Notes under the pieces: generated by a model
What the model saw: the letters and a program-made list of their open reading frames with translations, nothing else
Databases searched by the model: none
Told to the model about the DNA's origin: nothing
In this document: one piece after another, positions 1 to 64,000 of the stretch
Position numbering within the stretch: the first letter of the stretch is position 1
Layout of the letters: every line of letters starts with the position of its first letter
Assembly (NCBI GenBank): GCA_023245415.1
Contig: JAHFKJ010000004.1
Location: forward strand, 2,798 to 66,797
From: Candidatus Gottesmanbacteria bacterium
GTDB lineage: Bacteria > Patescibacteriota > Microgenomatia > UBA10105
DNA length: 64,000 bases
Reading direction: 5' to 3'
Made by a program: the position numbers and the translations under genes

Positions 1-525
1 GACATAAGCAAAAAATGTCGCGATACCTACTACTGTCGCAGCCACAAAACCTAAAAGCAGTCCGATAAAATTCTGCATAAATGCTGAGAAAAGGGAGACA
101 CTGGCGGTAAACAAGGCAATTTCAAATCCTTCGCGGATAACCAAAAACACAATGGTCAAAAAGAGCGACATATCAAATTCTTCCTGCTGCAATTTTTGAT
201 GCGCTTTAATGAGCATCTCACCCCGGCCGCGGCGCATCACGTGGTGCAGAGAAAACACGACATAGGCGATAAATAATCCTGAAAAAATGAGCAAGTAACT
301 TTCCAAAAAATCAGCGTTTTGCTCAGTTAAGATAGTGCGCGCGTGATCTCCAAACACATATGTGCCAAAGGCAAGTAAGAGCGAAAAGATGATTCCAATT
401 GTCGCCGCCAGGTAAATTTCCACCTCTTTCTTAAGTTTAAGTTTCCTGGATATCCCTAAAAATACCCCCACAATCAGGAATGCTTCCATAAATTCCCGAA
501 AGGCGATGATAGCGGTCGTTAACAT
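1..525 (-). CDS. FTR1-family high-affinity iron permease (EfeU-like), N-terminal part; gene continues beyond window start
   Basis: Unlisted partial ORF with ATG at 525-523 on minus strand, open to position 1. Translation MLTTAIIAFREFMEAFLIVGVF...REGFEIALFTASV carries two RExxE motifs in hydrophobic segments, the hallmark of FTR1/EfeU permeases. Confidence 0.6.
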   Translation of the reverse strand, partial: MLTTAIIAFREFMEAFLIVGVFLGISRKLKLKKEVEIYLAATIGIIFSLLLAFGTYVFGDHARTILTEQNADFLESYLLIFSGLFIAYVVFSLHHVMRRGRGEMLIKAHQKLQQEEFDMSLFLTIVFLVIREGFEIALFTASVSLFSAFMQNFIGLLLGFVAATVVGIATFFAYV

Positions 526-685
526 TATTGTTCCTTTCCCACTAAAAAACCACCATACATATGGTGGCTATATTTTAAAAATAAGAGCGGGTGCGACCCT
601 AGCAATATTACGAGCACCCTTTATGTAAAAAACAGTGTCATAAGTAATCGTGTGAATATCTACTCTTCTTATACCCTATTCCGAC

Positions 686-2617
686 TTATCCCGTCAAGAG
701 AGTAAATCCCACGATTCCCAGCAACACCAAAAACGGTGCACAGTAGACTAAATTGAGCCAAAAAGCCGGATTGGTGAGAGGCTCAATCACCTTTGACAAC
801 ATCCAGGAAATTCCAGCAATCGGCTTCGTAAACAGAGTTTTTTTATCCGGAAAATAGACAACGATGAAATCTCCTTCAGTATTGACGAGTTGAATTTCCT
901 CAGTGGGGCTGACCTTGTTTAACTCAAATTCAATGGTGTATTCTTTTCCTTTCGAGTCAAGTTGCACCGGAAAACCAAACGGGTGGTATGAACTATCAAG
1001 AATTTGATAGACTTCATAAGTACTTTTTGCGATTTCCTCACCCTGCTCATTTCGCAACCGAACGGCCAGATTCGACTCTACATATTCCGTATTAGGAACA
1101 CCCGAAATTGGTTTTTTACGGACATGAAACTGAATCATGCCCAAGTTATTTACTTTCGCGGTGAATTTTTTTTGTAGGGGTTGACCGGTGATATTTTCAA
1201 TTTGCTTTTGGTTCATATTAAAACGTTGAGCAATAGTAAAAACAGCCAGAGGCGGTTTATAGGCAATGTAGAGTAAAACGAACACCGTTATGGTAAAGGT
1301 TGCAACTAGTCTTAGGGGCGAAAATAATCTCTCTTTCACTTTAATATCATTTAATTTCTTGGTCGCTGTTGTTTTTCGCTGTCTAAAATAGGCAGCTTCA
1401 AAAGAGTGATAGATAAGCCAAGAAAGGACCAGAGATAAAGCAAAAACAGTGATGGTTAAGACGAATGCGCTTATTGGATCATCATGCGAAATAAACTTTT
1501 CGGCAATTCCAATAATAAATGAGTGGGTCAAAAAAAGAGCGTAACTGTACGTGCCAAAAAATACTAAAACCGGCGATCCAAAAAATTTACTACTCAATGT
1601 ATCTGTATCAAGTATTGTCAACAGTAGTAATGCCAAGGGAACGACCCAGATCAACTGATAGTACGGATCAAAGCTTTTCGGAAATATATCCCGGCCAAAT
1701 TCAAGACCAAAAATGATGGTAAACATGATGACAAACCAACTGGCGTGAACAATAAATTTTTTAAATGGCGTCAAAATATGCAAGAAAAACCCAGTTTCAC
1801 TCCCAATGATCACTCCAGTTACAAAATACAACATGTAATGAATTTTGATAATTTCAAAACCTAAGATACGTTCGCCTATCAAATATAGCCCCATAAAAAA
1901 CGGAAAAATGGCTATATAAATGAGTAGGTTTAACCACTTCGATATTCGGGCGCGAACCAGATTAAGAAGCGGAATAACAATAACGGGATACAAAAGATAA
2001 AAAAACATTTCTGCGGTAAGCGCCCAATATACACCATCCATTTGGCCAATATATTTTCCAAAAGATAGTGTGAGCGTCGCATTTATGAGGCCGGAAATAA
2101 GCGTACGCAGCTGCGGATTCCACAACTGCAGAAAAACCGCTGGTGGTACGCGTTGTAAAACAAACGCATACCAAAGAGCAACGCCGAGTTGAAACAACAG
2201 CCAGCCGGGTAAAACCCAGCGTTTCAACCGAGAATGATCCAACAAATTCCAGACTATGCGGGCTGCCAAAATATCGAAGACGACGATGCACAGTGCAATA
2301 AACGGCGATACTTTCCCAAACAACAAAGTAATGGTAAAACTTATGACCATGATCAAAAATGCCGGAAACAGACGCAAATATCTGCGCGTTATAAATGAAA
2401 TAAATTGTGGATTTGGGTAGAGCTTGCCCATGAAAAAGCCGGTCAGCATGAAGAAAATAAAAACGCTAATCGGGCCGGTCCCAAGCAATATATCAAGTAA
2501 AAAATGCGCGCTGCGGGGAATAACGCTGTACCAAATACTCAAGGGTAAATGTGTAAAAATGACAAAGATGATAGCTAGTCCGCGTAAACCATCAAGTGAT
2601 GTGAGCCGCTGTTTCAT
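686..2617 (-). CDS. acyltransferase family 3 (OafA/YrhL-like) membrane protein with extra C-terminal domain
   Basis: 643 aa. N-terminus LDGLRGLAIIFVIFTHL is the typical acyltransferase_3 start; ~10 TM segments; ~250 aa soluble C-terminal extension. Confidence 0.7.
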   Translation of the reverse strand: MKQRLTSLDGLRGLAIIFVIFTHLPLSIWYSVIPRSAHFLLDILLGTGPISVFIFFMLTGFFMGKLYPNPQFISFITRRYLRLFPAFLIMVISFTITLLFGKVSPFIALCIVVFDILAARIVWNLLDHSRLKRWVLPGWLLFQLGVALWYAFVLQRVPPAVFLQLWNPQLRTLISGLINATLTLSFGKYIGQMDGVYWALTAEMFFYLLYPVIVIPLLNLVRARISKWLNLLIYIAIFPFFMGLYLIGERILGFEIIKIHYMLYFVTGVIIGSETGFFLHILTPFKKFIVHASWFVIMFTIIFGLEFGRDIFPKSFDPYYQLIWVVPLALLLLTILDTDTLSSKFFGSPVLVFFGTYSYALFLTHSFIIGIAEKFISHDDPISAFVLTITVFALSLVLSWLIYHSFEAAYFRQRKTTATKKLNDIKVKERLFSPLRLVATFTITVFVLLYIAYKPPLAVFTIAQRFNMNQKQIENITGQPLQKKFTAKVNNLGMIQFHVRKKPISGVPNTEYVESNLAVRLRNEQGEEIAKSTYEVYQILDSSYHPFGFPVQLDSKGKEYTIEFELNKVSPTEEIQLVNTEGDFIVVYFPDKKTLFTKPIAGISWMLSKVIEPLTNPAFWLNLVYCAPFLVLLGIVGFTLLTG

Positions 2618-2718
2618 AGTTTAGTAAACTACTAGTATAATGGATTATGTCGAGATGAATTTAAGAGAATATTTCAATTTTTCCTTGCTGAAAGTTTGAC
2701 CCCACGTATAGAATTTTT

Positions 2719-3552
2719 TTAAATCTGAAAAAAATCGTCCAACTCTCGTGCGTATTCTTTTATCTCCCCGTCTGGAATTGTTGGACTCGCATGTAAGTTT
2801 ACATACCCAGACGTATGAACGATGAACCATAATTCTCCGAATCTTGCAAAATATGTTGATTTTTTTTCTTTAGGGCTTTGCCCAAATTTTTTCATACCGG
2901 AAGGAAAATAAAGCATTTTACTATCAAAAAGACATCCTCGTTTTAAACTGCCAGTTGGTCGAATAAATAATGCCACATGAACTGGAGACCCAATAAAAAC
3001 TAATTTATCTTCCGGAATACCTCCAACGAACCCAGCTAAAGCGGCTGCTAACGTAGCTTCTTCTGCACATTGGAGCGGTGGTAAACCTTTGAAAGAATCT
3101 TGTAGCACCAGACTTTCTTCAAGAGAACCATTTTTACTCCCAACAAGTCGATTAAGGTTCCAATCTATTTGCCATTGCAATCCAACGTCAATCAAGTTAC
3201 GTGCCGAACAAGCTGCATAAACACTGTTAAAAGTGTCACTAATCAATTCAAGCGTATAAGGAACATTAGTAAAATTCAGGTATCCATAAAGCCCGGCTCT
3301 TTCTATGTGAGTCATATGGTGGGTACTATCGTGCAAATACTGCTGAACTGATGTGAGTCGGGTCTTAAGTCCAGCGGTTGGACTACTTTTCTGTAATAGT
3401 TTTTGTGCAAGTTCTTGCACATAAGTATTCGCTGTTTGCATCTGATACAGTTGCTTTATCCACGGCGGATGCGCGCCGAAATCTAAATAATGCAAACTGT
3501 GATCTGGGTATGGGTATGTTTTTACGGGTAATCTTTCTGTCACATAGAGCAT
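2719..3552 (-). CDS. hypothetical protein
   Basis: 277 aa ORF with no motif I can assign; compositionally coding-like. Confidence 0.4.
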   Translation of the reverse strand: MLYVTERLPVKTYPYPDHSLHYLDFGAHPPWIKQLYQMQTANTYVQELAQKLLQKSSPTAGLKTRLTSVQQYLHDSTHHMTHIERAGLYGYLNFTNVPYTLELISDTFNSVYAACSARNLIDVGLQWQIDWNLNRLVGSKNGSLEESLVLQDSFKGLPPLQCAEEATLAAALAGFVGGIPEDKLVFIGSPVHVALFIRPTGSLKRGCLFDSKMLYFPSGMKKFGQSPKEKKSTYFARFGELWFIVHTSGYVNLHASPTIPDGEIKEYARELDDFFQI

Positions 3553-4185
3553 TATATATTAGTATTTGCACTTTAGACGGCACGAAATCACTCAACACAA
3601 TCGGATTTATTGGTCATATAATTACCATATGAATGAAACTGTTTTTGATGAAATCACATCCACACGAAAAAGTGTTTTAATAGTTGGTCGCACAGGTTTC
3701 ATAAGGAGGAAAAACAAGACATGGTAATAATCTAGCTTTCTATACAACCACAAATGAGCGAGAAATTGACCCTGAGATTCTCAAAAAACTTTTTTCAGGC
3801 AAGACGCCAATTAATTTACCATCGCCAAAAGAACTTAAAATTGATGACAAAACCCAATCTGTGAAAGTAGATCACATTGATCAGTTGATTGGACATGATG
3901 TTTACGTTGATTCTCATCAGAACCCCTTTCTCTTGATTCCAATAGAAGAAGTTTATCTGGCAAAACTAAATTAACAATATTCGCTTCCACAATCGACTTT
4001 TATAGAGTCTGATGGCATTCAAACTGAAGTTAAGATCAAATATATGCCGATAAAAAAGAACTTGCGTCCATGCTTGAATTACTGAATGCTCCATACATTA
4101 ATGGAAAAGCATATATTGGCCCGATTTTAGGAACACTGATCGGATCATATATCGAAGCGGTAAAAAAGGTGAAAATCCTGATAGT

Positions 4186-4464
4186 GTGACATACAAGCTT
4201 CAAGAACAAATATTAAAAGAACATTTTACTCCGTTTCCACAAGGTTTCGAATCGAAGAGCGATGTGAGTGATAACGGTAGACTTACCTTTCATCAAAGTA
4301 ATTTTTTTACTTCTCTTTTGCCTCAATTTAAAGAATATACGGATAAAGCATTGAGCCTGCTGCAAGGCGTATCAGGAATAGAAGTACTATCAACTGAGGT
4401 GCCTGCAACTACCTCGGTTTATTTCAAAGCAGGATTGAAGTGTAAAATTAACTTTATTAGTTAA
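4186..4464 (+). CDS. hypothetical small protein
   Basis: 92 aa ORF in an otherwise fragmented region (3.7-4.5 kb). Confidence 0.25.
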   Translation: MTYKLQEQILKEHFTPFPQGFESKSDVSDNGRLTFHQSNFFTSLLPQFKEYTDKALSLLQGVSGIEVLSTEVPATTSVYFKAGLKCKINFIS

Positions 4465-4578
4465 CCTAAGTTACGAAATTAAACATGACGTTTCGGTTCA
4501 TCCCGACAAATATAGCCAAGGATGTATCAAGACGGTACGTCCAGAATCGTATGACACACCCCGGGGGTGGGTTTGTTG

Positions 4579-6534
4579 TTAGTTTGACCGGATGCAGTAA
4601 TTGTAGTCAGGAGATGGCGGAGTAATATTGCTGCAGGCAGAAGTGGAATGCAGTATGGTATCCTGGTCACTCGAATTTTCAAGCTGAGCCCAAAGGATAA
4701 AATTCGTGCGATCTGGCGGGACGACATAGCAATAAACATGTTTTTTGTTACCGCAAGTGGTGGAAATACCAGGTGGCTGCACTCCTCCAGGCAGACTTGG
4801 TTCAGGAGAAGATCCTGACACAGGAGATGGACTAACTTCAGGCATTATAACTTCACACTTATCAGTGACTGTCTGCTGGATAGTATTAATTGTTAAGGAA
4901 ACTGCATTAGTAGTAAATGTTCGCGCCACTACGGCCAGAGATAAATCCTGAACCGGAGTTGTATCAGATGAAACTGAGAGCGTAATATTAATCATATCTG
5001 AACAGTTATCTAAATTCCCATTTGCATCTGTATTAAGGACGAACGCATCATATGAATCCAGTAAACCGGTGTTATTATTCAAAGTGTGATTGCCTGCAGC
5101 CAAAATATGGCCGTTGGGAGTTACGATAACTGATCTAATTTCACCGGTCAAACTAATAGCTTTTCCCCAGATTAGATCACCTTGGTTGTTTAACTTTACT
5201 ATGGCTGGATTGACTCCATTTGCACCGGCTAAAATTACTCCGTCACTAGCACTTGAAAGTACCTCACTAAGTCCTCCTGCACCAAAGAGACCGCTTTCAT
5301 TAATCTTTACAATTTTCGACCAGAGTAAATTACCGCTTAAATCAAATTTAACTATCTGTTTATCATAACCCGAACCGTTATTATAAAGGCCGCCTATGAT
5401 AAAACCATCGCTCAAACTTATTACCGATGGTTCTATTTGAGCTCCCTGTTGAGGTAATAGTTTTGCCCAGACAATATTGCCAGAATCGTCAAATTTCATA
5501 ACTGCAAAATCATTAACGGTACCCGTACTTGCGCTTAATGAAGAAATCGCATGAATTCCGGCTATAATACCGCCGTCAGATGTTTGTGCAAGACTATTTA
5601 TGGATTCTTGTACAGGACTATCAGCTGTTTTAACCCAGACCTGATTTCCAAAACTATCAAATTTTGACAGCAAGGCAGCCCCTCTTGCGACATTATAGGC
5701 AGTGGTTTGCCCACCTATGACAAATCCTCCGTCATTCGTTGCTATCACTGTACTTGCTCTATCACCAGTACAGCTGTAATTCCCTGTGGTTTTTGACCAA
5801 ATTAAATTACCCAGGTTATCTAACTTAGCTATAAATATACCATAGGAACAGATCAATGAACTGCTTAATCCCCCTACCACCACATATCCGCCATCTGTTG
5901 TTTGGGCTATACCTGGGACAGTCAAATACCCGGTTGCATAATCTAAAGTTTTGGACCAAATGACCTTCCCCGCAGCAGTAAACTTGGTAATTAAAAATCT
6001 ACTTTTATGAATACCATAAGAATTGGTTTCATTAATGGTTATAAAACCGCCATCTGAAGTGGGTTTGATTTTATTGCGTGTTTCCTGTTGATCTCCTCCA
6101 TAAAACTTCAAAAAACCAATACTGCCAGTTTCTGTGGCCTTTGCCAAAGAAATAATATTCTGTGGTCTCTCCAAAATCAAGATGGCAGTCATTTTTTCAT
6201 TTAGATTAGCTTGACGCGGATCTTTAGGTTGGGTCCGTAAATATTGATCTAATAATCCCGGTATCCAATTTATACCGCTGTCTGAACTAAACTCTGTAGC
6301 TGTTGAAATCGCGGGTAGCGGTGGAAATGCTCCATGATCCAGGTAATAAACTATCAGCGCGTTGTGTATCCCTTGCAAATTACTCTTACGAACCGCGTCA
6401 TAACCTTTGGCAATTTGAGTATTGACGCGTATTAAAACTGCTATTGCAAGTAAACCCAGTAGCGTGAGTACGATGAGAATCTCGATTAATGTAAACCCTT
6501 GAAGACTATATCGACTGGTTTTATAAAGTTTCAT
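4579..6534 (-). CDS. type IV pilin-like protein (prepilin N-terminus) with beta-propeller-like repeat domain and Pro/Ser-rich C-terminus
   Basis: N-terminus MKLYKTSRYSLQG/FTLIEILIVLTLLG is a class III prepilin leader plus hydrophobic helix. At least 6 copies of a ~45 aa repeat share a G(N/K)xxW(S/A)K motif after D/N-rich segments (GKVIWSKT, GNLIWSKT, GNQVWVKT, GNIVWAKL, GNLLWSKI, GDLIWGKA). Likely start at second Met (6534), not 6549. Confidence 0.7.
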   Translation of the reverse strand: MKLYKTSRYSLQGFTLIEILIVLTLLGLLAIAVLIRVNTQIAKGYDAVRKSNLQGIHNALIVYYLDHGAFPPLPAISTATEFSSDSGINWIPGLLDQYLRTQPKDPRQANLNEKMTAILILERPQNIISLAKATETGSIGFLKFYGGDQQETRNKIKPTSDGGFITINETNSYGIHKSRFLITKFTAAGKVIWSKTLDYATGYLTVPGIAQTTDGGYVVVGGLSSSLICSYGIFIAKLDNLGNLIWSKTTGNYSCTGDRASTVIATNDGGFVIGGQTTAYNVARGAALLSKFDSFGNQVWVKTADSPVQESINSLAQTSDGGIIAGIHAISSLSASTGTVNDFAVMKFDDSGNIVWAKLLPQQGAQIEPSVISLSDGFIIGGLYNNGSGYDKQIVKFDLSGNLLWSKIVKINESGLFGAGGLSEVLSSASDGVILAGANGVNPAIVKLNNQGDLIWGKAISLTGEIRSVIVTPNGHILAAGNHTLNNNTGLLDSYDAFVLNTDANGNLDNCSDMINITLSVSSDTTPVQDLSLAVVARTFTTNAVSLTINTIQQTVTDKCEVIMPEVSPSPVSGSSPEPSLPGGVQPPGISTTCGNKKHVYCYVVPPDRTNFILWAQLENSSDQDTILHSTSACSNITPPSPDYNYCIRSN

Positions 6535-6824
6535 TTTCAAAAATTGCAATATTTTTACTGCATATTTTTGGCTATTTCATGTAATTAGAGTACCATAAAA
6601 AAAGTACTTATGTACAGGTAAAGATGGAAAAATGCTTCTCATGCTCTTAGTACTCTGATGTATAGAATATTTTGTTGAGCTAAAAGAAGAAAAACAGCAG
6701 GAATCACCACAAATCTAACTTTTTTCATGCGTTCAAGTATAGCAAATGTTTAATTTCACTTTTAGAAGGCTCTAGACTAGAATAATATAATCCGGAATAA
6801 CTGACAATATTATATAATAATTGC

Positions 6825-7553
6825 ATGCTTCCAAAATACCTGAATTTTCTAGAAAAACCATCAGAGCAGGAATTTTTTACAAGATTTTCTGCAATTTATA
6901 GCAGAGACAATAACGGCAATGCTGTCGCAATAGAATTAGAGTCTAATAGGTTGTTTAATAAGCTAATAAACAAATTACGTAAAGATGAATTATTTTTCTG
7001 CGATAAAATTCTAATCGGAGAAACCCTGGAAACAGCAATTACAAGATCATTACGCAGCGAACTTGGATTAGAGCTTGTTGATTATTACTTATCAGTATTT
7101 GACCGTGACGTGATAAAAAATAAGAAAGGTATCCCGGTAACGAGATTTTCTGTATTCACATATGTTGACTATGTGAAATTAAAAAATATTGTTATTGCAG
7201 GATACAAAGTTAAGTGGATTGAGAGATTGGATGCTCTAAAATGGTTGAGAGAAACCTATTTAACTACCTTTGGAAAAAGTTCATCGATAAAAAAGGATGG
7301 TATCTTGTCTTTTGTAAAAGATCTGTATACAGCAGGTGCGATTGATATCAATATCTATGAATTATACCGTGAAGAGGAAGCAACAATAGACAATCCACTC
7401 AAACCAGATTATTTAGATATAAGATTGCCAAAAAACAAATCAATGAGAAAAACAATTTTCAGTATATTCAATAAAGGGATTCTGAATTTAACATCAACAC
7501 GTAAAGAAGAAGTAGACTCAGATCAGAAAACTATTCAATATTATTGGAATTAA
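6825..7553 (+). CDS. hypothetical protein (weak, degenerate Nudix-box-like stretch GETLETAITRSLRSELGLE)
   Basis: 242 aa ORF; only a partial Nudix-box resemblance, not conclusive. Confidence 0.35.
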   Translation: MLPKYLNFLEKPSEQEFFTRFSAIYSRDNNGNAVAIELESNRLFNKLINKLRKDELFFCDKILIGETLETAITRSLRSELGLELVDYYLSVFDRDVIKNKKGIPVTRFSVFTYVDYVKLKNIVIAGYKVKWIERLDALKWLRETYLTTFGKSSSIKKDGILSFVKDLYTAGAIDINIYELYREEEATIDNPLKPDYLDIRLPKNKSMRKTIFSIFNKGILNLTSTRKEEVDSDQKTIQYYWN

Positions 7554-7599
7554 GTCGATTTAAGCATCAAAATATGCTATCAAAATAGTCTCAATCGAC

Positions 7600-8097
7600 T
7601 TACTGATGAGAGTATTTGAATCTCCTAATAATCGATTTTTGGTCTGGAGGAAATTTCGCTACTAAATCTTTGATCGCACGTTTTTGAACAGGGTGAATAT
7701 AATTTGGATTTAACTCGTGAAGCGGAATGAGCACGAAATCCCGCTCATGTAAGCGTGAATGTGGAATTTCAAGACTTTCGTTGGCAACAACTAGATCGTC
7801 GTAAAAAAGTATATCGATATCTGTTTCGCGCGGTCCCCAGTGAAAACGTGGAGTTCTGCCAATTCTTTTCTCGATATCTTTGATAAAAACAAGTAGTTCA
7901 TCCGGCGTTAATTTGGTTTATCCCCAAACAACGGTATTGAGAAAATTAGCCTGATTGGTATATCCCACTGCTTTTGATTCATAGATGGAGGCTTTTTGCA
8001 GACGCGGCACTTTTTTAGAAAGAAGTTTGATTGCAGTTTTTATATACTTCTCTCTATTACCAACATTTGATCCCAAGCCTAAAAAAATACTCTTCAT
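7600..8097 (-). pseudogene. folK: folK, 6-hydroxymethyl-7,8-dihydropterin pyrophosphokinase (HPPK), interrupted by an in-frame TAA at 7918-7920
   Basis: ATG at 8097 overlaps the folP TGA as ATGA. N-terminal 59 codons MKSIFLGLGSNVGNREKY...ANFLNTVVWG, then TAA, then 105 in-frame codons TKLTPDELLVFIKDIEKRIGRTPRFHWGPRETDIDILFYDD...; together they align over the full HPPK length (E. coli ...YLNAAVALETSLAPEELL...RWGPRTLDLDIMLF). Confidence 0.6.
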
Positions 8098-8921
8098 ATC
8101 AATTCTTCAAAAACTGAAATAAACTTTTTTGTTTGCAACACATCATGAGTTCTTATGTACGTTGCTCCATTGATAAGGGCAATCGCCGTTTCTGCTAACG
8201 TTGTTTCAAGTCGCTCTAAAGGCGGCACGATTTCCGGCAAATTAAGTTTTACTTTCAAAATCATCCCCAAATGGCTTTTTCGAGAAAGTCCGACCATAAC
8301 CGGACAGTTTAATTTTTGGAATTGACGCAGTTCTTTTATGATGGTTATATTTTGTTGAACTGTTTTTCCAAACCCGATCCCCGGATCTAGAATAAACTGA
8401 CTTTTCTGAATGCCTTTTTTTACGCCTTGTGACATTTGACCCTGGAAAAATTCACCGATATCACCGACTACATTTTTATACTTAATTTCTCCCTTCTGCA
8501 TGGTCCGGGACTTACCTTTAATGTGGTAGATAATAAATTTGCAGTTAAACTTTTTGACAACATCTGCCATTTTAGGATCAAACAACAGCCCTCCTAAGCT
8601 ATTGACCATAGTTACCCCGCGTTCAAGTGCGTTTTGGGCAACAACTGCTTTATTGGTATCGACTGAGATAGTGACTGAGTTTCCGATTTCTTTTCTAATC
8701 GCGTCGATCACGGGAATTACTCGTACCAACTCTTCTTGGGCCGAAACTCCCGTTGAGCCCGGACGTGTCGAATCTCCACCGACATCAATAATGTCTGCCC
8801 CTTCACGCACCATCTCTTTCGCTTGAGCCACTGCTTTATCTATATTTTGATAGTAGATACCGCCATCAGAAAATGAATCGGGGGTAACATTCAAAATACC
8901 CATAAGAAATACTTTTTTCAT
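8094..8921 (-). CDS. folP: dihydropteroate synthase
   Basis: 275 aa; MKKVFLMGILNVTPDSFSDGG... is the classic DHPS N-terminus; pterin-binding domain throughout. Confidence 0.9.
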   Translation of the reverse strand: MKKVFLMGILNVTPDSFSDGGIYYQNIDKAVAQAKEMVREGADIIDVGGDSTRPGSTGVSAQEELVRVIPVIDAIRKEIGNSVTISVDTNKAVVAQNALERGVTMVNSLGGLLFDPKMADVVKKFNCKFIIYHIKGKSRTMQKGEIKYKNVVGDIGEFFQGQMSQGVKKGIQKSQFILDPGIGFGKTVQQNITIIKELRQFQKLNCPVMVGLSRKSHLGMILKVKLNLPEIVPPLERLETTLAETAIALINGATYIRTHDVLQTKKFISVFEELI

Positions 8922-9072
8922 GCGTTAAAGCATAGCAAACACTGTAATCGCGTACATTGTAAAAAATGCAAGTTGTGTGCACACTCTCCAGTATAAAATT
9001 TTGCTTTGATAGGCTCTACGGGCTTTTATATCCAGTATTACCGCCGACACTAAACTTATCTATCTATCCCGG

Positions 9073-9321
9073 TTGTACATTGCGCTCATGGATGAAACAA
9101 ATCACACGTTTTGGCTTGCAGATGCAGTTGCAGAAATTGCCGAATACCGACACTCTATCCTTATGAAATTTATAGCAATGTTAGAACGAATTTTCATAGT
9201 TTCGCGTGTATCACCCCGAGGAAAAACTAAACAATTATTAAAAGATTATGATCTTAGGGACGAACAAGAAGCAAGAGAAAGACTCCCCGGTAAATGTGCT
9301 GAGTGTCATTTTGGGGGATAA
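9073..9321 (+). CDS. hypothetical small protein (C-terminal CxxCH)
   Basis: 82 aa ORF; no assignable family. Confidence 0.25.
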   Translation: MYIALMDETNHTFWLADAVAEIAEYRHSILMKFIAMLERIFIVSRVSPRGKTKQLLKDYDLRDEQEARERLPGKCAECHFGG

Positions 9322-9395
9322 TCACAGAAAACAGAAGGTTGTGCGATTTTGTCTGTTTAGTATTATTGAGGAAATCTTATTCATTGCTTGATTTT

Positions 9396-9665
9396 TTAGG
9401 ACTTAGTTAGCTGAAGCTTTTCCATCAACCACATCCGGGCAAGCGTCGAAACATTGAGCCCTTTATTGCGAGCTACCTTTTCTAATCTATCCTTAATCTC
9501 CTTTTGGACACGCAAGATGAGCGTTTCGTCTCTGGGTTTGTCAAGTTCGAAAACGATATCAACTTCTTTTGTCTCATCTTCAAAGTCAGTAACATTATGG
9601 GTATCCCAAAACTTGGCTTCATCAGTGTAATTTTTAAATTTAGGAATTCTACTTTTCTTTTTCAT
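9396..9665 (-). CDS. brnA: BrnA-family antitoxin (RHH C-terminus)
   Basis: 89 aa; FWDTHNVTDFED motif typical of BrnA; C-terminal ribbon-helix-helix-like segment; located immediately downstream of brnT as in known BrnTA operons. Confidence 0.75.
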   Translation of the reverse strand: MKKKSRIPKFKNYTDEAKFWDTHNVTDFEDETKEVDIVFELDKPRDETLILRVQKEIKDRLEKVARNKGLNVSTLARMWLMEKLQLTKS

Positions 9666-9924
9666 TTAAATCTCTCCTTTCCTTTTTACTCGCATCTCTT
9701 GCGGTAACTAAATAATATTTCCCCATTGTTTCTTTTCTAAATACCATTGTAATAATCCTTGAACCAACTCTTCCCACTACTAGATATCTTCCTGTATGAG
9801 TTTTCCTATGATAAAGAAAGTCTTTTCCGATTTTCTCGACCTCAACTCTAGTAACATTATGTTTTTTAATATGCTCAAGATTAGTCTCATCAAAGACCAA
9901 AAAACGAATAACGATCTTAGTCAT
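9649..9924 (-). CDS. brnT: BrnT-family toxin (DUF497 ribonuclease toxin)
   Basis: 91 aa; FLVFDETNLEHIKKHNVTRVEVEKI matches the BrnT F-WD-x-K-N-x-KHGV-F-E motif; overlaps the downstream antitoxin gene by 17 nt. Confidence 0.75.
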   Translation of the reverse strand: MTKIVIRFLVFDETNLEHIKKHNVTRVEVEKIGKDFLYHRKTHTGRYLVVGRVGSRIITMVFRKETMGKYYLVTARDASKKERRDLNEKEK

Positions 9925-9957
9925 ATTGTATTATACTGTATTACTAATGCCAAATAT

Positions 9958-10584
9958 TTAACTGTTTACATGTAGATCTACAAACTGTAATAAGCTTTCT
10001 TTTGCTTTATGCATAATCATTTCATAATGAAACGGGAGGGCGTTTTCAAAATCATATTTCAGCAATTTTTTACAGCTTACAAAACGCTCTTTTAAATCAC
10101 CATAAAAGTCACCAGCGCCTTTCAAGAAATCATTTATCTCACCATTGGGCAGTCCGCCAAACGTATCACCGGTAAATAATGCTTTAGAAGTTGATTCACA
10201 TACACAAATACTACCTGGTGTATGACCCGGAGTTAAAATCACTTCGAGGTTAGGAGCCAGTTTTGGCGGTCGAACAAATAATACATCAGGTCGCATCCGC
10301 AGCCACTCACTATTTTTATCAGCTTGATGCAGGTATACTTTGAGGCCAATCTTTTGCTGCCAAATTGTGCCGTCACTGATGCCACATGAACCATGACTAA
10401 GAAGTGCAAACATTGGCTTTTTGAAAGAAGATAAATATTTTTCAATCTCTTTGGAGTATGAAGGCAAATCAATCAGCACTAGCTTTTGCGCAGTATCAAC
10501 CACATAAGTACCAACTAATTCACTATAAAAATACTGATCCGCAAATCGGGATATTTTTGCATTAATCTTCTTTACTAATGTCAT
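9958..10584 (-). CDS. MBL-fold metallo-hydrolase
   Basis: 208 aa; LLSHGSCGISDG and TPGHTPGS motifs of the metallo-beta-lactamase fold. Confidence 0.7.
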   Translation of the reverse strand: MTLVKKINAKISRFADQYFYSELVGTYVVDTAQKLVLIDLPSYSKEIEKYLSSFKKPMFALLSHGSCGISDGTIWQQKIGLKVYLHQADKNSEWLRMRPDVLFVRPPKLAPNLEVILTPGHTPGSICVCESTSKALFTGDTFGGLPNGEINDFLKGAGDFYGDLKERFVSCKKLLKYDFENALPFHYEMIMHKAKESLLQFVDLHVNS

Positions 10585-11137
10585 GGGATTTTAAAGCAAT
10601 ATTAAGTTGGATTAATTCTTCAACCAAGCGCAAACAGCGCTCTTTAATTTCTGCATTAACTAATTCATATTCCGTTCCTCTATCCGCGTAATCATCATTT
10701 GCCGTCCCAATTTGAGACTGTAACGCATAACCATACATTGCCCGGACAACTAAACGTAAATGCTCACACGGATGCGCACAATTGCGGATTGAGCTGGAGT
10801 TACTCACCAAGGCTACAGGTTTATTACGTAAAGCGTCATAGTATAAATTATCCAAGGCATTTTTAAGGACGCCGGAATAAGACCCATGATACAGTGGTGA
10901 ACCAAGGACAAAGCCATCAGAGTTAGTAACTAATGTAACGAAATTTTTTACCAATTGGTTGGGAGTTAGTAGCGGGTTTTTATGAAACTCAGGCAGAGCA
11001 ATCGATAAGGGTTTTTCCCGTAAATCCCAAAAAATTGTTTCCATTCCCTTCTTTTGCAACAATTTTTCTATATGTCTTAACAAAATACGGGTATGGGATT
11101 TGTTAGCAATACTTCCGCAAACCAGCATTATTTTCAT
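10562..11137 (-). CDS. NAD(P)H-dependent FMN reductase / flavodoxin-like oxidoreductase
   Basis: 191 aa; MKIMLVCGSIANKSHTRIL N-terminus typical of FMN_red family. Confidence 0.7.
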   Translation of the reverse strand: MKIMLVCGSIANKSHTRILLRHIEKLLQKKGMETIFWDLREKPLSIALPEFHKNPLLTPNQLVKNFVTLVTNSDGFVLGSPLYHGSYSGVLKNALDNLYYDALRNKPVALVSNSSSIRNCAHPCEHLRLVVRAMYGYALQSQIGTANDDYADRGTEYELVNAEIKERCLRLVEELIQLNIALKSHDISKED

Positions 11138-11522
11138 AATTAATTTATAAAGGGTTAAGTTTCAATCCCCTATTCTATCAAAAAAAACTAACCTGCACCC
11201 AAATTAGTATGAACCTACCTGGAATGTCAAACATTCTTTGCCTGCAGGCAAGCTTACATACTGGAGGTGAGTTTTGATTTATATTTGTTTTTTTTAATTA
11301 ATACCCAAATCGTGGCGAGAGATCCGATAGGAATAATAATCCAACCGATTACGGAAATTGGAACGAACGAAAAAAGCAGTATTCCAAAGTACATATCCGA
11401 TAAACCATAGTCCAAAACCCCTGCCTATCGTATCTTTGAGTATTTGCATATTCATGAATTGAATCTTGTCTATATATTATCCTTATACAAAGTGAAGTCA
11501 AATAATAATACAGGGTAAAAGT

Positions 11523-11846
11523 TCAGATGTTTTGTTTTTTAAGGCGTTTCTCAAGTTCATCCATAGTCTTTAAAAAATTCTGTTCAATATCTATCTCATA
11601 TTTTTCAGAGAGAACTAAAATACTCCACAAACAGTCTGCGAGTTCGTGAGCTAACTTTTCATCTATATTTTTAACCTCACGAAGGCCTTCTTTTGCCATG
11701 ACTAGCTTCATTAAATCCCCAATATCTCCAACCAGTCCTTCCATCAGATTAAGATTGCTCCACTCTTTTCCGGTCTTTCTTTTTTCATGCTCTGAGTATT
11801 TAGTACGAATTTCTAACGCTTTTTGAGTAAGTTGCTTTATATCCAT
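11523..11846 (-). CDS. MazG-like nucleotide pyrophosphohydrolase (small single-domain)
   Basis: 107 aa; helical protein with EEx2E-like pattern (LMEGLVGDIGDLMKLVMAKEGLRE...HELADCLWSILVLSEKYEIDIEQ) typical of MazG/HisE NTP-PPase domain. Confidence 0.6.
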   Translation of the reverse strand: MDIKQLTQKALEIRTKYSEHEKRKTGKEWSNLNLMEGLVGDIGDLMKLVMAKEGLREVKNIDEKLAHELADCLWSILVLSEKYEIDIEQNFLKTMDELEKRLKKQNI

Positions 11847-12008
11847 ACAGAGAATTTACCATGAAAGATTCAATACTCTAATTATATCATTAAAATAAAG
11901 TTAAAAATGTTGTAACTGCATGGGGTATTCTTCCAAATTACTATCACTATGGTAGGTCTAGTTCATCAGATGTGTGGCTTGAAACTGAAACAAAGGTATA
12001 ATAGATCC

Positions 12009-12473
12009 ATGCAAAAAGCACCACGACAAATCATGTTTACTAATGAAGGCTATCAAAAAGTCAAAGATGAGTTTGAGCGGCTAACCCAGAAACGGAAAGA
12101 GGCAATTACGAGTCTGCAGCGGGCTCGGGAAATGGGAGACTTGAGTGAAAATGGCGCTTATAAAGCCGCCAGGTTTACTCTCTCAGATATCGACCGGCAA
12201 CTGAGGTGGCTCAAATATCAGATCCACTTTGGCGTCGTTACTAAGGCAACTCATACTGGCAGGATCGGATTCGGTAATACGGTAACTATCAAAAATGATA
12301 AAGGAAGCATCGAGTTCATGCTTGTTGACGGGTTTGAATCAAATCCTAGGGATAAAAAACTTTCAGTTCATTCTCCCATTGGCCGGGCAGTCGTGGGTAA
12401 AAAAGTGGGACAAACAGTGGTTGTCACTGCCCCGAAAGGTACGACTGAATATATGATTACCAGTCTTGAGTAA
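12009..12473 (+). CDS. greA: transcription elongation factor GreA
   Basis: REMGDLSENGAYKAAR matches the GreA/GreB coiled-coil finger motif; C-terminal FKBP-like domain; likely start MQKAP at 12009 gives the GreA length of ~154 aa (table ORF begins 11949). Confidence 0.85.
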   Translation: MQKAPRQIMFTNEGYQKVKDEFERLTQKRKEAITSLQRAREMGDLSENGAYKAARFTLSDIDRQLRWLKYQIHFGVVTKATHTGRIGFGNTVTIKNDKGSIEFMLVDGFESNPRDKKLSVHSPIGRAVVGKKVGQTVVVTAPKGTTEYMITSLE

Positions 12474-12492
12474 GAAATGGCAATTAATTTTT

Positions 12493-13020
12493 TCAATCAC
12501 CGCAGGTAGTACTTTTTTTAGCCATTTCGGTAATATATTCTTTTGTCACTGCTTCCTTAAGATGTACCGGATCGTTACTTCCGATAAACACCACCAGACT
12601 ATCATTGGGTTGGATGGGTAAATTTAAAAATGAAGGTATAATTTTTTCCCCTATATAACCTGTGGTGATTTTTTCATCAATGGGAAAATTGATATTGGTA
12701 AATAAATCTTTCCAGGTTGCTCCCCTTGCTTCAACATGTACCAAATCACCTACATTGTTATGCAGATGCGCTTTCTCCAGTTGCGGGTTTTCATGTTCCT
12801 CGTCTTCCTTACCATTTACTGTACACGGTTTGGTGTACATATATTTAATATCTGAAAAATCAATTTTCCGGTTATTTTGAAAAACTATAAATCCGCCGTG
12901 ATAGTGAACTTTAGGTTTCAGAATAAGCTTTTTAAATGCGAAAAAAATTCCGCCTCCTATAACTACGCCAACAATTAGAATAATGACAATGGTATGTTTA
13001 TTAATATGAGCTTTCAGCAT
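12493..13020 (-). CDS. hypothetical membrane-anchored protein
   Basis: 175 aa, single N-terminal TM, ends with CGD. Confidence 0.4.
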   Translation of the reverse strand: MLKAHINKHTIVIILIVGVVIGGGIFFAFKKLILKPKVHYHGGFIVFQNNRKIDFSDIKYMYTKPCTVNGKEDEEHENPQLEKAHLHNNVGDLVHVEARGATWKDLFTNINFPIDEKITTGYIGEKIIPSFLNLPIQPNDSLVVFIGSNDPVHLKEAVTKEYITEMAKKSTTCGD

Positions 13021-13099
13021 ATTTATAAATATTTATCTATTTAAAACTCGAGCATCAATCCATTTATAGCATATTTGCTTTCCTAAATAATTTATTTGA

Positions 13100-14314
13100 C
13101 TACTCATACCGCAGCGCGTCGATCGGAGAAAGTTTGGCTGCACGCCGGGCTGGATAAATTCCAAACACCACTCCAACGATCGTTGATACACCAACTGCCA
13201 GAAGTATCGCACTGGGCTGCAAAACAAAAGGAATAGGCAAAAATCGTGTGGCCAAAAATGATAATGATATACCCAGAATTATACCCACAATACCGCCTGA
13301 GACCGTCAAAACTATTGACTCAATTAGAAACTGCATCAAAATATCTTTTCTTTTAGCGCCAATCGCTTTGAGAAGTCCGATTTCTTTGGTGCGTTCGGTA
13401 ACGGTCACCAGCATAATATTCATGATGCCAATTCCTCCAACGACCAACGAGATTGCCGCAATTCCCGCCAGCATTCCAGTCAGAAGTCCGGTAACATTAT
13501 TTACGATCGAGAGCGCATCTTTTGAATTTCTAACGGTAAAGTCTGCAAGTACGGGATCGGTAATTTTATGTTGATCAAGTAAAAAAGCAATAATCTGCTC
13601 CTGTGTTTCGTCAACTTTTTTAGCATCGGTAGCTTGAGCTAATATTGCCTGAACTGAATCTTGGCCAAGAAAAACCTTCATCGCCGTAGTAGCTGGCACA
13701 TAGACTGTTTCATCAGGATTTGTAAATCCAACGCTACCCTTTGCTTTTGTTACTCCAATTATTCGAAAAGATCGTGATTTTATAGTAATTGTTTCACCTA
13801 TCGGATGAGCATCCTCCCCAAACAAATCAGCAACCACATCAGGTCCTAAAACTGCTACCCGACTATATCCGGATTCATCTTCCGGGCTTATAAATTCTCC
13901 CTGATTCATTTCCAAGCTGTTAATATTTGCATAGGTGGCACTAATCCCCAGTATCGAGGCATTTTTATTCTGTCCGTTGGTTACAACTTCAGCCTGAGTG
14001 GTAACTTGAGCCGAAACATCTCCAAGGTCCGGCATGCGTGTTTTATCGGCAAGAGCTAGCATATCAGCGTATTTCAAAGAGTTCGACGCCGAAGGTGGAC
14101 GACCGGGTATTTGTTTACCAGGTACGATAAATATCAGATTTGCTCCCAGTGATGAAACTTGTGAAGTGATTGAACTGCTCGCGCCTTGTCCCAAAGAAAT
14201 AATGAGAATAACTGAGGCAATACCAATAATGATACCAAGCATCGTTAGTATAGTCCGGAGTATATTTCCCCGTAGGGCGCGTATAGCAGATCTGATAATT
14301 TGGACGTAATTCAT
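13100..14314 (-). CDS. ABC transporter permease, MacB/FtsX family
   Basis: 404 aa; N-terminal TM, large periplasmic domain, C-terminal FtsX-like 3 TM segments. Confidence 0.85.
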   Translation of the reverse strand: MNYVQIIRSAIRALRGNILRTILTMLGIIIGIASVILIISLGQGASSSITSQVSSLGANLIFIVPGKQIPGRPPSASNSLKYADMLALADKTRMPDLGDVSAQVTTQAEVVTNGQNKNASILGISATYANINSLEMNQGEFISPEDESGYSRVAVLGPDVVADLFGEDAHPIGETITIKSRSFRIIGVTKAKGSVGFTNPDETVYVPATTAMKVFLGQDSVQAILAQATDAKKVDETQEQIIAFLLDQHKITDPVLADFTVRNSKDALSIVNNVTGLLTGMLAGIAAISLVVGGIGIMNIMLVTVTERTKEIGLLKAIGAKRKDILMQFLIESIVLTVSGGIVGIILGISLSFLATRFLPIPFVLQPSAILLAVGVSTIVGVVFGIYPARRAAKLSPIDALRYE

Positions 14315-14315
14315 A

Positions 14316-15029
14316 TTATTTTTTGGCGATAAATCGATTATTTTCTTTATCGGAAATAATCAAACCGTCTTTTAAGAGAATGATACGATTGGCAAACGCG
14401 GCAATATCCGACTCATGAGTAATCACGATAATCGTTCTGCCTTTTTTATTGAGATCTTGTAAAAATGTCATAATTTCATGAGACGTTTTACTGTCTAAGT
14501 TTCCGGTGGGTTCATCAGCCAAAATCATGGACGGATCCATAACTATTGCTCGGGCGATAGCCACACGCTGGATTTGTCCGCCGGAAATATGATTTGATAA
14601 ATTGGAAGCTTTATCCTCCAAGTGTACGAGGCGCAAACATTCAAACGCCCGCTCCGTTTGTTCATTTTGAGGCACCCGGCCATACATCATGGGTCTAATA
14701 ACATTATCGAGCACTGTCGTTCTGGGAAGAAGATTGAAGGCTTGAAAAACAAACCCTATTTCCTGATTTCTGATTTCTGCCAGTTGATCTTCGGAATATG
14801 CACTGATGTTTTTATTATTGAGAGTATATGTCCCCGAAGTTGGGGTATCTAACGCCCCGATAATATGCATAGTTGTGGATTTGCCGCTTCCCGATGGACC
14901 CATGATGGCTACAAATTCACCCTTGTAGACTTCAAGCGAAATCCCCTTAAGCGCCTGACATTCTGCGCTACCTGTAATATAACTTTTCGTAATATTCCGA
15001 AGCGATATAATAGGTTTTTTGTCGATCAT
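14316..15029 (-). CDS. ABC transporter ATP-binding protein (MacB/LolD type)
   Basis: Walker [10 protein letters not shown], signature [14 protein letters not shown], Walker [12 protein letters not shown]. Confidence 0.9.
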
Positions 15030-15047
15030 ACATCATACTTATGACAA

Positions 15048-16331
15048 CTAATTTATTGAGCTCGTAACTATCCAGTCGCCAACAGAAACACCTGCAGTAA
15101 CTTCAGTTCGGGTAGTACCTTTTAGACCGGTTTTGACCGGTATATAGTGAAAAGGAAGCATTTTACCGGCTTTATTTTTTACCATGCTATCTTTATTTTC
15201 CCCTGCCACTATCACTGCTTTACCTCCTTTATAGGGCTTAATCCCGGCGTTAGGAACAGTTAGCACATTCTCGTGTTTTGCAGTTTCTATAGATACAGTA
15301 ACTGTCATCTCCGTCTTTATATTCGCGTCTGGATTATTTAAATAAATCGTTGCATTATAAGTAATAACTCCATTCGTGTTCGTTCCAGCTGTGTCAATCG
15401 TTGCGATATGGCCGTTAAATTTTTTCTCGCGAAACGCATCAAACGTAATTGTGGCAGTTTGACCAATTTTCACTTTGTCAACATCTACCTCATTAAAAGC
15501 TATTTTGATCACTGTTTTTGAAATATCTCCCAGAATTACGAGTGTTGGAACCCCAGATACTGCTGTTGCAAGTGATGAACTGACCGTTACTCTATCTCCC
15601 AGAGAAGCTGAAAAATTTGCGATCACCCCTGGGACTGGAGCGGTAATTACCACATTCTGGGTTGCCTGATATGCGAGCCAAGTTGAGTTAACAGACGCTT
15701 TGGCAGCAGCAATCGCACTATCTGCTTCAAGAAATTTTTTCTCAGTCGCTGAAAAATCCTTCCTGGCTTGGGTAAGGGCGGCATCAATAGTGTCTTTTTC
15801 CAGTTGCGTATATTCAAGATGAGTATCCGGATTGATATTGTGGTTGTTTTTATAAATAACTGCCTCTTGAGCTGACAAAACTTTTTGTTGCGATGTCCAC
15901 ATCGAGGCATCAGCTGAAAGTTTACTTTGTTCCGCGGTTTTTTGAGTACTCACCGCACTTTGATAAGCTGTATAAGCTGTGGCTTGATCTTGAGTAGTTG
16001 CCGTACTTTTTACCTTAAAAAGGCTTTCTCCACGATCGATCGCATCACCATTTTTTACATATACTTCTTCAATATATCCTGTGCTTGATGAATACACATC
16101 AAATCTTCCCGAAGAAGTTACATTTCCGCTTTCTGAAACCACATCAACAACCGTATCCAGAGTTACCGGTTCAGTCGTATATTGTGGGCCTTTTTTTCGC
16201 AGCGGTGAGGCAAGAATAAGAAATACCGCAAGTACAACCATAATAATAGCTAATTTCTTTTTCTTGGACGCTTTCAGAAATGAGTTCTTAAGAGTAATAA
16301 TTTTTTTAAAAAATGGACGAATAATTTTCAT
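15048..16331 (-). CDS. HlyD/MacA-family periplasmic adaptor (efflux membrane fusion protein)
   Basis: 427 aa; N-terminal TM, coiled-coil and beta-barrel segments; position upstream of MacB-like ABC pair. Confidence 0.8.
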   Translation of the reverse strand: MKIIRPFFKKIITLKNSFLKASKKKKLAIIMVVLAVFLILASPLRKKGPQYTTEPVTLDTVVDVVSESGNVTSSGRFDVYSSSTGYIEEVYVKNGDAIDRGESLFKVKSTATTQDQATAYTAYQSAVSTQKTAEQSKLSADASMWTSQQKVLSAQEAVIYKNNHNINPDTHLEYTQLEKDTIDAALTQARKDFSATEKKFLEADSAIAAAKASVNSTWLAYQATQNVVITAPVPGVIANFSASLGDRVTVSSSLATAVSGVPTLVILGDISKTVIKIAFNEVDVDKVKIGQTATITFDAFREKKFNGHIATIDTAGTNTNGVITYNATIYLNNPDANIKTEMTVTVSIETAKHENVLTVPNAGIKPYKGGKAVIVAGENKDSMVKNKAGKMLPFHYIPVKTGLKGTTRTEVTAGVSVGDWIVTSSIN

Positions 16332-16336
16332 AACAG

Positions 16337-16780
16337 TTAATTTCGTTGTTCTTTTTGTAACGTATCAATAAGATTGATATGAATCCTGACAAGCTCCCGC
16401 AAGTCTTGATCGGGAATTTTTGAAAAAATTTTACTCATCTTATCCATGAATTTCTTTTTTAAGTTTATAATTTCCCGTTCTCCTGCAAGAGTAATAGTAA
16501 GCCTGACTATCCGTCTATCTTCCTGGTCATCCATCCGTTTTACGAGTTTGGCTTTTACCAGCCGCTCGATAAGCTGTGTGGCTGATGATTTTGACAGCTT
16601 TAATTGTCCAGCAATATCCCCAACCGTACTTAGCTTTTTCTCTATCAAAAATTTGAGTGCTGAAAATTGCATAAACGTTGCAATTCGTTCATCATGCGAT
16701 TCTTGAGTTTGCGCATCAAGAAATTTGTGCAACTGGCCCATGGTGTTGAATAGCTGTTCTATATAGTGCTGCTTATTCAT
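16337..16780 (-). CDS. MarR-family transcriptional regulator
   Basis: 147 aa winged-helix regulator (FSALKFLIEKKLSTVGDIAGQLKLSKSSATQLIERLVKAKLVKR); first gene of efflux operon. Confidence 0.8.
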   Translation of the reverse strand: MNKQHYIEQLFNTMGQLHKFLDAQTQESHDERIATFMQFSALKFLIEKKLSTVGDIAGQLKLSKSSATQLIERLVKAKLVKRMDDQEDRRIVRLTITLAGEREIINLKKKFMDKMSKIFSKIPDQDLRELVRIHINLIDTLQKEQRN

Positions 16781-16920
16781 AAGTTTTATTTATCTGTTAA
16801 ATAGTTTAACACATTAACTATATTTGATCAAGAAGTCCAAGATGCTGGTGGATAAACTCATTTGAACGATAAAAAGATGCGGATGGAAATATGATCCAAC
16901 TGATTCAGTTGACTGAAAAT

Positions 16921-17287
16921 TTATTTCTTATTAAATTTGGTTACCTTATGCACTTCACCCATTTTGTCGTATGTGGTCCACTTTCCTACTTGTTTGCCCT
17001 TTGCAAAATAACCCGAGCGCATTTTCATATTATTTCCGCCTGCCGGCGAGGCAGGTTTTCTATACCATTCCCAATATCCGTCGCACCTTCCTGTGTGCTT
17101 CTTTCTGATTTGTAATGATATTTCCCAAAGCCCACGATGCTTGTCCCCCACATGACTGCTTTTTCTCCGGTGATTTTATGAAACAACTCAAGAAGCACTA
17201 AGCTGTCACGCCGTTTTTCTTTCGGTTCGACCGTGTTGAGAAAATCTTCTGCTTTTGGGTAGTAGGTTTTGTTTTTAACTCGGACAT
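16921..17287 (-). pseudogene. frameshifted paralog of the DUF1801-like gene at 25156-25572 (N-terminal ~190 nt ~75% identical), C-terminal part diverged (MORN-like tail)
   Basis: Nucleotides 17100-17290 align to 25381-25572. Reading from ATG 17287 gives MSELKTKPTTQKQK, and a +1 shift is needed to continue EDFLNTVEPKEKRRDSLVLLELFHKITGEKAVMWGTSIVGFGKYHYKSE. Confidence 0.45.
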
Positions 17288-17334
17288 AATAGTTTAAGTC
17301 AACACCAGGATTGGCAATATATATTTAGATCTTC

Positions 17335-17862
17335 CTAACCACTTATTACAAAGGCACGAATTGGAGATCCGTCACTTTCTTTAATTTTCAGCGGTAGTCC
17401 GTAAAAAGTAAATGAAGCTGGTAATTGGTCGGTATTGGCTAAATTTTCGAAGGAAACAATATCATTTTCACAGAGTAGTTTTTCTACTGGGATATCAAAC
17501 TCGAACTGTGCTGAGAGCCCAACAAATTTAGGTGGAGTTTTTACCAGTTGCCGTACCAATTTCATATCTATATTTTGTGAGTGAAATACTACACCTATAT
17601 CTGTATCAAAAGTCATGTTTGAACTATAAAGAACAGCTTTGCCGAAAAAACGTTCGAGGGTAAGATCATCGAGCGTTTTTCCATTTTGAGCCATATGGTA
17701 GGGCGCATTTACATGTGTGCCTATATGAGTCGTAAGTGTGAGTTGTCGTAAATTCCAACCCTCTTTTTCAAGCGTGTGGATTTCTTGAATACTCACCGCT
17801 GGGTCACCTGGATATACCGGCATATTGTTGTAGAGTGTTTGAGTTAAGTCAATAATATGCAT
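17335..17862 (-). CDS. cyclase-family protein (arylformamidase/kynurenine formamidase-like)
   Basis: 175 aa; HIGTHVNAPYH matches the HxGTHxDAPxH motif of PF04199 putative cyclases. Confidence 0.75.
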   Translation of the reverse strand: MHIIDLTQTLYNNMPVYPGDPAVSIQEIHTLEKEGWNLRQLTLTTHIGTHVNAPYHMAQNGKTLDDLTLERFFGKAVLYSSNMTFDTDIGVVFHSQNIDMKLVRQLVKTPPKFVGLSAQFEFDIPVEKLLCENDIVSFENLANTDQLPASFTFYGLPLKIKESDGSPIRAFVISG

Positions 17863-18078
17863 TCCTGCATTATAACAAAATCCTATTTTGGCCTACTATG
17901 AATAAACCACTTGCTTCTAAGTTTAATAACTTTTTGAATAACACGCTTAACCCCATCAACATTCATCAGCTCTAATGCTTCACTTGAATTCACCCACTTA
18001 TAGTTTTGCTGCTCTTTTGGGCAATATTTTTTTTGCTTGTGCTTTTATAATTTGCTTTATCGGGAAATCCCTAGGTGT

Positions 18079-18138
18079 CAAGCCATTCTACCCCCGAGGT
18101 GGAAATATCAAGCCATTCTACCCCCGAGGTGGAAATAT
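18079..18138. repeat. perfect tandem duplication of a 30-bp unit caagccattctacccccgaggtggaaatat (2 copies)
   Basis: Read directly: 18079-18108 and 18109-18138 are identical. Confidence 0.9.
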
Positions 18139-18333
18139 ATCCGTCTCATGAATAATTTTACGAATTTTAGCAAGCATTTTACCACGCCAGCTCGCCTCGT
18201 GAAGCGGGTCGGAAAGATCTGCTATGAAACGATCAATTTTTTCACTTGGTTTTATTGACATATCATTTATTCCTAGGGATCGTTCAGAAAAAAATGGATA
18301 GTTATATTTGCTCCGAACTCTTGTGCCACACAA
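18118..18333 (-). pseudogene. truncated DUF1801/YdhG-like N-terminal fragment
   Basis: 71 aa; MSIKPSEKIDRFIADLSDPLHEASWRGKMLAKIRKIIHETD resembles the DUF1801 N-terminus, but the ORF stops inside the tandem repeat and no C-terminal half is found in any frame. Confidence 0.35.
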
Positions 18334-18530
18334 AGATCAAATTATTATAGAATGCGGTTTTTATTATAACAATTGTTTATTAAAATACGGATTTAAATTT
18401 ATCCGTCATAAAAGTTTGTTTTTTATGAAAGAAAAGTTATAACTACAAAAGCCGCCAGTCACCTCGTTTTTTTATACAAGCTTCCTGACGGCTCTTTTCA
18501 ATATTAAACTGCTTTTTGTAAAAAAATAGA

Positions 18531-18860
18531 TTACATTGGCATCGCTTCATATACGCGAACAGCGCCTTCACTATCATCTTTAAGTGCTGGACATCCCTTA
18601 GCAATTTTTGTTGCATCATCCATACTACTTGCATTGATGATGGTGTAACCTTTTGCCGGCCACATATCAGCTGGAATAGTTTCTGTACCTTTCGCAGATA
18701 CAGATTTTGCACCAGGAGCAAATGGGTTACCACCGTCAACCATCTTATCTTTAAATGTGCCAAACCAAGCCATCCATTTATCCATTGTTTCTTTCATGTG
18801 CGCTTTATCAATATCTTCTGGTCGTACACTACCGTAATATACAAATACATATTTTTTCAT
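18531..18860 (-). CDS. YciI-like (DGPF domain) protein
   Basis: 109 aa; GGNPF...ADMWPAKGYTIINASSMDDATKIAKGCPAL...GAVRVYEAM pattern of the YCII-related domain; possible intrinsic terminator ~40 nt downstream. Confidence 0.55.
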   Translation of the reverse strand: MKKYVFVYYGSVRPEDIDKAHMKETMDKWMAWFGTFKDKMVDGGNPFAPGAKSVSAKGTETIPADMWPAKGYTIINASSMDDATKIAKGCPALKDDSEGAVRVYEAMPM

Positions 18861-18941
18861 TTTTTCTCACCTCCTTCCTGCCCGCTGTTCAAGTGCTCTT
18901 CAGTCCGAGAACGAATAGTTCTGAAAAGGACTAAGGTAAGC

Positions 18942-19292
18942 TTAGGCGGGTCGTTTTTTAATTTTCAGATAGGCCGCATAATTTTCTAAAGTTTCTTCAT
19001 CACTGCCCCAATAAGAATTGTATTGCATAAGCCAATCTTGGATACCACGCAAAGATTGTCGATTAATTGTAAGAAACTTAATTCGGCCGATTTTCTTGAG
19101 CTTGATCAAACCTGCATCCTCAAGTATTTTTACGTGTTTGTGAATTGCTGGAAGTGAGAGATCACGCAAAGATGCTAATTGACTTATTGAATAAGGCTGG
19201 AGACCTAAAACGTAAATCATCTCTCGTCTGTGCTTGTTGGCAAGAGCTACAAAAACCTTATCTAGGGCATGTGGTGCGTGTGACCTGATCAT
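18942..19292 (-). CDS. ArsR/SmtB-family transcriptional regulator
   Basis: HTH FVALANKHRREMIYVLGLQPYSISQLASLRDLSLPAIHKHVKILEDAGLI; likely start at Met 19292 (table ORF begins 19394). Confidence 0.75.
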   Translation of the reverse strand: MIRSHAPHALDKVFVALANKHRREMIYVLGLQPYSISQLASLRDLSLPAIHKHVKILEDAGLIKLKKIGRIKFLTINRQSLRGIQDWLMQYNSYWGSDEETLENYAAYLKIKKRPA

Positions 19293-19488
19293 AATAGTTA
19301 ACTTAACGGTTAAGTATAATATGCAATGTGAGTTCTTGTCAATCAGATTATGATAGTTGGTAAGGGACAAATCAGAGCATTCTCCGGAGTCCATTTCTTA
19401 GACTGTGTCTATGACAGATTTCATAAACACTATAAATAATACCCACAGCATTTGAAAAAGCTCTCTGCTCCAAGGCGTAAGGAAAATG

Positions 19489-20373
19489 TCACTTTTGTAG
19501 CGGACCGATATGGACGGGTTTTGCGCCGGGGTTAGGGAAAGGATCCTCCTTCAAAAAAATGAAATCACTATTGAAATCATAACTTTGATCTCTTAAAAAA
19601 CCTTCATTATTGTGGCCACCCCCACACTTCAAAGGATGAGCATCTCTATACTCTCTTGAAATTATAAAATCTTCTCTTTTAAATCCCATGTTTGCAAAAG
19701 GGATAAAAGCCGCATCAGTCATCTCATCAAAAAGAGAAAGCAAAACCGGCCCTTTAAATAAAATGTTTGCCTCAATAGAAAAATCCGTACCGTCTTTGGG
19801 GCCGATTGTGCCAATTTGCTGACCGGACGCAACTTTTACGCCCACTTTATTAAATTCCGGAAGCAAATCTATGTGGAATAATCTGCCAAAGTAGTCGGGG
19901 TAAAGATTGGAGCGCACATGGACTTGTTTACCTATTGGAGTTTGTTCTGAGGAAATATCGGTAATTGTTCCATCAAAAGGAGCAAAAATCTTGATATTGG
20001 GTTGATCTGCTGTTGGAAACGAACGAATAGGCATACGAGTTACCTGATCCATATTTCTGCCATCATTTATATAATGCTTCATGCTCCGGCATGTTTCGCC
20101 ATTCCATGTATTTGAATAGTCGTGCCCCGCTTCCGAACGGAATTTGGAGATTTTATAAATTCTCTCAAACTCAACAGGCATGCTTGTTACCAGGTTTTTA
20201 GGAATTTTGCTTTCATCAAAAAAAATTATTGGTCTTTGCCAATTCCAAATAAAAGCCCCAAAAGCTACTAAAATTCCCAGTGTCACCAAACCAATTATCT
20301 TAACTGGATTTTTCATAAATTTTAGTAAATTTATTTTATGGCTATTCTGGCTTTGTCCATTTTTATCAGCCAA
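19489..20373 (-). CDS. hypothetical membrane-anchored protein
   Basis: 294 aa, one N-terminal TM; GQQIGTIG segment faintly M23-like but no HxH motif. Confidence 0.4.
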   Translation of the reverse strand: MADKNGQSQNSHKINLLKFMKNPVKIIGLVTLGILVAFGAFIWNWQRPIIFFDESKIPKNLVTSMPVEFERIYKISKFRSEAGHDYSNTWNGETCRSMKHYINDGRNMDQVTRMPIRSFPTADQPNIKIFAPFDGTITDISSEQTPIGKQVHVRSNLYPDYFGRLFHIDLLPEFNKVGVKVASGQQIGTIGPKDGTDFSIEANILFKGPVLLSLFDEMTDAAFIPFANMGFKREDFIISREYRDAHPLKCGGGHNNEGFLRDQSYDFNSDFIFLKEDPFPNPGAKPVHIGPLQK

Positions 20374-20384
20374 TTAATCCCTCC

Positions 20385-20576
20385 AAAACAGCACACCCGT
20401 CGCTTTCCGGAAGATATCTTCGAGCATTCCACGTTAATCCGCCGCGCATGGGTCTCAGCTTTCTTGGCAGTAGTAATCCACAAGATCCAATCCCTGCGTG
20501 TAAAGGGGTGTGATTTCCGACCACAACTTCCGCGCTTTAGGATTTGCCGCCAGCGCCTTTTGTAAATCTACCGGCA
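20385..20576 (-). pseudogene. frameshifted YdeI/OmpD-associated (OmdA, PF13376)-like gene remnant
   Basis: From ATG 20576: MPVDLQKALAANPKARKLWSEITPLYTQGLDLVDYYCQES then TGA (20455-20457). The conserved family C-terminus AKKAETHARRINVECSKISSGKRR continues in another frame; local GC is elevated. Confidence 0.4.
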
Positions 20577-20685
20577 TCTTGACGCCGATATCTCTCCTAC
20601 CGTTGCAATCTCTAACGTTTCAGCCATTATCAGGATAATAGCTTACTCCGACCATGCCTTCAGCATCCAAATCAACTCGTGATCC

Positions 20686-21153
20686 TTACATCACTCCCAG
20701 CACTAAAAAATAAATTCCCACCGTTGAGAGCAAAAGTGAAAAAATCCAAACAAATTTCCTTTTTACCAGCACCCCCATAGCTGAAATGGCAATCGCAATC
20801 TCAAAAAACGTCCCGGCAGTAGTCAACTCAGTATTTCGTGCAAAATAAGCAGTTGCCTTGGCCGTCGAGTCATCTGCCTGTTTTTCCAACCCTTTGACTT
20901 GCTGCTGGAGTTTCTGCTGATCTGATTGATTATTAGCAAGTTTAAGTATTCGATTGGCAATATCATTGGCTAGATAAGAGTTCCATTCTTTATTAGCCTT
21001 GGCTTGGTAATAATTGGAATTGTTCTTCTCTAGTAACAATGAGCTAGCGGCTGAACCCGCCCGCAGAGACGTAACGGCTGCCAAAACTGCAATCACCGCC
21101 GTAGTAGCAGCAATATAATCACGCCAATCAAATGTCTTTTCATTTCTTGCCAT
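20686..21153 (-). CDS. DUF4337-like membrane protein
   Basis: 155 aa; N-terminal TM, central coiled coil, C-terminal two TM segments, matching DUF4337 architecture. Confidence 0.5.
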   Translation of the reverse strand: MARNEKTFDWRDYIAATTAVIAVLAAVTSLRAGSAASSLLLEKNNSNYYQAKANKEWNSYLANDIANRILKLANNQSDQQKLQQQVKGLEKQADDSTAKATAYFARNTELTTAGTFFEIAIAISAMGVLVKRKFVWIFSLLLSTVGIYFLVLGVM

Positions 21154-21224
21154 AGTTCCAGTATGAATCTTTTTTTCATTACTTACAATGGTTTTGCGAA
21201 TAAAAAAAGACTACACTAAATACT

Positions 21225-23324
21225 ATGAAGCATTTTCGTACCCTTTTCACCATAATTTTTGTCCTAACTTTAATCGTTAGTTCTGTTTTCGCTCAAGTTC
21301 CTACTATTACTTTTTCCCTTGAAACGCAGCAGGCAGTTAAAACCTTGGCTCAGGACATATTGACTAACGGTCTCAATCCTCAGATTTCGGATATAAAAGC
21401 TCAACTTGATCCGCAAGATTACGCCACAGTGAAAACGATCGGCATGTTGCCAGACCATCCTTTTTACTTTTTGAAGGACTGGGGACGCAACTTACGAATC
21501 TTTTTTACCTTTGATCAGATTGGTAAAACACACTTACAACTAAAAAAAGGCAATCAAAAAACTTTAGAAGCTTTGTTACTGCTCGAAAAAGCTATTGCCG
21601 AAAAAGACACTAAAAAACATGACCGACTTATTGCACTCGCCAACTCCACTCTGGAAAACGTGGGGAATGAGTTTGATCAAGTACAACAAACTATCGCTCG
21701 ACTCAAAAGAGACAAATCATCTGACAGGGCCACGGTTCAGGATGACGCCTTCCGTTTTGCCAGTCAGTACTTAAAACATCAAGTCCTACTACAACAACAA
21801 GAAGACCGACTCAACAATGCCGACTTTTTAACCATTGAATCAACTCGTGTTCAACACTTAGGTAGTCTGGCGGATATTGTCGTAGCCAGTAATCGTACTC
21901 CTGAAGTATTTAGTGAACAACTGGTCGAAGTCCTTTCTTCTCAAGTCGGTAGCAACTACAGTCGGTTAAGTTTAATGGCGATTTTGCGAGACCTAGAAAA
22001 CAATGCTAGTGAAACAAACCATAAGTCATTGGAAATTGCCCAATCGCTCCTGCACAAAGAATTCGAAGTTAAACTGAGCAAATTATCCAAAGCTGAACGT
22101 TTAAAACTTATTAGACGGTATGCCAGCTTTATTCACGGCAATCCGATTCGTAAGTTTCAAGCCTACAACTTAATTTCCAAAAGCTTTACGTCGAAAGAGA
22201 TGCAACTCCTTACAGCCAACTTTAAAGACAAAGCTGCCCAAAGTTTTAAAACTCATTTGACTGCTTTAGATACTGAAGTCAGTCAGAAACAATTTGTGCA
22301 AACCTTATTCAGCAGTGATCCCATCGATATTCGGCTCCTGGCCTATACCGAAATTCGACTCCAGAAACCGAAGGTGTTAGGAATAAAAACTCAATTAGCA
22401 CAGGTAAATCTGGTTGCTCCCAAATCACCTACAGAAAACCCCTCGGTGGAACTGCAACATCTCCAAGCTCTCAAAACTATTCTGGACAATCAGTTGTGTC
22501 AAAACTATGGCCAAAATCCAGAAAGTCTAAAAGTTACCCGTTTCTTCACCCAAGCAACTACTCAACCAGATATTCTCGATATCCGAGTCGCTCAATTTGT
22601 GAACCAATCTATAAAAGCTTGCGATTCTAAAACACCGGAAACCAATGCAATAACGACAGAGCTCACAAATCAAATAGAGCAACGCTATATCGATCAAGCC
22701 AAACAAACTAAATTCACTAAACTACCAACAAAAACCAAAGCCAAGGAAATTTTACAAGAAGAACAAATTGAGACAAGCCCTCAAGACGAACAAAAAGTTG
22801 CCGAACAAGTGAGTGAAGAAATTACTCAAATTGAAAAAGAGTTTTCCACCAATCTCACCGTTATCAAGGAAAAAATCACATCCGTTGAAAAAGTTAATGA
22901 TACTGTAACCGACGTCGTCTCCGACGAACAAACTATTATTGAAGAAATTATCCAATCAGACGATCCCACCGATGAAGAGATTGCCGAAAAAGAAGAACAG
23001 ATTATCGAGGAAATTGTGGCCTCTGCCCAAACCGGCACCACCACTCCTCTGACAGAAGAATTGCCCCAAGAAATTCAAAAAGAAATTATTCAGAAAACCG
23101 CCCCGTTTCTCAACCCCAACCCAACGACTACCACCACAATTGTATCCCCGAGGCCGGCAGTCACCGCCGTGCCAATTGCCAGTCCAGCAATAGAACCCTC
23201 ACCAACTTCCACCGTCATTGAACAAGTTATTGAGACTGCAAAACCTGCTATCGAAACAGCAACTAGTCCAGCGCCAGTCGCGCCAGAACCAACTCTCGAA
23301 CCAGCTACAGCTCCTGGCTTATAA
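21225..23324 (+). CDS. secreted DUF5667-domain protein with Pro/Thr-rich C-terminal tail
   Basis: Signal peptide; LPDHPFYFLKDWGRNLRIFFTFD matches the DUF5667 N-terminal motif; acidic coiled-coil middle, PTTTTT...P-rich end. Confidence 0.6.
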   Translation: MKHFRTLFTIIFVLTLIVSSVFAQVPTITFSLETQQAVKTLAQDILTNGLNPQISDIKAQLDPQDYATVKTIGMLPDHPFYFLKDWGRNLRIFFTFDQIGKTHLQLKKGNQKTLEALLLLEKAIAEKDTKKHDRLIALANSTLENVGNEFDQVQQTIARLKRDKSSDRATVQDDAFRFASQYLKHQVLLQQQEDRLNNADFLTIESTRVQHLGSLADIVVASNRTPEVFSEQLVEVLSSQVGSNYSRLSLMAILRDLENNASETNHKSLEIAQSLLHKEFEVKLSKLSKAERLKLIRRYASFIHGNPIRKFQAYNLISKSFTSKEMQLLTANFKDKAAQSFKTHLTALDTEVSQKQFVQTLFSSDPIDIRLLAYTEIRLQKPKVLGIKTQLAQVNLVAPKSPTENPSVELQHLQALKTILDNQLCQNYGQNPESLKVTRFFTQATTQPDILDIRVAQFVNQSIKACDSKTPETNAITTELTNQIEQRYIDQAKQTKFTKLPTKTKAKEILQEEQIETSPQDEQKVAEQVSEEITQIEKEFSTNLTVIKEKITSVEKVNDTVTDVVSDEQTIIEEIIQSDDPTDEEIAEKEEQIIEEIVASAQTGTTTPLTEELPQEIQKEIIQKTAPFLNPNPTTTTTIVSPRPAVTAVPIASPAIEPSPTSTVIEQVIETAKPAIETATSPAPVAPEPTLEPATAPGL

Positions 23325-23334
23325 ACAAGAGATT

Positions 23335-23805
23335 ATGAAAAACTGGAAAAACTTAATCGTTTCAGTTCTCCTGTGTGAGTTAGTTGGTATTCTTGGCACT
23401 CCATTTACGCTCTCCGCCATTCCCACCTGGTACGCAACTCTTAATAAACCTTTCTTCGCTCCACCCAACCGGATCTTTGGACCAGCCTGGACACTTTTAT
23501 ACTTTCTGATGGGCGTTTCGTTTTATCTGATTTGGAAACAGGGATGGCGCAAGAAAAAAATAAAAACCGCAGGAATATTTTTTCTGGTTCAACTTGTTCT
23601 CAATTTTTTGTGGTCACCCATTTTTTTTGGACTCAGAGCACCATTACTTGGATTGATCACCATTGTAGCGATGTGGATAATGATTGTGATCACAATGAAG
23701 GAATTTTATCCGTTATCAAAGTTAGCATTTTATCTTTTGGTACCGTATTTAGTGTGGGTAAGTTTTGCTACGGTTTTGAATGCGGCGATTGTGATTTTGA
23801 ATTAA
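23335..23805 (+). CDS. tspO: TspO/MBR-family tryptophan-rich sensory protein
   Basis: TWYATLNKPFFAPPNRIFGPAWTLLYFLMGVSFYL is the TspO signature; 5 TM; start MKNWKNL at 23335 (table ORF starts earlier inside the upstream gene). Confidence 0.85.
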   Translation: MKNWKNLIVSVLLCELVGILGTPFTLSAIPTWYATLNKPFFAPPNRIFGPAWTLLYFLMGVSFYLIWKQGWRKKKIKTAGIFFLVQLVLNFLWSPIFFGLRAPLLGLITIVAMWIMIVITMKEFYPLSKLAFYLLVPYLVWVSFATVLNAAIVILN

Positions 23806-23818
23806 GACTTAAACTACC

Positions 23819-24940
23819 CTATTGCCCAAATTTAATAAACCGATTCAGATTGGAGCCTAAATTCCAATGCGTAGCTAGATAGCTACCCGGTTCAGGCTTG
23901 GGATTAAAATAGTCATCGTTATTACAATCAAAGTGGAAGGGGAAAAGTCCTGGACACAAATTACCAAACACTTCCCCTGGGCCATCTGACTTACACATGA
24001 TATCTGTGCCTCCTTTACCAATAGTTTGAGAATCAATGCAATGCTTTTGTCCATCTGTTCTTTCTTTTTTTGTGGCATGAGGAGCGCTGGGTTGGACAGC
24101 TCCCAAAGTGTGGGCATATTCGTGAAGGATGAGAATTGGGCCCATCATGTCATAACCAATTCCAAAATATTGGCGCATCACCTCCTCATCAACTTTATAA
24201 GAAAAGGCATAATCTGGTCCAGAGTTATAGACATTATCAATTGTCAGCCGATCGTCAGGGCCTTTTAAACTATTTTGAGCAATACATGGGGCAACCGCAC
24301 CGTTTTGACTGCAACCTGAAGCTTTACCATCGTAATGAACCACATATTTTACAGTCTTTTTATTATGTCCCAGCACACCAAGATCTCGGATTAAAACACC
24401 TCGTGTATCTGAAGCGTTAAAATAGTAATCGCTAGTATTTGGCAGGACTGCTTCAATTACCGAAATTTCTCCTTGATCACATAAAACTTTGAAATCTGCA
24501 GATACATTAAACTTTTTCGCTTCCGCGCTAACTATGCCATCGGCACTTTTAAACCATGACCTAAGTTTTGGTGCCATCTCTGGATACCTACTGGTGGTAT
24601 TTTTGGCCCGGATATAGATAATTTCTGTATGATAATCAGAAGCGTCTACACAAACAGGTTGGCCAGAGCCATAAAATGAAGACCTGTCGCCACTTCCGGG
24701 AAATTTGGGAATTTGCAGACTTTTAGCAGTCTGTTTTGTTATTGCGTCTTGGGTTTTTTGGTAGATGATGCGTGCACTAATAACTATGGCGATAACTACG
24801 TTGATCGCCACTGTAATCACTAGCGTAGTAATAATGATTTTTTTAAGATTATTTTTCTTCACTAGTATTAGTGTATCATAAATAAAACTATACGGATGAG
24901 TACTTCTGGCTCTGCTTAGTGGATGATATTCGAAATTCAC
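23819..24940 (-). CDS. membrane-anchored zinc metalloprotease (HExxH)
   Basis: 373 aa; N-terminal TM; HEYAHTLG zinc-binding motif followed by a Cys-rich C-terminus. Confidence 0.6.
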   Translation of the reverse strand: MNFEYHPLSRARSTHPYSFIYDTLILVKKNNLKKIIITTLVITVAINVVIAIVISARIIYQKTQDAITKQTAKSLQIPKFPGSGDRSSFYGSGQPVCVDASDYHTEIIYIRAKNTTSRYPEMAPKLRSWFKSADGIVSAEAKKFNVSADFKVLCDQGEISVIEAVLPNTSDYYFNASDTRGVLIRDLGVLGHNKKTVKYVVHYDGKASGCSQNGAVAPCIAQNSLKGPDDRLTIDNVYNSGPDYAFSYKVDEEVMRQYFGIGYDMMGPILILHEYAHTLGAVQPSAPHATKKERTDGQKHCIDSQTIGKGGTDIMCKSDGPGEVFGNLCPGLFPFHFDCNNDDYFNPKPEPGSYLATHWNLGSNLNRFIKFGQ

Positions 24941-25155
24941 TCAATACCAAAACGCAAACCAGAATACAGACCCGACTAGAAATAGCCAAGGCGACGCTAA
25001 TAAAAAATAGTAAACTGGGCTTGCTTCATTCACAGTTCTATTCACACTCCAGTATTGTTGTCCTTACCATATCAGGTGATGAGGCTAATATTACATTTAC
25101 AACTAAAGGTGATATATTTTTACTCAGGTAATTTATAACTTTATTACAACCCAAA

Positions 25156-25572
25156 CTATGAATACATCCGTTTACTATGAAATGAATTTTCCACAAGCGT
25201 TGCCAATATTTTTTGGTCCACATCGGAAAGTTTATTAATATACAAACATCCACCGCCTTCTTTGTGTTTGCCAAGTTTAGTAAGTATGTCTTTATTTTTT
25301 TCATTGCCGTGCATAATATAAAGGGTTAAATTTTGTTTTCTGGGCGAAAATCCAACTAATTGCCAATCTCCTTCTTGTCTACTTCTTTCCGATTTGTAGT
25401 GATATTTTCCAAACCCTACAATGCTTGATCCCCACATAACAGGTTTTTCTCTGGTGATTTTTGTAAACATTTCAAGAAGGACAAGACTATCTACTCTTTT
25501 TTGTTCTGGCTCAATCGTATTTAAAAAATCTTTGGGATCCTGATCTGTTGGTTTTGTTTTTGGTTCTGCCAT
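25156..25572 (-). CDS. DUF1801-like protein
   Basis: 138 aa; VMWGSSIVGFGKYHYKSERSRQEGDWQLVGFSPRKQNLTLYIMHG pattern. Paralogous N-terminus at 17100-17290. Confidence 0.5.
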   Translation of the reverse strand: MAEPKTKPTDQDPKDFLNTIEPEQKRVDSLVLLEMFTKITREKPVMWGSSIVGFGKYHYKSERSRQEGDWQLVGFSPRKQNLTLYIMHGNEKNKDILTKLGKHKEGGGCLYINKLSDVDQKILATLVENSFHSKRMYS

Positions 25573-25754
25573 AAAGCAATTATATCAACGGCTCAATTGT
25601 AGTAAAAATTGGACACCTCAGAAACTTTTGTTTTTACTTTTGAATAATGGATATAAAAATAATTTTAGAAAATTTACACGAAAGCTCAAAACTTAATAAA
25701 AATTATTCTTCAATATAATTTTGATTACAAGTCTAAAGTGATCTTATCTTAACT

Positions 25755-26426
25755 TCAGTATGATCCTATTTTGAAGGGTTCAGACGGTTCGTAAGTTGCA
25801 ATTATTACTCCGGTTGAGGTGATTTTTGTGTCAACCGGTTTAAAGCGCTGGGGACGAGTACCTTCCGCGAATAATTTTTTGCCGATGCCCAACGTCACAG
25901 GAAATGTCCAGATGTACATTCGATCTATTAAGTGGTGCCTAAGGAGCGTTTGTATAAGATTGCCGCTACCCCATACCCACAAGTCGGGACCTCCGCCAGC
26001 TGGCGGATTAATTTTCAGCTTTTTTATTTCCGAAACTACATCTCCGCCTGTCCTGAGCGACCCGCCCTGAGTCTTGTCGAAGGGAGTCGAAGGAGTGATA
26101 AGTATGGAATTGTTCCAAGAAAGTTTAAAAGGTTTATGTGAAACAACATACTTCTTCGTGCTATTCCACGGCTTAGCTATACGAGGTTCTTGTTTATCAG
26201 TTGGCCAATAACTCGCAAAAATTTCGTAGGTGCGTTTTCCCAAGAGTAGTTCAAAAGGAATAGCCATGAAGTCATCCAAAATCTTGTCCGCCACTTCGTC
26301 CCCGTAGTTCCCGCCTAACTGCCAACCTCCGTACTTAAATCCGTTTGAAGTATCTTCCTCCGGTCCTCCCGGAGCCTGCATAACCCCGTCAAGGGTAACA
26401 AATGTTGTTGTTATAATTTTTCTCAT
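25755..26426 (-). CDS. dihydrofolate reductase family protein (RibD C-terminal-like), paralog A
   Basis: MRKIITTTFVTLDGVMQAPGGPEEDTSNGFKYGGWQ... is the typical RibD_C/YwjB-type DHFR-like N-terminus; ~85% aa identity to 35093-35710. Confidence 0.8.
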   Translation of the reverse strand: MRKIITTTFVTLDGVMQAPGGPEEDTSNGFKYGGWQLGGNYGDEVADKILDDFMAIPFELLLGKRTYEIFASYWPTDKQEPRIAKPWNSTKKYVVSHKPFKLSWNNSILITPSTPFDKTQGGSLRTGGDVVSEIKKLKINPPAGGGPDLWVWGSGNLIQTLLRHHLIDRMYIWTFPVTLGIGKKLFAEGTRPQRFKPVDTKITSTGVIIATYEPSEPFKIGSY

Positions 26427-26487
26427 ATCAAAATATCTAACATTTAATGGCTCCACCTGATGGAAAATACCAGAACTTATTTCCTAA

Positions 26488-27045
26488 CTACTTAACCAAC
26501 CGAAAAGTCATGCTCGTTCTAACACGGGTAATTTCTTCAGTTTTAGTTCTTTCAAGCTTTATCTTATCTGTGTCTATATTTTCAAATAGTTTTAGTCCTT
26601 TTCCAAGAAGAACAGGCATAATATCTATCTGTAATTCATCACATAACCCCGCATTAAGGCATTGCTGAATCGTGCTTGCACCTATCACCTGAATATCTTT
26701 GTCACTTGCTGCTTTCTTTGCCTGAGAAATAGCACTCTCAATACCATCAGTTACAAATGTAAATGTTAGTTTGTCATTTCCTTTGGGATACTTTGCTGGA
26801 GGTGTATGTGTCAAGACAAAAATGGGAGCTTGAAATTCATAAGTCTCGTTAGCCCACGAAAATGGGTCTGCCATCTCATACACATATCTCCCCATAATAA
26901 CAGCTCTTGTGTTTTTAATCATTTCCTGAAAAGTTGGAGCATCATGGAGTTCACTAAAATCTGAATACAGCTTTTCTACGCTTCCTGCTGAATCGTTAAT
27001 GTATCCGTCCAAAGACATACTCATTCCAGCAATTATTTTCCCCAT
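26488..27045 (-). CDS. dihydrofolate reductase family protein (RibD C-terminal-like), paralog B
   Basis: MGKIIAGMSMSLDGYINDS...; ~93% identical to 36776-37336; start at Met 27045. Confidence 0.8.
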   Translation of the reverse strand: MGKIIAGMSMSLDGYINDSAGSVEKLYSDFSELHDAPTFQEMIKNTRAVIMGRYVYEMADPFSWANETYEFQAPIFVLTHTPPAKYPKGNDKLTFTFVTDGIESAISQAKKAASDKDIQVIGASTIQQCLNAGLCDELQIDIMPVLLGKGLKLFENIDTDKIKLERTKTEEITRVRTSMTFRLVK

Positions 27046-27079
27046 GATGAAATTATAACAGAAGGCTCGAACAGTCCAA

Positions 27080-27310
27080 TTACTTATCAAAAACTATTTT
27101 TCCGTTTTTACATATAACTTGTATCCCTGAATTTGTTTGAAAACGTTCCTTGTTTTTCAACTCGATGAACCCTTTACCATCATCATAAAGGCACCCATTA
27201 CCTATTAACCAGTTATTCCCTAAAAAAACCAATACAAGAAATGCTACAAAGAATAATACAAGTAATGTACTTAGTATTAGAAGTACATGTTTTCGATTTT
27301 TTTTCACCAC
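27080..27310 (-). CDS. small hypothetical membrane protein
   Basis: 76 aa, one TM; the gene sits between ~30-bp direct repeats (27050-27085 and 27311-27342) that occur only once upstream of the paralogous locus at 37321. Confidence 0.4.
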   Translation of the reverse strand: MVKKNRKHVLLILSTLLVLFFVAFLVLVFLGNNWLIGNGCLYDDGKGFIELKNKERFQTNSGIQVICKNGKIVFDK

Positions 27311-27738
27311 CTAATTATAGCAGAGGTTCGAACAGTCCAACAAAGGGTATAAAAAAAATGAGGCTAATTTTATTGGCTCGAAAAATAGACCGCTTCCCGA
27401 GAAACAGACTGGATTACGGAATAAGAATTTCCTGAATTTACAATGAAGTAAGCACAAGTTAAAGTTAAGACAATTTACTTTTGAACAAATTAGTTACCAA
27501 AGAAACTTCGAAAATATCAGGCATTTAATTTTAAATAGAAAGAATGTGTTAAATCGGTAGGTGTCTAGCTATTTCACCCGGGGGGTGGGATTACACCAGT
27601 GTCAATATTCCTAGACATCTCCTAAATGTCAATGGGTGAAAATCACTATATCGCTTTAGATTTTATAAAAAGTCAAGATTAAAGTCTCAAACACTCGCAC
27701 TCATCCTAGAACTCATAATTACTATATAATAAGTTTAT

Positions 27739-27996
27739 ATGTCAACAACTGATGACACATTTTCAATTGGGACTAAAGTTAAAATTCTCAGTGATCCAGA
27801 GTCTGGACCTGGTCCATGGCCAGCTCAGCCTACGGGAACTATCATTTCCGACGCAGAAATAGTAGATGGAAGAAATGGACCTCTAAATACATACTGGGTT
27901 CAATTTGATGAACCTCAATATGATACCGACAGAAGTGGTCCTTATTCAAAATCTCAAGTATTAGAAAAGTATCTTATGGTCCAGGGACGGTCCTAA
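27739..27996 (+). CDS. hypothetical protein; C-terminus (QGRS*) encoded by repeat copy A
   Basis: 85 aa ORF; last 4 codons lie inside the 55-bp repeat. Confidence 0.4.
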   Translation: MSTTDDTFSIGTKVKILSDPESGPGPWPAQPTGTIISDAEIVDGRNGPLNTYWVQFDEPQYDTDRSGPYSKSQVLEKYLMVQGRS

Positions 27997-28039
27997 AACT
28001 AACCGTCACAACAATCTAAAAATAGCATAGTTTTATTGG
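27984..28039 (+). repeat. 55-bp island repeat, copy A (gggacggtcctaaaactaaccgtcacaacaatctaaaaatagcatagttttattgg)
   Basis: Direct sequence match to copies B-E; core GGACGGTCC palindrome plus GACGGT/ACCGTC inverted arms. Confidence 0.9.
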
Positions 28040-28112
28040 ATCCCCCGGACGGTTGCTACTCGGACTTTAAGGGAATACCTGTTTACTTGGCAAGCCACTG
28101 TATAATACCTTC

Positions 28113-28865
28113 ATGTGTGGATTTTACGCCAGAGCAGAACTTACTCCTACTGACTTTCAAAAACTCTATGGAGTGGACGATATTGATGATGCGCTACTTT
28201 CTCCGCGGTACAATATCCGACCCGGAACAGTAAATGTCGTGGTCACCCGCAACTCACCGAATAAGGCACAAGGGATGCTCTGGTCTTATTTACCCGATTG
28301 GCCAGGATTTCCGGAAAGCAGAGCAGTTATTAACGCACGAATTGAAAGTATAAAGGAAGGCAAGTCTTTCTTTAAAAAAGCGTTTCTATCACAAAGGTGT
28401 ATTGTCCCTGCGTCTCAATGGGTGGAGTGGGCACCAGTGTCAGGAATCAAAATACCTCATGCATTTAAATTGAAGGGTAGGGATAATTTTTCTTTTGCTG
28501 GGCTGTGGAGTGAATATACCAATCGGAATGGCAAACGAATTAAGGGCTACTGCATTATCACTACCGAACCCAATCCCCTCGCATCCAAAGTTCATAATCG
28601 ACAACCCGCAATTTTAAGAAAAAGTGATGAGAATACATGGCTTGATCCCGATGAAAAAGATATGGTCACTCTTTTGAAATGCCTCGACGTTTACCCGCAA
28701 TCTGACATGGAAGCATACCCAATAGTCAGAGATTTGAGCGAAAATAGTCCAGATATTCTAAAACCTATTACTAAAAATCAGCTCGAAACTCAAATAGCTA
28801 AAAAGCCAAAACTTGCAAAACGATTGAAAACTAAGATACCTTTTGGACAAGTACAATTGGTTTAA
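28113..28865 (+). CDS. SOS-response-associated peptidase (SRAP/YedK/HMCES family)
   Basis: MCG start with catalytic Cys2; RYNIRPGT, AGLWSEY, IITTEPN...HNRQPAIL motifs. Confidence 0.8.
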   Translation: MCGFYARAELTPTDFQKLYGVDDIDDALLSPRYNIRPGTVNVVVTRNSPNKAQGMLWSYLPDWPGFPESRAVINARIESIKEGKSFFKKAFLSQRCIVPASQWVEWAPVSGIKIPHAFKLKGRDNFSFAGLWSEYTNRNGKRIKGYCIITTEPNPLASKVHNRQPAILRKSDENTWLDPDEKDMVTLLKCLDVYPQSDMEAYPIVRDLSENSPDILKPITKNQLETQIAKKPKLAKRLKTKIPFGQVQLV

Positions 28866-29123
28866 TTTTAAAAATCTCTTGACTTGACTCCCCAATATTA
28901 GCGTACTTCGAACGTATTTTACTGAAGGTGAAAAGGATTTACAACCGATTTTTGTTTAGTCGGTCTGTACGCAATGGATGATAGTTCGAACTAATTATAC
29001 ACAATCGTAGTTATATTGCGGGGGTTATGGTTCGATTATCCTCACCATCCTGAGCTTGTCTAAGGATTTACCCTGAACGAAGCTGAACGACACGCCAGTC
29101 CACCTCTGGCGGAAAAATAGATC

Positions 29124-29573
29124 CTAATTTTCTTTTACTTGTACGATACGTTCATAGAAAACTTTCGGTTCAATAATCTGTAACCGCTTAAGTGGAGGAT
29201 GACTTCTGAGAATCAAAAGATCTTTATCCCCGGTAACCAGATAGTCTGCCTTACCACCAAGTGCACAAGTAATTATTTTGGCATCTTTCGGATCACGGAT
29301 TGCTACAGGTGAATGTGGAATAGGTGTAATCATTTTAGCTTTGCGTTTAAATAAATTGAGAAATGCGGCGATTTTTTTGTCGGTAAGGTGGTACTTCGCA
29401 GTTAATTTTGTACGTTTAAGTACCTCTTCAACTTCTATAAATAAACCCTGAGTGCTTATGATTAAAAAGTTGTTTTCCCGCCACAATTCAAGAATTAAAT
29501 AGGGGAATCCACGCTCAAGGATGATACCACTGACGAAAACGTTAGTATCAATCGTTACTCTGAGCTTTGTCAT
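29124..29573 (-). CDS. PIN-domain toxin (VapC-like)
   Basis: 149 aa; TIDTNVFVSG N-terminal acidic PIN motif; overlaps upstream antitoxin gene. Confidence 0.7.
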   Translation of the reverse strand: MTKLRVTIDTNVFVSGIILERGFPYLILELWRENNFLIISTQGLFIEVEEVLKRTKLTAKYHLTDKKIAAFLNLFKRKAKMITPIPHSPVAIRDPKDAKIITCALGGKADYLVTGDKDLLILRSHPPLKRLQIIEPKVFYERIVQVKEN

Positions 29574-29865
29574 ATAACTCTTGTCGAACTTGTTCCGTAA
29601 TCTCAGTTATTTCTTTATACACTTCGTCTGGATTTTTATCTCGGTTTTTCTTGCGGATGGCATCAATCATAGTAAAAGCTGCTTGTTCTTGCTGTAGTTC
29701 GTTGTATTTGTCCAACATCTCCAAACTGATAATCGCCGCTTGTGGAGCATTATTGGTCATCACGACTACTGGCCGTTTGGTCTTTTTGACCCGAGCAAAA
29801 ACTTTTTTATACCCGCGCTGAATTTCGCGGGCAGAAATAGTGGATGGAAAAGTGTATGTCAACAT
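29548..29865 (-). CDS. Phd/YefM-type antitoxin
   Basis: 105 aa; KRPVVVMTNNAPQAAIISLEMLDKYNEL matches Phd/YefM fold pattern; translationally coupled to PIN gene. Confidence 0.6.
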   Translation of the reverse strand: MLTYTFPSTISAREIQRGYKKVFARVKKTKRPVVVMTNNAPQAAIISLEMLDKYNELQQEQAAFTMIDAIRKKNRDKNPDEVYKEITEITEQVRQELYDKAQSND

Positions 29866-30028
29866 ACATACCAGTATAGAAGAATTTTAACTGTATGTCA
29901 AGTTGATGACAAATTTTCTAAAAATGCAGCTGGTTATTTTGAGGGTTATACATAATATACCTGCTGAATATATTTGAGACATTGAGCTTAATAGAATGTA
30001 ACAATAGTACATTGGGGTTTATCCCATA

Positions 30029-30754
30029 TCAGTTGTTAGCCGAGCTTGTAAACTCTAAACCTGATATTCCTCTATACCGTATACGTTCTGGGAGACTGTT
30101 GATTCCTCGCGGATATTTCAGCATAACGCGTTTATACGATGGTGCTAAAATTGTCTCCGATTGTTGTGCAACAGCATGATGGAGAAAATGTGCTTCGGTT
30201 GCCTCAGCCCTTGGGTTAATGTTCGGCTGATCGACAGTCAACCTGCCATTTGCCATGTCCCGTACATGAGAACAAATCCAGGCCATTGTGGCTAGTGCCT
30301 CAATCGGTTTGGTTTGTGCTTTAACAATAAATTCAGGCGGTATGAGTACGTACGCTACTTCTTCCACCTGTTGTTTGCCTTTAGTCGCCGCAAATAAGAC
30401 GTGTGGTTCGTCATGTTTGCTTTGCATTGTGAGAGCTAATTGGGGAGGCATACCTAGCTGAATTGCTGCAGCAATCATATTATCGGTAAGCGCCGTAGCT
30501 ACCCGGAGCTGATTCATTATCCACCAAGCGGTTGTTCCAACTTCCTGCATATACTGATCATGCCCTCTGTTGGCAAAATAAGCTACCCCTGCTGTGAAGA
30601 AATCACTGGTTGCTTGGGCTACCTTTTCCCAAGGAGCATCTCTCACATGTTCTATTGTGTTACCAACCGTATAGTGGGTTTTCACCACTACATTAAATAC
30701 ATCTACAAGACGCTCACTTGAAGGCAAATATGAATTTCCATCTTCAACAGGCAT
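30029..30754 (-). CDS. hypothetical protein (GC-rich, probably foreign)
   Basis: 241 aa ORF; local GC ~50% versus ~36% surroundings. Confidence 0.45.
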   Translation of the reverse strand: MPVEDGNSYLPSSERLVDVFNVVVKTHYTVGNTIEHVRDAPWEKVAQATSDFFTAGVAYFANRGHDQYMQEVGTTAWWIMNQLRVATALTDNMIAAAIQLGMPPQLALTMQSKHDEPHVLFAATKGKQQVEEVAYVLIPPEFIVKAQTKPIEALATMAWICSHVRDMANGRLTVDQPNINPRAEATEAHFLHHAVAQQSETILAPSYKRVMLKYPRGINSLPERIRYRGISGLEFTSSANN

Positions 30755-31285
30755 ATATCAATAGTTGTTAAAACTTATGAATCAGTAGAATGTGGAAGGA
30801 TAACAAAAGTTTCTAGGTTTGTCAATATATAGGTTATTATATAATTAACATTAAACTGTAATTATGAGGCTAATTTAAGGATTAATATGTCGATTAATAT
30901 TTTCTTATAGGTCGTCATTATAGAAGTAACATTCTATCTTAGAACTTACATTCAAACTATTCTGGCTTAAGTAATTTCTGATCGTCGTTATACGGATCGT
31001 TAACACGTGTACTGATCCTTTATGCCTGCATGTTTGATACGTCATAATGCTTTAAGAGTGAAAAAAGTGTGGCAATCTGAGTGATTTCCATTCTGGGATT
31101 GGTATGTGCCTGCACCTCAGTAGATTCTTCCGCTCCCCCGTACAATTGCTACTCTGACATTGAGGGAACATCTGTTTGACTCTCTTAACATGAAAGTATA
31201 TCAGAAGTCTTACTCTAATTTGAAGTAGAAGTGATTTAAATTGTTGCAAATATCTAACTCAGCCTAGTGGAGGATGTTCGGAATT

Positions 31286-31873
31286 TTAGCTTTTAGCAAT
31301 TGAGCTCATCCATTTGACAAATCGCTGTTCCTGGTTCAAATTACCTATCCAAGGTACTTTTAAAACTCTCGGATCGTTGAATGCTGATCCCCCTCTAAAT
31401 CCATTTACCTGTTCTGATACAGCAATAAAACCATGCTTATATCCATGGGGGCGTAAACGATAATAATCTACTCGAGCGGCTTGTCCTATACTTAAGGTTG
31501 GCTCATTTGAATACTTTTTAGTGGGAATGTGTACTACTCCTACAGCCTGACTAAATGAATCGGTAAATCCAATAGTATTTCTATCGAGGTTCACTAGTAC
31601 GAGCGCGTTATGATTTTCAAACACCTGTTGAATTACTCGAGTATTTGGAACATATTTGACAATATCCCATTCCCTTAGTTTACCAAGCACTGTCAGAGTA
31701 TTATGTTGTTGTCCCATTGTCTCATCCGCTCGATCAAACCCAAATGATTCCAAATAGTCTGAAATTTGTTCCTCAAAATTTAATTCGGCAAAATCAACCT
31801 CAACACCAGTTTGACCTTGTGGTGGCGAAATTTCTGTTCCGTCTTCACTTAGCATGGTTAAATTGCACCACAC
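31286..31873 (-). CDS. hypothetical protein (GC-rich, probably foreign)
   Basis: 195 aa ORF with elevated GC, adjacent to previous. Confidence 0.45.
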   Translation of the reverse strand: MWCNLTMLSEDGTEISPPQGQTGVEVDFAELNFEEQISDYLESFGFDRADETMGQQHNTLTVLGKLREWDIVKYVPNTRVIQQVFENHNALVLVNLDRNTIGFTDSFSQAVGVVHIPTKKYSNEPTLSIGQAARVDYYRLRPHGYKHGFIAVSEQVNGFRGGSAFNDPRVLKVPWIGNLNQEQRFVKWMSSIAKS

Positions 31874-32048
31874 TTCAGTTTGAGTTAGTTTTGATGCTAC
31901 TTTGCACCCCTGGTAGGATTCTCTTCGGCTATTTCAGCTCTCATTGAACTTGCCGAAGTGCTCCCCCTAAAGGACTTTCTGCAACTACAAGTTAGAGTTT
32001 GATTTAAGTTTAAACTAAAATCAAAATGGTCTTTGAAACGGTTCAACT

Positions 32049-33239
32049 TCAGCCAGCCTTAGTCTGATTAAATCTCTTAAAAGCGAACAAAATCATTAGT
32101 AATAATCCAAGAATTAAGGCATTAAACTGCAAAGCTATCCTAATTCCAAAACGGTCGCTTATCATACCCAAAAACGGAATAAATAAGGCATAAATCAATC
32201 TTCTGACTAAACTTTGAAACGACAAAATAGTCGCAGCCCTTTCTGGGGGAATTAAAGTTAAAGTCTTTCCACTTATTAAAGTTTGGTTTACAACAACAAT
32301 CATACTAAATATTGAAAACAATGGAATAACAAAGATACTTGGAAACGCCCCCAAAATAAACATTGAAAATATAGCAAGTAAACCAATAACAACAAAAGCT
32401 TTATCTTTTAACCACAAATCAATCTTATAAGTTAAAAATTTTGAACAATAAGCGGAAAACAAACTGAAAGAGGCAAAAATAAAACCAAAATATACAATCG
32501 GAACTTTAAGCATCTGGAAATAGGGTTGGGGAAACCAATAAGCCGCAAATACCAAAGAGTTAATTGTAGCAAAATATAAAGTGAGCCAGAGAACTTTGCT
32601 ATTTGATTTTACTATCTGAACACTTTCTTTGATTATTCGAAGATAATTTGTTTTTTCTTCCCTTGGCAATTCATTCTCGGTATTTGAAAACGAGAAACCA
32701 ACTATTAATGCTATAAAAGTTGAAATGCCTGTTGCAATAAGAGTTAAACCCAACGAGACTGAACCAATAAATCCACCACCGATATTCCCCAGCGCTTGAA
32801 AGATTTGACTTAGCGCTCTAACTCCACCCTCTGTTTTATTGAAATCCTTATCTTTACCAAGAGATTTTAGGGTTTGATGGATAAAAGCCCTATCTGCACC
32901 AGAAATAAAAGCCATACCTGCAGCTATAGTCAATTCTCCAATAGCAAACTGCCAAAAATGGGAACTTAAACCATACCAAAATAGACCAATACTAAAAAAT
33001 AGTGAGCCGAAAATCAGACTTATCTTTTTACCGAAATAGTCAGCAAAACCGCCTGTTGGCAATTCCAATATCAATGCTCCAATAGCATAAATTGATTGCA
33101 AAGTAAAAATTTGGGTCATATTCAAACCCTTTGACTGCCAAAAAAGAACAATAACTGGAAAAAAGAAGGCAAGGCTGTTAAACGCCTCAAACAAGTAGTA
33201 TTTCTTTATGTTACCCTCCAAACGAGCGTCATTGTCCAT
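32049..33239 (-). CDS. MFS transporter
   Basis: 396 aa, 12 predicted TM segments, MFS-like loop motifs. Confidence 0.8.
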   Translation of the reverse strand: MDNDARLEGNIKKYYLFEAFNSLAFFFPVIVLFWQSKGLNMTQIFTLQSIYAIGALILELPTGGFADYFGKKISLIFGSLFFSIGLFWYGLSSHFWQFAIGELTIAAGMAFISGADRAFIHQTLKSLGKDKDFNKTEGGVRALSQIFQALGNIGGGFIGSVSLGLTLIATGISTFIALIVGFSFSNTENELPREEKTNYLRIIKESVQIVKSNSKVLWLTLYFATINSLVFAAYWFPQPYFQMLKVPIVYFGFIFASFSLFSAYCSKFLTYKIDLWLKDKAFVVIGLLAIFSMFILGAFPSIFVIPLFSIFSMIVVVNQTLISGKTLTLIPPERAATILSFQSLVRRLIYALFIPFLGMISDRFGIRIALQFNALILGLLLMILFAFKRFNQTKAG

Positions 33240-33516
33240 ACTTCTAATTATAACTTAATGTTAAATAATGAAAAAATAGAGATATAACGAAGTTTTCCTG
33301 AAAAAGTAATGTCTATGATATATGAAGAAAAACTTGCAAACGTAGTCTTCAAACTAAAAAAAAGAAAGAAAAATTACAAGAAAGGGTTACAAATTATCCA
33401 AACGGTTTTTGAAACCTTTGACATTCAACCGGTATACGCCTAAAGATTGGTTACCGAATTAACCAACTGTATAGGCACTTTATGCTAGAATGCCCACAGC
33501 TTAATATAATCACTTT

Positions 33517-34107
33517 ATGTCAATGTCAAAACTTATTTACTCGCTAATTACCTCTCTTGATGGCTATATGGCGCCGGCGGACGAAAGTGGAACATGGGCT
33601 AAGCCAAACAAGGAAGTGGACGCTTTTATGGGTGACTTAAAACGACCAATCGGCACCTATCCATATGGACGAAAAATGTACGAGACTTTGGTCGATTGGA
33701 GTACTATGAATTTAGAGAATGAACCAGGTGTTACAGGAGACCACGTTCAAACTTGGAAGACAGCCGACAAAATAGTTTACTCGAAAACGCTCGATAAAGT
33801 ATCGAGTTCTAAAACGTTTATAAAAACGAACTTTGAGCCAGAAGATATTAAACGACGAAAACAAAGCTCGACTAGCGATCTAAGCATAGGTGGTCCTCAT
33901 ATTGCTGCTGAGGCTATAAAAGCTGGCTTTATTGACGAATATCACCAATTTATAGCACCTGTCACAATAGGGTCAGGTAATGCTTGGTTACCTGATAATG
34001 TTCGCGTAAACCTTGAACTAGTTAACCAAAAACGATTCCCGAACGGCTTTATATATCTTCGCTATCAAGTCATATACAATCATATACAAGGACGGTCCTC
34101 AAACTAG
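33517..34107 (+). CDS. dihydrofolate reductase family protein (RibD C-terminal-like), paralog C; C-terminus (QGRSSN*) encoded by repeat copy B
   Basis: LIYSLITSLDGYMAP typical RibD_C start; last 6 codons inside the 55-bp repeat. Confidence 0.75.
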   Translation: MSMSKLIYSLITSLDGYMAPADESGTWAKPNKEVDAFMGDLKRPIGTYPYGRKMYETLVDWSTMNLENEPGVTGDHVQTWKTADKIVYSKTLDKVSSSKTFIKTNFEPEDIKRRKQSSTSDLSIGGPHIAAEAIKAGFIDEYHQFIAPVTIGSGNAWLPDNVRVNLELVNQKRFPNGFIYLRYQVIYNHIQGRSSN

Positions 34108-34145
34108 TTACCACAACAACCTAAACAAAGCATAGTTTTATTAAC
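34089..34145 (+). repeat. 55-bp island repeat, copy B
   Basis: aggacggtcctcaaactagttaccacaacaacctaaacaaagcatagttttatt. Confidence 0.9.
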
Positions 34146-34211
34146 TGCCTCTTTAGTTGATATGTTCAGAAACAGAAAGATTGAAATTTGTATTGCAAAC
34201 CAAGATATAAC

Positions 34212-34598
34212 CTAATCTAATTGAACAATTTGTATAAGGTTACCGCATGTATCATTAAATACAGCGATCGTTGATCCCGTAACTTTTGTTGGTTGCATCG
34301 TAAACCCCACACCCAGCTCTTTTAGTCTTTCATATTCTTTTTGAATATCTTCAACAAAAAATTGTGTAGCTGGTATACCTTGCGTCAAAATAGATTCTTG
34401 AAATTGCTTTGCCGCTGGATTTACGTTTGGCTCCAGAAGAAGCTCGGTTCCATTTTGTTCGTCAGGTGAGACAACCGTTAACCATCTGTAGTCCCCAACA
34501 GATATATCCTTTTTTTTCACAAAACCTAAAATCTCTGTATAAAATTTCAGAGCTTTCTCTTGTTCGTTTACAAATACACTCGTTATCTTTATTTTCAC
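34212..34598 (-). CDS. VOC-family (glyoxalase/bleomycin-resistance fold) protein
   Basis: 128 aa; MKIKITSVFVNEQEKALKFYTEILGF typical VOC N-terminus. Confidence 0.75.
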   Translation of the reverse strand: MKIKITSVFVNEQEKALKFYTEILGFVKKKDISVGDYRWLTVVSPDEQNGTELLLEPNVNPAAKQFQESILTQGIPATQFFVEDIQKEYERLKELGVGFTMQPTKVTGSTIAVFNDTCGNLIQIVQLD

Positions 34599-34702
34599 AC
34601 AATGATTATATCATGACGTTCCGCTGCGCGTGATGAAAAATATGAGTACATATTTTATTTCAAATTGACTTCAACTTCATACGTATGTATAATACATTTA
34701 TA

Positions 34703-34948
34703 ATGAAAACAATGACATGTAAACAACTATATGGACCATGTGATTCCCTGATCCATGGCGAAACCGCAGAAGAAATGATGGAGAATAGTAAAAAACATGC
34801 AATGGATATGGTTGCCAAAGGAGACCAGGTACATGGTAACGCAATTAAGGAAATGGGTGAAATGCACAAAAACATGGATGAAGCAGCGGTGAAACAGTGG
34901 ATGGAAAAGTTTCAAAAAGACTTCGACGCAATACCAGAAGACAAATAA
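34703..34948 (+). CDS. DUF1059-like small protein
   Basis: MKTMTCKQLYGPCDSLIHGETAEEMMENSKKH... matches the DUF1059 pattern; start at second Met 34703. Confidence 0.55.
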   Translation: MKTMTCKQLYGPCDSLIHGETAEEMMENSKKHAMDMVAKGDQVHGNAIKEMGEMHKNMDEAAVKQWMEKFQKDFDAIPEDK

Positions 34949-35092
34949 CTTTCTTCGCTCAACTACCACAAGTTACCGAACAATTCCTAATTTCTATTTA
35001 CCTCTTTTTTAGGTTCTCATGTCCAACTCTTGGTATTGAATTTTCAAGATTAAAATATCTGGCTCCACTTGGTGGAGGAAGTAACTTCAGAA

Positions 35093-35710
35093 TTATCCTA
35101 TTTTGATGGGTTCTGACGGTTCGTATGTTGCAATTATTACTCCGGTTGAGGTGATTTTTGTGTCAACCGCTTTAAACAGCTGCGGCTGTGTGCCGTTTGC
35201 GAACAATTTCTTGCCGGTGCCCAACGTCACCGGAAATGTCCAGATGTGCATTCGATCTATCAGATGATGTTGTAGGAGCGTTTGTATAAGATTGCCACTA
35301 CCCCATACCCAGAGATCAGGACCTGTGCCAGCTGGCGGATTAGTTTTCAGCTTTTTTATTTCCGCCACTATATCTCCCGTAATGAGCACTGAATTGTTCC
35401 AAGAAAGTTTCAAGGGTTTATGTGAAACAACGTACTTGCGCGTAGCGTTCCACGGTTTGGCTATGTGAGGTGCTTGTGTGTCAGTCGGCCAATAACCAGC
35501 AAAGATTTCGTAGGTGCGCCTTCCCAAGAGCAGCTCAAAAGGAGTGGTCATAAAATCATTTATTATCTTGCTCGACACTTCGTCTTCATAGTCTCCGCCT
35601 AACTGCCAACCTCCGTATGTAAAACCGTTTGATGTATCTTCCTGGGGTCCTCCCGGAGCTTGCATCACGCCGTCAAGAGTCATGAATGTCGTAGTGACGA
35701 TCTTTCTCAT
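35093..35710 (-). CDS. dihydrofolate reductase family protein (RibD C-terminal-like), paralog A'
   Basis: MRKIVTTTFMTLDGVMQAPGGPQEDTSNGFTYGGWQ; ~88% nt identity to 25755-26426, lacking a 42-bp insert. Confidence 0.8.
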   Translation of the reverse strand: MRKIVTTTFMTLDGVMQAPGGPQEDTSNGFTYGGWQLGGDYEDEVSSKIINDFMTTPFELLLGRRTYEIFAGYWPTDTQAPHIAKPWNATRKYVVSHKPLKLSWNNSVLITGDIVAEIKKLKTNPPAGTGPDLWVWGSGNLIQTLLQHHLIDRMHIWTFPVTLGTGKKLFANGTQPQLFKAVDTKITSTGVIIATYEPSEPIKIG

Positions 35711-35913
35711 ATGGACTTTTTTAGTCTACCAAATCTTAAATCAAAATACCTAACCTTTGATGGCTCGGCCTGACGGGTCAAAATAATTCTAGTTTTCATC
35801 AGTTAATTATACCAAAGTTCGAACGCTATTAAGGACGCACAATTGACCGCTAAAAAGCTCTGTGATAATCTTACTTACTATCAAATAGATAGTAAAATCA
35901 CCAGAACAATAAT

Positions 35914-36243
35914 ATGGGCGACCGCACTTTATATCACAACAAATATCAAAAAAAATACGGACTGAAAAAAAATGGCAGATTATTCTTTATGAAATGTGTT
36001 GGAGTTGCTTTCATTATTGTCGGTATTCTATCATTTGCTTTAGTGGTTTTGGTGGGTAGTCTATTTTTCCCAATCGGTCCTGATGGATTATCGCCACAAG
36101 ATGCTGTGATACAAAGGATAATGAGCAATTTGGAAATACTCAGTGGAGTTAGCTTCGTCGCTGGATTTTCCATCACCTGTCTGGGTTTTATTGTAGGTGT
36201 TTATAGATCTTCTTTAAAGTCAACGGGCCACTCCACCGGCTGA
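35914..36243 (+). CDS. hypothetical membrane protein
   Basis: 109 aa, 2 TM; followed 14 nt later by repeat copy C. Confidence 0.4.
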   Translation: MGDRTLYHNKYQKKYGLKKNGRLFFMKCVGVAFIIVGILSFALVVLVGSLFFPIGPDGLSPQDAVIQRIMSNLEILSGVSFVAGFSITCLGFIVGVYRSSLKSTGHSTG

Positions 36244-36257
36244 AGCGGGTGGTCTAG

Positions 36258-36310
36258 GGACGGTCCTCAAACTAACCTTTACAACAATCTAAATAGCATA
36301 ATTCTATTGG
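36258..36310 (+). repeat. 55-bp island repeat, copy C
   Basis: gggacggtcctcaaactaacctttacaacaatctaaatagcataattctattgg. Confidence 0.9.
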
Positions 36311-36407
36311 CTTCCCCACTTTGCAGATGTGTTCAGGTACCGAGAAATAGAGTTTAGAATGCGACCCGCTTATGCAACTATTTGACAATTTGAAGCTCCC
36401 CAAGAAT

Positions 36408-36779
36408 CTATGAACCCCGAAAAATCTTCTCCATCTTCCTACCCTTTGCCAACTCGTCCACCAGCTTATCCAGATACCGAACCTTCTGCGTCAACGGATT
36501 CTCGATTTCTTCTATGCGATATCCACAAATTACTCCGGTGATGAGACGTGCATTGGGGTTAAGCGTTGCCTGTTGGAAGAATCTTTCAAAAGTAGCATTT
36601 TCTTTTATTAGTTCCCGCAGATTCTTGTTGTCGAAGCCAGTTAGCCACTCTATTACTTGATTCAATTCTTCTTTTGTTCTCCCTTTCTTCTCCACCTTTA
36701 CGACATACATGGGATAGACCGAGGCGATGGTCATATTTGCGATCCGTTGATTGTGCGTGTTGGAATTATTCATATTCAT
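36408..36779 (-). CDS. DUF2200-like protein
   Basis: 123 aa; VYPMYVVKVEKKGRTKEELNQVIEWLTGF pattern. Confidence 0.55.
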   Translation of the reverse strand: MNMNNSNTHNQRIANMTIASVYPMYVVKVEKKGRTKEELNQVIEWLTGFDNKNLRELIKENATFERFFQQATLNPNARLITGVICGYRIEEIENPLTQKVRYLDKLVDELAKGRKMEKIFRGS

Positions 36780-37336
36780 TTAACCAACCTAAAAGTCATA
36801 CTTGTTCTAACAGGGGTAGTTTCTTCTATTTTAGTTCTTTCAAGCTTTATCTTATCTGTGTCTATATTTTCAAATAGTTTTAGTCCTTTTCCAAGAAGAA
36901 CAGGCATAATATCTATCTGTAATTCATCACATAACCCCGCATTGAGGCATTGCTGAACGGTGCTTGCGCCGCCTATTACCTGAACATCTTTGTCACTCGC
37001 TGTTTTCTTTGCCTGAGAAATAGCACTCTCAATACCATCAGTTACAAAGGTGAAGGTAAGTCTGTCATTTCCTTTGGGATACTTTGCTGGAGGTGTATGT
37101 GTCAAGACAAAAATGGGAGTTTGAAATTCATAAGTCTCGTTAGCCCACATAAATGGGTCTGCCATCTCATACACATGTCTTCCCATAATAGCAGCGCCTG
37201 TGTTTTTAATCATTTCCTGAAAAGTTGGAGCATCATGTAGTTCACTAAAATCTGAATAAAGCTTTTCTACACTTCCTTTGGAATCGTTAATGTATCCATC
37301 CAAAGACATACTCATTCCAGCAATTACTTTTCCCAT
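36776..37336 (-). CDS. dihydrofolate reductase family protein (RibD C-terminal-like), paralog B'
   Basis: MGKVIAGMSMSLDGYINDS...; ~93% identical to paralog B, with a near-identical 3' flank. Confidence 0.8.
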   Translation of the reverse strand: MGKVIAGMSMSLDGYINDSKGSVEKLYSDFSELHDAPTFQEMIKNTGAAIMGRHVYEMADPFMWANETYEFQTPIFVLTHTPPAKYPKGNDRLTFTFVTDGIESAISQAKKTASDKDVQVIGGASTVQQCLNAGLCDELQIDIMPVLLGKGLKLFENIDTDKIKLERTKIEETTPVRTSMTFRLVK

Positions 37337-37424
37337 GATGAAATTATAACAGAAGTTTCGAACGATCCAAAAAAGGGTATTAAAAAATGAGACTAATTAT
37401 ATTGGCTTCTCGTCGTAGAACAAA

Positions 37425-37643
37425 TCAGGAACTGCTTTGTTTCTTTATAAAGTGAATCAGAGTGAAATAAAGAACTACAAAAATGAGTAAACCTGCAGAA
37501 ATATCGAAAGCTGAAAAGTAACGAATCGGAGATGTAATTCCCATATTTTCTAATATGACGGTCCATTCTTCAACAATAATACCAAAACCAATAGAAATAA
37601 GGTATTTAGATTGAGGAGGTTTTCTAAAGATGAAGCCTAACAC
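37425..37643 (-). CDS. small hypothetical membrane protein
   Basis: 72 aa, 2 TM. Confidence 0.3.
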   Translation of the reverse strand: MLGFIFRKPPQSKYLISIGFGIIVEEWTVILENMGITSPIRYFSAFDISAGLLIFVVLYFTLIHFIKKQSSS

Positions 37644-37845
37644 TATGAGAAGAAAGCCTAAAAGGTAGTGATGAAAAGTCAGTTTGGTTTCAATAATCGC
37701 TGTGGTTATCTTTGGAGTATGGGAAAAAAAAGAGTATTGTAAATAAATTATTGCCCGAGTGGTAAAAGTTGATCTAATCTTTTTCTTTCATGAGGGTAGT
37801 ATATCAAAGGTGCAAATGTCCAACTCGGGATGAAGAAAATTCAAG

Positions 37846-37985
37846 GCTAATTTTATTGACTCCCCGCACCTGAGGAAGTCATAACCGCGGATTTCATGCC
37901 TATTATACAAGCCTTTCAGCATGTGGGATACAGAGGAGAGTTGCTGCAAAGGTGGGTGGAGATAAAGAAACTGCAAACCTATCTT
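37846..37985 (+). repeat. ~130-bp direct repeat, copy 1 (flanks the HTH-GHKL/STAS module)
   Basis: ~88% identical to 39066-39212; core gtcataaccgcggatttcatgcctattatacaagcctttcagcatgtgggatacagaggag. Confidence 0.85.
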
Positions 37986-38001
37986 TTGCAGTAAGATATG
38001 A

Positions 38002-38268
38002 TTACTGTTTTTTTAATATAGCCAAAGTAGCCTCAACAGAAGGATTATTGATGTTATCCAATCTAACCCTCTCTTTAAATTTCTGATGAAGCGGAGTTAA
38101 AAATTCGTCTGCCCAAGAAGGGGTTAATACTATAACACCAGTAAAATCCACAATAACTTCTTCTTCTGTAGATATCTGGCCTAGCACCGGTTGAAATGCT
38201 AACCACGCTTCTTTTCCTGAAGGACGTGATACTAAAGTTGTACCGAATTTCTTTAATTGTATGGTCAT
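38002..38268 (-). CDS. STAS-like (DUF4325-type) small protein, putative anti-anti-sigma/partner-switching component
   Basis: 88 aa; profile and size resemble STAS-like DUF4325 proteins encoded beside GHKL ATPases; overlaps upstream gene by 4 nt. Confidence 0.5.
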   Translation of the reverse strand: MTIQLKKFGTTLVSRPSGKEAWLAFQPVLGQISTEEEVIVDFTGVIVLTPSWADEFLTPLHQKFKERVRLDNINNPSVEATLAILKKQ

Positions 38269-39023
38269 GCTACTGCTTCAAAATGAATTATAGCCAAACA
38301 CCCGCTTATTGAAGTTTTTGCTTGATGTATTGCTAAATCATCATCACCTTGTTTTAAGTATAAATCGGCATTACCAGTTTGGTAATAGAGTGTAAAGGGA
38401 TTTTTTACAATAATTGATCGAACGAATTTTAAGCCGTTTCCTCTTGCTTCTGGATACCGACCAGAAATAGTTTCTGTAAAAGCAACTTTTATAGCTTCAT
38501 CTGAACTTTTCAAATTCGTACGCACTCTCTTTAATGTAGTAAGTATACCTTGTCCACGATCTGCTAATGCTACTTTCCTGTTTCGAATACTGTATGCGAA
38601 AAAGATACCAGGTATATCGGGCCAGTTTCCTAAATTATGATCGAAAGAATTATTCCCAATCTCTCCAGCAACGGCAGTAATAAGTGAAACAATCTCAATT
38701 GGAGCTACACTGCTTAGTTTTGATTGAAATTTCTCAAGTCTTGCTTGAAATACGTCACGAGATTGACAATACATATCGGGATTAGGTTCCGATGCTTGAA
38801 CTACTTCTACCCAATTCCGAGCAATAATGTCGACCTCTAACAAGAAATGATCAATATCTGACTGACGATAAAATCTATGACCTCGAGGACCACTACGAAA
38901 CGTAGGTAAACGACCAGCAAAATCCCATCTTCTCAGGGTATCTATTGAGACGTTAAGTAGTACGGCAACCTCACCAATGGACAAAAGCTTATCTTGCATC
39001 ATCATATGAGCAAATCTATGCAA
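38265..39023 (-). CDS. MerR/excisionase-type HTH fused to GHKL (histidine-kinase-like) ATPase domain
   Basis: N-terminus LSIGEVAVLLNVSIDTLRRWDFAGRL is an HTH_17/MerR-type HTH. C-terminal N-box EIGNNSFDH, G1 box ADRGQGI, G2 box ARGNGL are HATPase_c motifs as in RsbW/SpoIIAB-type kinases. Confidence 0.6.
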   Translation of the reverse strand: MHRFAHMMMQDKLLSIGEVAVLLNVSIDTLRRWDFAGRLPTFRSGPRGHRFYRQSDIDHFLLEVDIIARNWVEVVQASEPNPDMYCQSRDVFQARLEKFQSKLSSVAPIEIVSLITAVAGEIGNNSFDHNLGNWPDIPGIFFAYSIRNRKVALADRGQGILTTLKRVRTNLKSSDEAIKVAFTETISGRYPEARGNGLKFVRSIIVKNPFTLYYQTGNADLYLKQGDDDLAIHQAKTSISGCLAIIHFEAVA

Positions 39024-39065
39024 ATTATACCAAATCTATGCAAATCTATGCAAGCACTTAATTTT

Positions 39066-39212
39066 GAGGCTAAAATGATAGTGTTCCCCGCGCTTGACGA
39101 CGTCATAACCACGGATTTCATACCTACTATACAAACCTTTCAGCATGTAGGATACAGAGGAGAAATGCGGCAAAGGTAGATTAAAGTTTAGAAATTACAA
39201 ACCTCTCATCCA
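39066..39212 (+). repeat. ~130-bp direct repeat, copy 2
   Basis: see copy 1. Confidence 0.85.
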
Positions 39213-39283
39213 TTTACTCAAATCGATCAATAGAAACTGCATCAATGGATATTTTGTCATAAGGATATGATCCAAGGACGGTC

Positions 39284-39320
39284 CTCAAACTAATTGTTCC
39301 TAATGCGCTTGAAAGAAACT
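39284..39320 (+). repeat. 55-bp island repeat, copy D (degenerate: 18-bp core ggacggtcctcaaactaa retained, rest diverged)
   Basis: aaggacggtcctcaaactaattgttcctaatgcgcttg. Confidence 0.7.
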
Positions 39321-39822
39321 GAGTTAAAAATTCCCTGTTGAAAAAGAAATTGAATACTAATTGCAACATATGAAAATTAGTATAATGCCATTATGGCACT
39401 AAAACAACAACTTTTTGTCCGTAAATATTTGGAATTCAGGAATGCAACAAAAGCGGCTCTTTAGATTTATGATGTAAAAAACACCAACCCTGCTGGTGCG
39501 ATAGGTTGCAATAAATTAAAAAATATTAAGATCAAAAGTGAAATAGACAGGATTCTTGAGGCTGAAGAGTCTATACTCTTAACGTACTGTTAAATTAATT
39601 AATAACGTGATGAAATATTGTTCTGGACGAGAACAGCTTAAAGCAATAGATATAGTATATAAACTATTTGGTTATTTGTAACCCCCCATATACCCCCTTA
39701 TATTTTAATTAAAATTCTGAATAAGTGTCTCAAAAATACGGCTAATATTTTCTGGAAAAAATGGTCTGCATTACGGTGATATAATACGGATGAAAGAGAT
39801 TTATATTTAAATTAATATTAAA

Positions 39823-41145
39823 ATGAAGACTAAATGGAAACTCACATTAACAATAATTTTTTCCTTAACCCTATTTTTCTTCTCTTTTAATGTCAGTACC
39901 TCTTTTGCTAAAGATTGGAAAATTAATAAAATAATTTCAGGTAATGTAAATCCTTCTTATTTACAATTAGTGTCTGCAAAAAATGAATACGGTTTAGTTT
40001 GGGAAGATAATCGAGAAGCTGATTTAGAACTATATTTTTCCAGGATAAACAATAGTGGAGTAAAAATTGGTCAAGAAATAAAACTGACTGATGATACAGA
40101 GCACGACGAAACACCTGCTTTAGTTTGGAATGGTAAAGATTATGCTTTATTTTGGAGTCATAGCCGCAGTCAAATATATTTCACTCAGTTTAAAGAAAAT
40201 GGAAAGAAAATCATTGATAATAAATCATTAGAAGTTCATTCAAAGGGTTATGCCATCCATGTATCAGCAGTGTGGAATGGTGAAGAATACGGTGTCGTTT
40301 GGTGGGATGTACGGGATGCACCAGCTTGTAATCCTCCTGGTACAAGAGGTAGGGCTTTTTTTGCTAGAGTTGATAAAGATGGCAACATGATTGGTGAAGA
40401 AATACCTGTAAGTGATGCTTTTAGTAATCCTTGGCAAGATTATCACCCTTTAATGGTCTGGGATGGGGAAAATTATGCAATTTTTTGGAATGATAGCCGA
40501 GAAGGTGGAGAATGTACTGGTGGAGTTGGAGATGGAAATATTTACATGGCTAAAGTAAGTAGAAATGGAGAGAAAATATTAGGTGATATAAAACTACAGA
40601 GTAACGAACCTAGTCCACAACTTTGGGATATAGAGTGGGATGGTGTGAATTACGTCATCGGATATAACGGCAGAATTGCACAAGGTCATTTAGCAAAGAT
40701 GGACACTAATGGAAATACAATTCTAGTTGATCTTCCGATCAATTCCGACAATCAAGGGGGATCACCAATGATATCAGCTTATGATGATAAATATTATATT
40801 GCTTGGAGTGATTTTAGAGATCGTACTCCTGAAACTTTTTATAACACTGAAATTTACTATACAATCACTGATAAAAATGGAAATAAATTAATACCTGAAA
40901 CAAGAATTACCTATCAAGATGATTCACAAGCAAGAAACACTAAGATAACCTTCATTAAAAAATCAAAAGGAATAGCATGGTTAGATCTTAGAAGTGGTTT
41001 ACCTGAAGTCTATTTTGCATCAGAGAGTAATTATAAAATACCTTTGCCTAGTTTTACTTTTCAAATCCTTCCAACTATTCCCACACCTCCATCAAGTCCA
41101 TCCGCCCCTCCGATTCCATCTATGCTTCCATTTCCTACTTTTTGA
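39823..41145 (+). CDS. secreted repeat protein (beta-propeller-like W-x-G-x-Y repeats) with Pro-rich C-terminus
   Basis: Signal peptide; ~8 repeats of WNGKDYALFW / VWNGEEYGVVWWD / VWDGENYAIFWND / EWDGVNYVIGYNG type; ends PSSPSAPPIPSMLPFPTF. Confidence 0.55.
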   Translation: MKTKWKLTLTIIFSLTLFFFSFNVSTSFAKDWKINKIISGNVNPSYLQLVSAKNEYGLVWEDNREADLELYFSRINNSGVKIGQEIKLTDDTEHDETPALVWNGKDYALFWSHSRSQIYFTQFKENGKKIIDNKSLEVHSKGYAIHVSAVWNGEEYGVVWWDVRDAPACNPPGTRGRAFFARVDKDGNMIGEEIPVSDAFSNPWQDYHPLMVWDGENYAIFWNDSREGGECTGGVGDGNIYMAKVSRNGEKILGDIKLQSNEPSPQLWDIEWDGVNYVIGYNGRIAQGHLAKMDTNGNTILVDLPINSDNQGGSPMISAYDDKYYIAWSDFRDRTPETFYNTEIYYTITDKNGNKLIPETRITYQDDSQARNTKITFIKKSKGIAWLDLRSGLPEVYFASESNYKIPLPSFTFQILPTIPTPPSSPSAPPIPSMLPFPTF

Positions 41146-41238
41146 AATACGTTACCCCTACCTGATGTAATCTGCCTGCGATTCGCCGATCCGGGATCGT
41201 TTTAGATATAACAATCCAGGAAATTTATTACTTTTTAA

Positions 41239-41505
41239 CTAATTTATTCCCAAAAACTCTTTTATCATCATTCGTAACGTTGTTTTTCCTTTGGTGGTTT
41301 TGAAATATTCTTCTCTGCGTTTCGCATCTTTTTCATTGCGATACGCTTCATAATGAATGAGCTCAAAGGGAATATAGGGTTTTGTAGAAAGTTCAGAACC
41401 AGAATTGTGCTCTTGTACACGTCTTTTTAGATCTGAAGTAAAACCGACGTAAATAAAATCTTTTGTTAGACTACTTAGAACATACACGTAATAGAAATTC
41501 GACAT
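41239..41505 (-). CDS. GIY-YIG nuclease family protein (short; C-terminally truncated paralog of 45791-46249)
   Basis: FYYVYVLSS...IYVGFTSDLKRRVQEHN GIY-YIG motif; nucleotides 41266-41370 ~95% identical to 46010-46115. Confidence 0.75.
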   Translation of the reverse strand: MSNFYYVYVLSSLTKDFIYVGFTSDLKRRVQEHNSGSELSTKPYIPFELIHYEAYRNEKDAKRREEYFKTTKGKTTLRMMIKEFLGIN

Positions 41506-41509
41506 GAGT

Positions 41510-41670
41510 AATAGTGAGGACGCACCAGTCGTGACGAACCATACGATTCATCACTCCGGCGCATCCCAACGCGCACAACAGTTTTAGTCACGCTATCGTG
41601 GCGAAAAGGTATACCGTCGGGTATACCTCGTAGCGGTGCACCGTATGGTGCGCTGCTCGCCACCACGCCG
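41510..41670 (-). other. degenerate copy of group I intron 3' half + tRNA-Asn 3' region (intron/tRNA remnant)
   Basis: Minus-strand segments GCGCACCATACGGTGCACCGC, GAGGTATACCCGACGGTATACC and GATAGCGTGACT parallel the intron's GACGCACCATGCGGTGCATC, GTAGAGACTATACACCCGATCC and GAGATAGTCCAGTCC at 46378-46575; a GGTTCG T-loop-like piece follows. Confidence 0.35.
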
Positions 41671-41785
41671 ATTACACTATATCAGATTTTCAATAGGGAA
41701 ACGGTTGCCAGACTTAGGATCCAACTCGAAGTAGCACAAAAACTAGCCAATAATCCGCTCTATTATGAAGTTGTGGAGGTAACCA

Positions 41786-41989
41786 ATGGAAGATTTTGCC
41801 AACTACCCGTACCGTCTGAGAACTAAAAATGGACGCTATGTGAGCCAACAAACACTCTCTAGGTTGTCCAGCTATAGCCAGAAGTATCTGTCGTTATCGG
41901 AAACTGGAAAAGCTAAACTGTTTACGCGTTGCCTGAAGATAATTTTGGAGTCGTTAGGGATAAAATATATCGCTCCAGGACACTTCTAA
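41786..41989 (+). CDS. hypothetical small protein
   Basis: 67 aa ORF with GGAGG 7 nt upstream of ATG. Confidence 0.3.
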   Translation: MEDFANYPYRLRTKNGRYVSQQTLSRLSSYSQKYLSLSETGKAKLFTRCLKIILESLGIKYIAPGHF

Positions 41990-42144
41990 AAAGAATTTTG
42001 TGTGTTTCGACAAGTGTTTTCATTAACCTTTCTTTCTGCGCTGAGGTAGTTGTTTCTAAGTTGGTGGAAAAAACTATTCTTTTTATCTTCTGATTATGCC
42101 TTATAATAGCCTCTGTCATGAAATTTAACCTCAAGTGTAGGAAT

Positions 42145-44586
42145 TTATTTTAACCATCTTCGAACTACATTTAGCCGATAGACTAATTTAAACGTTTCGA
42201 CAATGAAAAACATAAGAACCGATAAACCTATTGCAATGAGCCAATAATTCAAACCTAGATTACTTAACCCAAAAAATTGCATCATAGTGGGTGTTGAGAA
42301 TGGCAACACCTGTAAACTAAACCCGGCAAGAACGGCAATTATCAGCCATTTGTTTTCAAAAAGATGATTTCTCCAAAATGGAGTCAATAATGCTCTTACG
42401 GAAAAAACATAAGCCAGAGAGTTAAGCCCCAAGGTAATAAAAACTACAGAACGAGCCATGATAATATCGCCAGACATTTTATATACGATAACGAATGACG
42501 ACAGCGCTATTAAACCCGCCACTAAGCTCACAAAACCTATGAGAGCAATCATCCATCTATTCACTAAGCGCTCTCCTGACGGACGGGGTTTCTCTCTCAT
42601 AATACCCGTCCTTTTAGGATCAATTGTTAATGTTAAATTTGGGAATCCGTCTGAAATCAAATTTATCCAGAGAATCTGGACAGCGCTTATTGGTAAGGGT
42701 AATCCAAGTACTATGCCTCCAACAACAACCAGAATCTCTGCAAAAGCATCACACATCAGATATAGGATTATTTTTCTGATGTTTTCAAACATTACTCTTC
42801 CTTCTTCTATCGCTCCTATTATCGTAGAAAAGTTAGAATCTAGAAGAACTAAATCTGCTGATTCTTTAGCAACGTCAGTCGCTTCACCTACCACAATACC
42901 AATATCAGCCTTGTGTAATGCCGGTGCGTCATTGACTCCGTCACCCATCATTGCCACAATTTCCCCATTTCTTTTCAAAGCTTCCACTATCATTAGCTTT
43001 TGATCGGGGGTGGTTCTGGCAAATAGCCGTATTGATTTTACTTTTTGTACCAATTCCTCAACGGTTAGCTTCTCTAACTCGTCGCCTGTCATTATTTCCT
43101 CTTTATCAACTGGTATTCCTAACTCGGATAAGACAAACTCTGAAGTTTTGGGGTAATCCCCCGTAATCACGGTGGTTTTGATACCTGCCGTCTTAGCTAA
43201 ATCAAGAGCTTCTTTAACTCCCGAACGAACCGGATCTGTAAAAGCCAATATGCCTACCCAGGTAAGATTTCCTTTAGCATCAGAAGTTTCTATACTTTTT
43301 TTCTCAACGGAAACTTCTTTTTTAGCAAGACCAATAAGTCTTTTCCCTTGTTTGCTTAAATCATCAATCGTTGAAACGATATCCTCTTTTTCTTTTTCTG
43401 ACAACGTTGTCCATTCCAGTAAAAGTTCAGGCGCTCCGTTCACAAAAAGCACATTATTATCTTTATACCACTGATGGAGACTGACAAAAAAACGTTCTCT
43501 TGGAGAGAAAGGTATGCTGTCAAGTCTGGGATGTTCGGAAACAAAGTCTTTAATAATTGTTCGTCCCCACTCAAAGGCAGAGATGACAACTGGGTCATCT
43601 AAATCGTTTGCTAAAAGTACCTGTTGTGCTAATTCCATTTCGTTTCCGATATGGTCAACGACCTCCATTTTCCCTTGGGTTAAAGTACCAGTTTTATCTA
43701 CACAGATGACCGTTACCCCGCCAAGTGTTTCAGCTGCCGATAGTTTTCTCACTAATCCCCTGCGCTTAACGATCTTTTGCATACCGATAGCCAAAACTAC
43801 GGTAAGGGAAACAAGAAGCCCTTCCGGAATGCTGGATACTGCCAAAGCGACAGAAGTCACGAAGATTTCCGTCACATTAAAACGGTACAAAATGCCAATA
43901 ATGAACACTATTGCTGTTAGCACTCCTACTATAATTACCAATTGTTTACTGAATATTTTGAGTTGGCATTGAAGGGGAGAATCCTCCTCCTGTTCTTGTA
44001 TTTGTTTAGCAATCGCCCCCATTTTTGTAAATGCTCCTGTTGTTTCAACAATCATCACTCCTTGCCCTGAAGATATTGTCGTACCCATAAATACGCTATC
44101 ATCCTTAACTTTGTTAACTGGAACACTTTCACCAGTAAGTACCGCCTCATCAATATAGAGACGGTTAGCAAACGTAATTTTTCCATCAGCTGGTATTTTT
44201 ATTCCCTGATCCAAAATCACCACATCACCGGAAACAATTTCTGATGTGTTAATGGTGCTTCTTTTTCCTTCCCGGACAACATTAGCCTTGTTTGTAACGT
44301 AGTGTTTTAGGGCTAAGAGAGCGTTAGTGGCCTTACTTTCTTGGATAAACCCCAAAATGGTATTAATAAATACTGCTAAGAAGATGATAAGGGAATCGGA
44401 ATAATGCCCAATAATCAAAGTAACAAAAGCTGCAAAACCCAAGACATAGATAAGAGGACTTCTAAGCTGTTGAACAAACAAAGAAAACTGACTGGGTGGT
44501 GGTTTTTCGGGCAAAATATTCAGACCGTCCTGAAGCTGTCTCTTTTTTACTTCCTCATTTGATAATCCTTGTTCATTTGGATACAT
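42145..44586 (-). CDS. cation-transporting P-type ATPase (type II, Ca2+-ATPase-like)
   Basis: 813 aa; DKTGTLT phosphorylation motif, TGDYPKTS-type nucleotide domain, GDGVNDAPAL hinge, 10 TM. Confidence 0.9.
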   Translation of the reverse strand: MYPNEQGLSNEEVKKRQLQDGLNILPEKPPPSQFSLFVQQLRSPLIYVLGFAAFVTLIIGHYSDSLIIFLAVFINTILGFIQESKATNALLALKHYVTNKANVVREGKRSTINTSEIVSGDVVILDQGIKIPADGKITFANRLYIDEAVLTGESVPVNKVKDDSVFMGTTISSGQGVMIVETTGAFTKMGAIAKQIQEQEEDSPLQCQLKIFSKQLVIIVGVLTAIVFIIGILYRFNVTEIFVTSVALAVSSIPEGLLVSLTVVLAIGMQKIVKRRGLVRKLSAAETLGGVTVICVDKTGTLTQGKMEVVDHIGNEMELAQQVLLANDLDDPVVISAFEWGRTIIKDFVSEHPRLDSIPFSPRERFFVSLHQWYKDNNVLFVNGAPELLLEWTTLSEKEKEDIVSTIDDLSKQGKRLIGLAKKEVSVEKKSIETSDAKGNLTWVGILAFTDPVRSGVKEALDLAKTAGIKTTVITGDYPKTSEFVLSELGIPVDKEEIMTGDELEKLTVEELVQKVKSIRLFARTTPDQKLMIVEALKRNGEIVAMMGDGVNDAPALHKADIGIVVGEATDVAKESADLVLLDSNFSTIIGAIEEGRVMFENIRKIILYLMCDAFAEILVVVGGIVLGLPLPISAVQILWINLISDGFPNLTLTIDPKRTGIMREKPRPSGERLVNRWMIALIGFVSLVAGLIALSSFVIVYKMSGDIIMARSVVFITLGLNSLAYVFSVRALLTPFWRNHLFENKWLIIAVLAGFSLQVLPFSTPTMMQFFGLSNLGLNYWLIAIGLSVLMFFIVETFKLVYRLNVVRRWLK

Positions 44587-44606
44587 ACGTTAAATACACA
44601 CTTCTT

Positions 44607-45548
44607 TTATTTAATCCCTAAGATAAATAGGTAAGTAAAAAATAGTAATAGTAAAACTATTCCAACCCACTTTGGAATTGGCTTACCACTGTAACGTCGC
44701 AGAATAAATACAAAACAAATCGTTGTTAAGATTAACCACACCCAATCCATTATTGGTACAGTCATAACAGTGGAAAAAAGCATAGCCACGCCACCAATAA
44801 ACAATAAGTTATAAATATTGCTTCCAATGATATTGCCAATGGTAATTTTCTCTTGGTGCTCCTCCTGAGTAAAAAAAGTAGTAAATAGTTCCGGTAAAGA
44901 AGTAGCCACTGAAGTTAAAGACAACCCCAGAATCGTTGTTGAATAACCAGTGAGGATAGATATGCTCTCAACCGAAGTAACGATTAAGAAACCTCCTAAA
45001 ATAATTCCTGCGATTGATAATATGACCGAAACTATTTTTCCAAAAGTGAGTTTTTCATTGTTACGTTTCTTGAATTGTGCCGAGTCCTCATGACTTCGCC
45101 CAAACATGCCCAATTCATATTCTCCAATGGTAAATAAAATCGCCAACACAAGAAGAAACAGCCCGGAAAATAGAGAAGGGAGCTTCATCAACTGCAGAAT
45201 TAAAAAGAGTGCGGTTATACCCAAGAGAATCAATGCATTACGCTGTGTCTTGGTTGTGCCAATGCGCAGTTTTCCAATTAAAACGCCCGCTGGTAAAACC
45301 ATAAGAATATTGACGATATTTGAGCCAACGATGTTGCCAAACGCTAGACCGGCGTCATGCTTCAGAACAGCTATTGTGGATACAGTTAACTCCGGTAGTG
45401 ATGTGCCAAAAGCTACAATAGTAGTTCCAACAATAAGCGGTGAAATACGAATGACTCGAGAAATTTTTTCAACTAATTTAACGAGTGTATAAGTAGAAAA
45501 TAAAAGAACTGCAATACCTATGCAAAACTTTATTAACAAATCAATCAT
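44607..45548 (-). CDS. Ca2+/Na+ antiporter (CaCA/YrbG family)
   Basis: 313 aa; two alpha-repeats GTSLPELTVS and ATSLPELFTT. Confidence 0.8.
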   Translation of the reverse strand: MIDLLIKFCIGIAVLLFSTYTLVKLVEKISRVIRISPLIVGTTIVAFGTSLPELTVSTIAVLKHDAGLAFGNIVGSNIVNILMVLPAGVLIGKLRIGTTKTQRNALILLGITALFLILQLMKLPSLFSGLFLLVLAILFTIGEYELGMFGRSHEDSAQFKKRNNEKLTFGKIVSVILSIAGIILGGFLIVTSVESISILTGYSTTILGLSLTSVATSLPELFTTFFTQEEHQEKITIGNIIGSNIYNLLFIGGVAMLFSTVMTVPIMDWVWLILTTICFVFILRRYSGKPIPKWVGIVLLLLFFTYLFILGIK

Positions 45549-45619
45549 ATGTTCATTATTATGAGTTTATGCTTGAAATTCTTACGATTGAATAAAAAGT
45601 TAACGACTAAGATAAATCT

Positions 45620-45675
45620 AAGGACGGTCCTCAAACTAACCGTCACAACAATCTAAAAATAGAACAATTTCATTC
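45620..45675 (+). repeat. 55-bp island repeat, copy E
   Basis: aaggacggtcctcaaactaaccgtcacaacaatctaaaaatagaacaatttcattc. Confidence 0.9.
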
Positions 45676-45790
45676 ACTCCTCCTTGGCTGAAATCTCTTC
45701 AGCTTCGGTCAGTGGTTTGTACCTACACCCACTCAGGAACTATACTGCTAAACATGTTTAGTGTAACGAACGAAGTGTTTATAGTACATA

Positions 45791-46249
45791 TTACAATGAT
45801 TCATTCACTTCTTTAACCTGTTGTTTCGTAATCCAACCTTTTCCTTTACACGTTAAACAAATAGCTACCATGCCGGAGGTACGTACTCCACTACGGGTAA
45901 AAAACGATTTAGTCGGGGCTAATCTTGTGCCCTGACATATTGGACAAACCATTGCATCTGGAGGTTTTTGAGACAAATCCTTCTTGAAGGAAGAAAAGTA
46001 TTCCTGAAGCATCATTCGTAACGTTGTTTTTCCTTTGGTGGTTTTAAAATATTCTTCTCTGCGTTTCGCATCCTTTTCATTGCGATACGCTTCATAATGA
46101 ATGAGCTCAAAAGGAATGAAGGGCTTTGTAGAAAATTCGGAACCAGAATTGTGCTCTTGTACACGTCTTTTTAGGTCTGAAGTAAAACCGACGTAAATAA
46201 ATTCTTTCGGTATACTACTTAGAATATACACGTAATAGAAATTCGACAT
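45791..46249 (-). CDS. GIY-YIG nuclease family protein with C-terminal zinc-ribbon (CPICQ...CLTCKGKG)
   Basis: MSNFYYVYILSS...YVGFTSDLKRRVQEHN; start at Met 46249 (the table start 46279 would run into the tRNA 3' flank); lies immediately 3' of tRNA-Asn. Confidence 0.75.
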   Translation of the reverse strand: MSNFYYVYILSSIPKEFIYVGFTSDLKRRVQEHNSGSEFSTKPFIPFELIHYEAYRNEKDAKRREEYFKTTKGKTTLRMMLQEYFSSFKKDLSQKPPDAMVCPICQGTRLAPTKSFFTRSGVRTSGMVAICLTCKGKGWITKQQVKEVNESL

Positions 46250-46339
46250 GAGTAATAGTGGAGACGTGCCAGACGGCACATCCCTGCCTCACCATTCTTG
46301 GCGAAGCGATGAACCTAAGCGCCAGCGAATGGTTCGTTG

Positions 46340-46609
46340 CTCCCCCGGCAGGATTCGAACCTGCAACCTTCTTCTTACAGAAACCCTCTTGTTACCAAAA
46401 GGACTGGACTATCTCATTCCGCCAGATGCGGATCGGGTGTATAGTCTCTACACATTTATGATGCACCGCATGGTGCGTCAATTTAGCTCGGGATTGTCCA
46501 ACACCTATAAAGTGTAGGAGTCCCCCGAATTAGCCCGATTTTTCAAGTCGCCTTACGACGAAAAGCTGCCTTATGACAGGAAGCCGCTCTACCGTTGAGC
46601 TACAGGGGA
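46340..46609 (-). tRNA. tRNA-Asn(GUU) interrupted by a group I intron in the anticodon loop (between nt 35 and 36)
   Basis: Minus strand: acceptor TCCCCTG/CGGGGGA (U1-A72, discriminator G as in E. coli tRNA-Asn), D-arm GCTC-AACGGTA-GAGC, anticodon stem GCTTC/GAAGA, spliced loop CUGUUAA, T-arm GCAGG-TTCGAAT-CCTGC. Confidence 0.7.
46378..46575 (-). ncRNA. group I intron (~198 nt, no ORF)
   Basis: R-like element GTAGAGACTATAC and S-like element GAGATAGTCC (P7 GACTA/TAGTC); P1 formed by exon CTGU with IGS GCAG, with U.G at the splice site; terminal G before the 3' exon; P8-like hairpin CCGCATCTGGCGG. Confidence 0.6.
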
Positions 46610-46851
46610 ATATTTTGTTTTATAAATTGTCTACCGCGATAACTTTTTAACTGTTTTTCTCGTTTAAGAGCTTGCTGACGTGATTGGACTTGTTCTTGAT
46701 AAATAATTACCCAATCACCTTCCAATCTCGCAGTATAACTATTTTTAAATGTTTTTTCGTTATGTAAAAGTTCTCTAGTTTCTATATCTTCGGTTTGCCC
46801 TATATAAAACTTTCTATGCCTTTTGTTGTAAATTGCGTACACAATAAACAT
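46600..46851 (-). CDS. GIY-YIG nuclease family protein (third paralog, more divergent)
   Basis: MFIVYAIYNKRHRKFYIGQTEDIETRELLHN GIY-YIG motif; stop codon overlaps the tRNA 5' end by ~10 nt. Confidence 0.7.
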   Translation of the reverse strand: MFIVYAIYNKRHRKFYIGQTEDIETRELLHNEKTFKNSYTARLEGDWVIIYQEQVQSRQQALKREKQLKSYRGRQFIKQNIPL

Positions 46852-46862
46852 ATAAAGCTTTT

Positions 46863-46912
46863 CAGGAAGCTGCTCCTACCTCCGCCAGTTGGCGGAGAGC
46901 TACAGGGGGAAT
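46863..46912 (-). repeat. degenerate duplicate of tRNA-Asn 5' exon (acceptor + D-stem + anticodon 5' stem) with an inserted 7-bp-stem hairpin
   Basis: rc reads TCCCCCTGTAGCTC[TCCGCCAACTGGCGGAGGTAGGAGCA]GCTTCCTGAA versus the genuine TCCCCTGTAGCTC[AACGGTAGAGCG]GCTTCCTGT. Confidence 0.5.
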
Positions 46913-47089
46913 GTAAATGAGCGGTTTTATACATTTCGCACATGATTTTGCGAAAGTATAACCCCCTTCAAGCCGTTTTTATCCTCCACTGGAGGACAAA
47001 CCGGCAGAAGATGGGTATATTATATCATGACTTTTTAGTTATACTCCCATCCGAGTTTTTTATGGAAATAAATTGTTAATAAAAAGTCC

Positions 47090-47118
47090 TTGACAAGTCC
47101 TGATATTGGTACTATAAT
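47090..47118 (+). promoter_or_regulatory. consensus sigma70-type promoter TTGACA-17 nt-TATAAT; predicted TSS ~47125, giving a leaderless mRNA
   Basis: TTGACA at 47090-47095 and TATAAT at 47113-47118; ATG of the RHH gene at 47126. Confidence 0.5.
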
Positions 47119-47125
47119 ACGTATT

Positions 47126-47380
47126 ATGAACACTCCTCAGACACAAATCAAAATTAACTTACCTCTTGCTCTTAAGGATTACCTCGAAAGTAAAGCTGCG
47201 AAATACGATATTCCTATTGCCGCCTATGTGAAACATTTAATACTCAACGATGTCATTGATTTGGACTATCCGACATTTAAGATTTCTGATGCGTCTGAAA
47301 CAAGCGCACGTAAAGCCTTGCGTGATAAAAAGAAAGCTAAAAAAGTGAATAATGTCGCCCAGTATTTTGAACAACTCTAA
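47126..47380 (+). CDS. ribbon-helix-helix antitoxin
   Basis: MNTPQTQIKINLPLALKDYLESKAAKYDIPIAAYVKHLI RHH pattern; start at Met 47126 given the promoter. Confidence 0.55.
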   Translation: MNTPQTQIKINLPLALKDYLESKAAKYDIPIAAYVKHLILNDVIDLDYPTFKISDASETSARKALRDKKKAKKVNNVAQYFEQL

Positions 47381-47386
47381 ACGGAC

Positions 47387-47656
47387 ATGAATTTCCAAAT
47401 ATCTCCCGATCTGGAAAAGAAATTACAGAAAATTAAAGTCAAAGATAAACAACTAACAGAAAAAGTTCAAAAGCAGCTGGAATTATTTCAGAAAAATTAC
47501 TTTCACCCTTCTCTTCGAATCCATAAATTATCAGGAAATCTTGAAAATATCTGGAGTATTGCTATCGATAAGAATTATCGCATGTTATTTTTTCTAAGTG
47601 GAAAAGAGGCTTATTTTTTCGACATCGGAACTCATGATCAGGTATACAAAAAATAA
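47387..47656 (+). CDS. RelE/YafQ-family mRNA interferase toxin
   Basis: 89 aa; HPSLRIHKLSGNLENIWSIAIDKNYRMLFFLSGKEAYFFDIGTHDQVY matches the RelE/StbE/YafQ toxin pattern. Confidence 0.7.
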   Translation: MNFQISPDLEKKLQKIKVKDKQLTEKVQKQLELFQKNYFHPSLRIHKLSGNLENIWSIAIDKNYRMLFFLSGKEAYFFDIGTHDQVYKK

Positions 47657-47705
47657 TAGCATTATCCTTCATACTAATTTCTATACTTTTTGCTACAATC
47701 ACTAG

Positions 47706-48557
47706 ATGTCATGGCAGGTATTTATTGCGCTCAGCGTCGTCTCCTATTCATTTTCGACGATTCTGCAAAAATTTTTCCTGAGCAGGGAAAAGATCGACCC
47801 GATGGCTTTTTCAATCTTTTTTCAGATAGGTACCGGATTTATAATCGGAGCATTTGCCCTTGTTAATGGGAAACTTGTTTTCCCCTACATGACTTCTTTA
47901 GCTGTAAACTTTTTGCTCATGATCGTTCTCTACACTTTGGGCAATATTTTTCTTTTTTTTGCGTTACGGAAAATAAATGCGTCGCAGTTTACGGTAATAT
48001 TTTCCAGCCGGGTCTTTTTTACGATATTGGCTTCAACCTTATTTCTTCATGAAGGACTTATACCGATACAATTTGTAGGAATTATGCTGATATTTGTGAG
48101 TGTGGCATTGGTTTCGTTTAAGAATTCCCGATTTTCGCTGGGTAAATATGAACTTTTTGCACTCGGCGCAGCTGTGAGTTTTGGGTTTGGCAATAGCAAT
48201 GATCGGATTATTTTAAAATCTTTTCCATTATATCCATATGTCTCACTGGCCTTTTTACTGCCGGCCATTGCCACCATGGTGGTATTTCCGAAATCGCTGA
48301 AAAAAATTTCCTCCTTTTTTTCTTCTTTTTTGTGGGTGAAGATTTTCTTATATTGCAGCGTATATGCAATTTCAGCACTCACATTCTTTACCGCTTTACA
48401 AATCAGCAATAATTCTTCACAAGTATCAGCGCTAAGTCTTATGAGCGTCATCATAACAGTGATACTTGCGATATTTTTATTGGGTGAAAAAGAACACGTA
48501 GCCAGAAAAATCATGGGCGCGGTTCTAAGTGTCGCGGGAGTTCTGCTTTTAAGCTAA
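47706..48557 (+). CDS. EamA/DMT-family transporter
   Basis: 283 aa, 10 TM, two EamA-like halves. Confidence 0.75.
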   Translation: MSWQVFIALSVVSYSFSTILQKFFLSREKIDPMAFSIFFQIGTGFIIGAFALVNGKLVFPYMTSLAVNFLLMIVLYTLGNIFLFFALRKINASQFTVIFSSRVFFTILASTLFLHEGLIPIQFVGIMLIFVSVALVSFKNSRFSLGKYELFALGAAVSFGFGNSNDRIILKSFPLYPYVSLAFLLPAIATMVVFPKSLKKISSFFSSFLWVKIFLYCSVYAISALTFFTALQISNNSSQVSALSLMSVIITVILAIFLLGEKEHVARKIMGAVLSVAGVLLLS

Positions 48558-48630
48558 ATCTGCACTTAATATTGCTAGTTTTCCAAATTACCTCTTGCAA
48601 ATTAAAGTACAAATTCTTTACTATAGTTAT

Positions 48631-49320
48631 ATGAAGAGAAAACCTGCTCCCAAGATTTTCTTCCTTGTTTTGCTTGTTGCCTTAGGCTTGTATGCCTACA
48701 CCAATGTCCTCCCCTTTCATTTTTCCGGGCAAAATCCATTGGTTCCAGAGAATTTAACGGGTTATTATGACAAATCCTCAGAAAAAGGTGTTTGGCACGG
48801 CGAAGATGTCATGTCATATTATATTCCAGAACCTTCCAAAATCGCTAAAATATTGGGTACTTCCAGTGGTGCAGCCAAACGGATTGAGGTAGATCTAACA
48901 AATCAACATCTCTATGCCTATGAAGGAGATAAAAAAGTATTTGATTTTTTAGTTTCAACTGGTAAATGGGGCAAAACACCAACCGGGACTTTTAACATCT
49001 GGATTAAACTGCGCGCTACCCGCATGTCAGGTGGAAATAGCGCACTGGGTACATATTATAATCTGCCGAATGTCCCATATGTGATGTTTTTTGCAAATAA
49101 TGAGGTCGACCGTTCCCGTGGATATAGTCTTCACGGTACCTATTGGCACAGTAATTTTGGCCACCCAATGAGTCACGGGTGCGTGAATATGCGTACCGAA
49201 GACGCGGAAAAAATGTATTATTGGGCAGACCCTAATTTAAACGGCAAACCTTCAATTTCGGCATCGACCGATAACCCCGGCACTCCAGTCATCATCTACG
49301 GCACAGCCCCGGCGGAATAG
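48631..49320 (+). CDS. L,D-transpeptidase (YkuD domain)
   Basis: HPMSHGCVNM catalytic motif; signal anchor; start at Met 48631. Confidence 0.8.
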   Translation: MKRKPAPKIFFLVLLVALGLYAYTNVLPFHFSGQNPLVPENLTGYYDKSSEKGVWHGEDVMSYYIPEPSKIAKILGTSSGAAKRIEVDLTNQHLYAYEGDKKVFDFLVSTGKWGKTPTGTFNIWIKLRATRMSGGNSALGTYYNLPNVPYVMFFANNEVDRSRGYSLHGTYWHSNFGHPMSHGCVNMRTEDAEKMYYWADPNLNGKPSISASTDNPGTPVIIYGTAPAE

Positions 49321-49342
49321 GTAATATGCTATCATCGGTAGT

Positions 49343-50479
49343 ATGAAACCAAAAACCTCAGCAGAACTAGCTGCCGAAATTCCTTTCCAAATTCGGCAAG
49401 ATTTAGAACGAGGCGATAAAATCCTTTTCTATACCCAGGGAAAATTCGGTATGCCCAAATTTCTGGTCATATTATATCTGGTTATCGGCTTATATTGCAC
49501 CATTGGAATTGGTACCATAGCTGCTTTTAACTATCAGGATTTACCTTTGTGGGGAGATCTACTTCTAGTCTTATTTTTCGGTTTCGGACTTGTTTTGCTG
49601 CATGGTGGCATAAGATCTTTTAAGAAACCGCTGTTTGCTATAGGCGAGACACATCTATTTACCATCATCGATGACCAAATCGAAAAAAAGACGTGGCGCA
49701 GTTTCTTGGCTGATTTTGTCGTATCTGGAAAGACTGGCAATTTTACTATCAGCCTAAAACATGATCCTGGATTTTCCTCAAGTGTATTTAGAGATTATCT
49801 CGTTGGTGTCAATATCTCCTTATCTCAAATTGGAATGATCGCCGATAGACTTCTCATGCAGGGAGAAAAATCGGATAACATTCTTTCTGCTTCATCATCA
49901 CCACTAATCCCCACTGAATTACAAAGTGTTGTTGATGGGTCAACCCTGGATTTTGTCGTCTCTGCAAATAAATCCTATCCATCTATTGAAATTTATTTTT
50001 TTGTTTTTATTGGCATTTTAATGAGCAGCTTCTCTGGCATCATTCTTATTGCTTTATTTTCTATAATTCATCAAAAACCGCTAGTTTTATCAATTGTCAT
50101 CGTTTGCTTTATTTTGCCATTCTTGGCCTTTTCTCTAACCATATTAACCTGGGGAATAAAGGAATTTTTCAACTCGAAAATATCTATATATAGCACTATT
50201 CTTGGCATTTATTTCCATAAACCCGGATCTATTCGAATTGTAGGCTGGTCCGAAATGTTCAGCGCGGCAGTTAAAAAGCCATTATTCGGTACATCCTATA
50301 TACTCTTGCGCGGATCATATGAAAATAATGCTGGTAGACTTCAAGGAATACATCATGATTATCTCTACCTCTACCTAAAACCAAATGACCTTCATGTTTT
50401 AGAAAAAATTAAACAGAGAATAGAGGAAAATAAGCACAAAAAAACTTATGTCGTTTCAGATCAAGTATTGGCAGTATAA
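49343..50479 (+). CDS. hypothetical membrane protein
   Basis: 378 aa, multiple TM. Confidence 0.45.
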   Translation: MKPKTSAELAAEIPFQIRQDLERGDKILFYTQGKFGMPKFLVILYLVIGLYCTIGIGTIAAFNYQDLPLWGDLLLVLFFGFGLVLLHGGIRSFKKPLFAIGETHLFTIIDDQIEKKTWRSFLADFVVSGKTGNFTISLKHDPGFSSSVFRDYLVGVNISLSQIGMIADRLLMQGEKSDNILSASSSPLIPTELQSVVDGSTLDFVVSANKSYPSIEIYFFVFIGILMSSFSGIILIALFSIIHQKPLVLSIVIVCFILPFLAFSLTILTWGIKEFFNSKISIYSTILGIYFHKPGSIRIVGWSEMFSAAVKKPLFGTSYILLRGSYENNAGRLQGIHHDYLYLYLKPNDLHVLEKIKQRIEENKHKKTYVVSDQVLAV

Positions 50480-50484
50480 TTAAT

Positions 50485-51093
50485 ATGAAAAACTTTGTTT
50501 GGATTTTCACTATATTTGTAGTCGCCATCGCCATATGCTTTTTTTCCCAAGGTTTTGTCTTTGACTCGTTGACTCCCCAGAACTACCAACTCGGAATAAT
50601 CTTCCTAGCTATTCCTGGATTTTTGCTGGCTGCAGCATTCATAAGTATCCTTGTAGCTTACGTTTGGCTTGCATTTATCAAAAAGACGGTTCACAATCCA
50701 GCCCCTCGGAACAAATTATCAAAACTTTTTGCATTAATCTTCATTTTATTTTTGTCCAGTATTGCAAGTTACGGTGCGTGGAAAGAAATCAAACAATTAT
50801 TCGATCAGCCTACGGAAATTAGCGGCAGCTGCCATTTATCCCGCGTTGAAAGAGTTATCACAGGAAGAAGGCCCGGACTAACTATAGGTAATTCTTCCTC
50901 ATATTTTATCTCCATAGACAACATCAAATACAAATCTTCATTTCCCAGATGGTTCTCTCTTTCTCCCAAACTAAGAGCATGCGAATTTGAAACTGATGGA
51001 TGTCCATGTATTTATCCGCAAATTAAAGCCATCGTTTTACCCCGAAACAAAATTATTTTGAACTATACTCCCGTTCAATATTATTCCAGGTAA
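50485..51093 (+). CDS. hypothetical membrane protein
   Basis: 202 aa, 3 TM. Confidence 0.45.
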
Positions 51094-52187
51094 TCTTTCA
51101 ATTTTTTGCTTCTCGTAGGATGTCTGAGCTTCCGCAGAGCTTTAGCTTCAATTTGACGAATGCGTTCGCGGGTGACATTAAATTCTTTGCCCACTTCTTC
51201 GAGTGTTCGCGGGCGACCATTTTCAAGTCCAAATCTTAATATTAAGACACGCTTTTCCCGATCGGTAAGTGTATTGAGCACTTCTTCCATGTGCTCCTTT
51301 AATAACTGACGCGAAGTGGAATCATACGGAGAAGGAGCTGACGTATCCTGGATAAAATCACCCAAATGCGAATCTTCTTCATCACCTACCGGCGTTTCCA
51401 ATGATGTAGGTTCCTGAGAAACTTTGATAATTTCCCGCACTTTCTCTACATCTACTTCCATGACTTTGGCTACTTCTTCCGGTAATGGTTCACGACCCAG
51501 TTCCTGCATGAGTTTACGCGAGGCACGTATAAAACGGTTGATCGTTTCCACCATGTGGACCGGAATACGAATAGTTCTGGCTTGATCGGCAATTGCCCGG
51601 GTGATCGCCTGTCTGATCCACCATGTGGCATAGGTGGAAAATTTGTAGCCTTTGCGCCAGTCATATTTTTCAACTGCACGAATAAGTCCCTGATTGCCTT
51701 CCTGGATTAAATCCAAAAGACTCATCCCCCGACCGATATATTTTTTGGCGATTGAAACTACCAGACGTAAATTCGATTCGATAAGTTTCTTTTTGGCGCG
51801 CATGTCGTTTTTTTCATAGCGCTTGGCCAAATCAACTTCCTGTTCAAAGGTAAGCAGAGGGACGCGTCCAATTTCTTTAAGATACATGCGTACCGGATCT
51901 GAAATTGCTGCATGATCCAATTTCGCGAGCGATTCGAGCTCTTTTTCCAGACTTGCCACACTCTGTGTCAATTCTTTTTCGTCTTCCTGACTGGTCGTTT
52001 CAAATACATCAATTCCCAAATTGATCAGTTTATCAAACAACTGATCCAGTTCTTTGAGATGAATTTCAGGTTTCGGATACACTTCAAGTATCTCATCCTG
52101 GGTCAAAAACCCATTGTCTTTACCTGTTTTGATAAGATCTTTGATCGAGGTGATAGTTTTGGATTTTGTTGTCATAGTTACATACAA
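51081..52187 (-). CDS. rpoD: RNA polymerase sigma-70 factor RpoD
   Basis: Regions 2-4 conserved: [51 protein letters not shown], region 4 [33 protein letters not shown]; start may be Met 52175. Confidence 0.9.
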
Positions 52188-52239
52188 AATAAAGGGAAGT
52201 ACCTTTTGTTAGAAGAGTTCCCCTATTTCGTATTATATA

Positions 52240-54003
52240 CTACATGAGTTGTTTTAGGCTAGAAGAGGTAGATTTTAACTCCGCGTTCAATTTCGTCAGC
52301 TTTGCTTCATCTTCCACTCTCTCTGCTTCATGCATATGAGTCGTTAGTTCTTTCATTATCCTGCGCAGATTGCTTTCTTTGATATGCAAAACCGTCTTTT
52401 CAAGTTCTTTTTCCCAATTTTCACGGGTGACATGAGTCAAATCACTTAAATAAGCGCTGTCAAAACCCGAGACCAATTCTTGAGGCAAAGTACTGGCAAA
52501 TTCAGCAATGATAATTTGCTCATGTTCCGACTCATAATCAATCAGCAGAATGCAGACTTTCTTAATGGCTATTTGCGTCAAATCAGACGGATCAATGTGC
52601 TCACATACGCGAACTAACGCTGAAGCCACATTTTCTGCTTGAACTATTAATGCCAGCATATGCTCTTCAAGAATCTGTTCGTGCGACTTCACAACTGGAT
52701 TCTGAACTTGAGTCGTTTTGTGCAATATTGGCTGCCGGAATTTTTTCAGAGCCTCACTCATTTTGTCTTCAGACACTGCAAGTTTAACACTCAATATTTT
52801 TATGTAATGTGCCTGAACGATCGGATTTTCGATTCGAGCAATGACAGGCAATATTTCATCGCTGATGCGTTTTTTGCCATATGGATCGTCGACCGCAAAG
52901 CGCTTACAGGCAGAACTGATCATAAAATCAAAATAGACAATTGCCTCCTGTACGGCCTTTTTCCACATGGAAGCATTTTCCCGGGCAGCTTCATCCGGAT
53001 CTTTACCAACCAGTGTTTCTACGACACGAATTTCAAATCCGGCTTTGTCAGCAATTTCTATTCCACGTCTGGTGGCTGCGTCGCCGGCTACATCCGCGTC
53101 TAGAGCCAAAACTAAACGGTCTGTAAATCGTTTTAGCAAATGAACCTGTGCATCAGTTAAGGCTGAACCTTTGATGGCAACCACATTCGTTACTCCTGAA
53201 TGATATGAAGAAATCAAATCAAATTCTCCTTCCACCACTACGCACGCATTCTGTTTACGGATCATTTCTTTAGTAATATGTATTCCATACAGAGTTTCGC
53301 CTTTGGTATAGAGCGGAGTTTCAGGAGAATTAATATATTTTGCTTCTTTAGGATAAGTTTCAAAAACTCTGCCGGAAAAAGCAATCGTTTCGCTGCGGAT
53401 ATTCTTGATCGGAAACATGATCCGGCTGCGAAAACGATCGTATACGCCAACTCTACCAGAAATTGATAATCCAGATTTAACTAGTTCATCGTTGGTGTAA
53501 CCTTTTTTACGTAAAAAAAGACTTAAGTTATCCCAGGATGTCGGCGCAAAACCGAGTTGAAATGTGGCAATAAGTAAATCAGTTATACCGCGCTGTTTTA
53601 AATACAGACGGGCGCGCTCGCCAACTCTGTGTTTGGTAAGTAAGTAATGATAATATTCCTGAGCCAAATGCTGCATTTCCAATAATTTTTCTTTTAACTC
53701 ACTCGTTGGACTTCCTGCCGGACGACTTTGCAGTTTTACTCCTGTTCTGTCAGCAAGTATTTTTAAGGCTTCGGGAAATTCAAGCCGTTCCATCTCCATT
53801 AGGAAAGTAAAGACGTCGCCTGATTTTTGACACCCAAAACATTTCCAAATATTCCGTTCAGGCGAAACCACAAATGAGGGGGTTTTTTCGCTGTGAAACG
53901 GGCATAAGCCTTTGAAGTTTCTGCCATATCGTTTCAAGGACATCGTTTCCCCGATATAATCAACCACATTCAAGCGTTCTTTTATTTGATCTAATTCATT
54001 CAT
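52240..54003 (-). CDS. dnaG: DNA primase DnaG
   Basis: CHC2 zinc finger CPFHSEKTPSFVVS...WKCFGCQKSGD, RNA polymerase domain, Toprim EGEFD; dnaG-rpoD synteny. Confidence 0.9.
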   Translation of the reverse strand: MNELDQIKERLNVVDYIGETMSLKRYGRNFKGLCPFHSEKTPSFVVSPERNIWKCFGCQKSGDVFTFLMEMERLEFPEALKILADRTGVKLQSRPAGSPTSELKEKLLEMQHLAQEYYHYLLTKHRVGERARLYLKQRGITDLLIATFQLGFAPTSWDNLSLFLRKKGYTNDELVKSGLSISGRVGVYDRFRSRIMFPIKNIRSETIAFSGRVFETYPKEAKYINSPETPLYTKGETLYGIHITKEMIRKQNACVVVEGEFDLISSYHSGVTNVVAIKGSALTDAQVHLLKRFTDRLVLALDADVAGDAATRRGIEIADKAGFEIRVVETLVGKDPDEAARENASMWKKAVQEAIVYFDFMISSACKRFAVDDPYGKKRISDEILPVIARIENPIVQAHYIKILSVKLAVSEDKMSEALKKFRQPILHKTTQVQNPVVKSHEQILEEHMLALIVQAENVASALVRVCEHIDPSDLTQIAIKKVCILLIDYESEHEQIIIAEFASTLPQELVSGFDSAYLSDLTHVTRENWEKELEKTVLHIKESNLRRIMKELTTHMHEAERVEDEAKLTKLNAELKSTSSSLKQLM

Positions 54004-54066
54004 ATGGCTAAATATGCAGGCTAATTGTAGTGTGAGTCCAAATGAATCACAAGCTAAGGTATTGAT

Positions 54067-55728
54067 CTAAAGTGAAGGGATAATTTTCTTTTTTTGGAGT
54101 TCAACGATTTGAAAATCCGGATCGTTGTTGGGATAGTAGATAGTCTTCAGAGTTCTGATAAATCGCAAGTTTTGGGGCAAAAGTGAATCCTGGGTAAATC
54201 TTCCATCAGCCACATACACAAAACGGTCAGGCAACTCATCTGTGAGATTCTTAATATCTGAAATAAAATGCCATTTGCCGATGCGATTCACATGCACCCA
54301 ATTCTGTTCGCCTGTCGGTCGATCGACATCTATGCCCTGTTGGTAAGCACGCGGATCAGAACGCATATAAAAAAGGTAGTATATATATAGTTGTTCAAAA
54401 CTCAAAGCTTGAGGTGCCACCACTATCGCTTCATAAGAACTTTCGAGCGATCGAAGACTACTGTATACATCCCGAAATCCATAAAATGCGAGAGGGCTTT
54501 GGACATAGGGAAAATACGCCGTATAGTCGACCCAAAATCGAGCTACTAAAACTGCTATAACTGTGATATATCCGGCATTCAATAATTTTAACCTTTGCCA
54601 TGAAAAAAGCCAGACGAGTCCAACTGCGCTAAAAATGTAAGGCAGCGGCAAAAGAGTCAACATTCGCCAAATATGGCCGCTGCTGGCAAGACTACCGGGA
54701 ATCCCATACAAAATTGTCCACAACAGTAGTATTCGGGGAAACTTGTGTGCATAGACAAGTTTGACAATCCCAATGACGATAAGCGGCAATTCAAAAATAT
54801 AGAGTAAACCCCAATTGTCAGGCATGCCGGATAAACCCAATTTGGATCCATTGACAAATAATGTCGGAGTCGAAAAATGTTCGCTGTAATTGCGGGCGAT
54901 TTCATAAACGCGCTCGCTGAATTTATTGTATGTAATCCGGCAAACTATCTTCGGATACACAGTCTCACAGGCACCCCGATGTTCATTGATCCGATTGACA
55001 AAACCGATCCGATCGACTGCTGTTGCCTGACGAAATCGTATGAAAAGCGCCGGATCAAAAAAATATACCGACAGGCCAATTAATTGAATGGCCATAAACA
55101 CCGCTGTCATTTTCTTGTTTTTGAAGATTTCCCTGCGGCAAACGACACATAATCCAAAGATAAAAAAAACGGTAAAAACTACATAGTTAAAATAAGTAAA
55201 ATAGGTCAAGGAAAAACATATACCTGAAACAACTAATAATTTCGGCTTTTGTAATGAAGTTAAGAAAAAATAAATACCAAATATAAACAAGGTCACGCCC
55301 CAATTGACATCTACACCATACCTTCCGAGACAGACATGCCAGGGCGATATGGCTAATAAAAATGCAGCAGTCAGGGCAATTCTTTTATGGTTAAACAACT
55401 TTTGCGCAACAAGATATGTTCCATAAACCGCTACTATACCGGCAATTGCAAAAGGAAACCGAACTGCAAATTCGGTCAGACCAAAAATTGCGATCGACGG
55501 GACGATAAGATATGAGCCGAGTGCCAGTTTGTACCCGCCGGTTTCACGGAAAATAAGCGGCAACGCAACTCCCCATTCATCCCGACCGGTTTTGAGAATC
55601 GAGTAAGCATTCCAACCGCTGCTGACTTCTTCAGGAATGAAGCCGTTGGGGATCTGACCCAAATTCCACAAGCGCAAGAATGCGGCCAAAATAAGAATAC
55701 TTAAGAGCCAGAAATTAAATTTATTCAC
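54067..55728 (-). CDS. GT39/GT83-type (PMT/ArnT-like) membrane glycosyltransferase
   Basis: 553 aa, ~12 TM; the N-terminal loop after TM1 carries acidic residues (IPEE, TGRDEWGV) as in PMT_2 family. Confidence 0.65.
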   Translation of the reverse strand: MNKFNFWLLSILILAAFLRLWNLGQIPNGFIPEEVSSGWNAYSILKTGRDEWGVALPLIFRETGGYKLALGSYLIVPSIAIFGLTEFAVRFPFAIAGIVAVYGTYLVAQKLFNHKRIALTAAFLLAISPWHVCLGRYGVDVNWGVTLFIFGIYFFLTSLQKPKLLVVSGICFSLTYFTYFNYVVFTVFFIFGLCVVCRREIFKNKKMTAVFMAIQLIGLSVYFFDPALFIRFRQATAVDRIGFVNRINEHRGACETVYPKIVCRITYNKFSERVYEIARNYSEHFSTPTLFVNGSKLGLSGMPDNWGLLYIFELPLIVIGIVKLVYAHKFPRILLLWTILYGIPGSLASSGHIWRMLTLLPLPYIFSAVGLVWLFSWQRLKLLNAGYITVIAVLVARFWVDYTAYFPYVQSPLAFYGFRDVYSSLRSLESSYEAIVVAPQALSFEQLYIYYLFYMRSDPRAYQQGIDVDRPTGEQNWVHVNRIGKWHFISDIKNLTDELPDRFVYVADGRFTQDSLLPQNLRFIRTLKTIYYPNNDPDFQIVELQKKKIIPSL

Positions 55729-55769
55729 ATCAATGAAATTTTTTTATCCAGGATCCTAAAATCTGCTAC

Positions 55770-56450
55770 TTACGAATACAATTCTTTTATTAAATTAAAT
55801 ATAAATTTCACCCCCATAACAGTTTTTAATTTTGACTGACCCCAACCCCTGGCTTTTTCGCGGCTGGGAATTTCAACCAGTGAAAAGCCTTTTTTTAAAC
55901 ATTTCACTACCATTTCCTGCTCAATCCCAAAATCATTTGCTGTTAGTCCCATTTTTAGTGCACTGCTTTTGCGTACACTGCGAAAACTATACAATACATC
56001 GGATAATTTCGTCCCGAAGCGTTTATTTACCAAATATGCTAAAAAGTCTGATCCGCCGGAACGCAAAATTCCCGCAAAATCCATATTTAAATCATAACTG
56101 CCACCCAGTCTCCGGGACCCGATCACCATGTCTGCTTTGCCTGATTTGATTGGGGCGATAAAACGGGGAATGTCACGCGATTCATGCGACCCATCAGCAT
56201 CAAATAAAACCACAACATCATACTGAGCTTTTTCTATACCCAGACGCACACCGTCACCTCTGCCTTTACCATGGTCTAAAGAGTACGCGACTCGTTGCTT
56301 TTCACAAATTGAGCGCGTGTTGTCTGTAGAATGTCCATCTATCACCATCACCTCATCTGCATAGGGTCTCACTTGATTTAGAATTTGTGCCAATCCTTCG
56401 CCTTCGTTTTTTGTCGGGATTACGACAGTCACACCATTTTTTTTCACCAT
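55770..56450 (-). CDS. GT2 family glycosyltransferase (polyprenol-phosphate sugar synthase / DPM1-like)
   Basis: VVIPTKNEGEGLAQIL...VMVIDGHSTDNT...VVLFDADGSH (DxD) motifs. Confidence 0.8.
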   Translation of the reverse strand: MVKKNGVTVVIPTKNEGEGLAQILNQVRPYADEVMVIDGHSTDNTRSICEKQRVAYSLDHGKGRGDGVRLGIEKAQYDVVVLFDADGSHESRDIPRFIAPIKSGKADMVIGSRRLGGSYDLNMDFAGILRSGGSDFLAYLVNKRFGTKLSDVLYSFRSVRKSSALKMGLTANDFGIEQEMVVKCLKKGFSLVEIPSREKARGWGQSKLKTVMGVKFIFNLIKELYS

Positions 56451-56506
56451 AAAGTTTTCCCATTATAGCATTCTCAACTACCAACCTCATGTTATAATCG
56501 GTACTT

Positions 56507-57712
56507 ATGCCGTATAAACCAAAAACACAAATAGGTGTCGGAGATGTAGATATCTCTCCACTGGCATATCGTTATATCAAAGAAATTTTGGATACCCGGC
56601 GCATCACCTACGGCAAATTTATTTCCCAATTTGAACGCGAAACTGCCCGAATTCACAAGATAAAATTTGCCATTTTTTGCAACAGCGGTACAAGTGCACT
56701 GCAAGTCGCTCTGCACGCGCTTAAAAAAAACTTTGGCTGGCAAGACGGCGATGAAGTGATTGTACCGGCGCTTACATTTGTCGCGACGGTCAATATTGTT
56801 TTGCAGAATAATCTAACTCCGGTATTTGTCGACGTCGAACCGGATTATTTTATGCTGGATGTGGAAAAGTTGGCCGCTGTAATCACGCCAAAAACGCGCT
56901 GCATCATCCCCGTGCATATCGGCGGCCAGCCGGCGGATATGGATCCGATTTTGAAATTAGCGAGAATTCATGGGCTAAAAATAATAGAAGATTCCTGCGA
57001 AACCATGTTTGCCAAATATTTGGGAAAACCGGTGGGTTCCTGGGGGGATTTTTCCTGTTTTTCGACATATGCAGCCCACACACTTGTAACTGGCGTGGGT
57101 GGATTTATTTGCACGAGCGATCAGGGATTGGCGATCAAAGCTAAAAGTCTCGTCAATCATGGACGCGACGGAATTTATTTGCATATCGATGATGATAAAA
57201 ATAAAAAAAATCAGCATCTTTTCAAAATTGTCGATCGCCGGTTCCGTTTCGAAGATGTCGGTTATAGTTATCGGGCCACGGAGTTTGAAGGTGCTCTGGG
57301 ATTGGCGCAAATAAAAAATTGGAAAAAAATTGTTTCCAAAAGACAGTTAAATGCTAAGTATTTAAGTCAGGGACTTAAAGGTCTGCAGCAATTTCTGCAG
57401 CTACCTCAGATCCGCACTAATTCAGAACATATTTTTATGTTTTTCCCATTGGTGATGAAAAATGATCGCATCAAACGATCAAAGCTGATTTATTTTTTGG
57501 AAAAAAATTTAATTGAGACCCGCTATTTATTGCCGTTATTGAACCAACCAGTCTATAAAAAAATTTTTGGGGATATAGAAAACAAATATCCGATTGCAAA
57601 AATGCTGGCGCGTCGGGGTTTTTATATCGGCTGCCAACCTAGTTTGACTAAGAAGCAACTTGACTATGTTATAGCTACATTCCACGCTTTTTTTGCCAAG
57701 TATCAAAATTGA
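56507..57712 (+). CDS. DegT/DnrJ/EryC1/StrS-family PLP/PMP-dependent sugar-modifying enzyme; active-site Lys apparently replaced by His (ColD/E1-like 3-dehydratase candidate)
   Basis: Family-wide conservation; segment GDFSCFSTYAAHTLVTGVGG aligns to ArnB GTAIFSFHAIKNITCAEGG, placing H where the Schiff-base K normally sits. Confidence 0.8.
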   Translation: MPYKPKTQIGVGDVDISPLAYRYIKEILDTRRITYGKFISQFERETARIHKIKFAIFCNSGTSALQVALHALKKNFGWQDGDEVIVPALTFVATVNIVLQNNLTPVFVDVEPDYFMLDVEKLAAVITPKTRCIIPVHIGGQPADMDPILKLARIHGLKIIEDSCETMFAKYLGKPVGSWGDFSCFSTYAAHTLVTGVGGFICTSDQGLAIKAKSLVNHGRDGIYLHIDDDKNKKNQHLFKIVDRRFRFEDVGYSYRATEFEGALGLAQIKNWKKIVSKRQLNAKYLSQGLKGLQQFLQLPQIRTNSEHIFMFFPLVMKNDRIKRSKLIYFLEKNLIETRYLLPLLNQPVYKKIFGDIENKYPIAKMLARRGFYIGCQPSLTKKQLDYVIATFHAFFAKYQN

Positions 57713-57719
57713 CCTGAAT

Positions 57720-58244
57720 TTACGAATATACTTGAGGATGAAGAAATGTAGCCAGAGCAAAAGCCACTCCATGCACCATGCCAGATGTACGCGTTACCAC
57801 ACCTTTTGTCATCAGACCAAACATCCCAATGCTTTCACCAATTTTTTCGGTGCCAAATAAATGATCAATTGCCTGTTCTAATGTTTCACCTTGATGAATA
57901 CGCTTGATCACTTGGTCCGGTAATACCAACCCGCCAGATGCACCAACTCCAATCTTTCCCAGTTTATTTATAATCACGACAAGCGAATGTTCAAACCAGC
58001 CAAATTCATGTTGGTGCAACCCACCTTCAATACCGACACCAAAATCCGCATATTTAATCTGATTAATCCCTCCCCGGGCCCGGTTTAAGGCTCCCCGGTA
58101 AGTTTCAATTTCCGTCAGCGGCTGCTCACTCACTCCGGAACTTACCTGAATTCCCGTAACTTTAAGCACGGGAAAATGTTTGCGAAACACAAATCTCACG
58201 GCATTGATTTTGGTTTTATTCGTCGAACCCACTGCAACTAACAT
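57720..58244 (-). CDS. inosine/xanthosine triphosphatase, YjjX (DUF84) family
   Basis: MLVAVGSTNKTKINAV...SGVSEQPLTEIETYRGALNRA pattern; start Met 58244. Confidence 0.65.
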   Translation of the reverse strand: MLVAVGSTNKTKINAVRFVFRKHFPVLKVTGIQVSSGVSEQPLTEIETYRGALNRARGGINQIKYADFGVGIEGGLHQHEFGWFEHSLVVIINKLGKIGVGASGGLVLPDQVIKRIHQGETLEQAIDHLFGTEKIGESIGMFGLMTKGVVTRTSGMVHGVAFALATFLHPQVYS

Positions 58245-58329
58245 AAATTTAAAACTCCCCAACTACAGAAATCCCAAATCGTAAAAAAAGTGAATTTTAT
58301 TAAATTAGTCTGGTGTTTTCTAATCCATG

Positions 58330-59124
58330 TTATTCTACTAACTTAAGTAATTCACCATGTAAATTTTCCGCGGCGGCGATTGAAGTAAAATTACGGGAGT
58401 AATTTTGGGGTGTAGAGGTAAAATCAAGCTGCTGGCCCTGGATATCCGTATACTTCCCACCGGCTTCCCCAACCAAGAGAAATGGCGCGGCATTGTCCCA
58501 GATTTTAGAGGTTTGGTTTAAGTAAGCGCCAAATTTTCCTGTTGCGACTGCGCAATAATCAAAAACGCTGTTGGTGGTGCGGAGATTGCGCGTATGTCTA
58601 ACTAACCGGTTAATCAATTTTACTTCCTGCTCGGTTTTTCCTTGTTCATCTGTAAAATCAATTCCGTAACTGACTAAAACGTTGGTTAAATTATTTTCTG
58701 TTGTCACGTGGATTGGCTGATGATTACAAAATGCGCCTTTCCCTTTTTCCGCTAAATAAAGCTCGTCCTGGATCGACAAATATATTCCCGCGCATTCTGG
58801 GTGCCAATTTTTAAGTTGAGCTATCATCACCCCAAACCAAGGTAGACCAGCGGCAAAATTAGAACTGCCATCAAGTGGATCTATGATCCAAACCGTATCG
58901 TTTGACTTACTTTGAAACCCGCTTTCTTCGGCAATAATCGAATCATTTGGAAAATGTTTTTCAATTTGGCCAATAATAAAATACTCACTTTCCCAATCAA
59001 CCTGGGTCATGATGTTACTCTGGTTTTCTTTGACTTCAATTTCTCTAATATTATGAAAACCGTGGCGAACTATCTTTCCAGCTTGTTTAAGAGTTTGTGA
59101 AATAAAATCGATTGGCAATATCAT
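58330..59124 (-). CDS. inositol monophosphatase family protein (SuhB-like)
   Basis: WIIDPLDGSSNF metal-binding motif and WDNAAPFLLVGEAGG C-terminal motif. Confidence 0.8.
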   Translation of the reverse strand: MILPIDFISQTLKQAGKIVRHGFHNIREIEVKENQSNIMTQVDWESEYFIIGQIEKHFPNDSIIAEESGFQSKSNDTVWIIDPLDGSSNFAAGLPWFGVMIAQLKNWHPECAGIYLSIQDELYLAEKGKGAFCNHQPIHVTTENNLTNVLVSYGIDFTDEQGKTEQEVKLINRLVRHTRNLRTTNSVFDYCAVATGKFGAYLNQTSKIWDNAAPFLLVGEAGGKYTDIQGQQLDFTSTPQNYSRNFTSIAAAENLHGELLKLVE

Positions 59125-59274
59125 TTAATTCTTAAATTATAAATCTTTTGAGATTTACTGACCCGACCAACGCCAACATATTACCGGCAATTGAATTTGA
59201 TTATCAAGATCCGGACTAGACGATTTATCTATTCATTTAGAAATTTATAGTTTATACTAAATTTATTAGTCATT

Positions 59275-61224
59275 ATGTTTCAAAATTACAATCTCTCATA
59301 TAAAAAAATCCTGCCGCTTGCAGCAATAGTATTTATCATCGGAACAGTTTTTCTGACGTCTTTTTTTCTGCAGCGGCAAAATCAGGAATTGCGCAGCCGG
59401 GCCCAGGTTTATCCAACCTGTCCATCAGATCAATGTTATGCTTCAAATTGTCCTACTGGAATGAGTCCAGTCGGAGGTACCTGTACAAACGCTAGTGATA
59501 TTTGTTGTGCAACTACCGGATCAACGTGCCTGCCACCCAACCAATGCGTGGCTTCATCCCAATGTCCTCCTTCCAGAATCGCCGGCGGGACGTGTACTAA
59601 CCAAGTTTGCTGTGCTCCACAAGTTTGTTCACCAGGATCATACACATGCGAAAGCAATGGCGATATCAGAGTTTGTAATAGTGACGGATCAGGATATGAT
59701 TTCGTCCGTTCTTGTAGACTTCCAGAGTATTGTGTAGCAGGTAATCCAAATTGTTTAACACTTCCATCACCTACCCCAACAAGTGTTCCAAATTGTCCGG
59801 CTGACCAATGCTATGTCTCTCCTAGCTGTCCCAGCGGTACAACCCTTCGCGCAGGTGGTATTTGCAGTAATCAGTCAGCGTTATGCTGTGAGCCAATCGG
59901 ACCAGCTTGTCAATCTCCTGACCAATGCGTGCTACCTGCTGATTGTCCCACTACACGACGGACCGGGGGAAACTGTATCGGAGGCGGAAATGTCTGCTGC
60001 AGTCCGCAAGTATGTACTCCTAACTCATATAAATGCGAAAGTAACGGTGATATTCGCAAATGCAAATCAGATGGCAGCGGATATGACCTGATAACTCATT
60101 GTTCGCCTCCAAATTATTGTGTCGACGGCAATCCCAGCTGTATTGCCCTTAATCCGTCACCAACGCCTGCCACTAAGTACGCCTGCCAGAGTAATGGATC
60201 GTGTGTAGTGAGCATAAATGGAAATTTTGATAATCTTTCACAATGCAGAGCCAACTGTGATATACCCCCAACTTATACTTGTTATCAGTGTAGTAATAAC
60301 CAATGTCAGACATTTACATCAACCACAAACTGTACAACCAATTGCAACGCCTGCCAACAACCGCCAACATACACCTGTTATAAATGTAATGGCAGTGCAT
60401 GTGAAACATATACTTCAACTACAGCGTGCGCCACCAGCTGTAATTCGTGCCAACCGCCTCCTTCTTACACCTGTTATTACTGCAGCAATAATGCATGCGA
60501 ATCAAATATATCAAATAGCCCCTGCACGACAGACTGTAGTTCCTGCCAAATCCAACCTCCTACCTATACCTGTTACGACTGCAACGGCAATGCTTGTGTA
60601 AGTTTTGACTCAACTTCGAGTTGTACTACCAGCTGTAATTCATGTCCGCCAGCACCTGTATATTCGTGTTCCCGCTGTAACGGCAATGTATGTGAAACCT
60701 ATACATCAACAACCAGCTGCAGTACTGACTGCAATGCCTGTCAATCTGTAAATCTAGCCGCTTTGTATGTCAAACTGCGTTTTGAAGGCGTAAAACTGCA
60801 GAGACCAAACAAACAGGTAAAAGTTGAATTGGAAAATATTACAACACCCGGCGTATATCAATTTACCCATTTAATCACCTTTACTTCTGATACAAATGGT
60901 ATTTACCGCAACAGCAATAATCAAATCACCGGTATTACACCAGCCAATTACAATATTTACCTTTCCGGCCCATCTCATCTGCGCAAAAAAATTGCCGGCA
61001 TCACCCTCACAACAGGAACAAATGACATTGATCTATCGACTCAAGTATTGCTTGCCGGAGACATAGTTGATGATAATAAAGTAGATTTGGCAGATTATAA
61101 CCAAATGGTAATAGATTTGAGCCAAAACAACGTCACCAGTCTGTCTGATCTGGATTTTGACGGAGATGTCGATATTTATGACTTCAACTTGATGATGGGA
61201 GATTTTGGTAAGACTGGTGATTAA
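59275..61224 (+). CDS. secreted/anchored Cys-rich tandem-repeat protein with C-terminal dockerin-like Ca-binding repeats
   Basis: N-terminal TM; two ~115 aa Cys-rich modules (CP.DQCY...CESNGDIR.C.SDGSGYD); seven ~31 aa repeats PPTYTCYxCNxxxCxTxTSTTxCxTxCNxC; C-terminus DIVDDNKVDLADYN...LDFDGDVDIYDFN. Confidence 0.6.
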   Translation: MFQNYNLSYKKILPLAAIVFIIGTVFLTSFFLQRQNQELRSRAQVYPTCPSDQCYASNCPTGMSPVGGTCTNASDICCATTGSTCLPPNQCVASSQCPPSRIAGGTCTNQVCCAPQVCSPGSYTCESNGDIRVCNSDGSGYDFVRSCRLPEYCVAGNPNCLTLPSPTPTSVPNCPADQCYVSPSCPSGTTLRAGGICSNQSALCCEPIGPACQSPDQCVLPADCPTTRRTGGNCIGGGNVCCSPQVCTPNSYKCESNGDIRKCKSDGSGYDLITHCSPPNYCVDGNPSCIALNPSPTPATKYACQSNGSCVVSINGNFDNLSQCRANCDIPPTYTCYQCSNNQCQTFTSTTNCTTNCNACQQPPTYTCYKCNGSACETYTSTTACATSCNSCQPPPSYTCYYCSNNACESNISNSPCTTDCSSCQIQPPTYTCYDCNGNACVSFDSTSSCTTSCNSCPPAPVYSCSRCNGNVCETYTSTTSCSTDCNACQSVNLAALYVKLRFEGVKLQRPNKQVKVELENITTPGVYQFTHLITFTSDTNGIYRNSNNQITGITPANYNIYLSGPSHLRKKIAGITLTTGTNDIDLSTQVLLAGDIVDDNKVDLADYNQMVIDLSQNNVTSLSDLDFDGDVDIYDFNLMMGDFGKTGD

Positions 61225-61243
61225 AAAATATACAAATCAATTT

Positions 61244-61948
61244 TTAGGCAACTTTAGGCAAAAATGATGTATCCACAAAATACTGGTGCGGATTGGCGGG
61301 ATTTATAACAACTGGAATCTGCTTATTTTGAATAAACCGGGTTGGATCCATCCATAAATCTCCACTTTTAAATACATATAGTTTATTATCCTGAGGGTTT
61401 AACCACTGGCAGACGATATTGGTACCCTTTTCTCCGTTGACTTCAACCAAGCCTTCTCCGAGAGATACAAAGTCAGCCATTACTTTTTGCCCGTGAATTT
61501 TGAGCCAGGCATTGGTTTGCTTCTTCTTAATTTGAAACATGATAATACACCCGCCGATGCCAAAAAATATCACGCCCAAAAGACCCATAATTGCTGGCAA
61601 AAACCACAAATCCATAAATGAATCAATTTTTGCGTTATCTGGATTTGAATTTTCATAATATAACGTAACTTTATCTCCGACTTTGTGAGCGGGCGGATTT
61701 GTTCCACTGCTCGAAATATATTCATGACTTTCACCGTTCGTAGACTGAAAACTCACTTTCGGCCGGTACGTCCTACTGCCTTCGGAATCCTGAGAACTAA
61801 TCAGCTCTACTACTTTTCCTTGAGCTCTATCTGCAGTATGGATAAATTTATAATTTGCAACTCCCACAAATATGGATATCACAAGAAAAGGCAATCCGAC
61901 GATGGAGAAAACTAAACCTATGATGGATAACGCATTTGCTTTAAACAT
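61244..61948 (-). CDS. DUF3592-like membrane protein
   Basis: 234 aa; TM followed by Y/W-rich beta segments (GDKVTLYYENSNPDNAKID), pattern repeated. Confidence 0.5.
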   Translation of the reverse strand: MFKANALSIIGLVFSIVGLPFLVISIFVGVANYKFIHTADRAQGKVVELISSQDSEGSRTYRPKVSFQSTNGESHEYISSSGTNPPAHKVGDKVTLYYENSNPDNAKIDSFMDLWFLPAIMGLLGVIFFGIGGCIIMFQIKKKQTNAWLKIHGQKVMADFVSLGEGLVEVNGEKGTNIVCQWLNPQDNKLYVFKSGDLWMDPTRFIQNKQIPVVINPANPHQYFVDTSFLPKVA

Positions 61949-62054
61949 AAATTACTACTCTAAGAGTAGATAAATCCTTTAATTTAAGCTAAACAAGAAC
62001 CCTACAATTTATTTATACTCTAATACTTGGACAAATGAAAATATATGTCAACAT

Positions 62055-63047
62055 TTACCTTAAGTATTTATTGAAAAAATCGACATCCCGCGCCACTACC
62101 ATTTTCCAGCTTCCGGACAAATTATGATCCGCACCCGTATAGGTATAATATGCAATAGTTTTACCCTTGTCTTGGATTAAATCTACAAATTCATCACTCC
62201 ACTTTTTTGGCACTGCATCATCTTGTGTACCTTGGTGTAATTGTAACGGAGATTGAATATAGTCTAAGTAATTACGCATTGAATAAAGTTCAACATCATA
62301 CATGGATTCAAATTGAGCCAATTTTTGGCGCAGCATTTTCCCCCGATCGTCAAACTCATCGGTATAGTAAAGAATCGAATACGGAAATGGTTTGGTTACG
62401 GGAGCCCATACCGACGTTGGGTAGGATTTATTGACAATTTCCAAGACCGTTAAGGCTATCTGTCCGCCATTACTATGTCCCCAGATTCCCACTTTTCCCG
62501 CGTCAGTTTGCGGTAGTGTGGAAACAGAAGCTAATAAATTAAGGGCAGTTGTATATGTCTCAAACCGCTCTGCAAATACATCAGCAGATGGCGAAGCTGA
62601 ACCTCCATAACCCAAAAAATCCGGAGCCAAAGATATGAAACCATTTTGCGCAAAGACTTCGGCGCTTCGTTGTGTGCCGATTCCGGGTGCATATTTTTCT
62701 TTCTCAACAAAACCGCGAAACTGCACTATTGCCGGAAATTTTTGACCCGGTTTACCTATAGGAATATGTACAAGTCCGGTGATTTTTTTCCCGTCAGAAT
62801 CAAAATGGAATTTGTGAGTAGTAAAATCTTGGGCAGATGCTATTTGTTCATCCAGAATAATCTGGCTTGGTTTAAACTCGCGCCGGCGTAAAGTCTCAAT
62901 CGTATATTTTTCTAAAGGTTTAACTTTTGGAGTCTGGTTTTCTGCAACTGGGGATAAGTATTTTCTTATTGAATAATTATTTATAAATATCAAAGTCGTC
63001 AAACTACCAGTAGCTAATCCAAGAATTAATCCAATCCAAATTTTCAT
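62055..63047 (-). CDS. alpha/beta hydrolase (S9/dienelactone hydrolase-like)
   Basis: Signal anchor; nucleophile elbow GHSNGG; C-terminal D and H-containing segments (GTQDDAVP, GADHNL). Confidence 0.7.
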   Translation of the reverse strand: MKIWIGLILGLATGSLTTLIFINNYSIRKYLSPVAENQTPKVKPLEKYTIETLRRREFKPSQIILDEQIASAQDFTTHKFHFDSDGKKITGLVHIPIGKPGQKFPAIVQFRGFVEKEKYAPGIGTQRSAEVFAQNGFISLAPDFLGYGGSASPSADVFAERFETYTTALNLLASVSTLPQTDAGKVGIWGHSNGGQIALTVLEIVNKSYPTSVWAPVTKPFPYSILYYTDEFDDRGKMLRQKLAQFESMYDVELYSMRNYLDYIQSPLQLHQGTQDDAVPKKWSDEFVDLIQDKGKTIAYYTYTGADHNLSGSWKMVVARDVDFFNKYLR

Positions 63048-63152
63048 AGCATGAGTTTATCATACGGGGTAATACAAATAACTTAACAGGCAATCATTTC
63101 AGTCTTGACAAATAATGTGATAAGTGTATAATAATGAAAAAGTGTTTAAATA

Positions 63153-63455
63153 ATGAATTATATTGCATCCATTACTTCCCAAGGCCAACTCACGATCCCT
63201 AAACCGCTACGGGATGCATTTGGAATTTCCGGCCGGGCCAAAGTATACATTACCCAAAAAGGCGACAAAATAGAACTTAAACCATATAAGCCACGTGATA
63301 TTCTCTCTCTTTATGGAATTTTGAAAGAAAATCCAGTAGTTAAAGCCAATAAAGGTAAACCGCTTCAACAAATAATCGATGAAGAAAGTACGGCATTTGA
63401 GAAGGCAATCGTTGATAATGTTGTAGAAGAAATGGGTCTGCCGCCGCGAAAATGA
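63153..63455 (+). CDS. AbrB/MazE/SpoVT-type antitoxin (VapB-like)
   Basis: QGQLTIPKPLRDAFGISGRAKVYI swapped-hairpin motif; 4-nt overlap with the PIN gene. Confidence 0.65.
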   Translation: MNYIASITSQGQLTIPKPLRDAFGISGRAKVYITQKGDKIELKPYKPRDILSLYGILKENPVVKANKGKPLQQIIDEESTAFEKAIVDNVVEEMGLPPRK

Positions 63456-63838
63456 TCATTTACACACTTGATACCAACTGTCTGCTTCGCTATTTGACGC
63501 GCGACATTCCCACCCAAGCCAAAAAAGTCCGTAATTTGATGTCTACGGCCAAGAAACATCAGGTGCGTCTGTCTGTATGCGAACCAATTTTCATTGAAAC
63601 GGCAGTCATGCTGAAGAATTACTTTAAATACGACCGCGACAAAGTATTCTTACTACTATCTGACCTGTTGGCTGCACCAGAATTAGAAATTGAAAATCGT
63701 GACCGGCTCGCCAAAGCCACTGTCTTATATCACGAAACCTCGGTTGATTTTACCGACTGCATTCTCTTGATTTATGCTCAAACTCAGCGTTATAAGGTTT
63801 TTACTTTTGACTCAAAACTCGCCCAGATTACTGATTAA
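63452..63838 (+). CDS. vapC: PIN-domain toxin VapC
   Basis: MIIYTLDTNCLLRYL N-terminal Asp; conserved distal acidic residues (FDSKL). Confidence 0.75.
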   Translation: MIIYTLDTNCLLRYLTRDIPTQAKKVRNLMSTAKKHQVRLSVCEPIFIETAVMLKNYFKYDRDKVFLLLSDLLAAPELEIENRDRLAKATVLYHETSVDFTDCILLIYAQTQRYKVFTFDSKLAQITD

Positions 63839-63882
63839 CTCGTAATTATCTCTTCTTCATTTAAAGGTCGCCGTTGCGGATC

Positions 63883-64000
63883 TTAATCGAATCTGCCTGA
63901 TTCTTTTAATTCATGTTGGAAATTTTTTGAGACGAAGTCGATGCTATATTCGACCCATTCCAGAAGTTGTCTGTCAGTTTTGTATTCACCCTCGCTCACA
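63883..64000 (-). CDS. partial hypothetical CDS (C-terminal 38 codons; gene starts beyond window end)
   Basis: Open frame from window end to TAA at 63885-63883. Confidence 0.25.
   Translation of the reverse strand, partial: VSEGEYKTDRQLLEWVEYSIDFVSKNFQHELKESGRFD

Follow-up and report, generated by a model that had tools for sequence, protein, structure and literature searches.

A premature in-frame stop codon in folK beside an intact folP in a Candidatus Gottesmanbacteria genome: a probable recent pseudogene

Introduction

A folK gene that carries an in-frame TAA, with its reading frame continuing unchanged to a normal end, raises the question of whether the stop is an error of the sequence, a codon that the cell can decode, or the mark of a gene that has lately been inactivated. 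Such a gene lies directly downstream of folP in a stretch of 64,000 nucleotides from Candidatus Gottesmanbacteria, the whole of which is called here the window. The window is chromosomal, as indicated by the presence of rpoD and dnaG. Its RpoD shares 88-90% identity with proteins named Candidatus Gottesmanbacteria, which places the uncultured host among the Gottesmanbacteria-like Patescibacteria (CPR). In a comparative study of the folate pathway, folKP are regarded as signature genes of the pathway, and pseudogenes of folate synthesis are called "not uncommon" in parasites with reduced genomes (de Crecy-Lagard et al. 2007, PMC1971073). A search of the literature on folate in CPR bacteria found nothing on the topic. 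A preliminary description of the locus, made from the DNA letters, offered a nonsense change, a sequencing error, a recent pseudogenisation and, less likely, a read-through site as readings of the stop. Here, these readings are weighed together with several others, and we consider the locus to be, most probably, a recent nonsense pseudogene of folK that is fixed or dominant in the sampled population.

Organization of the folP-folK locus

Both genes are encoded on the minus strand, which had been left out of the preliminary description. The upstream gene, folP (8094-8921, minus strand), is an intact dihydropteroate synthase (DHPS) gene of 275 aa that ends in TGA; its product matches Pfam Pterin_bind over the entire profile (1-244 of 244, E=4.5e-81) and the DHPS model TIGR01496 with 294.6 bits (cut-off 162.6). 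Its stop codon overlaps the start codon of folK in the tetranucleotide ATGA (8094-8097, minus strand, read directly as gatATGAag), an arrangement typical of translational coupling. The 5′ part of folK (7921-8097, minus strand) comprises 59 sense codons, corresponding to HPPK residues 1-59, whose translation MKSIFLGLGSNVGNREKY...FLNTVVWG is followed by TAA (7918-7920, minus strand) with A as the next base. The frame then proceeds without change for 105 codons (7603-7917, minus strand) up to the normal TAA stop (7600-7602, minus strand), so that the joined reading across the premature stop is VVWG-X-TKLTPDELLVFIK, where X is the stop and the next residues are TKLTPDELL. The overlap, the 59 codons, the stop and the 105 same-frame codons are thus all as first described once they are placed on the minus strand. 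By alignment, the TAA falls on the E of ...VALETSL... in E. coli HPPK, in agreement with the earlier claim that it occupies the position of a sense residue.

Identity of the interrupted gene

For comparison with known families, the two parts of folK were joined into a query of 165 residues with X at the stop. This query matches Pfam HPPK (PF01288) with 123.4 bits (cut-off 25.7) over profile positions 1-116 of 116 (E=8.2e-36) and NCBIfam TIGR01498 with 136.1 bits (cut-off 54.1) over positions 2-128 of 128. It also aligns to the S. aureus HPPK of entry 3QBC, unbroken across the stop, with E=4.4e-30. The full-profile match and the unbroken alignment place the identification far beyond chance, and the two pieces do form one HPPK of normal length, as had been proposed. 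An alignment of 24 sequences, which includes E. coli FolK and 22 homologues from databases, has 21 invariant columns. The joined reading retains every one of them, and 15 of the 21 lie 3′ of the stop, where conserved HPPK motifs had already been noticed. The conserved residues include N54, R81, W87, R90, D93, D95, H113, R119, and F121, which we take to be the equivalents of E. coli N55, R82, W89, R92, D95, D97, H115, R121, and F123, respectively. Six of them, R81, R90, D93, D95, H113, and R119, presumably correspond to the Mg-ATP site and catalytic loop 3 of E. coli HPPK; all six are encoded 3′ of the stop and are missing from the 59-residue fragment.

The intact frame downstream of the stop is the one observation that would favour a split enzyme, whose two pieces would be produced independently and then associate. 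There is no in-frame ATG, GTG, or TTG from the stop to position 7734, a distance of 60 codons, which excludes a separately initiated C-terminal piece. The first in-frame start codon 3′ of the stop is the GTG at 7734, which would yield the last 44 residues only, and neither piece alone contains the full set of conserved residues. A split HPPK is therefore hardly conceivable. By its sequence, the gene is a bona fide folK in every respect except for an uninterrupted open reading frame, and is best filed as a folK pseudogene.

Reproducibility of the stop codon in independent assemblies

The TAA could be an artefact of sequencing or assembly in a genome that really carries a sense codon. MAG consensus sequences do contain errors, and one homopolymer indel exists between the window and another assembly. 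The same TAA is present at the DNA level in three other assemblies. A 612-nt contig of ENA ERZ27280021 is identical to the window at 612 of 612 positions, the TAA included. A 23.6-kb contig of ENA ERZ27276474 covers window positions 1-17553 without a mismatch and with a single indel in a run of A, and has the same TAA and the same 59-aa call. The third, a Logan contig of SRR14366766, represents a second haplotype that differs by 2 SNPs in 1191 nt and keeps the TAA. Both SNPs are nonsynonymous, changing V to A in folP and producing K20N in folK. At the level of predicted products, a 2.7-kb contig of ENA ERZ27301951 carries folP and, directly after it, the 59-aa call, and the 59-aa product with K20N occurs in SRR14366766 and in ENA ERZ27297570; the exact 59-aa product of the window is called in both NCBI and ENA assemblies. 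Several samples, two haplotypes and two assemblers have accordingly yielded the same stop.

These data speak against an artefact, since the same base is present in the DNA of at least three other assemblies, one of which is a distinct haplotype from another run and another assembler, and two further assemblies call the same 59-residue product. In addition, the change is a substitution located outside any homopolymer run, and an intact version was found in none of the assemblies of the collection. The sequencing error that the preliminary description had kept as an alternative is thus made unlikely by the two ENA assemblies and the second haplotype, and we regard an artefact as very unlikely. 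As for the indel, it lies at window position 305 (contig position 3482 of ERZ27276474), where A6 stands against A5 as the sole difference over 17.5 kb; the stretch is non-coding, and the indel likely reflects the assembly or a strain difference.

An intact allele of the lineage was sought with a repaired folK query in a collection of 5.8 billion proteins, and none was found above 63% identity. JGI metagenome contigs, scanned with a pattern in which the stop codon was masked, gave no match either. A minority intact folK allele in the population is possible. All the assemblies may come from one study site (runs SRR143667xx, analyses ERZ272-273xxxxx), in which case the TAA allele has been demonstrated for one population only.

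The codon at the stop position in related genes

The nearest relatives of folK by BLASTP are found on short contigs of GCA_009712145.1 (63% identity) and SRR22388086 (Logan, 59% identity), whose folP genes are both 64% identical to that of the window. Each contig has the same 4-nt ATGA overlap between folP and folK. The folK genes are intact, with 167 aa in GCA_009712145.1 and 161 aa in SRR22388086, and the codon at the position of the stop is GAG (Glu) in the former and AAA (Lys) in the latter. The comparison with orthologs that had been proposed as a check hence gives sense codons in both nearest genes. Among 120 homologues, the position is occupied by K (42), Y (22), E (15), F (10), N (8), Q (6), and others. 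Residues whose codons are one base from TAA, namely K, Y, E, or Q, are found in 85 of the 120. The position is, on the basis of this alignment, a variable and tolerant site. Together with the GAG and AAA codons of the relatives, this composition bears out the description of the lesion as a single-nucleotide nonsense change.

More distant relatives of folP provide information on the history of the cassette. No folP between 64% and 100% identity to that of the window was found in the protein collection, and in GTDB representative genomes its identity nowhere exceeds 58%. Relatives at 43-58% identity occur in MAGs that carry the labels Patescibacteria, Saccharibacteria, Micrarchaeota, 'Gammaproteobacteria', Deltaproteobacteria, and Myxococcota. 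Among the NCBIfam models, the ordinary DHPS ones fit folP best, and the Sul4 model NF033502 comes next with 216 bits against a cut-off of 600. A Sul4-type, sulfonamide-resistant DHPS was rejected since the score is below this cut-off and the protein passes the ordinary DHPS equivalog. The Sul4 match, the scattered relatives of folP and the non-syntenic flanks of the GCA_009712145.1 locus give a hint that the folP-folK cassette moves between genomes. In a further Patescibacteria MAG (JAZJXT010000006.1), an ORF of 117 aa at 6855-7208, of the size of folB, lies between folP and folK and is possibly folB (dihydroneopterin aldolase). An ORF at this place is missing in the window and in its two closest relatives.

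Age of the lesion

A profile HMM was built from 120 intact homologues, with the query left out. The joined folK scores 245 bits, compared to 207-268 bits for the 120 homologues. The part before the stop obtains 83.1 bits (homologue median 83.2) and the part after it 146.7 bits (homologue range 122-164). The lack of further damage in the remaining 105 codons suggests that the mutation is recent, and the recent pseudogenisation envisaged in the preliminary description is in line with the intact relatives, the reproducible TAA and the undamaged 3′ frame. The undamaged 3′ part fits continued selection on a read-through product equally well. As two haplotypes share the TAA, the stop predates their split or has been spread by recombination. 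The haplotypes differ by only the two nonsynonymous SNPs described above, which might hint at a relaxed constraint on folP and folK but are far too few to show it.

Decoding of the stop codon

If the TAA were decoded, a trace of full-length HPPK could be produced through near-cognate Gln, Lys, Glu, or Tyr tRNAs or a suppressor tRNA encoded elsewhere, and this trace might suffice for a cell that grows slowly and needs very little folate. Such functional read-through would account for the 105 codons 3′ of the stop, which are undamaged and score like those of intact HPPKs, and it would be helped by the tolerant nature of the position and be compatible with an allele common to two haplotypes. Most of the data on stop codon use and local context point the other way. 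In the 69 window ORFs of at least 80 aa, TAA is the commonest stop (38), followed by TAG (17) and TGA (14), and of the four-base terminator contexts in the window, TAAA, that of the folK stop, is used most often (13 of 61 genes). UAA is, moreover, the least leaky stop codon in bacteria. Folding of the RNA around the folK stop was no better than that of shuffled sequences (z=-0.22), and no Rfam element was found at gathering or permissive thresholds. A scan for promoters and terminators gave no recoding signal. Scans of ~67 kb, made up of the window and a further 3 kb of the ERZ27276474 contig, detected no tRNA gene. Finally, the stop is common only to strains that are at least 99.8% identical, while the next relatives have sense codons. 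Read-through had been ranked as the less likely reading from the outset, and it keeps that place with no suppressor tRNA, RNA structure, or weak context having been found in the regions scanned; we judge it unlikely.

A reassignment of TAA to an amino acid in the lineage, that is, an alternative genetic code, is a separate matter. Some CPR lineages recode UGA, which lends the idea a precedent of a kind. All three stops are used in the window, the TAA-ended ORFs that were tested have end-to-end Pfam matches, and in-frame TAA is found in no other window gene; TAA is a true terminator in this organism. With more than half of the ORFs ending in TAA, reassignment is extremely improbable.

The rest of the 64-kb window was also surveyed for same-frame ORF pairs split by one stop, and no other interrupted gene was found. 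The only other convincing pair, at 47090-47656 (plus strand), was rejected as it consists of two separate toxin-antitoxin genes, RelE/ParE-like by eye. An arylformamidase/cyclase-like ORF at 17335-17862 (minus strand) was also considered as a broken gene and rejected, being a continuous protein of 175 aa with a plausible C-terminus. Its residues 4-81 match a Pfam profile at positions 1-62 of 142, and its residues 3-79 match TIGR03035 at positions 2-79 of 206, so that the family match is limited to the first ~80 residues, and the ORF probably represents a short variant rather than a disrupted gene. Fragments at 16921-17151 had no family match.

Other features of the window

Five paralogues of RibD_C (PF01872) are located within 12 kb, at 25755-26456, 26488-27090, 35093-35710, and 36776-37336 on the minus strand and at 33517-34107 on the plus strand. 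A second version of the block at 25750-27090, with 81-93% nucleotide identity, is located at 35082-37336. Members of the PF01872 family are often annotated as "dihydrofolate reductase family protein", and NCBIfam gave the five paralogues no specific name. Were these proteins to reduce pterins or folates for salvage, they would be in keeping with a loss of de novo synthesis.

Several repeats are dispersed over the same region. A 67-nt intergenic repeat with the core GGACGGTCCTCAAACTAACCGTCACAACAATCTAAA is present in four copies (27980-28046, 34085-34151, 36253-36319, and 45617-45683), which are 67-84% identical to the reference copy and have no Rfam match. A 123-nt direct repeat of 81% identity (37861-37983 and 39085-39207) flanks a MerR-like gene at 38265-39023, and an A-rich repeat of 45 nt has three copies in the vicinity (27335-27379, 37364-37408, and 37818-37862). 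A GIY-YIG nuclease gene of 162 aa (45791-46279, minus strand) has a shorter second copy of 88 aa (41239-41505, minus strand) in which the domain is still matched. The two copies share a 266-nt repeat that is 93% identical, and they possibly represent a homing-endonuclease-like element that has been duplicated or is degrading. Toxin-antitoxin pairs number four in the 64 kb; besides the pair at 47090-47656, these are a BrnT/CopG pair adjoining folP (9396-9924, minus strand), a PIN/Phd pair (29124-29865, minus strand), and a MazE/PIN pair (63153-63838, plus strand).

Origin and consequences of the interruption

The events behind a recent nonsense pseudogene of folK are probably as follows. A single-base nonsense mutation at codon 60, most simply from GAA or AAA to TAA, would have created the stop. 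Ribosomes finishing folP would restart at the overlapping ATG of folK, translate 59 codons, and be released at an ordinary TAAA terminator. The 59-residue fragment, lacking nearly all the catalytic and ATP-binding residues, would be inactive, and HPPK activity would be lost apart from a trace made by spontaneous read-through. The intact DHPS encoded by folP would be left without its pyrophosphorylated pterin substrate, and the organism, like most CPR bacteria, presumably depends on folate or its products from neighbours. The preliminary description had recommended a search for folB, folE, and folC elsewhere in the genome. The part of this check that was carried out covers the 64-kb window, in which none of the three was found.

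The same allele might instead be kept because it is useful, either as a protective loss of function or as a leaky stop by which HPPK is restricted to trace amounts. In the protective variant, which we mention as a possibility, a folate-scavenging cell would be spared the conversion of environmental sulfonamides into toxic pterin adducts by folP and folK. An adaptive stop, if true, would explain why two haplotypes share the TAA and why the downstream frame and folP are undamaged; we nevertheless hold an adaptive stop to be quite unlikely.

With a recent nonsense pseudogene as the preferred reading, the appropriate annotation of the locus is folK pseudogene, rather than a 59-aa "HPPK" or an intact gene. 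De novo dihydropteroate synthesis should not be credited to this Gottesmanbacteria-like MAG in metabolic reconstructions. The case provides a clean example of the first step in the loss of a pathway in CPR bacteria, with one nonsense codon, an intact folP, and the allele present in several samples, and it illustrates that independent public assemblies allow an in-frame stop of a MAG to be checked even where reads are not at hand. Beyond annotation, it is of little importance.

Comparison with known systems

The joined gene resembles HPPK/FolK (PF01288, TIGR01498) in its full profile, in the invariant columns, which include the DxD pair, the Arg and His residues and W87, in its normal length, and in its location directly downstream of folP. 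It differs from these enzymes in the frame broken by TAA at codon 60, with a predicted product of 59 residues. The overlapping folP-folK cassettes of Patescibacteria share the gene order and the 4-nt ATGA overlap with the window, but in GCA_009712145.1 and SRR22388086 folK is intact and the flanking genes are non-syntenic with those of the window.

Programmed read-through and natural suppression likewise show an in-frame stop followed by an intact frame. The folK of the window differs from such systems, as its stop is unconserved in diverged relatives and the context is not weak, and neither a stimulatory structure around the stop nor a suppressor tRNA in the ~67 kb was seen. The locus was, on the first three of these grounds, rejected as a programmed recoding site.

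The closest parallel is offered by genome-reduced intracellular bacteria (PMC1971073), in which a gene of de novo folate synthesis has been lost from a reduced genome with probable dependence on others. Compared to those cases, the window belongs to a free-standing CPR lineage and would capture the very first step of the process, a single nonsense codon in a folK that has no other decay and whose partner folP is still intact. Gene inactivation is ordinary in reduced genomes, and the folK of the window is a fresh instance of this well-known event.

Follow-up and report, generated by a model that had tools for sequence, protein, structure and literature searches.

The ~21 kb that an earlier note on this DNA had read as a single island, bounded by or integrated at a tRNA-Asn gene, is probably not one mobile island but a combination of two unlike parts, a piece of conserved backbone and a fast-evolving, dispensable stretch. 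The part adjoining the tRNA (41.2-46.6 kb, counted in the window, i.e. the whole 64,000-nt stretch of DNA that was analysed) is conserved chromosomal backbone, and the other part (25-41 kb) is a dispensable, fast-evolving and repeat-rich gene stretch that is specific to this genome. The single-island reading did not hold up, since there is no recombinase in the window, no att repeat and no real break in composition, and the genes closest to the tRNA are ancestral. What stands of it is the accessory, repeat-structured content of 25-41 kb, where gene order is not shared with relatives; for the tRNA-proximal 4.5 kb this description fails. The flagged stretch of this ultra-small bacterium is a fairly ordinary variable region.

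Conserved genes next to the tRNA

The two genes that make up most of the tRNA-proximal part were assigned by Pfam and are conserved backbone rather than cargo:
42145..45548, minus strand: Na/Ca exchanger (Na_Ca_ex) and P-type cation ATPase

A comparison of the ATPase with species-representative genomes gave 552 matching stretches, and in the best 80 of these the homologues show 49-78% identity. The MAGs behind these 80 bear labels such as Woesebacteria, Shapirobacteria, Gottesmanbacteria and WWE3, and the closest relative by this protein is 78% identical, with none nearer found. The host itself belongs to the Microgenomates group of the Patescibacteria (CPR). The Na/Ca exchanger adjoins the ATPase in about half of the best 80 of the 552 loci. 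In four Microgenomates (L011, L015, L016 and L021) the ATPase is preceded on its own strand, at a distance of 4.5-8.4 kb, by a tRNA-Asn gene, and the interval between them holds ordinary genes, with no integrase found there. In L011 and L016 rpoD is located farther upstream of the tRNA, in L016 together with dnaG, which is the order in the window, where rpoD and dnaG are the clear core genes from ~51 kb, a few kb beyond the tRNA. The L016 locus runs dnaG, rpoD, tRNA-Asn[intron], fn3, HIT, MgtE, NaCaEx, ATPase, with tRNA-Asn, exchanger and ATPase in the succession seen in the window. Because the exchanger and the ATPase stand beside tRNA-Asn in these four genomes, this part is not an island, and the tRNA-proximal gene pair is ancestral. 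The linkage of tRNA-Asn and ATPase was seen in only 4 of the best 80 of the 552 loci, and these are not the ones with the highest ATPase identity. Conservation of the same gene order in distant relatives, which the earlier note had named as evidence against acquisition, is thus present for 42-46.6 kb and absent for 25-41 kb. Independent short-read contigs match 38.6-60.5 kb of the assembly at 99.98-100% identity. On the far side of the tRNA, a ParE-like toxin-antitoxin (TA) pair and an EamA transporter come directly after it, and a homologue search with the protein encoded at 49343-50479 gave no match at all.

An intron-split tRNA-Asn flanked by GIY-YIG genes

The tRNA-Asn gene proposed at ~46.6 kb is real, and it becomes recognisable only after a group I intron of 198 nt has been taken out:
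46576..46609, minus strand: tRNA-Asn(GUU) 5' exon, 34 nt, the same sequence as nt 1-34 of the intronless L015 tRNA-Asn
46378..46575, minus strand: group I intron, 198 nt (Rfam RF00028), between anticodon positions 35 and 36
46340..46377, minus strand: tRNA-Asn 3' exon, 38 nt, with the 3' end toward the proposed island

As the intron splits the gene, neither ARAGORN nor a default whole-window Rfam scan reported the unspliced tRNA. A targeted Rfam scan detected Intron_gpI (RF00028) with 69.9 bits (E 2.7e-17, gathering score 50), and ARAGORN identified the spliced sequence as tRNA-Asn(GTT), with a junction identical to that of the intronless genes of L015 and L021. The tRNA-Asn of L011 is likewise intronless, and that of L016 carries a homologous intron at the same site (66 bits to the group I model). 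The last nucleotide is U in the 5' exon and G in the intron, which is predicted to be of the self-splicing type. [quoted passage not shown] The intron in the window is one more example of this published class: tRNA, insertion site and phylum agree, and standard tRNA finders miss it in the same way. In the window, free-standing GIY-YIG genes lie on either side of the split tRNA; the term GIY-YIG does not occur in the text of PMC13011429. The window contains three such genes:
46600..46851, minus strand: GIY-YIG #3, 83 aa (Pfam GIY-YIG, 1.9e-11)
45791..46279, minus strand: GIY-YIG #2, 162 aa, C-terminal tail rich in Cys, separated by 60 nt from the tRNA on its downstream side (Pfam)
41239..41505, minus strand: GIY-YIG #1, 88 aa, a truncated paralog of #2 (Pfam)

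GIY-YIG #1 and #2 share 93% nucleotide identity across 266 nt. GIY-YIG #3 is placed between the real tRNA and a degenerate copy of the tRNA 5' half (~46862-46911), of which a partial 5'-exon copy was detected near 46890 and the full extent was read by eye. A GIY-YIG gene also follows directly after tRNA-Asn in L021.

Gene content and composition of the 25-41 kb stretch

The accessory genes were identified by Pfam:
25156..41145, unstranded: accessory set, comprising DUF1801, five RibD_C genes, SRAP, PIN/Phd, two unknowns, MFS, VOC, DUF2200, a DUF4325/MerR module and a 440-aa unknown

The five RibD_C paralogs are found at 25755, 26488, 33517, 35093 and 36776. Nearly all of the gene content listed previously was recovered in this way (DUF1801, RibD_C x5, SRAP, PIN_3/Phd, MFS, Glyoxalase/VOC, DUF2200, P-type ATPase and Na_Ca_ex), and Pfam also identified the DUF4325 and MerR-HTH proteins and the GIY-YIG genes. 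The supposed DUF1059 gene matched neither Pfam nor NCBIfam, and the two genes described as a GC-rich block have GC contents of 0.450 and 0.391, compared to ~0.39 for the genes of the window overall.

A switch from core genes to cargo at ~25 kb, as had been suggested, was not seen, and the 1-25 kb flank matches the proposed island in accessory character, with a BrnT/CopG TA pair, MBL, FMN reductase, MazG, MarR, ArsR, a MacB/ABC/HlyD efflux set and a cyclase. The 25-41 kb stretch has no sharp left edge, because genes of the accessory type run on to at least 9 kb. The gene at the presumed left boundary, h373, and RibD_C 'a' have different neighbours in every relative examined; for h373 they differ on both sides even in a relative that is 82% identical, and it is therefore no core anchor. 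Shared gene order for 25-41 kb was not found in the relatives compared.

The hallmarks of an integrated element were also looked for. Pfam and NCBIfam scans of essentially all window ORFs of at least 70 aa found neither integrase nor transposase, in agreement with the absence of an integrase already noted, and the nearest signal was an excisionase-type HTH match that stayed below threshold, in the MerR-like protein (27.4 bits vs a cut-off of 28.8). When sliding 14-20-mers of the tRNA-Asn 3' exon were searched with 1-2 mismatches tolerated, only the tRNA itself was matched, so that a second, att-like copy is present nowhere in the window. GC content is 0.384 inside the proposed island and 0.394 and 0.406 in the flanks, and the tetranucleotide distance is flat across it, without a break. 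GC3 is slightly lower inside (0.323 vs 0.349 and 0.376, p=0.009), and the values of RibD_C 'a' and DUF2200 are outliers (GC3 0.44-0.52). The comparison of island and core composition that the earlier note had proposed as a check thus shows unshifted GC and tetranucleotides and only a small GC3 shift.

Duplications and insertions

Much of the repeat structure can be assigned to discrete segments:
25750..27379, minus strand: segmental duplication copy 1, with RibD_C a1, RibD_C b1, the 76-aa ORF insertion and the upstream region, 81-93% nucleotide identity to copy 2
35082..37408, minus strand: segmental duplication copy 2, with RibD_C a2, a 1,058-nt insertion, RibD_C b2 and the upstream region
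35711-36768: 1,058-nt insertion that splits the RibD_C pair of copy 2 and holds a 109-aa ORF, REP-like copy 3 and DUF2200
27052..27340, unstranded: ~261-nt unit with the 76-aa ORF and direct repeats on either side
37844..39207, unstranded: two-gene module of DUF4325 (STAS-like) and MerR-HTH, bracketed by ~135-nt direct repeats

The duplicated RibD_C pair measures ~1.6 kb, and the two copies differ by indels in addition to substitutions within the above identity range. The 76-aa ORF insertion is missing from copy 2. The ~30-bp direct repeats reported around this ORF were confirmed, with a computed core of 17 nt (27063-27079 / 27324-27340, 94%) that extends to about 28 nt when read by eye (27052-27079 / 27313-27340). 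The repeats given earlier as ~130 bp are about 135 nt in length (~37844-37983 and ~39067-39207, ~85% identity), bracket the DUF4325-MerR module and have kept a reading frame. Less remains of the gaggctaattttattgg motif: it matches three times where 0.41 matches are expected, which is weak, the copies form part of two larger duplications, and the motif can be aligned with the tail of the REP-like element described below.

These arrangements suggest that the 25-41 kb stretch grew in place through local duplications and small insertions. A two-gene RibD_C pair would have been duplicated, a 1.06-kb insertion would have entered one of the copies, and a ~260-nt micro-insertion with direct-repeat flanks of about 28 nt may have been added; the two-gene module would have come to lie between ~135-nt repeats of a relic coding fragment, and a ~70-nt REP-like element may have been deposited in five same-orientation copies. 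The succession of these duplication and insertion events is our reconstruction.

A REP-like element and Y1 transposases

The five copies of a 55-bp repeat that had been reported were retrieved (5 matches vs 0.08 expected, all on the plus strand), at 27984, 34089, 36257, 39275 and 45621. Four copies are ~72-75 nt long and one is a ~30-nt partial copy:
27974..28048, plus strand: REP-like copy 1, core GGACGGTCCT, GACGGT/ACCGTC hairpin and conserved tail, overlapping the stop of an 85-aa ORF
34082..34153, plus strand: REP-like copy 2, overlapping the last codons of RibD_C 'c'
36246..36319, plus strand: REP-like copy 3, within the 1.06-kb insertion that splits the RibD_C pair
39267..39298, plus strand: REP-like copy 4, core only, the tail having diverged
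45613..45686, plus strand: REP-like copy 5, between GIY-YIG #2 and the Na/Ca exchanger, hairpin z-score -2.9

Every copy is either intergenic or reaches no further into an ORF than its last codons, and the clustering of the five is only modestly significant (P=0.04). The palindrome AGGACGGTCCT is the most conserved part of the element, and a core of this type is invariant in the five copies of the window. The 6-bp GACGGT/ACCGTC stem is kept in copies 1 and 5 only, and a consensus fold for the copies was found on neither strand, so that there is no conserved hairpin.

A Y1 gene was not found in the window. In a metagenome contig, L097, the core flanks a Y1 gene in inverted orientation, and the encoded protein scores 44 bits with Y1_Tnp (cut-off 23) and 72.4 bits with the NCBIfam model REP_Tyr_transpos (cut-off 80, E 3.5e-20). 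In another, L100, a second Y1 gene has five occurrences of the core around and within it, arranged as palindromic doublets; both contigs were found via the element's own 17-mer, which makes this an ascertainment-biased sample. A second REP-like family, at 18068-18137 and 27558-27590, matches the inverted repeats that flank a Y1 gene in L083, one of the ATPase-bearing relatives. As the same core flanks RAYT-type Y1 genes in metagenome contigs, Y1-driven dispersal is likely, and the element probably spread on single-stranded DNA by means of a Y1 transposase whose gene would lie elsewhere in the genome. IS200/IS605-type Y1 transposition proceeds by a single-stranded-DNA mechanism for which one-strand copies are expected, and such dispersal would account for the location of all copies on one strand.

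Alternative explanations

A ~21-kb island integrated at the 3' end of tRNA-Asn, with its site-specific recombinase lost or located outside the window, would fit the orientation of the tRNA, whose 3' end faces the region, the accessory-type content including TA modules and the small GC3 shift, and genomic islands have been predicted in Patescibacteria genomes (PMC12455944). However, this reading lacks an integrase, a 3'-exon direct repeat and a GC or tetranucleotide break, the left flank is equally accessory-like, and for 42-46.6 kb it is largely refuted by the four other Microgenomates in which the exchanger and the ATPase neighbour the tRNA with ordinary genes between, so that we consider it very unlikely. 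An integron-like array, in which small accessory genes are accompanied by direct-orientation repeats acting as recombination sites, is more improbable still, close to negligible. An IntI-type recombinase was not found in the window ORF scans, nor was a conserved attC-like hairpin, and the repeats delimit segments of 2-6 kb that each hold several genes, encoded on both strands, one such segment including the ancestral ATPase; this outweighs the five to eight short repeats in one orientation, two of which overlap ORF stop codons, and a cargo that is typical of cassettes (TA pair, DHFR-family, VOC).

The alternative that deserves most attention, although we still regard it as unlikely, is that one or more smaller segments entered 25-41 kb horizontally from other Patescibacteria, beside and not at the tRNA, by recombinase-independent homologous or illegitimate recombination, with REP-like copies at or near the junctions. 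Horizontal gene transfer into Patescibacteria comes mostly from other Patescibacteria (PMC12455944), and therefore little compositional signal would remain. The gene order is unique to the source genome, RibD_C 'a' and DUF2200 are the GC3 outliers, and REP-like copy 3 lies inside the 1.06-kb insertion. Homologues of RibD_C 'a' are 65-82% identical in many metagenomes, the named ones being other CPR lineages, and this identity is at least that of rpoD to relatives (about 55-71%), but such conservation may simply mean a slowly evolving enzyme. Moreover, some of the content is in-place duplication, and REP-like copy 5 sits in the conserved backbone. The combination of a conserved backbone with a variable stretch beside it is the reading that we prefer.

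Comparison with known systems

Like tRNA-associated genomic islands, the flagged region is found to the 3' side of a tRNA gene, and its accessory cargo includes TA pairs. Those islands are integrase-mediated and show direct repeats of the tRNA 3' end, whereas the window has no integrase, att repeats or composition break, and its tRNA-proximal genes are conserved tRNA neighbours in relatives. With sedentary chromosomal integron arrays it shares same-orientation short repeats between small accessory genes, but it contains no IntI or attC structure and is organised in multi-gene segments on both strands. The REP-like element resembles REP/RAYT systems and REPINs in being short, extragenic, multi-copy and palindromic at its core, in the inverted arrangement of this core around the Y1 gene of L097, for which REP_Tyr_transpos is the best NCBIfam match, and in the inverted doublets of L100. 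Unlike these systems, the copies in the window are singlets with a ~50-nt conserved tail and not bare palindromes or doublets, three of the five have no stable hairpin, and a RAYT gene is absent from the window. Regions of genomic plasticity are likewise marked by accessory genes, expanded paralog families, short repeats and a synteny that is lost between relatives. Synteny in the host lineage is poor almost everywhere, and the 25-41 kb stretch is therefore less conspicuous than it would be if the genome were well conserved.

Synteny and composition around tRNA-Asn

The earlier note had read 25000-46610 as an accessory island of ~21 kb that is integrated at, and ends at, a tRNA-Asn gene. Four independent tests (recombinase, att sites, composition, and synteny) all argue against integration at this tRNA. 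Neither an integrase nor a transposase was found among the ORFs scanned in the window, the former as the note had already remarked, and searches with 14- to 20-mers of the tRNA 3' exon, mismatches allowed, gave no second copy anywhere in the window. The compositional comparison that the note had proposed showed no break in GC content, with length-weighted values of 0.384 inside versus 0.394 to the left and 0.406 to the right, and the tetranucleotide distance was flat over 4-kb windows. GC3 was slightly lower inside (0.323 versus 0.349 and 0.376, p=0.009), a small shift, with RibD_C 'a' and DUF2200 as outliers. Horizontal transfer into Patescibacteria is reported to come mostly from other Patescibacteria (PMC12455944), and would leave little compositional trace if part of the region had been acquired in this way.

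Synteny was followed with the P-type ATPase gene at 42145-44586. Its best matches (49-78% amino acid identity) were in MAGs labelled Woesebacteria, Shapirobacteria, Gottesmanbacteria, Collierbacteria, Amesbacteria, and WWE3, which assigns the window to the Microgenomates group of the Patescibacteria (CPR). We compared ATPase loci from 80 species-representative genomes, the best 80 of 552 matching stretches, and in about half of these 80 the Na/Ca exchanger gene adjoins the ATPase gene. Four relatives (L011, L015, L021, and L016) have a tRNA-Asn gene on the strand of the ATPase gene and 4.5-8.4 kb upstream of it, with rpoD further upstream in L011 and L016, and dnaG as well in L016. The order in L016, a Collierbacteria locus, is dnaG, rpoD, intron-containing tRNA-Asn, fn3, HIT, MgtE, Na/Ca exchanger, and ATPase, which is the order of the window. 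In the relatives, no integrase lies between tRNA and ATPase; the genes there are ordinary ones, in L011 those for FKBP, a DEAD helicase, and BipA. Conserved backbone thus makes up the 4.5 kb next to the tRNA and separates it from the accessory block. This linkage occurs in 4 of the 80 loci (the best 80 of 552) and is absent from the relatives with the highest ATPase identity. The flagged region is therefore probably no tRNA-integrated island, and its cargo does not run up to the tRNA; what stands of the earlier reading is an accessory, repeat-structured, genome-specific region, without the tRNA end and without the left edge.

Public collections contained short contigs of the same population and no close relative; the contigs match the window at 99.98-100% identity across 38.6-60.5 kb, so that an assembly artefact is excluded for the right part of the region. 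The population is present in samples ERZ27276474, ERZ27301951, ERZ27297570, SRR14366783, and SRR14366766. Exact-protein look-ups for strain variants gave nothing beyond short contigs from this same population, 100% identical. Beside rpoD lies a true ORFan, a 378-aa ORF at 49343-50479 (+), whose only match among 5.8 billion proteins was itself; having no other homologue, it was useless as a synteny marker for the right flank.

A tRNA-Asn gene split by a group I intron

The tRNA-Asn gene itself is real, and is split by a group I intron. A targeted Rfam scan placed the intron at 46385-46590 (-), scoring 69.9 bits where the gathering score is 50. Neither whole-window ARAGORN nor the default whole-window Rfam gathering scan reported any RNA gene, false negatives that are due to the intron and to speed filters. 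The parts of the gene are as follows.

Parts of the split tRNA-Asn gene
46609-46576 (-): 5' exon, 34 nt, last base U, read from the sequence
46575-46378 (-): group I intron, 198 nt, last base G, between anticodon positions 35 and 36
46377-46340 (-): 3' exon, 38 nt, read from the sequence

ARAGORN recognised the spliced product as tRNA-Asn(GTT). Across the splice junction this product agrees with the intronless tRNA-Asn of two Gottesmanbacteria genomes, from which it differs only by four substitutions, all in the two strands of the T stem. In intron mode on the unspliced region, ARAGORN proposed a 94-nt 'tRNA-Asp' with a 177-nt intron, which was dropped since the 35/36 splice reproduces the intronless homologues. 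A homologous group I intron occupies the same site in the syntenic tRNA-Asn(GUU) of the Collierbacteria MAG (L016, 5240-5523), and three other relatives (L011, L015, and L021) carry an intronless tRNA-Asn. Group I introns at position 35/36 have been described for tRNA-Asn and tRNA-Asp of Patescibacteria, where standard tools fail as well (PMC13011429).

Absence of a left edge

A switch from core genes to cargo at ~25 kb, as had been suggested, was not visible, since accessory-type genes occur both in the first 25 kb and beyond the tRNA. The 1-25 kb flank, which also contains folP and greA, holds the following set, and a ParE-like TA pair and an EamA transporter gene lie just past the tRNA.

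Accessory-type genes of the left flank
1-25 kb: BrnT/CopG TA pair, MBL, FMN reductase, MazG, MarR, ArsR, MacB/ABC/HlyD efflux set, cyclase

Homologues (62-82% identity) of h373, the 373-aa protein gene at the proposed left boundary, have neighbours unlike those in the window on both sides, also in the 82% relative. Synteny decays so fast in this lineage that not being shared with relatives delimits nothing, and the accessory region is without a definable left edge. The h373 gene, at 23819-24940 (-), encodes a protein with no Pfam domain and with Microgenomates homologues at 60-82% identity; further homologues at 45-48% are annotated from DPANN archaea (Woesearchaeota, Aenigmarchaeota, and Nanoarchaeota), a distribution suggestive of genes being shared by CPR bacteria and DPANN archaea.

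Gene content and growth in place at 25-41 kb

Pfam backed nearly all of the cargo that had been listed for the flagged region, namely DUF1801, the RibD_C paralogs (five genes), SRAP, PIN/Phd, MFS, VOC, DUF2200, the P-type ATPase, and the Na/Ca exchanger, and added three GIY-YIG genes and a DUF4325/MerR-HTH pair. The exception was 'DUF1059', for which neither Pfam nor NCBIfam gave a match, and the supposedly GC-rich two-gene block, with GC contents of 0.450 and 0.391, is hardly GC-rich. The MerR/DUF4325 module and the unknown proteins were considered as a defence system and rejected, as the PADLOC match covered the HTH domain only.

The 25-41 kb stretch is specific to this genome. Homologues of RibD_C 'a' in other CPR genomes were singletons in unrelated contexts; gene order conserved in distant relatives, which the earlier note had named as the sign against its reading, was thus not found for this stretch. 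Thousands of RibD_C 'a' homologues exist at 65-82% identity; all matches named by organism are CPR lineages, and the search did not show a foreign origin.

Several features show growth in place. The RibD_C 'a' and 'b' pair is duplicated together with its upstream region (25750-27379 versus 35082-37408, 81-93% nucleotide identity). Copy 2 contains a 1,058-nt insertion in the spacer between 'a' and 'b', with a 109-aa ORF, a REP-like element, and DUF2200, and copy 1 contains a ~261-nt unit with a 76-aa ORF between direct repeats. These repeats, reported before as ~30 bp, are real, with a 17-nt core found by search and about 28 nt read by eye. The direct repeats of ~130 bp were likewise recovered, at ~135 nt, bracketing the DUF4325-MerR module. 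At 37869-37955 and 39093-39179 (+) they retain an open reading frame in which the substitutions are conservative (PEEVITADFMPIIQAFQHVGYRGE / LDDVITTDFIPTIQTFQHVGYRGE), their translations containing …VITADFMPIIQAFQHVGYRGE… and …VITTDFIPTIQTFQHVGYRGE…, which suggests that they are duplicated relic fragments of a lost coding gene.

Upstream of RibD_C 'b', both copies (27313-27379 and 37342-37408, -) carry a promoter-like TTGGAC...TATAAT pair, read by eye, whose -10 hexamer TATAAT ends 1-2 nt ahead of the start codon and which would yield a leaderless mRNA. The promoter scan did not list this pair, probably because of its 15-nt spacer.

REP-like repeats

The five-copy repeat of the earlier note was confirmed, with five matches versus 0.08 expected, all on the + strand. 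The most conserved part of this ~70-nt element is a palindrome, (A/G)GGACGGTCCT, followed by (C/A)AAACTA, and a tail of ~50 nt is conserved in four copies. The clustering of the five copies is only modestly significant (P=0.04 for span, 0.06 for shared strand). The gaggctaattttattgg motif, also pointed out before, is weak alone (three matches versus 0.41 expected), and its four occurrences lie within two larger duplications; it aligns with the tail of the five-copy element, giving eight same-strand copies of a ~20-nt module at 27.3-45.7 kb. A second REP-like family (TAGGTGTC...TTyyACCCnnGGGGTG) is present as a tandem repeat at 18068-18137, outside the proposed island, and at 27558-27590 (+).

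Several roles were considered for the repeats. An integron was rejected as there was neither an IntI nor an attC structure, and both the promoter and the terminator scans were at chance level. A role in RNA structure was dropped too: the five-copy element has no conserved RNA or DNA fold on either strand. Metagenomes yielded 26 single hits to an exact 17-mer of the element; most hits in metagenome and viral contigs were single-copy and, by our own estimate, look like chance matches. The sole informative contigs were L097 and L100, both found with the element's own sequence. Two inverted copies of the core closely bracket a 222-aa gene in L097 (CPR-like, GC 0.375). This gene has a Pfam Y1_Tnp match of 44 bits (cut-off 23), and its only NCBIfam match is a full-length one to 'REP-associated tyrosine transposase' (RAYT) at 72.4 bits (E 3.5e-20), just below the strict equivalog cut-off of 80. 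In L100 the core occurs five times, as inverted doublets of the CGGAGGACGGTCCTCCG type, after metK, just upstream of a Y1 gene, and in frame within it. The window copies of the second family align with 33-nt inverted repeats flanking a Y1/RAYT-like gene in an ATPase-bearing relative (L083, 5228-5260 and 5948-5980). The window has no Y1 gene, and the hairpin is missing in three of the five copies. Given the Y1 contexts in these three loci, the window repeats are most readily interpreted as REP-like elements belonging to RAYT-type Y1 transposases. Y1 transposases of the IS200/IS605 type use single-stranded DNA at the replication fork as their substrate and insert with a strand bias. GC skew was negative in most 1-kb windows and the cumulative skew fell almost throughout, so that strand-biased insertion fits the location of all five copies on the + strand. 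In the literature searched, we found no description of REP/RAYT elements in Patescibacteria.

In L100, the doublet at 1695-1740 (GGAGGACCGTCCTCC...GGAGGACGGTCCTC) inside the RAYT-like gene lengthens the encoded protein by about 15 residues, which lie between its N-terminal region and the HuH motif.

GIY-YIG genes and a structured stretch

Two small free-standing GIY-YIG genes flank the split tRNA-Asn.

GIY-YIG genes flanking tRNA-Asn
45791-46279 (-): small free-standing GIY-YIG gene
46600-46851 (-): small free-standing GIY-YIG gene

GIY-YIG genes #1 and #2 are 93% identical over 266 nt, a further sign of growth in place, and #3 lies between the real tRNA-Asn and a degenerate copy of its 5' half (~46862-46911, -). 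In relatives, a GIY-YIG gene directly follows tRNA-Asn in L021 (1570-1979), and one lies between tRNA-Glu and tRNA-Lys in L004 and L010 (~12476-12954). The position of these genes beside tRNA genes may reflect homing-type mobility aimed at tRNA loci.

Between the ATPase gene and GIY-YIG #1, a GC-rich stretch of ~170 nt (41506-41700, -) folds as three long hairpins (-83 kcal/mol, z = -5.85, 0 of 200 shuffles equally stable). It had no Rfam match and no second copy in the DNA compared, and is a candidate for a structured RNA or a relic element.

Significance and relation to known systems

A broader reading would be gene accretion without an integrase in ultra-small CPR genomes, with the same-strand REP-like copies, the micro-insertion, and the two-gene module as its footprints: five full or partial elements, three further ~20-nt tail copies, the insertion flanked by about 28 nt, and the module flanked by 135 nt. 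Short elements recognised by Y1 transposases (RAYT) would then make hot spots for recombination or break repair, to which the free-standing GIY-YIG nucleases flanking the split tRNA-Asn might contribute, and at which small gene cassettes would be captured and duplicated. We consider this very improbable.

The value of the analysis is mainly cautionary. In Patescibacteria, an accessory block beside a tRNA is insufficient evidence of a genomic island, the loss of gene order is so rapid that nearly every region looks variable, and a group I intron can hide a tRNA from standard tools. The gains, which are modest, are a further tRNA-Asn 35/36 intron, whose homologue lies at a syntenic Collierbacteria locus, evidence for RAYT-linked REP-like repeats in Patescibacteria, and a clear in-place paralog expansion, that of the five RibD_C genes, in a streamlined genome.

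All findings belong to known kinds of system. The intron is exactly of the published 35/36 class and is already known biology, small GIY-YIG genes beside tRNA genes are a known kind, as REP-like elements of Y1 transposases would be, and 25-41 kb is a plasticity region with paralog expansion, again of a known kind.

Follow-up and report, generated by a model that had tools for sequence, protein, structure and literature searches.

Five RibD_C genes in one 12-kb stretch

The window, by which we mean the whole 64-kb stretch of DNA analysed here, comes from an uncultured bacterium, probably of the Patescibacteria (CPR) as judged from the nearest named homologues. Within 12 kb it contains five intact genes that encode small NAD(P)H reductases belonging to the RibD_C (DHFR-like) family (Table 1). 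A preliminary description of this DNA had assigned five open reading frames to this family. We confirmed the assignment, as A, B, C, A' and B' all matched Pfam RibD_C over the full domain (46-68 bits; cut-off, 24.1 bits). Additional RibD_C copies or fragments were not found by tblastn within the window. For gene A, a mechanical ORF (25755-26456) reaches a GTG at 26456, and the likely true start is the ATG at 26426, which gives the length also called in ENA (223 aa).

The five genes had been presented as paralogs of one amplified gene. This view did not hold, as they fall into three anciently diverged subfamilies with only 20-27% amino-acid identity between types. A-type and B-type genes are each present twice. 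The C-type gene would represent a third, independent member of the family. The final ~10 codons of C derive from a dispersed 55-nt repeat and form a C-terminal extension relative to its homologues; this repeat occurs five times in the window, always on the + strand. Purifying selection was evident from omega values of 0.135 (A/A') and 0.181 (B/B').

Between A' and B' lie two genes unrelated to the reductases and a copy of the repeat, as previously described. One is a DUF2200 gene and the other orf109, whose 109-aa product is likewise called in ENA contigs. DUF2200 recurs beside RibD_C genes in L006, L018 and L084. A Patescibacteria contig other than that of the window groups an A-type gene, an ORF, DUF2200, another gene and a B-type gene. 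The neighbours of the cluster encode VOC/glyoxalase, DUF1801 and DUF2200 proteins, an MFS transporter and toxin-antitoxin components; the first four may be regarded as small 'stress or detox' genes.

Table 1. Positions of the RibD_C genes and associated features in the window.
Feature	Position	Strand	Description	Match or score
A	25755..26426	-	A-type stand-alone RibD_C reductase, 223 aa	Pfam RibD_C 62.5 bits
Insertion in A	26046..26093	-	48 nt, GC-rich (66%), in-frame, encodes PSTPFDKTQGGSLRTG
B	26488..27045	-	B-type stand-alone RibD_C reductase, 185 aa	Pfam RibD_C 55.5 bits
Candidate conversion tract in B	26541..26655	-	115 nt, identical to B' 36829-36943
Promoter-like element of B	27052..27079	-	TTGGAC-GTTCGA-N9-TATAAT
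orf76	27080..27310	-	small hydrophobic ORF, no family
Second promoter-like copy with upstream element U	27314..27379	-	matches about 37342-37407
C	33517..34107	+	C-type (YyaP-like) stand-alone RibD_C reductase, 196 aa	Pfam RibD_C 46.3 bits
A'	35093..35710	-	A-type stand-alone RibD_C reductase, 205 aa	Pfam RibD_C 67.6 bits
Promoter-like element of A'	35806..35824	-	GTTCGAAC-N5-TATAAT, ~95 nt upstream of A'
orf109	35914..36243	+	predicted membrane protein, no family, between DUF2200 and A'
Dispersed repeat copy	36255..36310	+	~55 nt, core GGACGGTCCTMAAACTA
DUF2200 gene	36408..36779	-		Pfam DUF2200 175.9 bits; PDB 3C9P (uncharacterised)
B'	36776..37336	-	B-type stand-alone RibD_C reductase, 186 aa	Pfam RibD_C 66.6 bits
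B' patch	37087..37271	-	codons 22-85, 185 nt, concentrates between-assembly differences
Promoter-like element with U'	about 37342-37407	-	in front of B'

The two gene pairs differ in age

We compared the members of each pair. The nucleotide identity of A and A', previously given as ~88%, was 83.6%, and the insertion in A, given as 42 bp, comprised 48 nt (16 aa). A' lacks the inserted residues, as do 58 of 60 homologues; one homologue, P0028, has a shorter variant (PST..SLRTG) at this site. B and B' were indeed ~93% identical (93.2%; 92% at the amino-acid level). The similarity of ~97% reported for ~150 bp of their 3' flanks is actually situated within the coding regions, which are 96.7% identical over alignment positions 380-530, including a 115-nt identical block; past the stop codons identity drops to 37%, corresponding to no similarity. 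The divergence of the two pairs is clearly uneven, as had been noted, with a dS of 0.70 for A/A' and 0.21 for B/B'.

In phylogenetic trees, B and B' were sisters in 82% of bootstraps, whereas A and A' were sisters in only 7%; A' grouped with P0028 (74%) and A with P0053 (59%). A, A' and DUF2200 display the three highest GC3 values among the 38 genes of the window; the values of B and B' are normal. A-type genes are scattered over many bacterial and archaeal phyla and are also found on megaplasmids. B-type homologues of 80-90% identity come mostly from Patescibacteria, across which the mean column identity is unusually high (78%). These results reveal that A/A' either are far older than B/B' or were separately acquired. 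A and A' would thus be old paralogues or separately acquired genes, probably of foreign origin, and B and B' the products of a young, lineage-specific duplication.

We then considered how the second copy arose. That the duplication is real was supported by contigs from ENA assemblies ERZ27276474 and ERZ27280021, which show the identical arrangement at 99.1-99.9% identity. An artefact, in which strain mixing, repeat collapse or mis-joining had produced copy 2 or made the copies differ, is hardly credible. One contig (L090) is visibly looped and carries two alleles of B codons 18-22, the private changes of another (L088) are mostly to G with a GGG insertion, typical of two-colour chemistry errors, and the ENA assemblies, with 0 mismatches over 12.6 kb of another contig, may share a study or even reads with the window. 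On the other hand, a single 18.4-kb contig of another assembly harbours both copies 9-10 kb apart with the same unique genes between them. At 7% (B/B') and 16% (A/A'), the divergence between the copies is far too great for assembly collapse, their neighbours differ, and both are intact and under purifying selection. Since further assemblies of this population likewise place both copies on one contig, we consider a collapse during assembly very unlikely.

The locus had also been described as a segmental duplication, and here only the duplication itself stands; one recent B-A event does not fit the 7% bootstrap value of A/A'. In its fullest form, this explanation assumes one duplication of a B-A segment with its promoter. 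By later insertions, copy 2 would have gained DUF2200 and orf109 (unless copy 1 lost them) and copy 1 would have gained orf76, and conversion would have kept B and B' alike while A and A' diverged freely. That both copies have B before A in the same orientation indeed follows more readily from one pair duplication than from independent events. The sequences upstream of B and B' are homologous, as are ~40 nt upstream of A and A', although similarity between the two copies beyond the genes is limited to short promoter-like elements. The threefold lower dS of B/B', the 115-nt identical tract and mosaic B' alleles in the population would also be expected. However, A and A' group apart, with P0053 and P0028, and B/B' identity is fairly even (83-100% in 60-nt windows), not bimodal as predicted for old DNA with recent conversion. 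In addition, the outgroup contig L089 carries one B gene with a 3' flank like that of copy 1, followed by DUF1398 as the next called gene, with no A-type gene directly downstream. We therefore regard this explanation as possible but rather unlikely.

The gene conversion that had been proposed is suggestive for B and B'. The 115-nt tract gave P = 0.003 on shuffling mismatches. The region evolves slowly (7 outgroup differences), so that the corrected chance of zero differences is ~0.01 for a tract picked post hoc, and the dS gap may also be explained by two separate duplication or acquisition events. Differences between assemblies are clustered in the B' patch: of the 13 that distinguish contig L001, 10 lie there, and so do all those of L088 (15 SNPs and a 3-nt indel). 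Many of these changes are synonymous. Roughly half of the variant states agree with neither B nor B', indicating that the local paralogue was not the sole donor. Patchy recombination among the B-type genes of this population would account for the uneven divergence and for the mosaic pattern, part of which may be an assembly or sequencing artefact.

A repeated promoter-like element

The pattern GTTCGA-N6-12-TATAAT was found exactly four times in 64 kb, compared to an expected 0.15. All four elements (GTTCGA-N7-9-TATAAT) are on the - strand and precede orf76, B, A' and B'. The single B gene of L089 is likewise preceded by a GTTCGA/TATAAT element. orf76 is inserted between two copies of the element, and is missing from L089. 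A consensus scan for sigma-70 did not recognize the element as a good site. Its -35 and -10 positions would flank a GTTCGA(AC) half-palindrome. The element of B ends 6 nt before the ATG, and the mRNA may therefore be leaderless.

B lies 61 nt upstream of the ATG of A, making a B-A operon probable. The start of DUF2200 overlaps the stop codon of B' (ATGA), and the two are thus probably co-translated. The proposed transcription units would be B-A, B'-DUF2200 and A'. With copies of one element in front of them, the A-type and B-type units would be co-regulated.

Relationship to known reductases and to folate metabolism

The closest structures differ among the three types. A and A' align end to end with LiDHFRL, a DHFR-like protein of Leptospira interrogans (PDB 8JSV/8JSY/8JT0; Chandit et al. 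2025, Int J Biol Macromol 298:139931, cited in PMC12751051), at about 50% identity (E 1.1e-48 for A; 4.5e-54 and 50% for A' against 8JSV). They are of equal length class, have the N-terminal MRKI..TLDGVMQAPGGPEEDTS motif in common and belong to the same subfamily; the 16-aa loop insertion of A is missing in LiDHFRL. All five genes match Bacillus subtilis YyaP (2GD9) and the structural-genomics 'putative DHFRs' 3KGY, 3JTW, 3KY8 and 2XW7. C is nearest to YyaP (E 4e-14) and the B-type to 3KGY (E 1e-24 for B'). As these proteins have no assigned substrate, the matches provide a fold rather than a function. With the RibD/RibG reductase domain and archaeal/actinobacterial pyrimidine reductases, the genes share the Pfam family, an SLDG motif and a glycine-rich NADPH loop, but lack a deaminase domain or partner gene. 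NCBIfam RibD and pyrimidine-reductase models gave 15-22 bits against cut-offs of 150-226, and riboflavin genes were not found in the window. Canonical FolA/Dfr proteins (DHFR_1) have the same fold and clan and appeared among distant Foldseek matches, with 12-17% sequence identity in structural alignments.

A documented non-folate role is available for SacH (PDB 7XH2/7XH4), a DHFR-like self-resistance reductase of safracin biosynthesis that reduces the iminium/hemiaminal group on antibiotics, with Glu27, Tyr38, Trp57, Tyr68 and Thr136 as substrate-contact residues (PMC10031226). Like B', SacH stands alone, comprises about 180 aa, adopts a DHFR fold nearer to RibD than to FolA, and uses NAD(P)H. 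The similarity is only distant (E 1.6e-9 and 41 bits for B' against 7XH2), and the window locus lacks a biosynthetic gene cluster.

The genes had been placed next to a folate pathway. However, folP (8094-8921) and folK (7600-8097) are about 17 kb from the cluster, with roughly 20 genes between them. We nevertheless considered whether the paralogues, in particular the conserved B-type, serve as a DHFR replacing a missing folA, with the expansion tied to a decaying folP-folK. The fold is that of DHFR, the true DHFR of Thermotoga is a weak match for B' (1CZ3, E 1.9e-4), and no folA turned up in the window or, on the ENA contigs, in the ~5-6 kb read past each end. The B-type proteins retain the DHFR-like motifs IMGRHVYE and VIGGA, which resemble the E. 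coli DHFR counterparts IMGRHTWE and VIGGG. Rv2671 of M. tuberculosis, a RibD_C protein, has weak DHFR activity. Judged from these motifs and the strong conservation in Patescibacteria, a housekeeping role such as that of an alternative DHFR would also fit the B-type. On the contrary, none of the five copies matched Pfam DHFR_1 at E <= 0.01, and the cluster and the folate genes have neither an operon nor a regulatory element in common. One housekeeping step needs far fewer than five genes from three subfamilies, and the A-type and C-type genes appear horizontally acquired. SacH and eight stand-alone homologues reduced hemiaminal antibiotics and not dihydrofolate (PMC10031226). The DHFR explanation is thus improbable, and with scores below the curated RibD thresholds, no match to canonical DHFR, SacH relatives that do not reduce dihydrofolate and folP/folK 17 kb away, the folate link is unsupported. 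By analogy, the enzymes most likely reduce small molecules that are neither folate nor riboflavin precursors; detoxification by reduction in the manner of SacH, one characterized and distant relative, would be the model.

Clusters of this kind are found elsewhere. Of 80 genomes, 13 had two or more RibD_C genes within 10 kb, with a maximum of four, in Melioribacter roseus (L036; about 4 kb). In this organism and on Streptomyces/Embleya replicons, as in the window, diverged RibD_C genes adjoin, often beside VOC/glyoxalase genes. The window cluster differs in belonging to a small-genome CPR-type organism, in its two within-subfamily pairs and in its common promoter-like element. It is a genuine yet rather ordinary gene-family expansion whose link to folate metabolism is not demonstrated. 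On balance we lean, with some reserve, towards a chromosomal accessory-gene neighbourhood that would have gathered five stand-alone RibD_C reductases of three anciently separate subfamilies, B and B' by recent duplication and A and A' as old or acquired genes, acting on non-folate substrates.

Subfamily membership of the five RibD_C genes

All five genes (A, B, C, A' and B'; see the table below) are present in the mechanical ORF list at the positions noted in the preliminary description, and each product is a full-length match to Pfam RibD_C (PF01872; model length 197 positions, gathering threshold 24.1 bits). The scores, 62.5 bits for A, 55.5 for B, 46.3 for C, 67.6 for A' and 66.6 for B', are all above threshold, and the model is covered from positions 1-2 through 192-196 by all five proteins. 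In the translations, the N-terminal (S/T)LDG motif appears as TLDGVMQ in A and A', SLDGYIN in B and B' and SLDGYMA in C. The glycine-rich dinucleotide-binding loop reads WGSGNL in A and A', VIGAST in B, VIGGAST in B' and IGGPHI in C. The loop of B' thus carries one additional glycine codon (GGC, codon ~122) relative to B and the family consensus.

The five genes had been regarded as paralogues of one amplified gene. However, A-type (A and A'), B-type (B and B') and C-type (C) proteins share just 20-27% mutual identity, and their nearest solved structures differ. A and A' are members of the subfamily of 8JSV (LiDHFRL), a DHFR-like enzyme from Leptospira interrogans on which a structure-and-activity study has reportedly been published; B, B' and C lie outside it. 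A' matched 8JSV with an E value of 4.5e-54 (residues 1-205 vs 1-193, 50% identity) and A with 1.1e-48. The nearest solved structure for B and B' is 3KGY, with SacH (7XH2) and Thermotoga DHFR as more distant matches, and that for C is B. subtilis YyaP. The five paralogues therefore represent three ancient subfamilies, with two members each for the A-type and B-type and one for the C-type. When all five were used as tblastn queries, the 64-kb window yielded neither additional copies nor fragments, and a repeat finder and BLAST on the window recovered the two paralogous pairs and no other long repeat. AlphaFold2 models built from 40-sequence alignments (pLDDT 61.8 for A' and 47.5 for B') were too poor for mapping variable residues, and the A' model was used solely for retrieving PDB descriptions of structural neighbours.

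Genes and sequence elements discussed in the text, with their positions in the window
Feature	Position	Strand	Description
folK (HPPK)	7600-8097	-	single in-frame TAA at codon 60 (..VVWG-stop-TKLTP..)
folP	8094-8921		followed by folK downstream
A	25755-26426	-	A-type RibD_C gene
insertion in A	26046-26093	-	48 nt, 66% GC, in-frame, encodes PSTPFDKTQGGSLRTG
B	26488-27045	-	B-type RibD_C gene
element before B	27052-27079	-	promoter-like; GTTCGA-N7-9-TATAAT, TTGGAC upstream
orf76	27080-27310	-	small hydrophobic ORF, no family
element before orf76	27314-27341	-	promoter-like; GTTCGA-N7-9-TATAAT
SRAP	28113-28865		in accessory-rich stretch
C	33517-34107	+	C-type RibD_C gene
A'	35093-35710	-	A-type RibD_C gene
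element before A'	35806-35824	-	promoter-like; ~95 nt upstream of A'
orf109	35914-36243	+	109-aa ORF
DUF2200 gene	36408-36779	-	between B' and orf109
B'	36776-37336	-	B-type RibD_C gene
element before B'	37343-37370	-	promoter-like; GTTCGA-N7-9-TATAAT, TTGGAC upstream
GIY-YIG protein	45791-46279		in or beside accessory-rich stretch
dispersed ~55-nt repeat, five copies	starts 27984, 34089, 36257, 39275, 45621	+ (all)	invariant core GGACGGTCCTMAAACTA

Divergence and origin of the two pairs

Global alignment gave 93.2% nucleotide identity for B/B', in agreement with the earlier estimate of ~93%, and 83.6% for A/A', for which ~88% had been given. The insertion in A, taken to be 42 bp, comprises 48 nt (16 codons). 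The ~97% identity over ~150 bp that had been assigned to the 3' flanks of B and B' belongs to the 3' portion of their coding sequences (96.7% over alignment positions 380-530), and the flanks past the stop codons are unrelated (37% identity). The uneven divergence was borne out. With the Nei-Gojobori method, dS, dN and omega were 0.70, 0.094 and 0.135 for A/A', and 0.21, 0.039 and 0.181 for B/B', so that the ages of the two pairs differ threefold. The purifying selection on both pairs indicates that all four genes are probably functional.

The two copies are collinear: B is followed by A and B' by A', in the same order and orientation and all on the minus strand. Outside the genes, alignment is limited to upstream DNA, ~70 nt for B/B' and ~40 nt for A/A'. 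The spacer between B and A is 31 nt from the stop codon to the mechanical GTG start at 26456, or 61 nt to the likely ATG, while that between B' and A' is 1065 nt and houses, as had been described, the DUF2200 gene, the membrane-like orf109 on the opposite strand and one copy of the ~55-nt repeat. In neighbour-joining bootstraps, B and B' were sisters in 82% and A and A' in only 7%; A' paired with P0028 in 74% and A with P0053 in 59%, both metagenomic A-type homologues encoded on other contigs. The duplication proposed in the preliminary description is real, but a single segmental event does not agree with the difference in dS and the 7% bootstrap value.

An outgroup contig (L089) harbours a single B-type gene with 90% nucleotide identity to B and to B' alike, and its upstream region and 3' flank resemble those of copy 1 (B-A) minus orf76. 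The GC3 values of A (0.45), A' (0.47) and the DUF2200 gene (0.52) are the top three among 38 window genes (mean 0.36), and those of B (0.30) and B' (0.29) are in the normal range for the window. A-type homologues are dispersed over Patescibacteria, Gammaproteobacteria, Spirochaetes, Actinobacteria, Chloroflexi and archaea, some on megaplasmids. B-type homologues with 80-90% identity are mostly from Patescibacteria, and C has its nearest named relatives in Actinobacteria and Chloroflexi (~52%). Our reading is that the B-type gene is resident and was duplicated recently, and that A-type genes, with DUF2200, and the C-type gene arrived by transfer. A and A' would have arisen by an old duplication or else have arrived separately.

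As the copies are 7-16% different and have unlike neighbours, assembly collapse or mis-joining is a very unlikely source of the duplication. Both copies and the same intervening genes are present on an 18.4-kb MEGAHIT contig of ERZ27276474 (ENA) with 99.9% identity to the window, and the B'-DUF2200-orf109-A' arrangement on a 2-kb contig of ERZ27280021. The window and these assemblies may share a study, or even reads, as L092, another contig of the ENA sample, matches the window over 12.6 kb without a mismatch.

Promoter-like elements, insertions and variable patches

The promoter-like element, in which TTGGAC lies upstream of GTTCGA-N7-9-TATAAT, precedes B, orf76, A' and B'. The pattern GTTCGA-N6-12-TATAAT has these four occurrences in the 64-kb window and no others, where 0.15 would be expected by chance. 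It is also found ahead of the single B gene of the outgroup. A generic sigma-70 consensus scan for promoters and terminators returned sites no commoner than chance in the window and did not single out the four sites. Before B and B' the element ends 6 nt ahead of the ATG, and the mRNAs of these genes would thus be leaderless or nearly so. The GTTCGAAC half-palindrome could, we infer, be an operator. With an element on either side and no counterpart in the outgroup contig, orf76 looks as if it was inserted into the promoter region of B, duplicating the promoter in the process. A has no copy of its own and starts 61 nt past the B stop codon, and together with the placement of the elements this suggests B-A, B'-DUF2200 and A' as the likely transcription units.

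The ~55-nt repeat provides the final codons and stop of orf85 (..QGRS-stop) and of C (..QGRSSN-stop), and the resulting C-terminal extension of C is missing in C homologues. An exact search with the consensus copy did not find the repeat in the loci of other genomes; the copy between orf109 and the DUF2200 gene was found, with mismatches, in same-population contigs. We considered whether the repeat marks gene cassettes and rejected this, as inspection by eye revealed no integron attC-like ends and the 6-bp hairpin of the repeat is weak and lacks covariation. Internal direct repeats (CCTTCGAC twice and CTCAGG twice) are present in the 48-nt insertion in A, which occurs only once in the window. 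The same loop is interrupted in P0028 by a shorter insertion, PST..SLRTG, although this protein groups with A' and not with A. Either insertions recur at this site or a mosaic gene is involved.

Gene conversion between B and B' had been proposed from the uneven divergence. We found a 115-nt block that is identical between them (26541-26655 and 36829-36943), and when the 40 B/B' mismatches were shuffled, a run of at least 115 nt arose in 0.27% (P = 0.003, for a tract picked post hoc). The outgroup differs from the block at only 7 sites against 12-13 expected, which indicates that the block evolves slowly; corrected for this slower rate, the chance of zero differences in this post hoc tract is ~0.01. 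The identical tract is therefore suggestive of gene conversion, but not conclusive.

Comparison with same-population assemblies revealed variation concentrated in the B-type genes. The window and contig L001 show 13 differences over 13.7 kb, 10 of them within 185 nt of B' (37087-37271, codons 22-85), and all 15 substitutions and a 3-nt insertion in contig L088 lie inside the same patch. In contig L090, all eight changed bases are within 13 nt of B (26980-26992, codons 18-22). Outside these patches, identity is 99.98-100%. With ancestral states inferred via B and the outgroup, each B' allele has private changes, many of them synonymous, and only about half of the variants match the state in B. 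The B' patch thus looks less like simple B-to-B' conversion than like the import of short tracts from diverged B-type alleles. Changes to G are an error signature of two-colour sequencing chemistry. The private changes of L088 are mostly to G, plus a GGG insertion, and L090 is a looped assembly with two alleles of B codons 18-22, so that part of the patch signal may be noise of assembly or sequencing around paralogous sequence. A diversity-generating retroelement (DGR) was ruled out: a Pfam survey of the window revealed no RVT domain, B is the only similar sequence, and the changes, most of them synonymous, show no preference for adenine. It would be a long shot to regard the B-type genes and their population variants as a hot spot of recombination-driven diversification, in which paralogues and co-resident strains repeatedly swap short tracts over the Met20-like loop and substrate-binding helix (B' codons 22-85, B codons 18-22), so that the set of detoxifying reductases in an episymbiotic CPR bacterium would keep changing while all were switched by one GTTCGAAC operator.

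Neighbourhood and possible function of the reductases

The window is chromosomal (rpoD, dnaG and greA are present), and no tRNA or Rfam families were found in it. An accessory-rich stretch at ~7-46 kb encodes MacB/HlyD efflux components, MarR, ArsR and MerR regulators, FMN reductase, a metallo-beta-lactamase-fold protein, SRAP, an MFS transporter, VOC/glyoxalase, DUF1801 and DUF2200 proteins. Three toxin-antitoxin modules (9396-9924, 29124-29865 and 63452-63838; BrnT/CopG-type, PIN/Phd and PIN/MazE-like) lie in or beside this stretch.

A search with A' yielded 80 genomes, in most of which the A-type gene is solitary; DUF2200 or VOC genes recur as neighbours. Two or more RibD_C genes within 10 kb were present at 13 loci, with a maximum of four in Melioribacter, which places the present locus, with five in 12 kb, at the upper end of the range sampled here. 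A 196-kb Patescibacteria contig carries an A-type gene, an ORF, DUF2200, another gene and a B-type gene together, and in a Levyibacteriota genome a different RibD_C type is directly ahead of a B-type gene. Clustering of diverged RibD_C genes and the association of A-type, DUF2200 and B-type genes are thus recurrent. The ATG of the DUF2200 gene overlaps the B' stop codon as ATGA, and its product has an uncharacterised homologue in S. pneumoniae, SP1917 (PDB 3C9P). DUF2200 genes are next to A-type or B-type genes in unrelated genomes (loci L006, L018 and L084), which suggests that DUF2200 is a functional partner of the reductases.

Stand-alone RibD_C proteins ('dihydrofolate reductase family') are very widespread, almost all without known function and routinely mislabelled as DHFR; our A-type and B-type searches each returned at least ~8,000 significant matches. 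Against NCBIfam RibD/pyrimidine reductase models (TIGR00326, TIGR00227, NF010663/4), the best scores were 15.5-21.9 bits with cut-offs of 150-226, and A, A' and B had no matches. All five proteins are single-domain, and the Pfam survey found no CMP/dCMP-type deaminase or rib genes in the window. The main rival to a non-folate role is an alternative DHFR, for which the B-type would be the best candidate: it is unusually conserved, and its IMGRHVYE and VIGGA motifs are, by our own comparison, reminiscent of FolA. On the other hand, none of the five proteins matched Pfam DHFR_1 at E <= 0.01, RibD_C being the sole family reported, and dihydrofolate was not reduced by SacH or by any of eight homologues from other bacteria (PMC10031226). 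The group that SacH reduces, with NAD(P)H, is the hemiaminal/iminium warhead of safracin-type antibiotics (PMC10031226). It is a stand-alone RibD_C relative with a described substrate, although its relation to B' is distant (E 1.6e-9, 41 bits), and for A' it is a structural neighbour only (19-20% identity, with the low-confidence A' model). Taking into account the lack of RibD matches above the cut-offs and of DHFR_1 matches, and the SacH precedent, we consider, with low to moderate confidence, that the most likely function of the five enzymes is NAD(P)H-dependent reduction of non-folate small molecules in a detoxification role.

The reductases had also been placed next to a folate pathway with a stop codon in folK, and given a DHFR/folate meaning. 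The TAA is indeed present, also in the ENA contig L092, in a reading frame that is otherwise intact, and folK has probably been split in two or has recently become a pseudogene. We examined an alternative genetic code and rejected it; TAA, TAG and TGA all terminate normal genes, which makes recoding unlikely. However, folP and folK are 17 kb and ~20 genes away from the nearest RibD_C gene, with no promoter-like or other described element in common, and no further folate genes were found near the cluster. The placement next to the pathway was thus an overstatement. With no DHFR_1 match and no element shared with the folate genes, the DHFR/folate meaning was an overreach, and RibD_C genes of this kind are not valid as evidence for folate metabolism in annotation.

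The duplication is ordinary genome evolution that leaves the established picture unchanged, and the locus is a fresh instance of known gene-family clustering. Its most interesting threads are the promoter-like element in common, the recurrent DUF2200 partnership and, if it is real, the B' patch in which differences between assemblies concentrate. A-type, B-type, C-type and DUF2200 proteins form a compact candidate set for biochemistry. The presence of five intact copies under purifying selection in a genome-reduced Patescibacteria-type organism, as well as the common promoter-like element and the recurrent DUF2200 partner, argues that these enzymes are useful to such cells.

Follow-up and report, generated by a model that had tools for sequence, protein, structure and literature searches.

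A co-oriented short repeat at gene junctions in an accessory region of a Candidatus Gottesmanbacteria genome

Intergenic mosaic repeats, such as the BIMEs of E. coli and the NIMEs of Neisseria with their dRS3 repeats, occur by the hundreds and are found genome-wide. We know of no integron-like system in Patescibacteria, and a literature search for one found none. The repeat described here is, on present evidence, a lineage-specific, locally amplified intergenic repeat. In the 64,000-nucleotide stretch that we analysed (the window), its core, GGACGGTCCTMAAACTAR, occurs five times on the plus strand with at most one mismatch, starting at 27985, 34090, 36258, 39276 and 45622. No match is expected by chance and none was obtained in 100 shuffled sequences, and GGACNGTCC is found at five sites only, which are the five repeat copies. 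A first-pass annotation of this DNA had maintained that the repeat is not a coincidence and that it is confined to one strand of the accessory region, and both statements hold: the copies are all co-oriented inside an 18-kb accessory stretch, and the other 56 kb examined are free of them (the remaining 46 kb of the window and ~10 kb of extra flank), the ground covered being about 74 kb of one genome. The five sites named there are likewise correct, with coordinates that need shifting by 1-8 nt (the fourth core begins at 39276, not 39284), but the proposed unit of ~55 bp needs revision, because four copies are ~67-70 nt long and the fourth ~26-43 nt.

Copies 1, 2, 3 and 5 have ~67-70 nt in common, from -8 to +62 relative to the core, with identities of 76-90%. 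On the left, each copy ends sharply (-5 to -21) against unrelated DNA, whereas the right ends are ragged (+20, +62, +80 and +160). The extents are nested, and pairwise homologies between copies overlap solely at the core. Judged from these alignments, the five copies are paralogues. A simple tree, whose first split sets copy 2 (with copy 4) apart from copies 3, 1 and 5, accounts for the pattern, so that gene conversion between copies is not required.

How do the copies relate to the genes around them? Copy 1 (27977-28046, plus strand; core 27985-28002 with one mismatch, TCA>TAA) overlaps the last five codons and the stop of an 85-aa ORF (27739-27996, ending ...MVQGRS*); a second GGACGGT comes directly after it, and a further local repeat unit follows (28028-28084). 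The tail of the 85-aa protein has a normal length for its family, in which tails are too variable to call it native. Copy 2, a long form (34084-34258, plus strand; core 34090-34107 with one mismatch, TAA>TAG), provides the last six codons and the stop of RibD_C paralogue C (RibD_C-C; 33517-34107, ending ...HIQGRSSN*) and is directly preceded by a 10-nt tandem duplication (TCATATACAA twice). Copy 3, also a long form (36200-36414, plus strand; core 36258-36275), sits between the convergent ORFs 35914-36243 (plus) and 36408-36779 (minus; DUF2200), the former stopping 14 nt 5' of the copy. The earlier description of two reading frames that run into the repeat, and of a third gene that stops 14 nt before its copy, was therefore accurate. 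Copy 4 (39255-39297, plus strand) had been taken for a degenerate 55-mer; instead it is truncated, with a perfect 18-nt core (39276-39293) and homology, closest to copy 2, that spans only about -21 to +20/+22. It lies upstream of the divergent genes 38265-39023 (minus) and 39823-41145 (plus), has no intact plus-strand gene 5' of it, and includes an open frame, ...HQWIFCHKDMIQGRSSN*, similar to the RibD_C-C tail. Copy 5 (45616-45700, plus strand; core 45622-45639) lies between the stop of a GIY-YIG gene (45791-46279, minus) and the start of a Na/Ca-exchanger gene (44607-45548, minus), 68 nt upstream of the latter and ~70-140 nt upstream of the operon start, and no plus-strand gene ends at it. 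The 7-nt direct repeat AATCTAA that flanks its first 28 nt is within chance expectation, given the number of offsets scanned. The proposal that the repeat marks gene 3' boundaries consequently applies to the three copies that follow a plus-strand gene, and fails for copies 4 and 5. Between copies lie blocks of 2.2-6.3 kb, each with 2-7 genes on both strands.

The core is far better conserved than its surroundings: 2 of its 18 columns are variable, versus 27 of 52 in the rest of the repeat (Fisher p = 0.002; p = 0.04 allowing any 18-nt window), and in copy 4 the core is perfect next to unrecognisable flanks. It contains an 11-bp palindrome, AGGACGGTCCT, with a dyad of 5+1+5 bp around a 1-bp centre; the palindrome that the first-pass annotation had seen here reads GGAC-G-GTCC, and the GACGGT/ACCGTC arms it described are present in copies 1 and 5 only. 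Excess conservation together with the palindrome suggests that something recognises the core. Neutral decay of a relic does not predict such conservation, which speaks for selection on the core or for some process at work there, and the 18-26 bp so conserved hint at some function. On neither strand does the repeat form a stable hairpin as RNA or DNA, a check that had been called for: the folds of all copies are no better than those of shuffled sequence, single-stranded DNA reaching -2 to -9 kcal/mol with z-scores of +1.3 to -2.7, mostly within the shuffles, and RNA behaving alike. The consensus structure amounts to only -6.6 kcal/mol, and on the minus strand a weak AAAACTA/TAGTTTT helix is retained through G-U pairs. 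Frame 1 is open in the copies, yet substitutions are mostly non-synonymous; a tiny minus-strand ORF (MLFLDCCDG*) is not conserved; and neither strand of the repeat has a consistent -10 or -35 element or a consensus promoter. Because the repeat places a stop codon in each frame within 50 nt, an ORF that enters in frame 0 ends ...QGRS(SN)*. For annotation this calls for caution, as the ...QGRS(SN) tails of two proteins are repeat-encoded and not inherited with their genes.

Copies 2 and 3 are homologous from -58 to +169 (copy 2) or +157 (copy 3), and their upstream and downstream homology scores were reached by none of 300 shuffles. Directly 5' of copy 3, at 36200-36222, lies a remnant of about 25 nt of a RibD_C 3' end (TTTATAGATCTTCTTTAAAGTCA), and copy 4 may have another, to go by its homology to copy 2 and its RibD_C-C-like tail. 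Because of the remnant at copy 3 and the possible one at copy 4, copies 2, 3 and 4 would descend from one RibD_C-plus-flank segment. The genes to the left, previously described as unrelated, are thus not all independent. The 10-aa tail of RibD_C-C is absent from ~120 homologues, 184-188 aa long, and DNA homology to orthologues ends 19 nt 5' of the core; by this comparison the tail is foreign to the RibD_C protein family. RibD_C orthologues in three other genomic contexts have a different 3' flank, conserved among them, which showed no homology to the repeat in an ungapped comparison. The RibD_C protein shares 75% identity with proteins from organisms in which DnaG is just 25% identical, and the region looks accessory and, by such comparisons, partly horizontally acquired.

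The repeat is one of several that crowd this island, where duplications are many (64-93% identity) and five RibD_C paralogues and two GIY-YIG genes are found. A related 45-nt family, D9, has three plus-strand members: D9a (27335-27382), in the upstream (promoter) region of a minus-strand gene; D9b (37364-37411), upstream of a RibD_C gene (36776-37336, minus); and D9c (37818-37865), followed by a 123-nt repeat (37861-37983) whose second copy (39085-39207) lies just left of copy 4. D9 units sit just upstream of TTGGAC...TATAAT promoters of minus-strand genes and have in common with the main repeat a 5' RTCCAR and a 3' module, TAATTTTATTGGCTC(CCC), with five matches against 0.14 expected, all on the plus strand. 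At 31121-31177 (plus strand), a core-less copy of the right-hand part of copy 1 and its flank is 75-82% identical to 28028-28084; the intergenic regions are therefore a mosaic of several short modules. All repeat pairs are direct (14 of 14 in the island and 18 of 18 in the window), so that co-orientation is not diagnostic of the main repeat. The accessory region is bounded on its right by a tRNA gene (46339-46609, minus) with a group I intron (Rfam RF00028, 46385-46590). The 3' end of this tRNA gene occurs once in the window, with no duplicate of the kind that marks an island att site. Separately, a 373-aa protein carries an HExxH motif, a 252-aa protein joins an HTH domain to a kinase-like ATPase region and is paired with a STAS-like protein, and a 440-aa protein is secreted and repeat-rich.

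Outside its own strain, the repeat was absent from all collections searched. Neither the core pattern, RGGACGGTCCTMAAACTARYY or GGACGGTCCTNAAACTA, nor the second conserved block had a match among GTDB species representatives. The exact core/block pattern gave one chance match in JGI metagenomes, inside a high-GC coding region, six chance matches without extension in IMG/VR, and no match in plasmid and phage collections. An nhmmer profile of the repeat, run on 50 loci that include ~60 kb from carriers of the closest RibD_C orthologues, detected the window's own strain only. HIP1 (GCGATCGC), checked as a sign of cyanobacterial origin, has no site, and a link to the GIY-YIG nuclease was dismissed: homologues are common in Patescibacteria, downstream of tRNA genes, and the repeat is near none of them. 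Empty and occupied sites, a further suggestion of the first-pass annotation, did not appear, the arrangement of copies being identical in five independent assemblies (three from ENA, two Logan runs), with no structural polymorphism.

How might such a repeat have reached five junctions? Our preferred reading, held tentatively and with somewhat less than even confidence, is that the copies are remnants of one RibD_C 3' flank, duplicated locally and now found at the joints of an intergenic mosaic. We envision an ancestral non-coding segment that flanked, on the 3' side, a RibD_C ('DHFR-family') gene obtained by horizontal transfer. Its longest form, about -58 to +160 around the core, would be kept in copies 2 and 3, and shorter pieces, each with the same 18-26 bp core, would have come to lie at three further gene junctions. 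Conceivably, the segment spread within a plastic accessory region of ~20 kb by orientation-preserving local duplication and recombination, without a dedicated enzyme, and the same process may have made all five paralogues of RibD_C, both GIY-YIG genes and the promoter modules of the D9 family, leaving short modules of one orientation arranged as an intergenic mosaic. The repeat would now represent the joint between abutting unrelated genes, and the in-frame 'fusions' would be by-products of a joint that falls on the end of the left-hand ORF or slightly before it. Being short and directly repeated, the copies could support further unequal recombination, by which the intervening blocks would be duplicated, deleted or replaced; this present role, like the origin from a RibD_C flank, is what we infer. 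Besides the conservation of the core, two observations sit uneasily with duplication. Within 5-80 nt of copies 1, 4 and 5, the DNA on either side is unrelated, whereas segmental duplication should carry neighbouring genes, so that several extra replacement events are needed. Moreover, three independent short pieces all contain the core (the copies were found by a core search), and the sole core-less fragment seen derives from the flank of copy 1. A practical use of the repeat would be as a marker of rearrangement joints.

Alternatively, the core may be a dedicated site for site-specific recombination, either an att-like core, the trace of integrating modules that accreted in tandem, or a site that works as attC does, with a recombinase encoded elsewhere and blocks that are, or once were, excisable. 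We regard this as unlikely, even if several features fit it: a conserved palindromic core of 18-26 bp is repeated directly at the borders of accessory, partly horizontal gene blocks; the leftmost copy covers the 3' end of a real gene, the 85-aa ORF, with a normal tail length, as would an attL that rebuilds its target; every left edge is sharp; copy 4 resembles a hybrid, in which repeat sequence covers the core and its left side and gives way to unrelated DNA from +20 onward; a tRNA gene adjoins the region; and the weak minus-strand helix survives through its G-U pairs. Against these stands the enzyme search that had been proposed, which in about 74 kb (the window and ~10 kb of flank) turned up neither an integrase, resolvase or transposase nor a RAYT-like gene: ORFs of at least 100 aa in the window and flanks had no Phage_integrase match, and the 241-, 195-, 373-, 440- and 252-aa proteins showed no recombinase-like features in Pfam, NCBIfam, PHROGs, PADLOC or PDB sequences. 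The geometry also speaks against it. Cores of tyrosine recombinases contain spacers of 6-8 bp, and those of serine recombinases a 2-bp centre, whereas the dyad here is just 5+1+5 bp with a 1-bp centre, and homology edges mark the two ends of the core, 18-26 bp from each other, and not one crossover point. A RibD_C gene pair (a'/b') straddles copy 3, and the sole reconstructable indel (994 nt; 35786-36779 versus 26470-26491) has copy 3 in mid-segment, not at its border. The unduplicated tRNA 3' end, the uniform assemblies and the lack of any related site in the public collections searched weigh on the same side. It is very unlikely, in our estimate, that the core belongs to an undescribed Patescibacteria gene-capture system, an integron analogue in function, in which a short palindromic site, in place of a folded attC, and an unlinked, unrecognised recombinase would assemble multi-gene, horizontally acquired blocks next to an intron-bearing tRNA gene. 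Should the core prove to be active in recombination, it would reveal how uncultured Patescibacteria, with their very small genomes, gather and rearrange foreign genes.

The conservation of the core, and a palindrome typical of dimeric binding sites, would also be expected of a cis-acting element kept wherever it landed, be it a protein binding site (for instance for the HTH protein 38265-39023) or a signal at transcript 3' ends. Four of the five copies have at least one gene ending upstream of them, copy 5 precedes an operon start by 70-140 nt, and the 3' module recurs in D9 units next to promoters. Positions are inconsistent, however, with two copies between convergent genes and the others about 65-265 nt ahead of whichever inferred promoter or gene start is nearest; the repeat contains no consensus promoter; and a site bound by a regulator should recur in other parts of the genome, whereas the other 56 kb examined have none. 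Nor is the repeat a known terminator family, an outcome that the first-pass annotation had allowed for: an intrinsic terminator is fitted only loosely, by the minus strand of copy 5 (GACGGT...ACCGTC, then CTTAGATTTA), whose stem is missing in copies 2, 3 and 4, folds do not exceed those of shuffled sequence, and no copy has an Rfam match at the gathering threshold or at E <= 1. A cis-acting role is accordingly something that we consider quite improbable. A miniature non-autonomous transposable element (MITE, REP/REPIN-like or an IS200/IS605-type end) that inserts one way near gene ends would explain a short repeat with fairly sharp boundaries in four copies, its single orientation on a strand of uniformly negative GC skew, the second GGACGGT after copy 1 and the tandem duplication abutting copy 2. 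Terminal inverted repeats are absent, however (the best ends match at 5 of 7 positions, in copy 1 only), as is any consistent target-site duplication of at least 5 nt, whatever the choice of boundary; there is no stable or conserved hairpin and no match to Y1 transposase-like genes in the window, nor a transposase or RAYT-like gene to mobilise it. Right ends are ragged, copies 2 and 3 share both flanks, five copies in one orientation cluster within 18 kb with none in the other 56 kb, and other local repeats are likewise all direct. Mobility of this kind is extremely improbable, and the attC-like, MITE and REP-like identities first suggested are not supported, no boxes, stable hairpins, terminal inverted repeats, consistent target duplications or Rfam matches having been found at the copies.

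Several described systems come close to the repeat. Like MITEs and Correia-type elements it is short, non-coding, found at gene ends and able to change ORF C-termini, but it lacks their terminal repeats and target duplications, its right ends are ragged and its copies are not dispersed over the 74 kb examined. The att cores of tandem-accreted islands likewise form direct repeats that delimit blocks of foreign genes, with a leftmost copy that may complete a resident ORF (here over the 3' end of the 85-aa gene) and a tRNA gene at the edge; here, however, there is no integrase, the repeated sequence is not the tRNA 3' end, a duplicated gene pair straddles one repeat, and five assemblies reveal no excision or empty-site variants. 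With integron attC sites and CALINs, a family that to our knowledge is absent from Rfam, the locus has in common co-oriented repeats of 60-70 nt at ORF 3' ends, ORFs that read into them, and small accessory neighbours (glyoxalase, toxin-antitoxin and DUF genes). It differs in having no R'' (RYYYAAC) or R' (GTTRRRY) boxes in a regex scan from -40 to +180 around the five copies, no stably folded bottom strand and no IntI, in multi-gene blocks of 2-6 kb and mixed orientation, and in two of five copies that do not follow a co-oriented ORF, which together speak against an attC identity. From BIMEs and NIMEs it is set apart by the lack of sequence similarity and of a stable REP-type hairpin, and by its scale, with some ten module copies in one orientation within one 20-kb region and no associated enzyme known. 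Like them, it consists of a few short modules in varied combinations (the core unit, the shared TAATTTTATTGGCTCCCC module, the flank unit at 28028-28084 and 31121-31177, and the 123-nt unit), which lie between genes and at points of rearrangement, and one of which carries a short palindrome.

The repeat noticed in the first-pass annotation is real, and narrower than was stated. Its 18-nt core, GGACGGTCCTCAAACTAA, has five matches with at most one mismatch (copies 1 to 5, at 27985, 34090, 36258, 39276 and 45622), all on the + strand, compared to none in 100 dinucleotide-preserving shuffles of the window, and GGACNGTCC is confined to these copies; the repeat is not due to chance. Copies 1, 2, 3 and 5 can be aligned at 76-90% identity over about 70 nt, spanning core-relative positions -8 to +62. 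Copy 4, previously called degenerate, has a perfect core and a shorter shared stretch (about -21 to +22). The left edges range from -5 to -21, and right edges are ragged (+20, +62, +80, +160). A repeat profile detects no further copy in the window or in approximately 10 kb of further sequence flanking it on this contig, and none in the other fetched loci. Contigs of three ENA assemblies and two Logan runs contain the identical arrangement at 99.9-100% identity, without any structural variant of the region seen among them. The repeat is thus not an assembly artefact.

What kind of region harbors these copies? Between about 24 and 46 kb, the window encodes five RibD_C paralogues (the 'DHFR-family' of the earlier annotation), DUF1801 and DUF2200 proteins, a glyoxalase, SRAP, a PIN/Phd pair, an MFS transporter and a P-type ATPase accompanied by a Na/Ca exchanger, along with two GIY-YIG genes; typical core genes (rpoD, dnaG) appear further on, at 51-54 kb. 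RpoD and DnaG are 70% and 44% identical, respectively, to those of a 'Patescibacteria group bacterium' MAG, and 185,579 species representatives include no closer relative. The host is an uncultured bacterium, probably of the Patescibacteria. The GIY-YIG protein has relatives at 70-80% identity, and the few that carry organism names belong to Woesebacteria, Microgenomates or 'Patescibacteria group bacterium'. Many other duplications are present in the region at 64-93% identity (such as 25750-27079 and 35082-37370, 41266-41531 and 46010-46275, and 37837-37983 and 39060-39207). All repeat pairs are direct (14/14 in the island, 18/18 in the window), implying that co-orientation is general to duplications here and nothing special to this repeat. 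A 205-nt duplicate (73% identity) links 17086-17289, outside the accessory region, with 25370-25574 within the DUF1801 gene at its left edge. The 30-nt unit TCAAGCCATTCTACCCCCGAGGTGGAAATA forms a perfect tandem pair at 18078-18137 and has a third, 70% identical copy at 27564-27593, and a 649-aa ORF devoid of Pfam matches (59275-61224, +) has internal tandem repeats, about 96 nt and about 375 nt in size, at 59412-60744 (60-67% identity).

Local alignment against shuffled controls (n=300) indicates that copies 2 and 3 are homologous beyond the 70-nt unit, both upstream and downstream, with the observed score being reached by 0/300 shuffles on each side. Downstream, homology extends to +169 and +157, respectively, as far as the stop codons of the convergent genes. 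Upstream of copy 3, TTTATAGATCTTCTTTAAAGTCA (36200-36222) is a decayed copy of the 3' end of RibD_C paralogue C, TTTATATATCTTCGCTATCAAGTCA, and copy 4 has copy 2 as its nearest relative (encoded tails HQWIFCHKDMIQGRSSN-stop and YQVIYNHIQGRSSN-stop). The RibD_C remnant and the likeness of copies 4 and 2 suggest that copies 2, 3 and 4 stem from a single segment composed of a RibD_C 3' end plus flank. A corollary is that the 'unrelated genes' to their left are not independent. Diagnostic positions unite copies 1, 3 and 5 against copy 2; a simple tree fits, in which copy 2 (with copy 4) would branch first and copies 1 and 5 would be later, shorter derivatives of the copy-3 lineage.

How might the repeat have come to encode protein termini? 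As described before, two ORFs run into it: 27739-27996 ends in YLMVQGRS within copy 1, and 33517-34107 (RibD_C paralogue C) in NHIQGRSSN within copy 2. A third, 35914-36243, does stop 14 nt upstream of copy 3. Since the codon preceding GGA is YAR in 5/5 copies (CAG, CAA, TAG, CAA, TAA), the frame x-(V/I)-(Q/stop)-G-R-S-S-N-stop is readable in all of them. The idea that the repeat marks gene 3' boundaries applies to three of the five copies, and not to those lacking a preceding + strand gene, namely copy 4, between the divergent genes 38265-39023(-) and 39823-41145(+), and copy 5, flanked by the GIY-YIG stop codon (gene 45791-46279, -) and the Na/Ca-exchanger start (gene 44607-45548, -). Judged by sequence comparison, the tail of paralogue C is foreign to the gene: about 120 homologues of 184-188 aa are devoid of its final 10 residues, and the closest ones (75-80% identity) terminate in QVIPEKI, RLA or RVT. 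DNA homology to orthologues ends at CAAGT(C/G)ATA, 19 nt 5' of the core, and the gap is filled by two tandem copies of the 10-nt TCATATACAA. The family of the 85-aa ORF 27739-27996 (109 matches) is conserved up to YL, followed by variable tails of 2-6 residues; MVQGRS is of normal length for the family and unlike any family tail in sequence. The best-supported explanation is that the protein 'fusions' arose as side effects: the joints lie at ORF ends, and the repeat has stop codons in all frames. RibD_C orthologues (75-80% amino acid identity) occupy three unrelated genomic contexts, with a host DnaG only 25% identical to that of the window, and have in common a conserved 3' flank of their own, about 60 nt long, TGAGCAAYGTTAATA...GCCTTAAGTTCAAATAGRTACT (fetched loci L036, 2979-3060; L028, 10556-10620; L050, 1007-1070), from which the window (compare 34066-34107) is free. 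Gene and flank seem to move horizontally as one.

The core is far more conserved than the remainder of the unit, with 2/18 versus 27/52 variable columns (Fisher p = 0.002; permutation over any 18-nt window, p = 0.04). It includes an 11-bp palindrome, AGGACGGTCCT, and is retained perfectly in copy 4, where its surroundings are unrecognisable. These features favor selection on the core, for which binding would be predicted, or a process acting at it. At its 3' end the repeat has roughly 20 nt, TAGTTTTATTGGATCCCC, in common with a second local family of about 45 nt, D9, at 27335, 37364 and 37818; the consensus of this module has 5 matches at ≤3 mismatches versus 0.14 expected, all on the + strand and in the island. 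D9 units lie directly upstream of TTGGAC-N15-TATAAT promoters of - strand genes, and one such promoter (-) is duplicated (27052-27079 and 27314-27340) on either side of a 76-aa ORF (27080-27310, -). The right flank of copy 1 (28028-28084) recurs without the core at 31121-31177. Non-coding DNA in the island thus consists of a few short modules in various combinations. The best-supported scenario envisions the copies as paralogous relics derived from the 3' flank of an acquired RibD_C gene. Local duplication and recombination that preserved orientation, as in the shaping of the region as a whole, would have spread them, and they would now sit at joints of an intergenic mosaic.

Several further elements are found in this DNA. 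The breakpoint of the duplicated promoter is exactly GTCCAA, a motif that also occurs where the main repeat begins on its left. Sequences of about 148 nt at 37837-37983 and 39060-39207 (78% identical, with a 123-nt core at 81%) form a repeat that adjoins the D9 unit at 37818, lies just left of copy 4, and carries a TATAAT box and a 15-codon ORF on the - strand. The gene pair at 38002-39023(-) encodes a 252-aa protein with an excisionase/MerR-type HTH, matching the MADS defence protein Mad1 (PADLOC, E = 9e-11), fused to kinase-like ATPase motifs, followed by an 88-aa STAS-like DUF4325 protein. At the right edge, a tRNA gene (46339-46609, -) whose acceptor, D and T arms are canonical has its anticodon loop split by a group I intron (46385-46590; Rfam RF00028, 69.9 bits, E = 1e-16). 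Neither default ARAGORN nor an Rfam scan of the whole window at the gathering threshold detected it; with introns allowed, ARAGORN reports tRNA-Asp(GUC) with an implausibly long variable arm, so that the anticodon is uncertain. Directly downstream lies the GIY-YIG gene 45791-46279(-), with a CxxC-rich C-terminal tail; a truncated second one (41239-41505, -) is 93% identical over 266 nt. Metagenomes very commonly contain homologues at 70-80% identity (853 matches), and one (L048, 2550-3218) likewise comes after a tRNA gene (Gln), the linker and hairpin being similar. Upstream of the truncated gene, 640 nt of non-coding DNA, GC-rich for the genome (41506-42144), contain a number of perfect hairpins (GGTATACCGTCGGGTATACC and GGTGCACCGTATGGTGCGC among them), have no Rfam match at E <= 1, and may represent a decayed intron or an uncharacterised RNA.

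Could the copies instead serve a dedicated site-specific system? This is unlikely; every component testable here is absent. Searches of Pfam, NCBIfam, PHROGs, PADLOC and PDB sequences reveal no recombinase among window ORFs or called flank genes, and the copies fold no better than shuffles on either strand, as RNA or ssDNA; the alignment consensus fold reaches only -3 to -7 kcal/mol, the - strand retaining a 6-bp AAAACTA/TAGTTTT helix via G-U pairs. A tRNA-type att site is countered by the single occurrence of the tRNA gene 3' end. The suggested role as cassette boundary is at odds with the single reconstructable indel, a 994-nt segment (35786-36779) that separates the a'/b' RibD_C genes and is absent between the a/b pair; copy 3 lies in the middle of this segment and not at an edge.

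The copies also differ from the known elements that had been named. Terminal inverted repeats, consistent target-site duplications and hairpins of a MITE or REP are missing, the loose terminator pattern occurs in copy 5 alone, on the - strand, and Rfam has no match at any copy. Neither attC box (RYYYAAC, GTTRRRY) is present at the copies, no integrase is found among the genes searched, no fold exceeds shuffles, and the blocks delimited by the copies span 2.2-6.3 kb and comprise multiple genes in mixed orientation. A truly new integron-like system is highly improbable.
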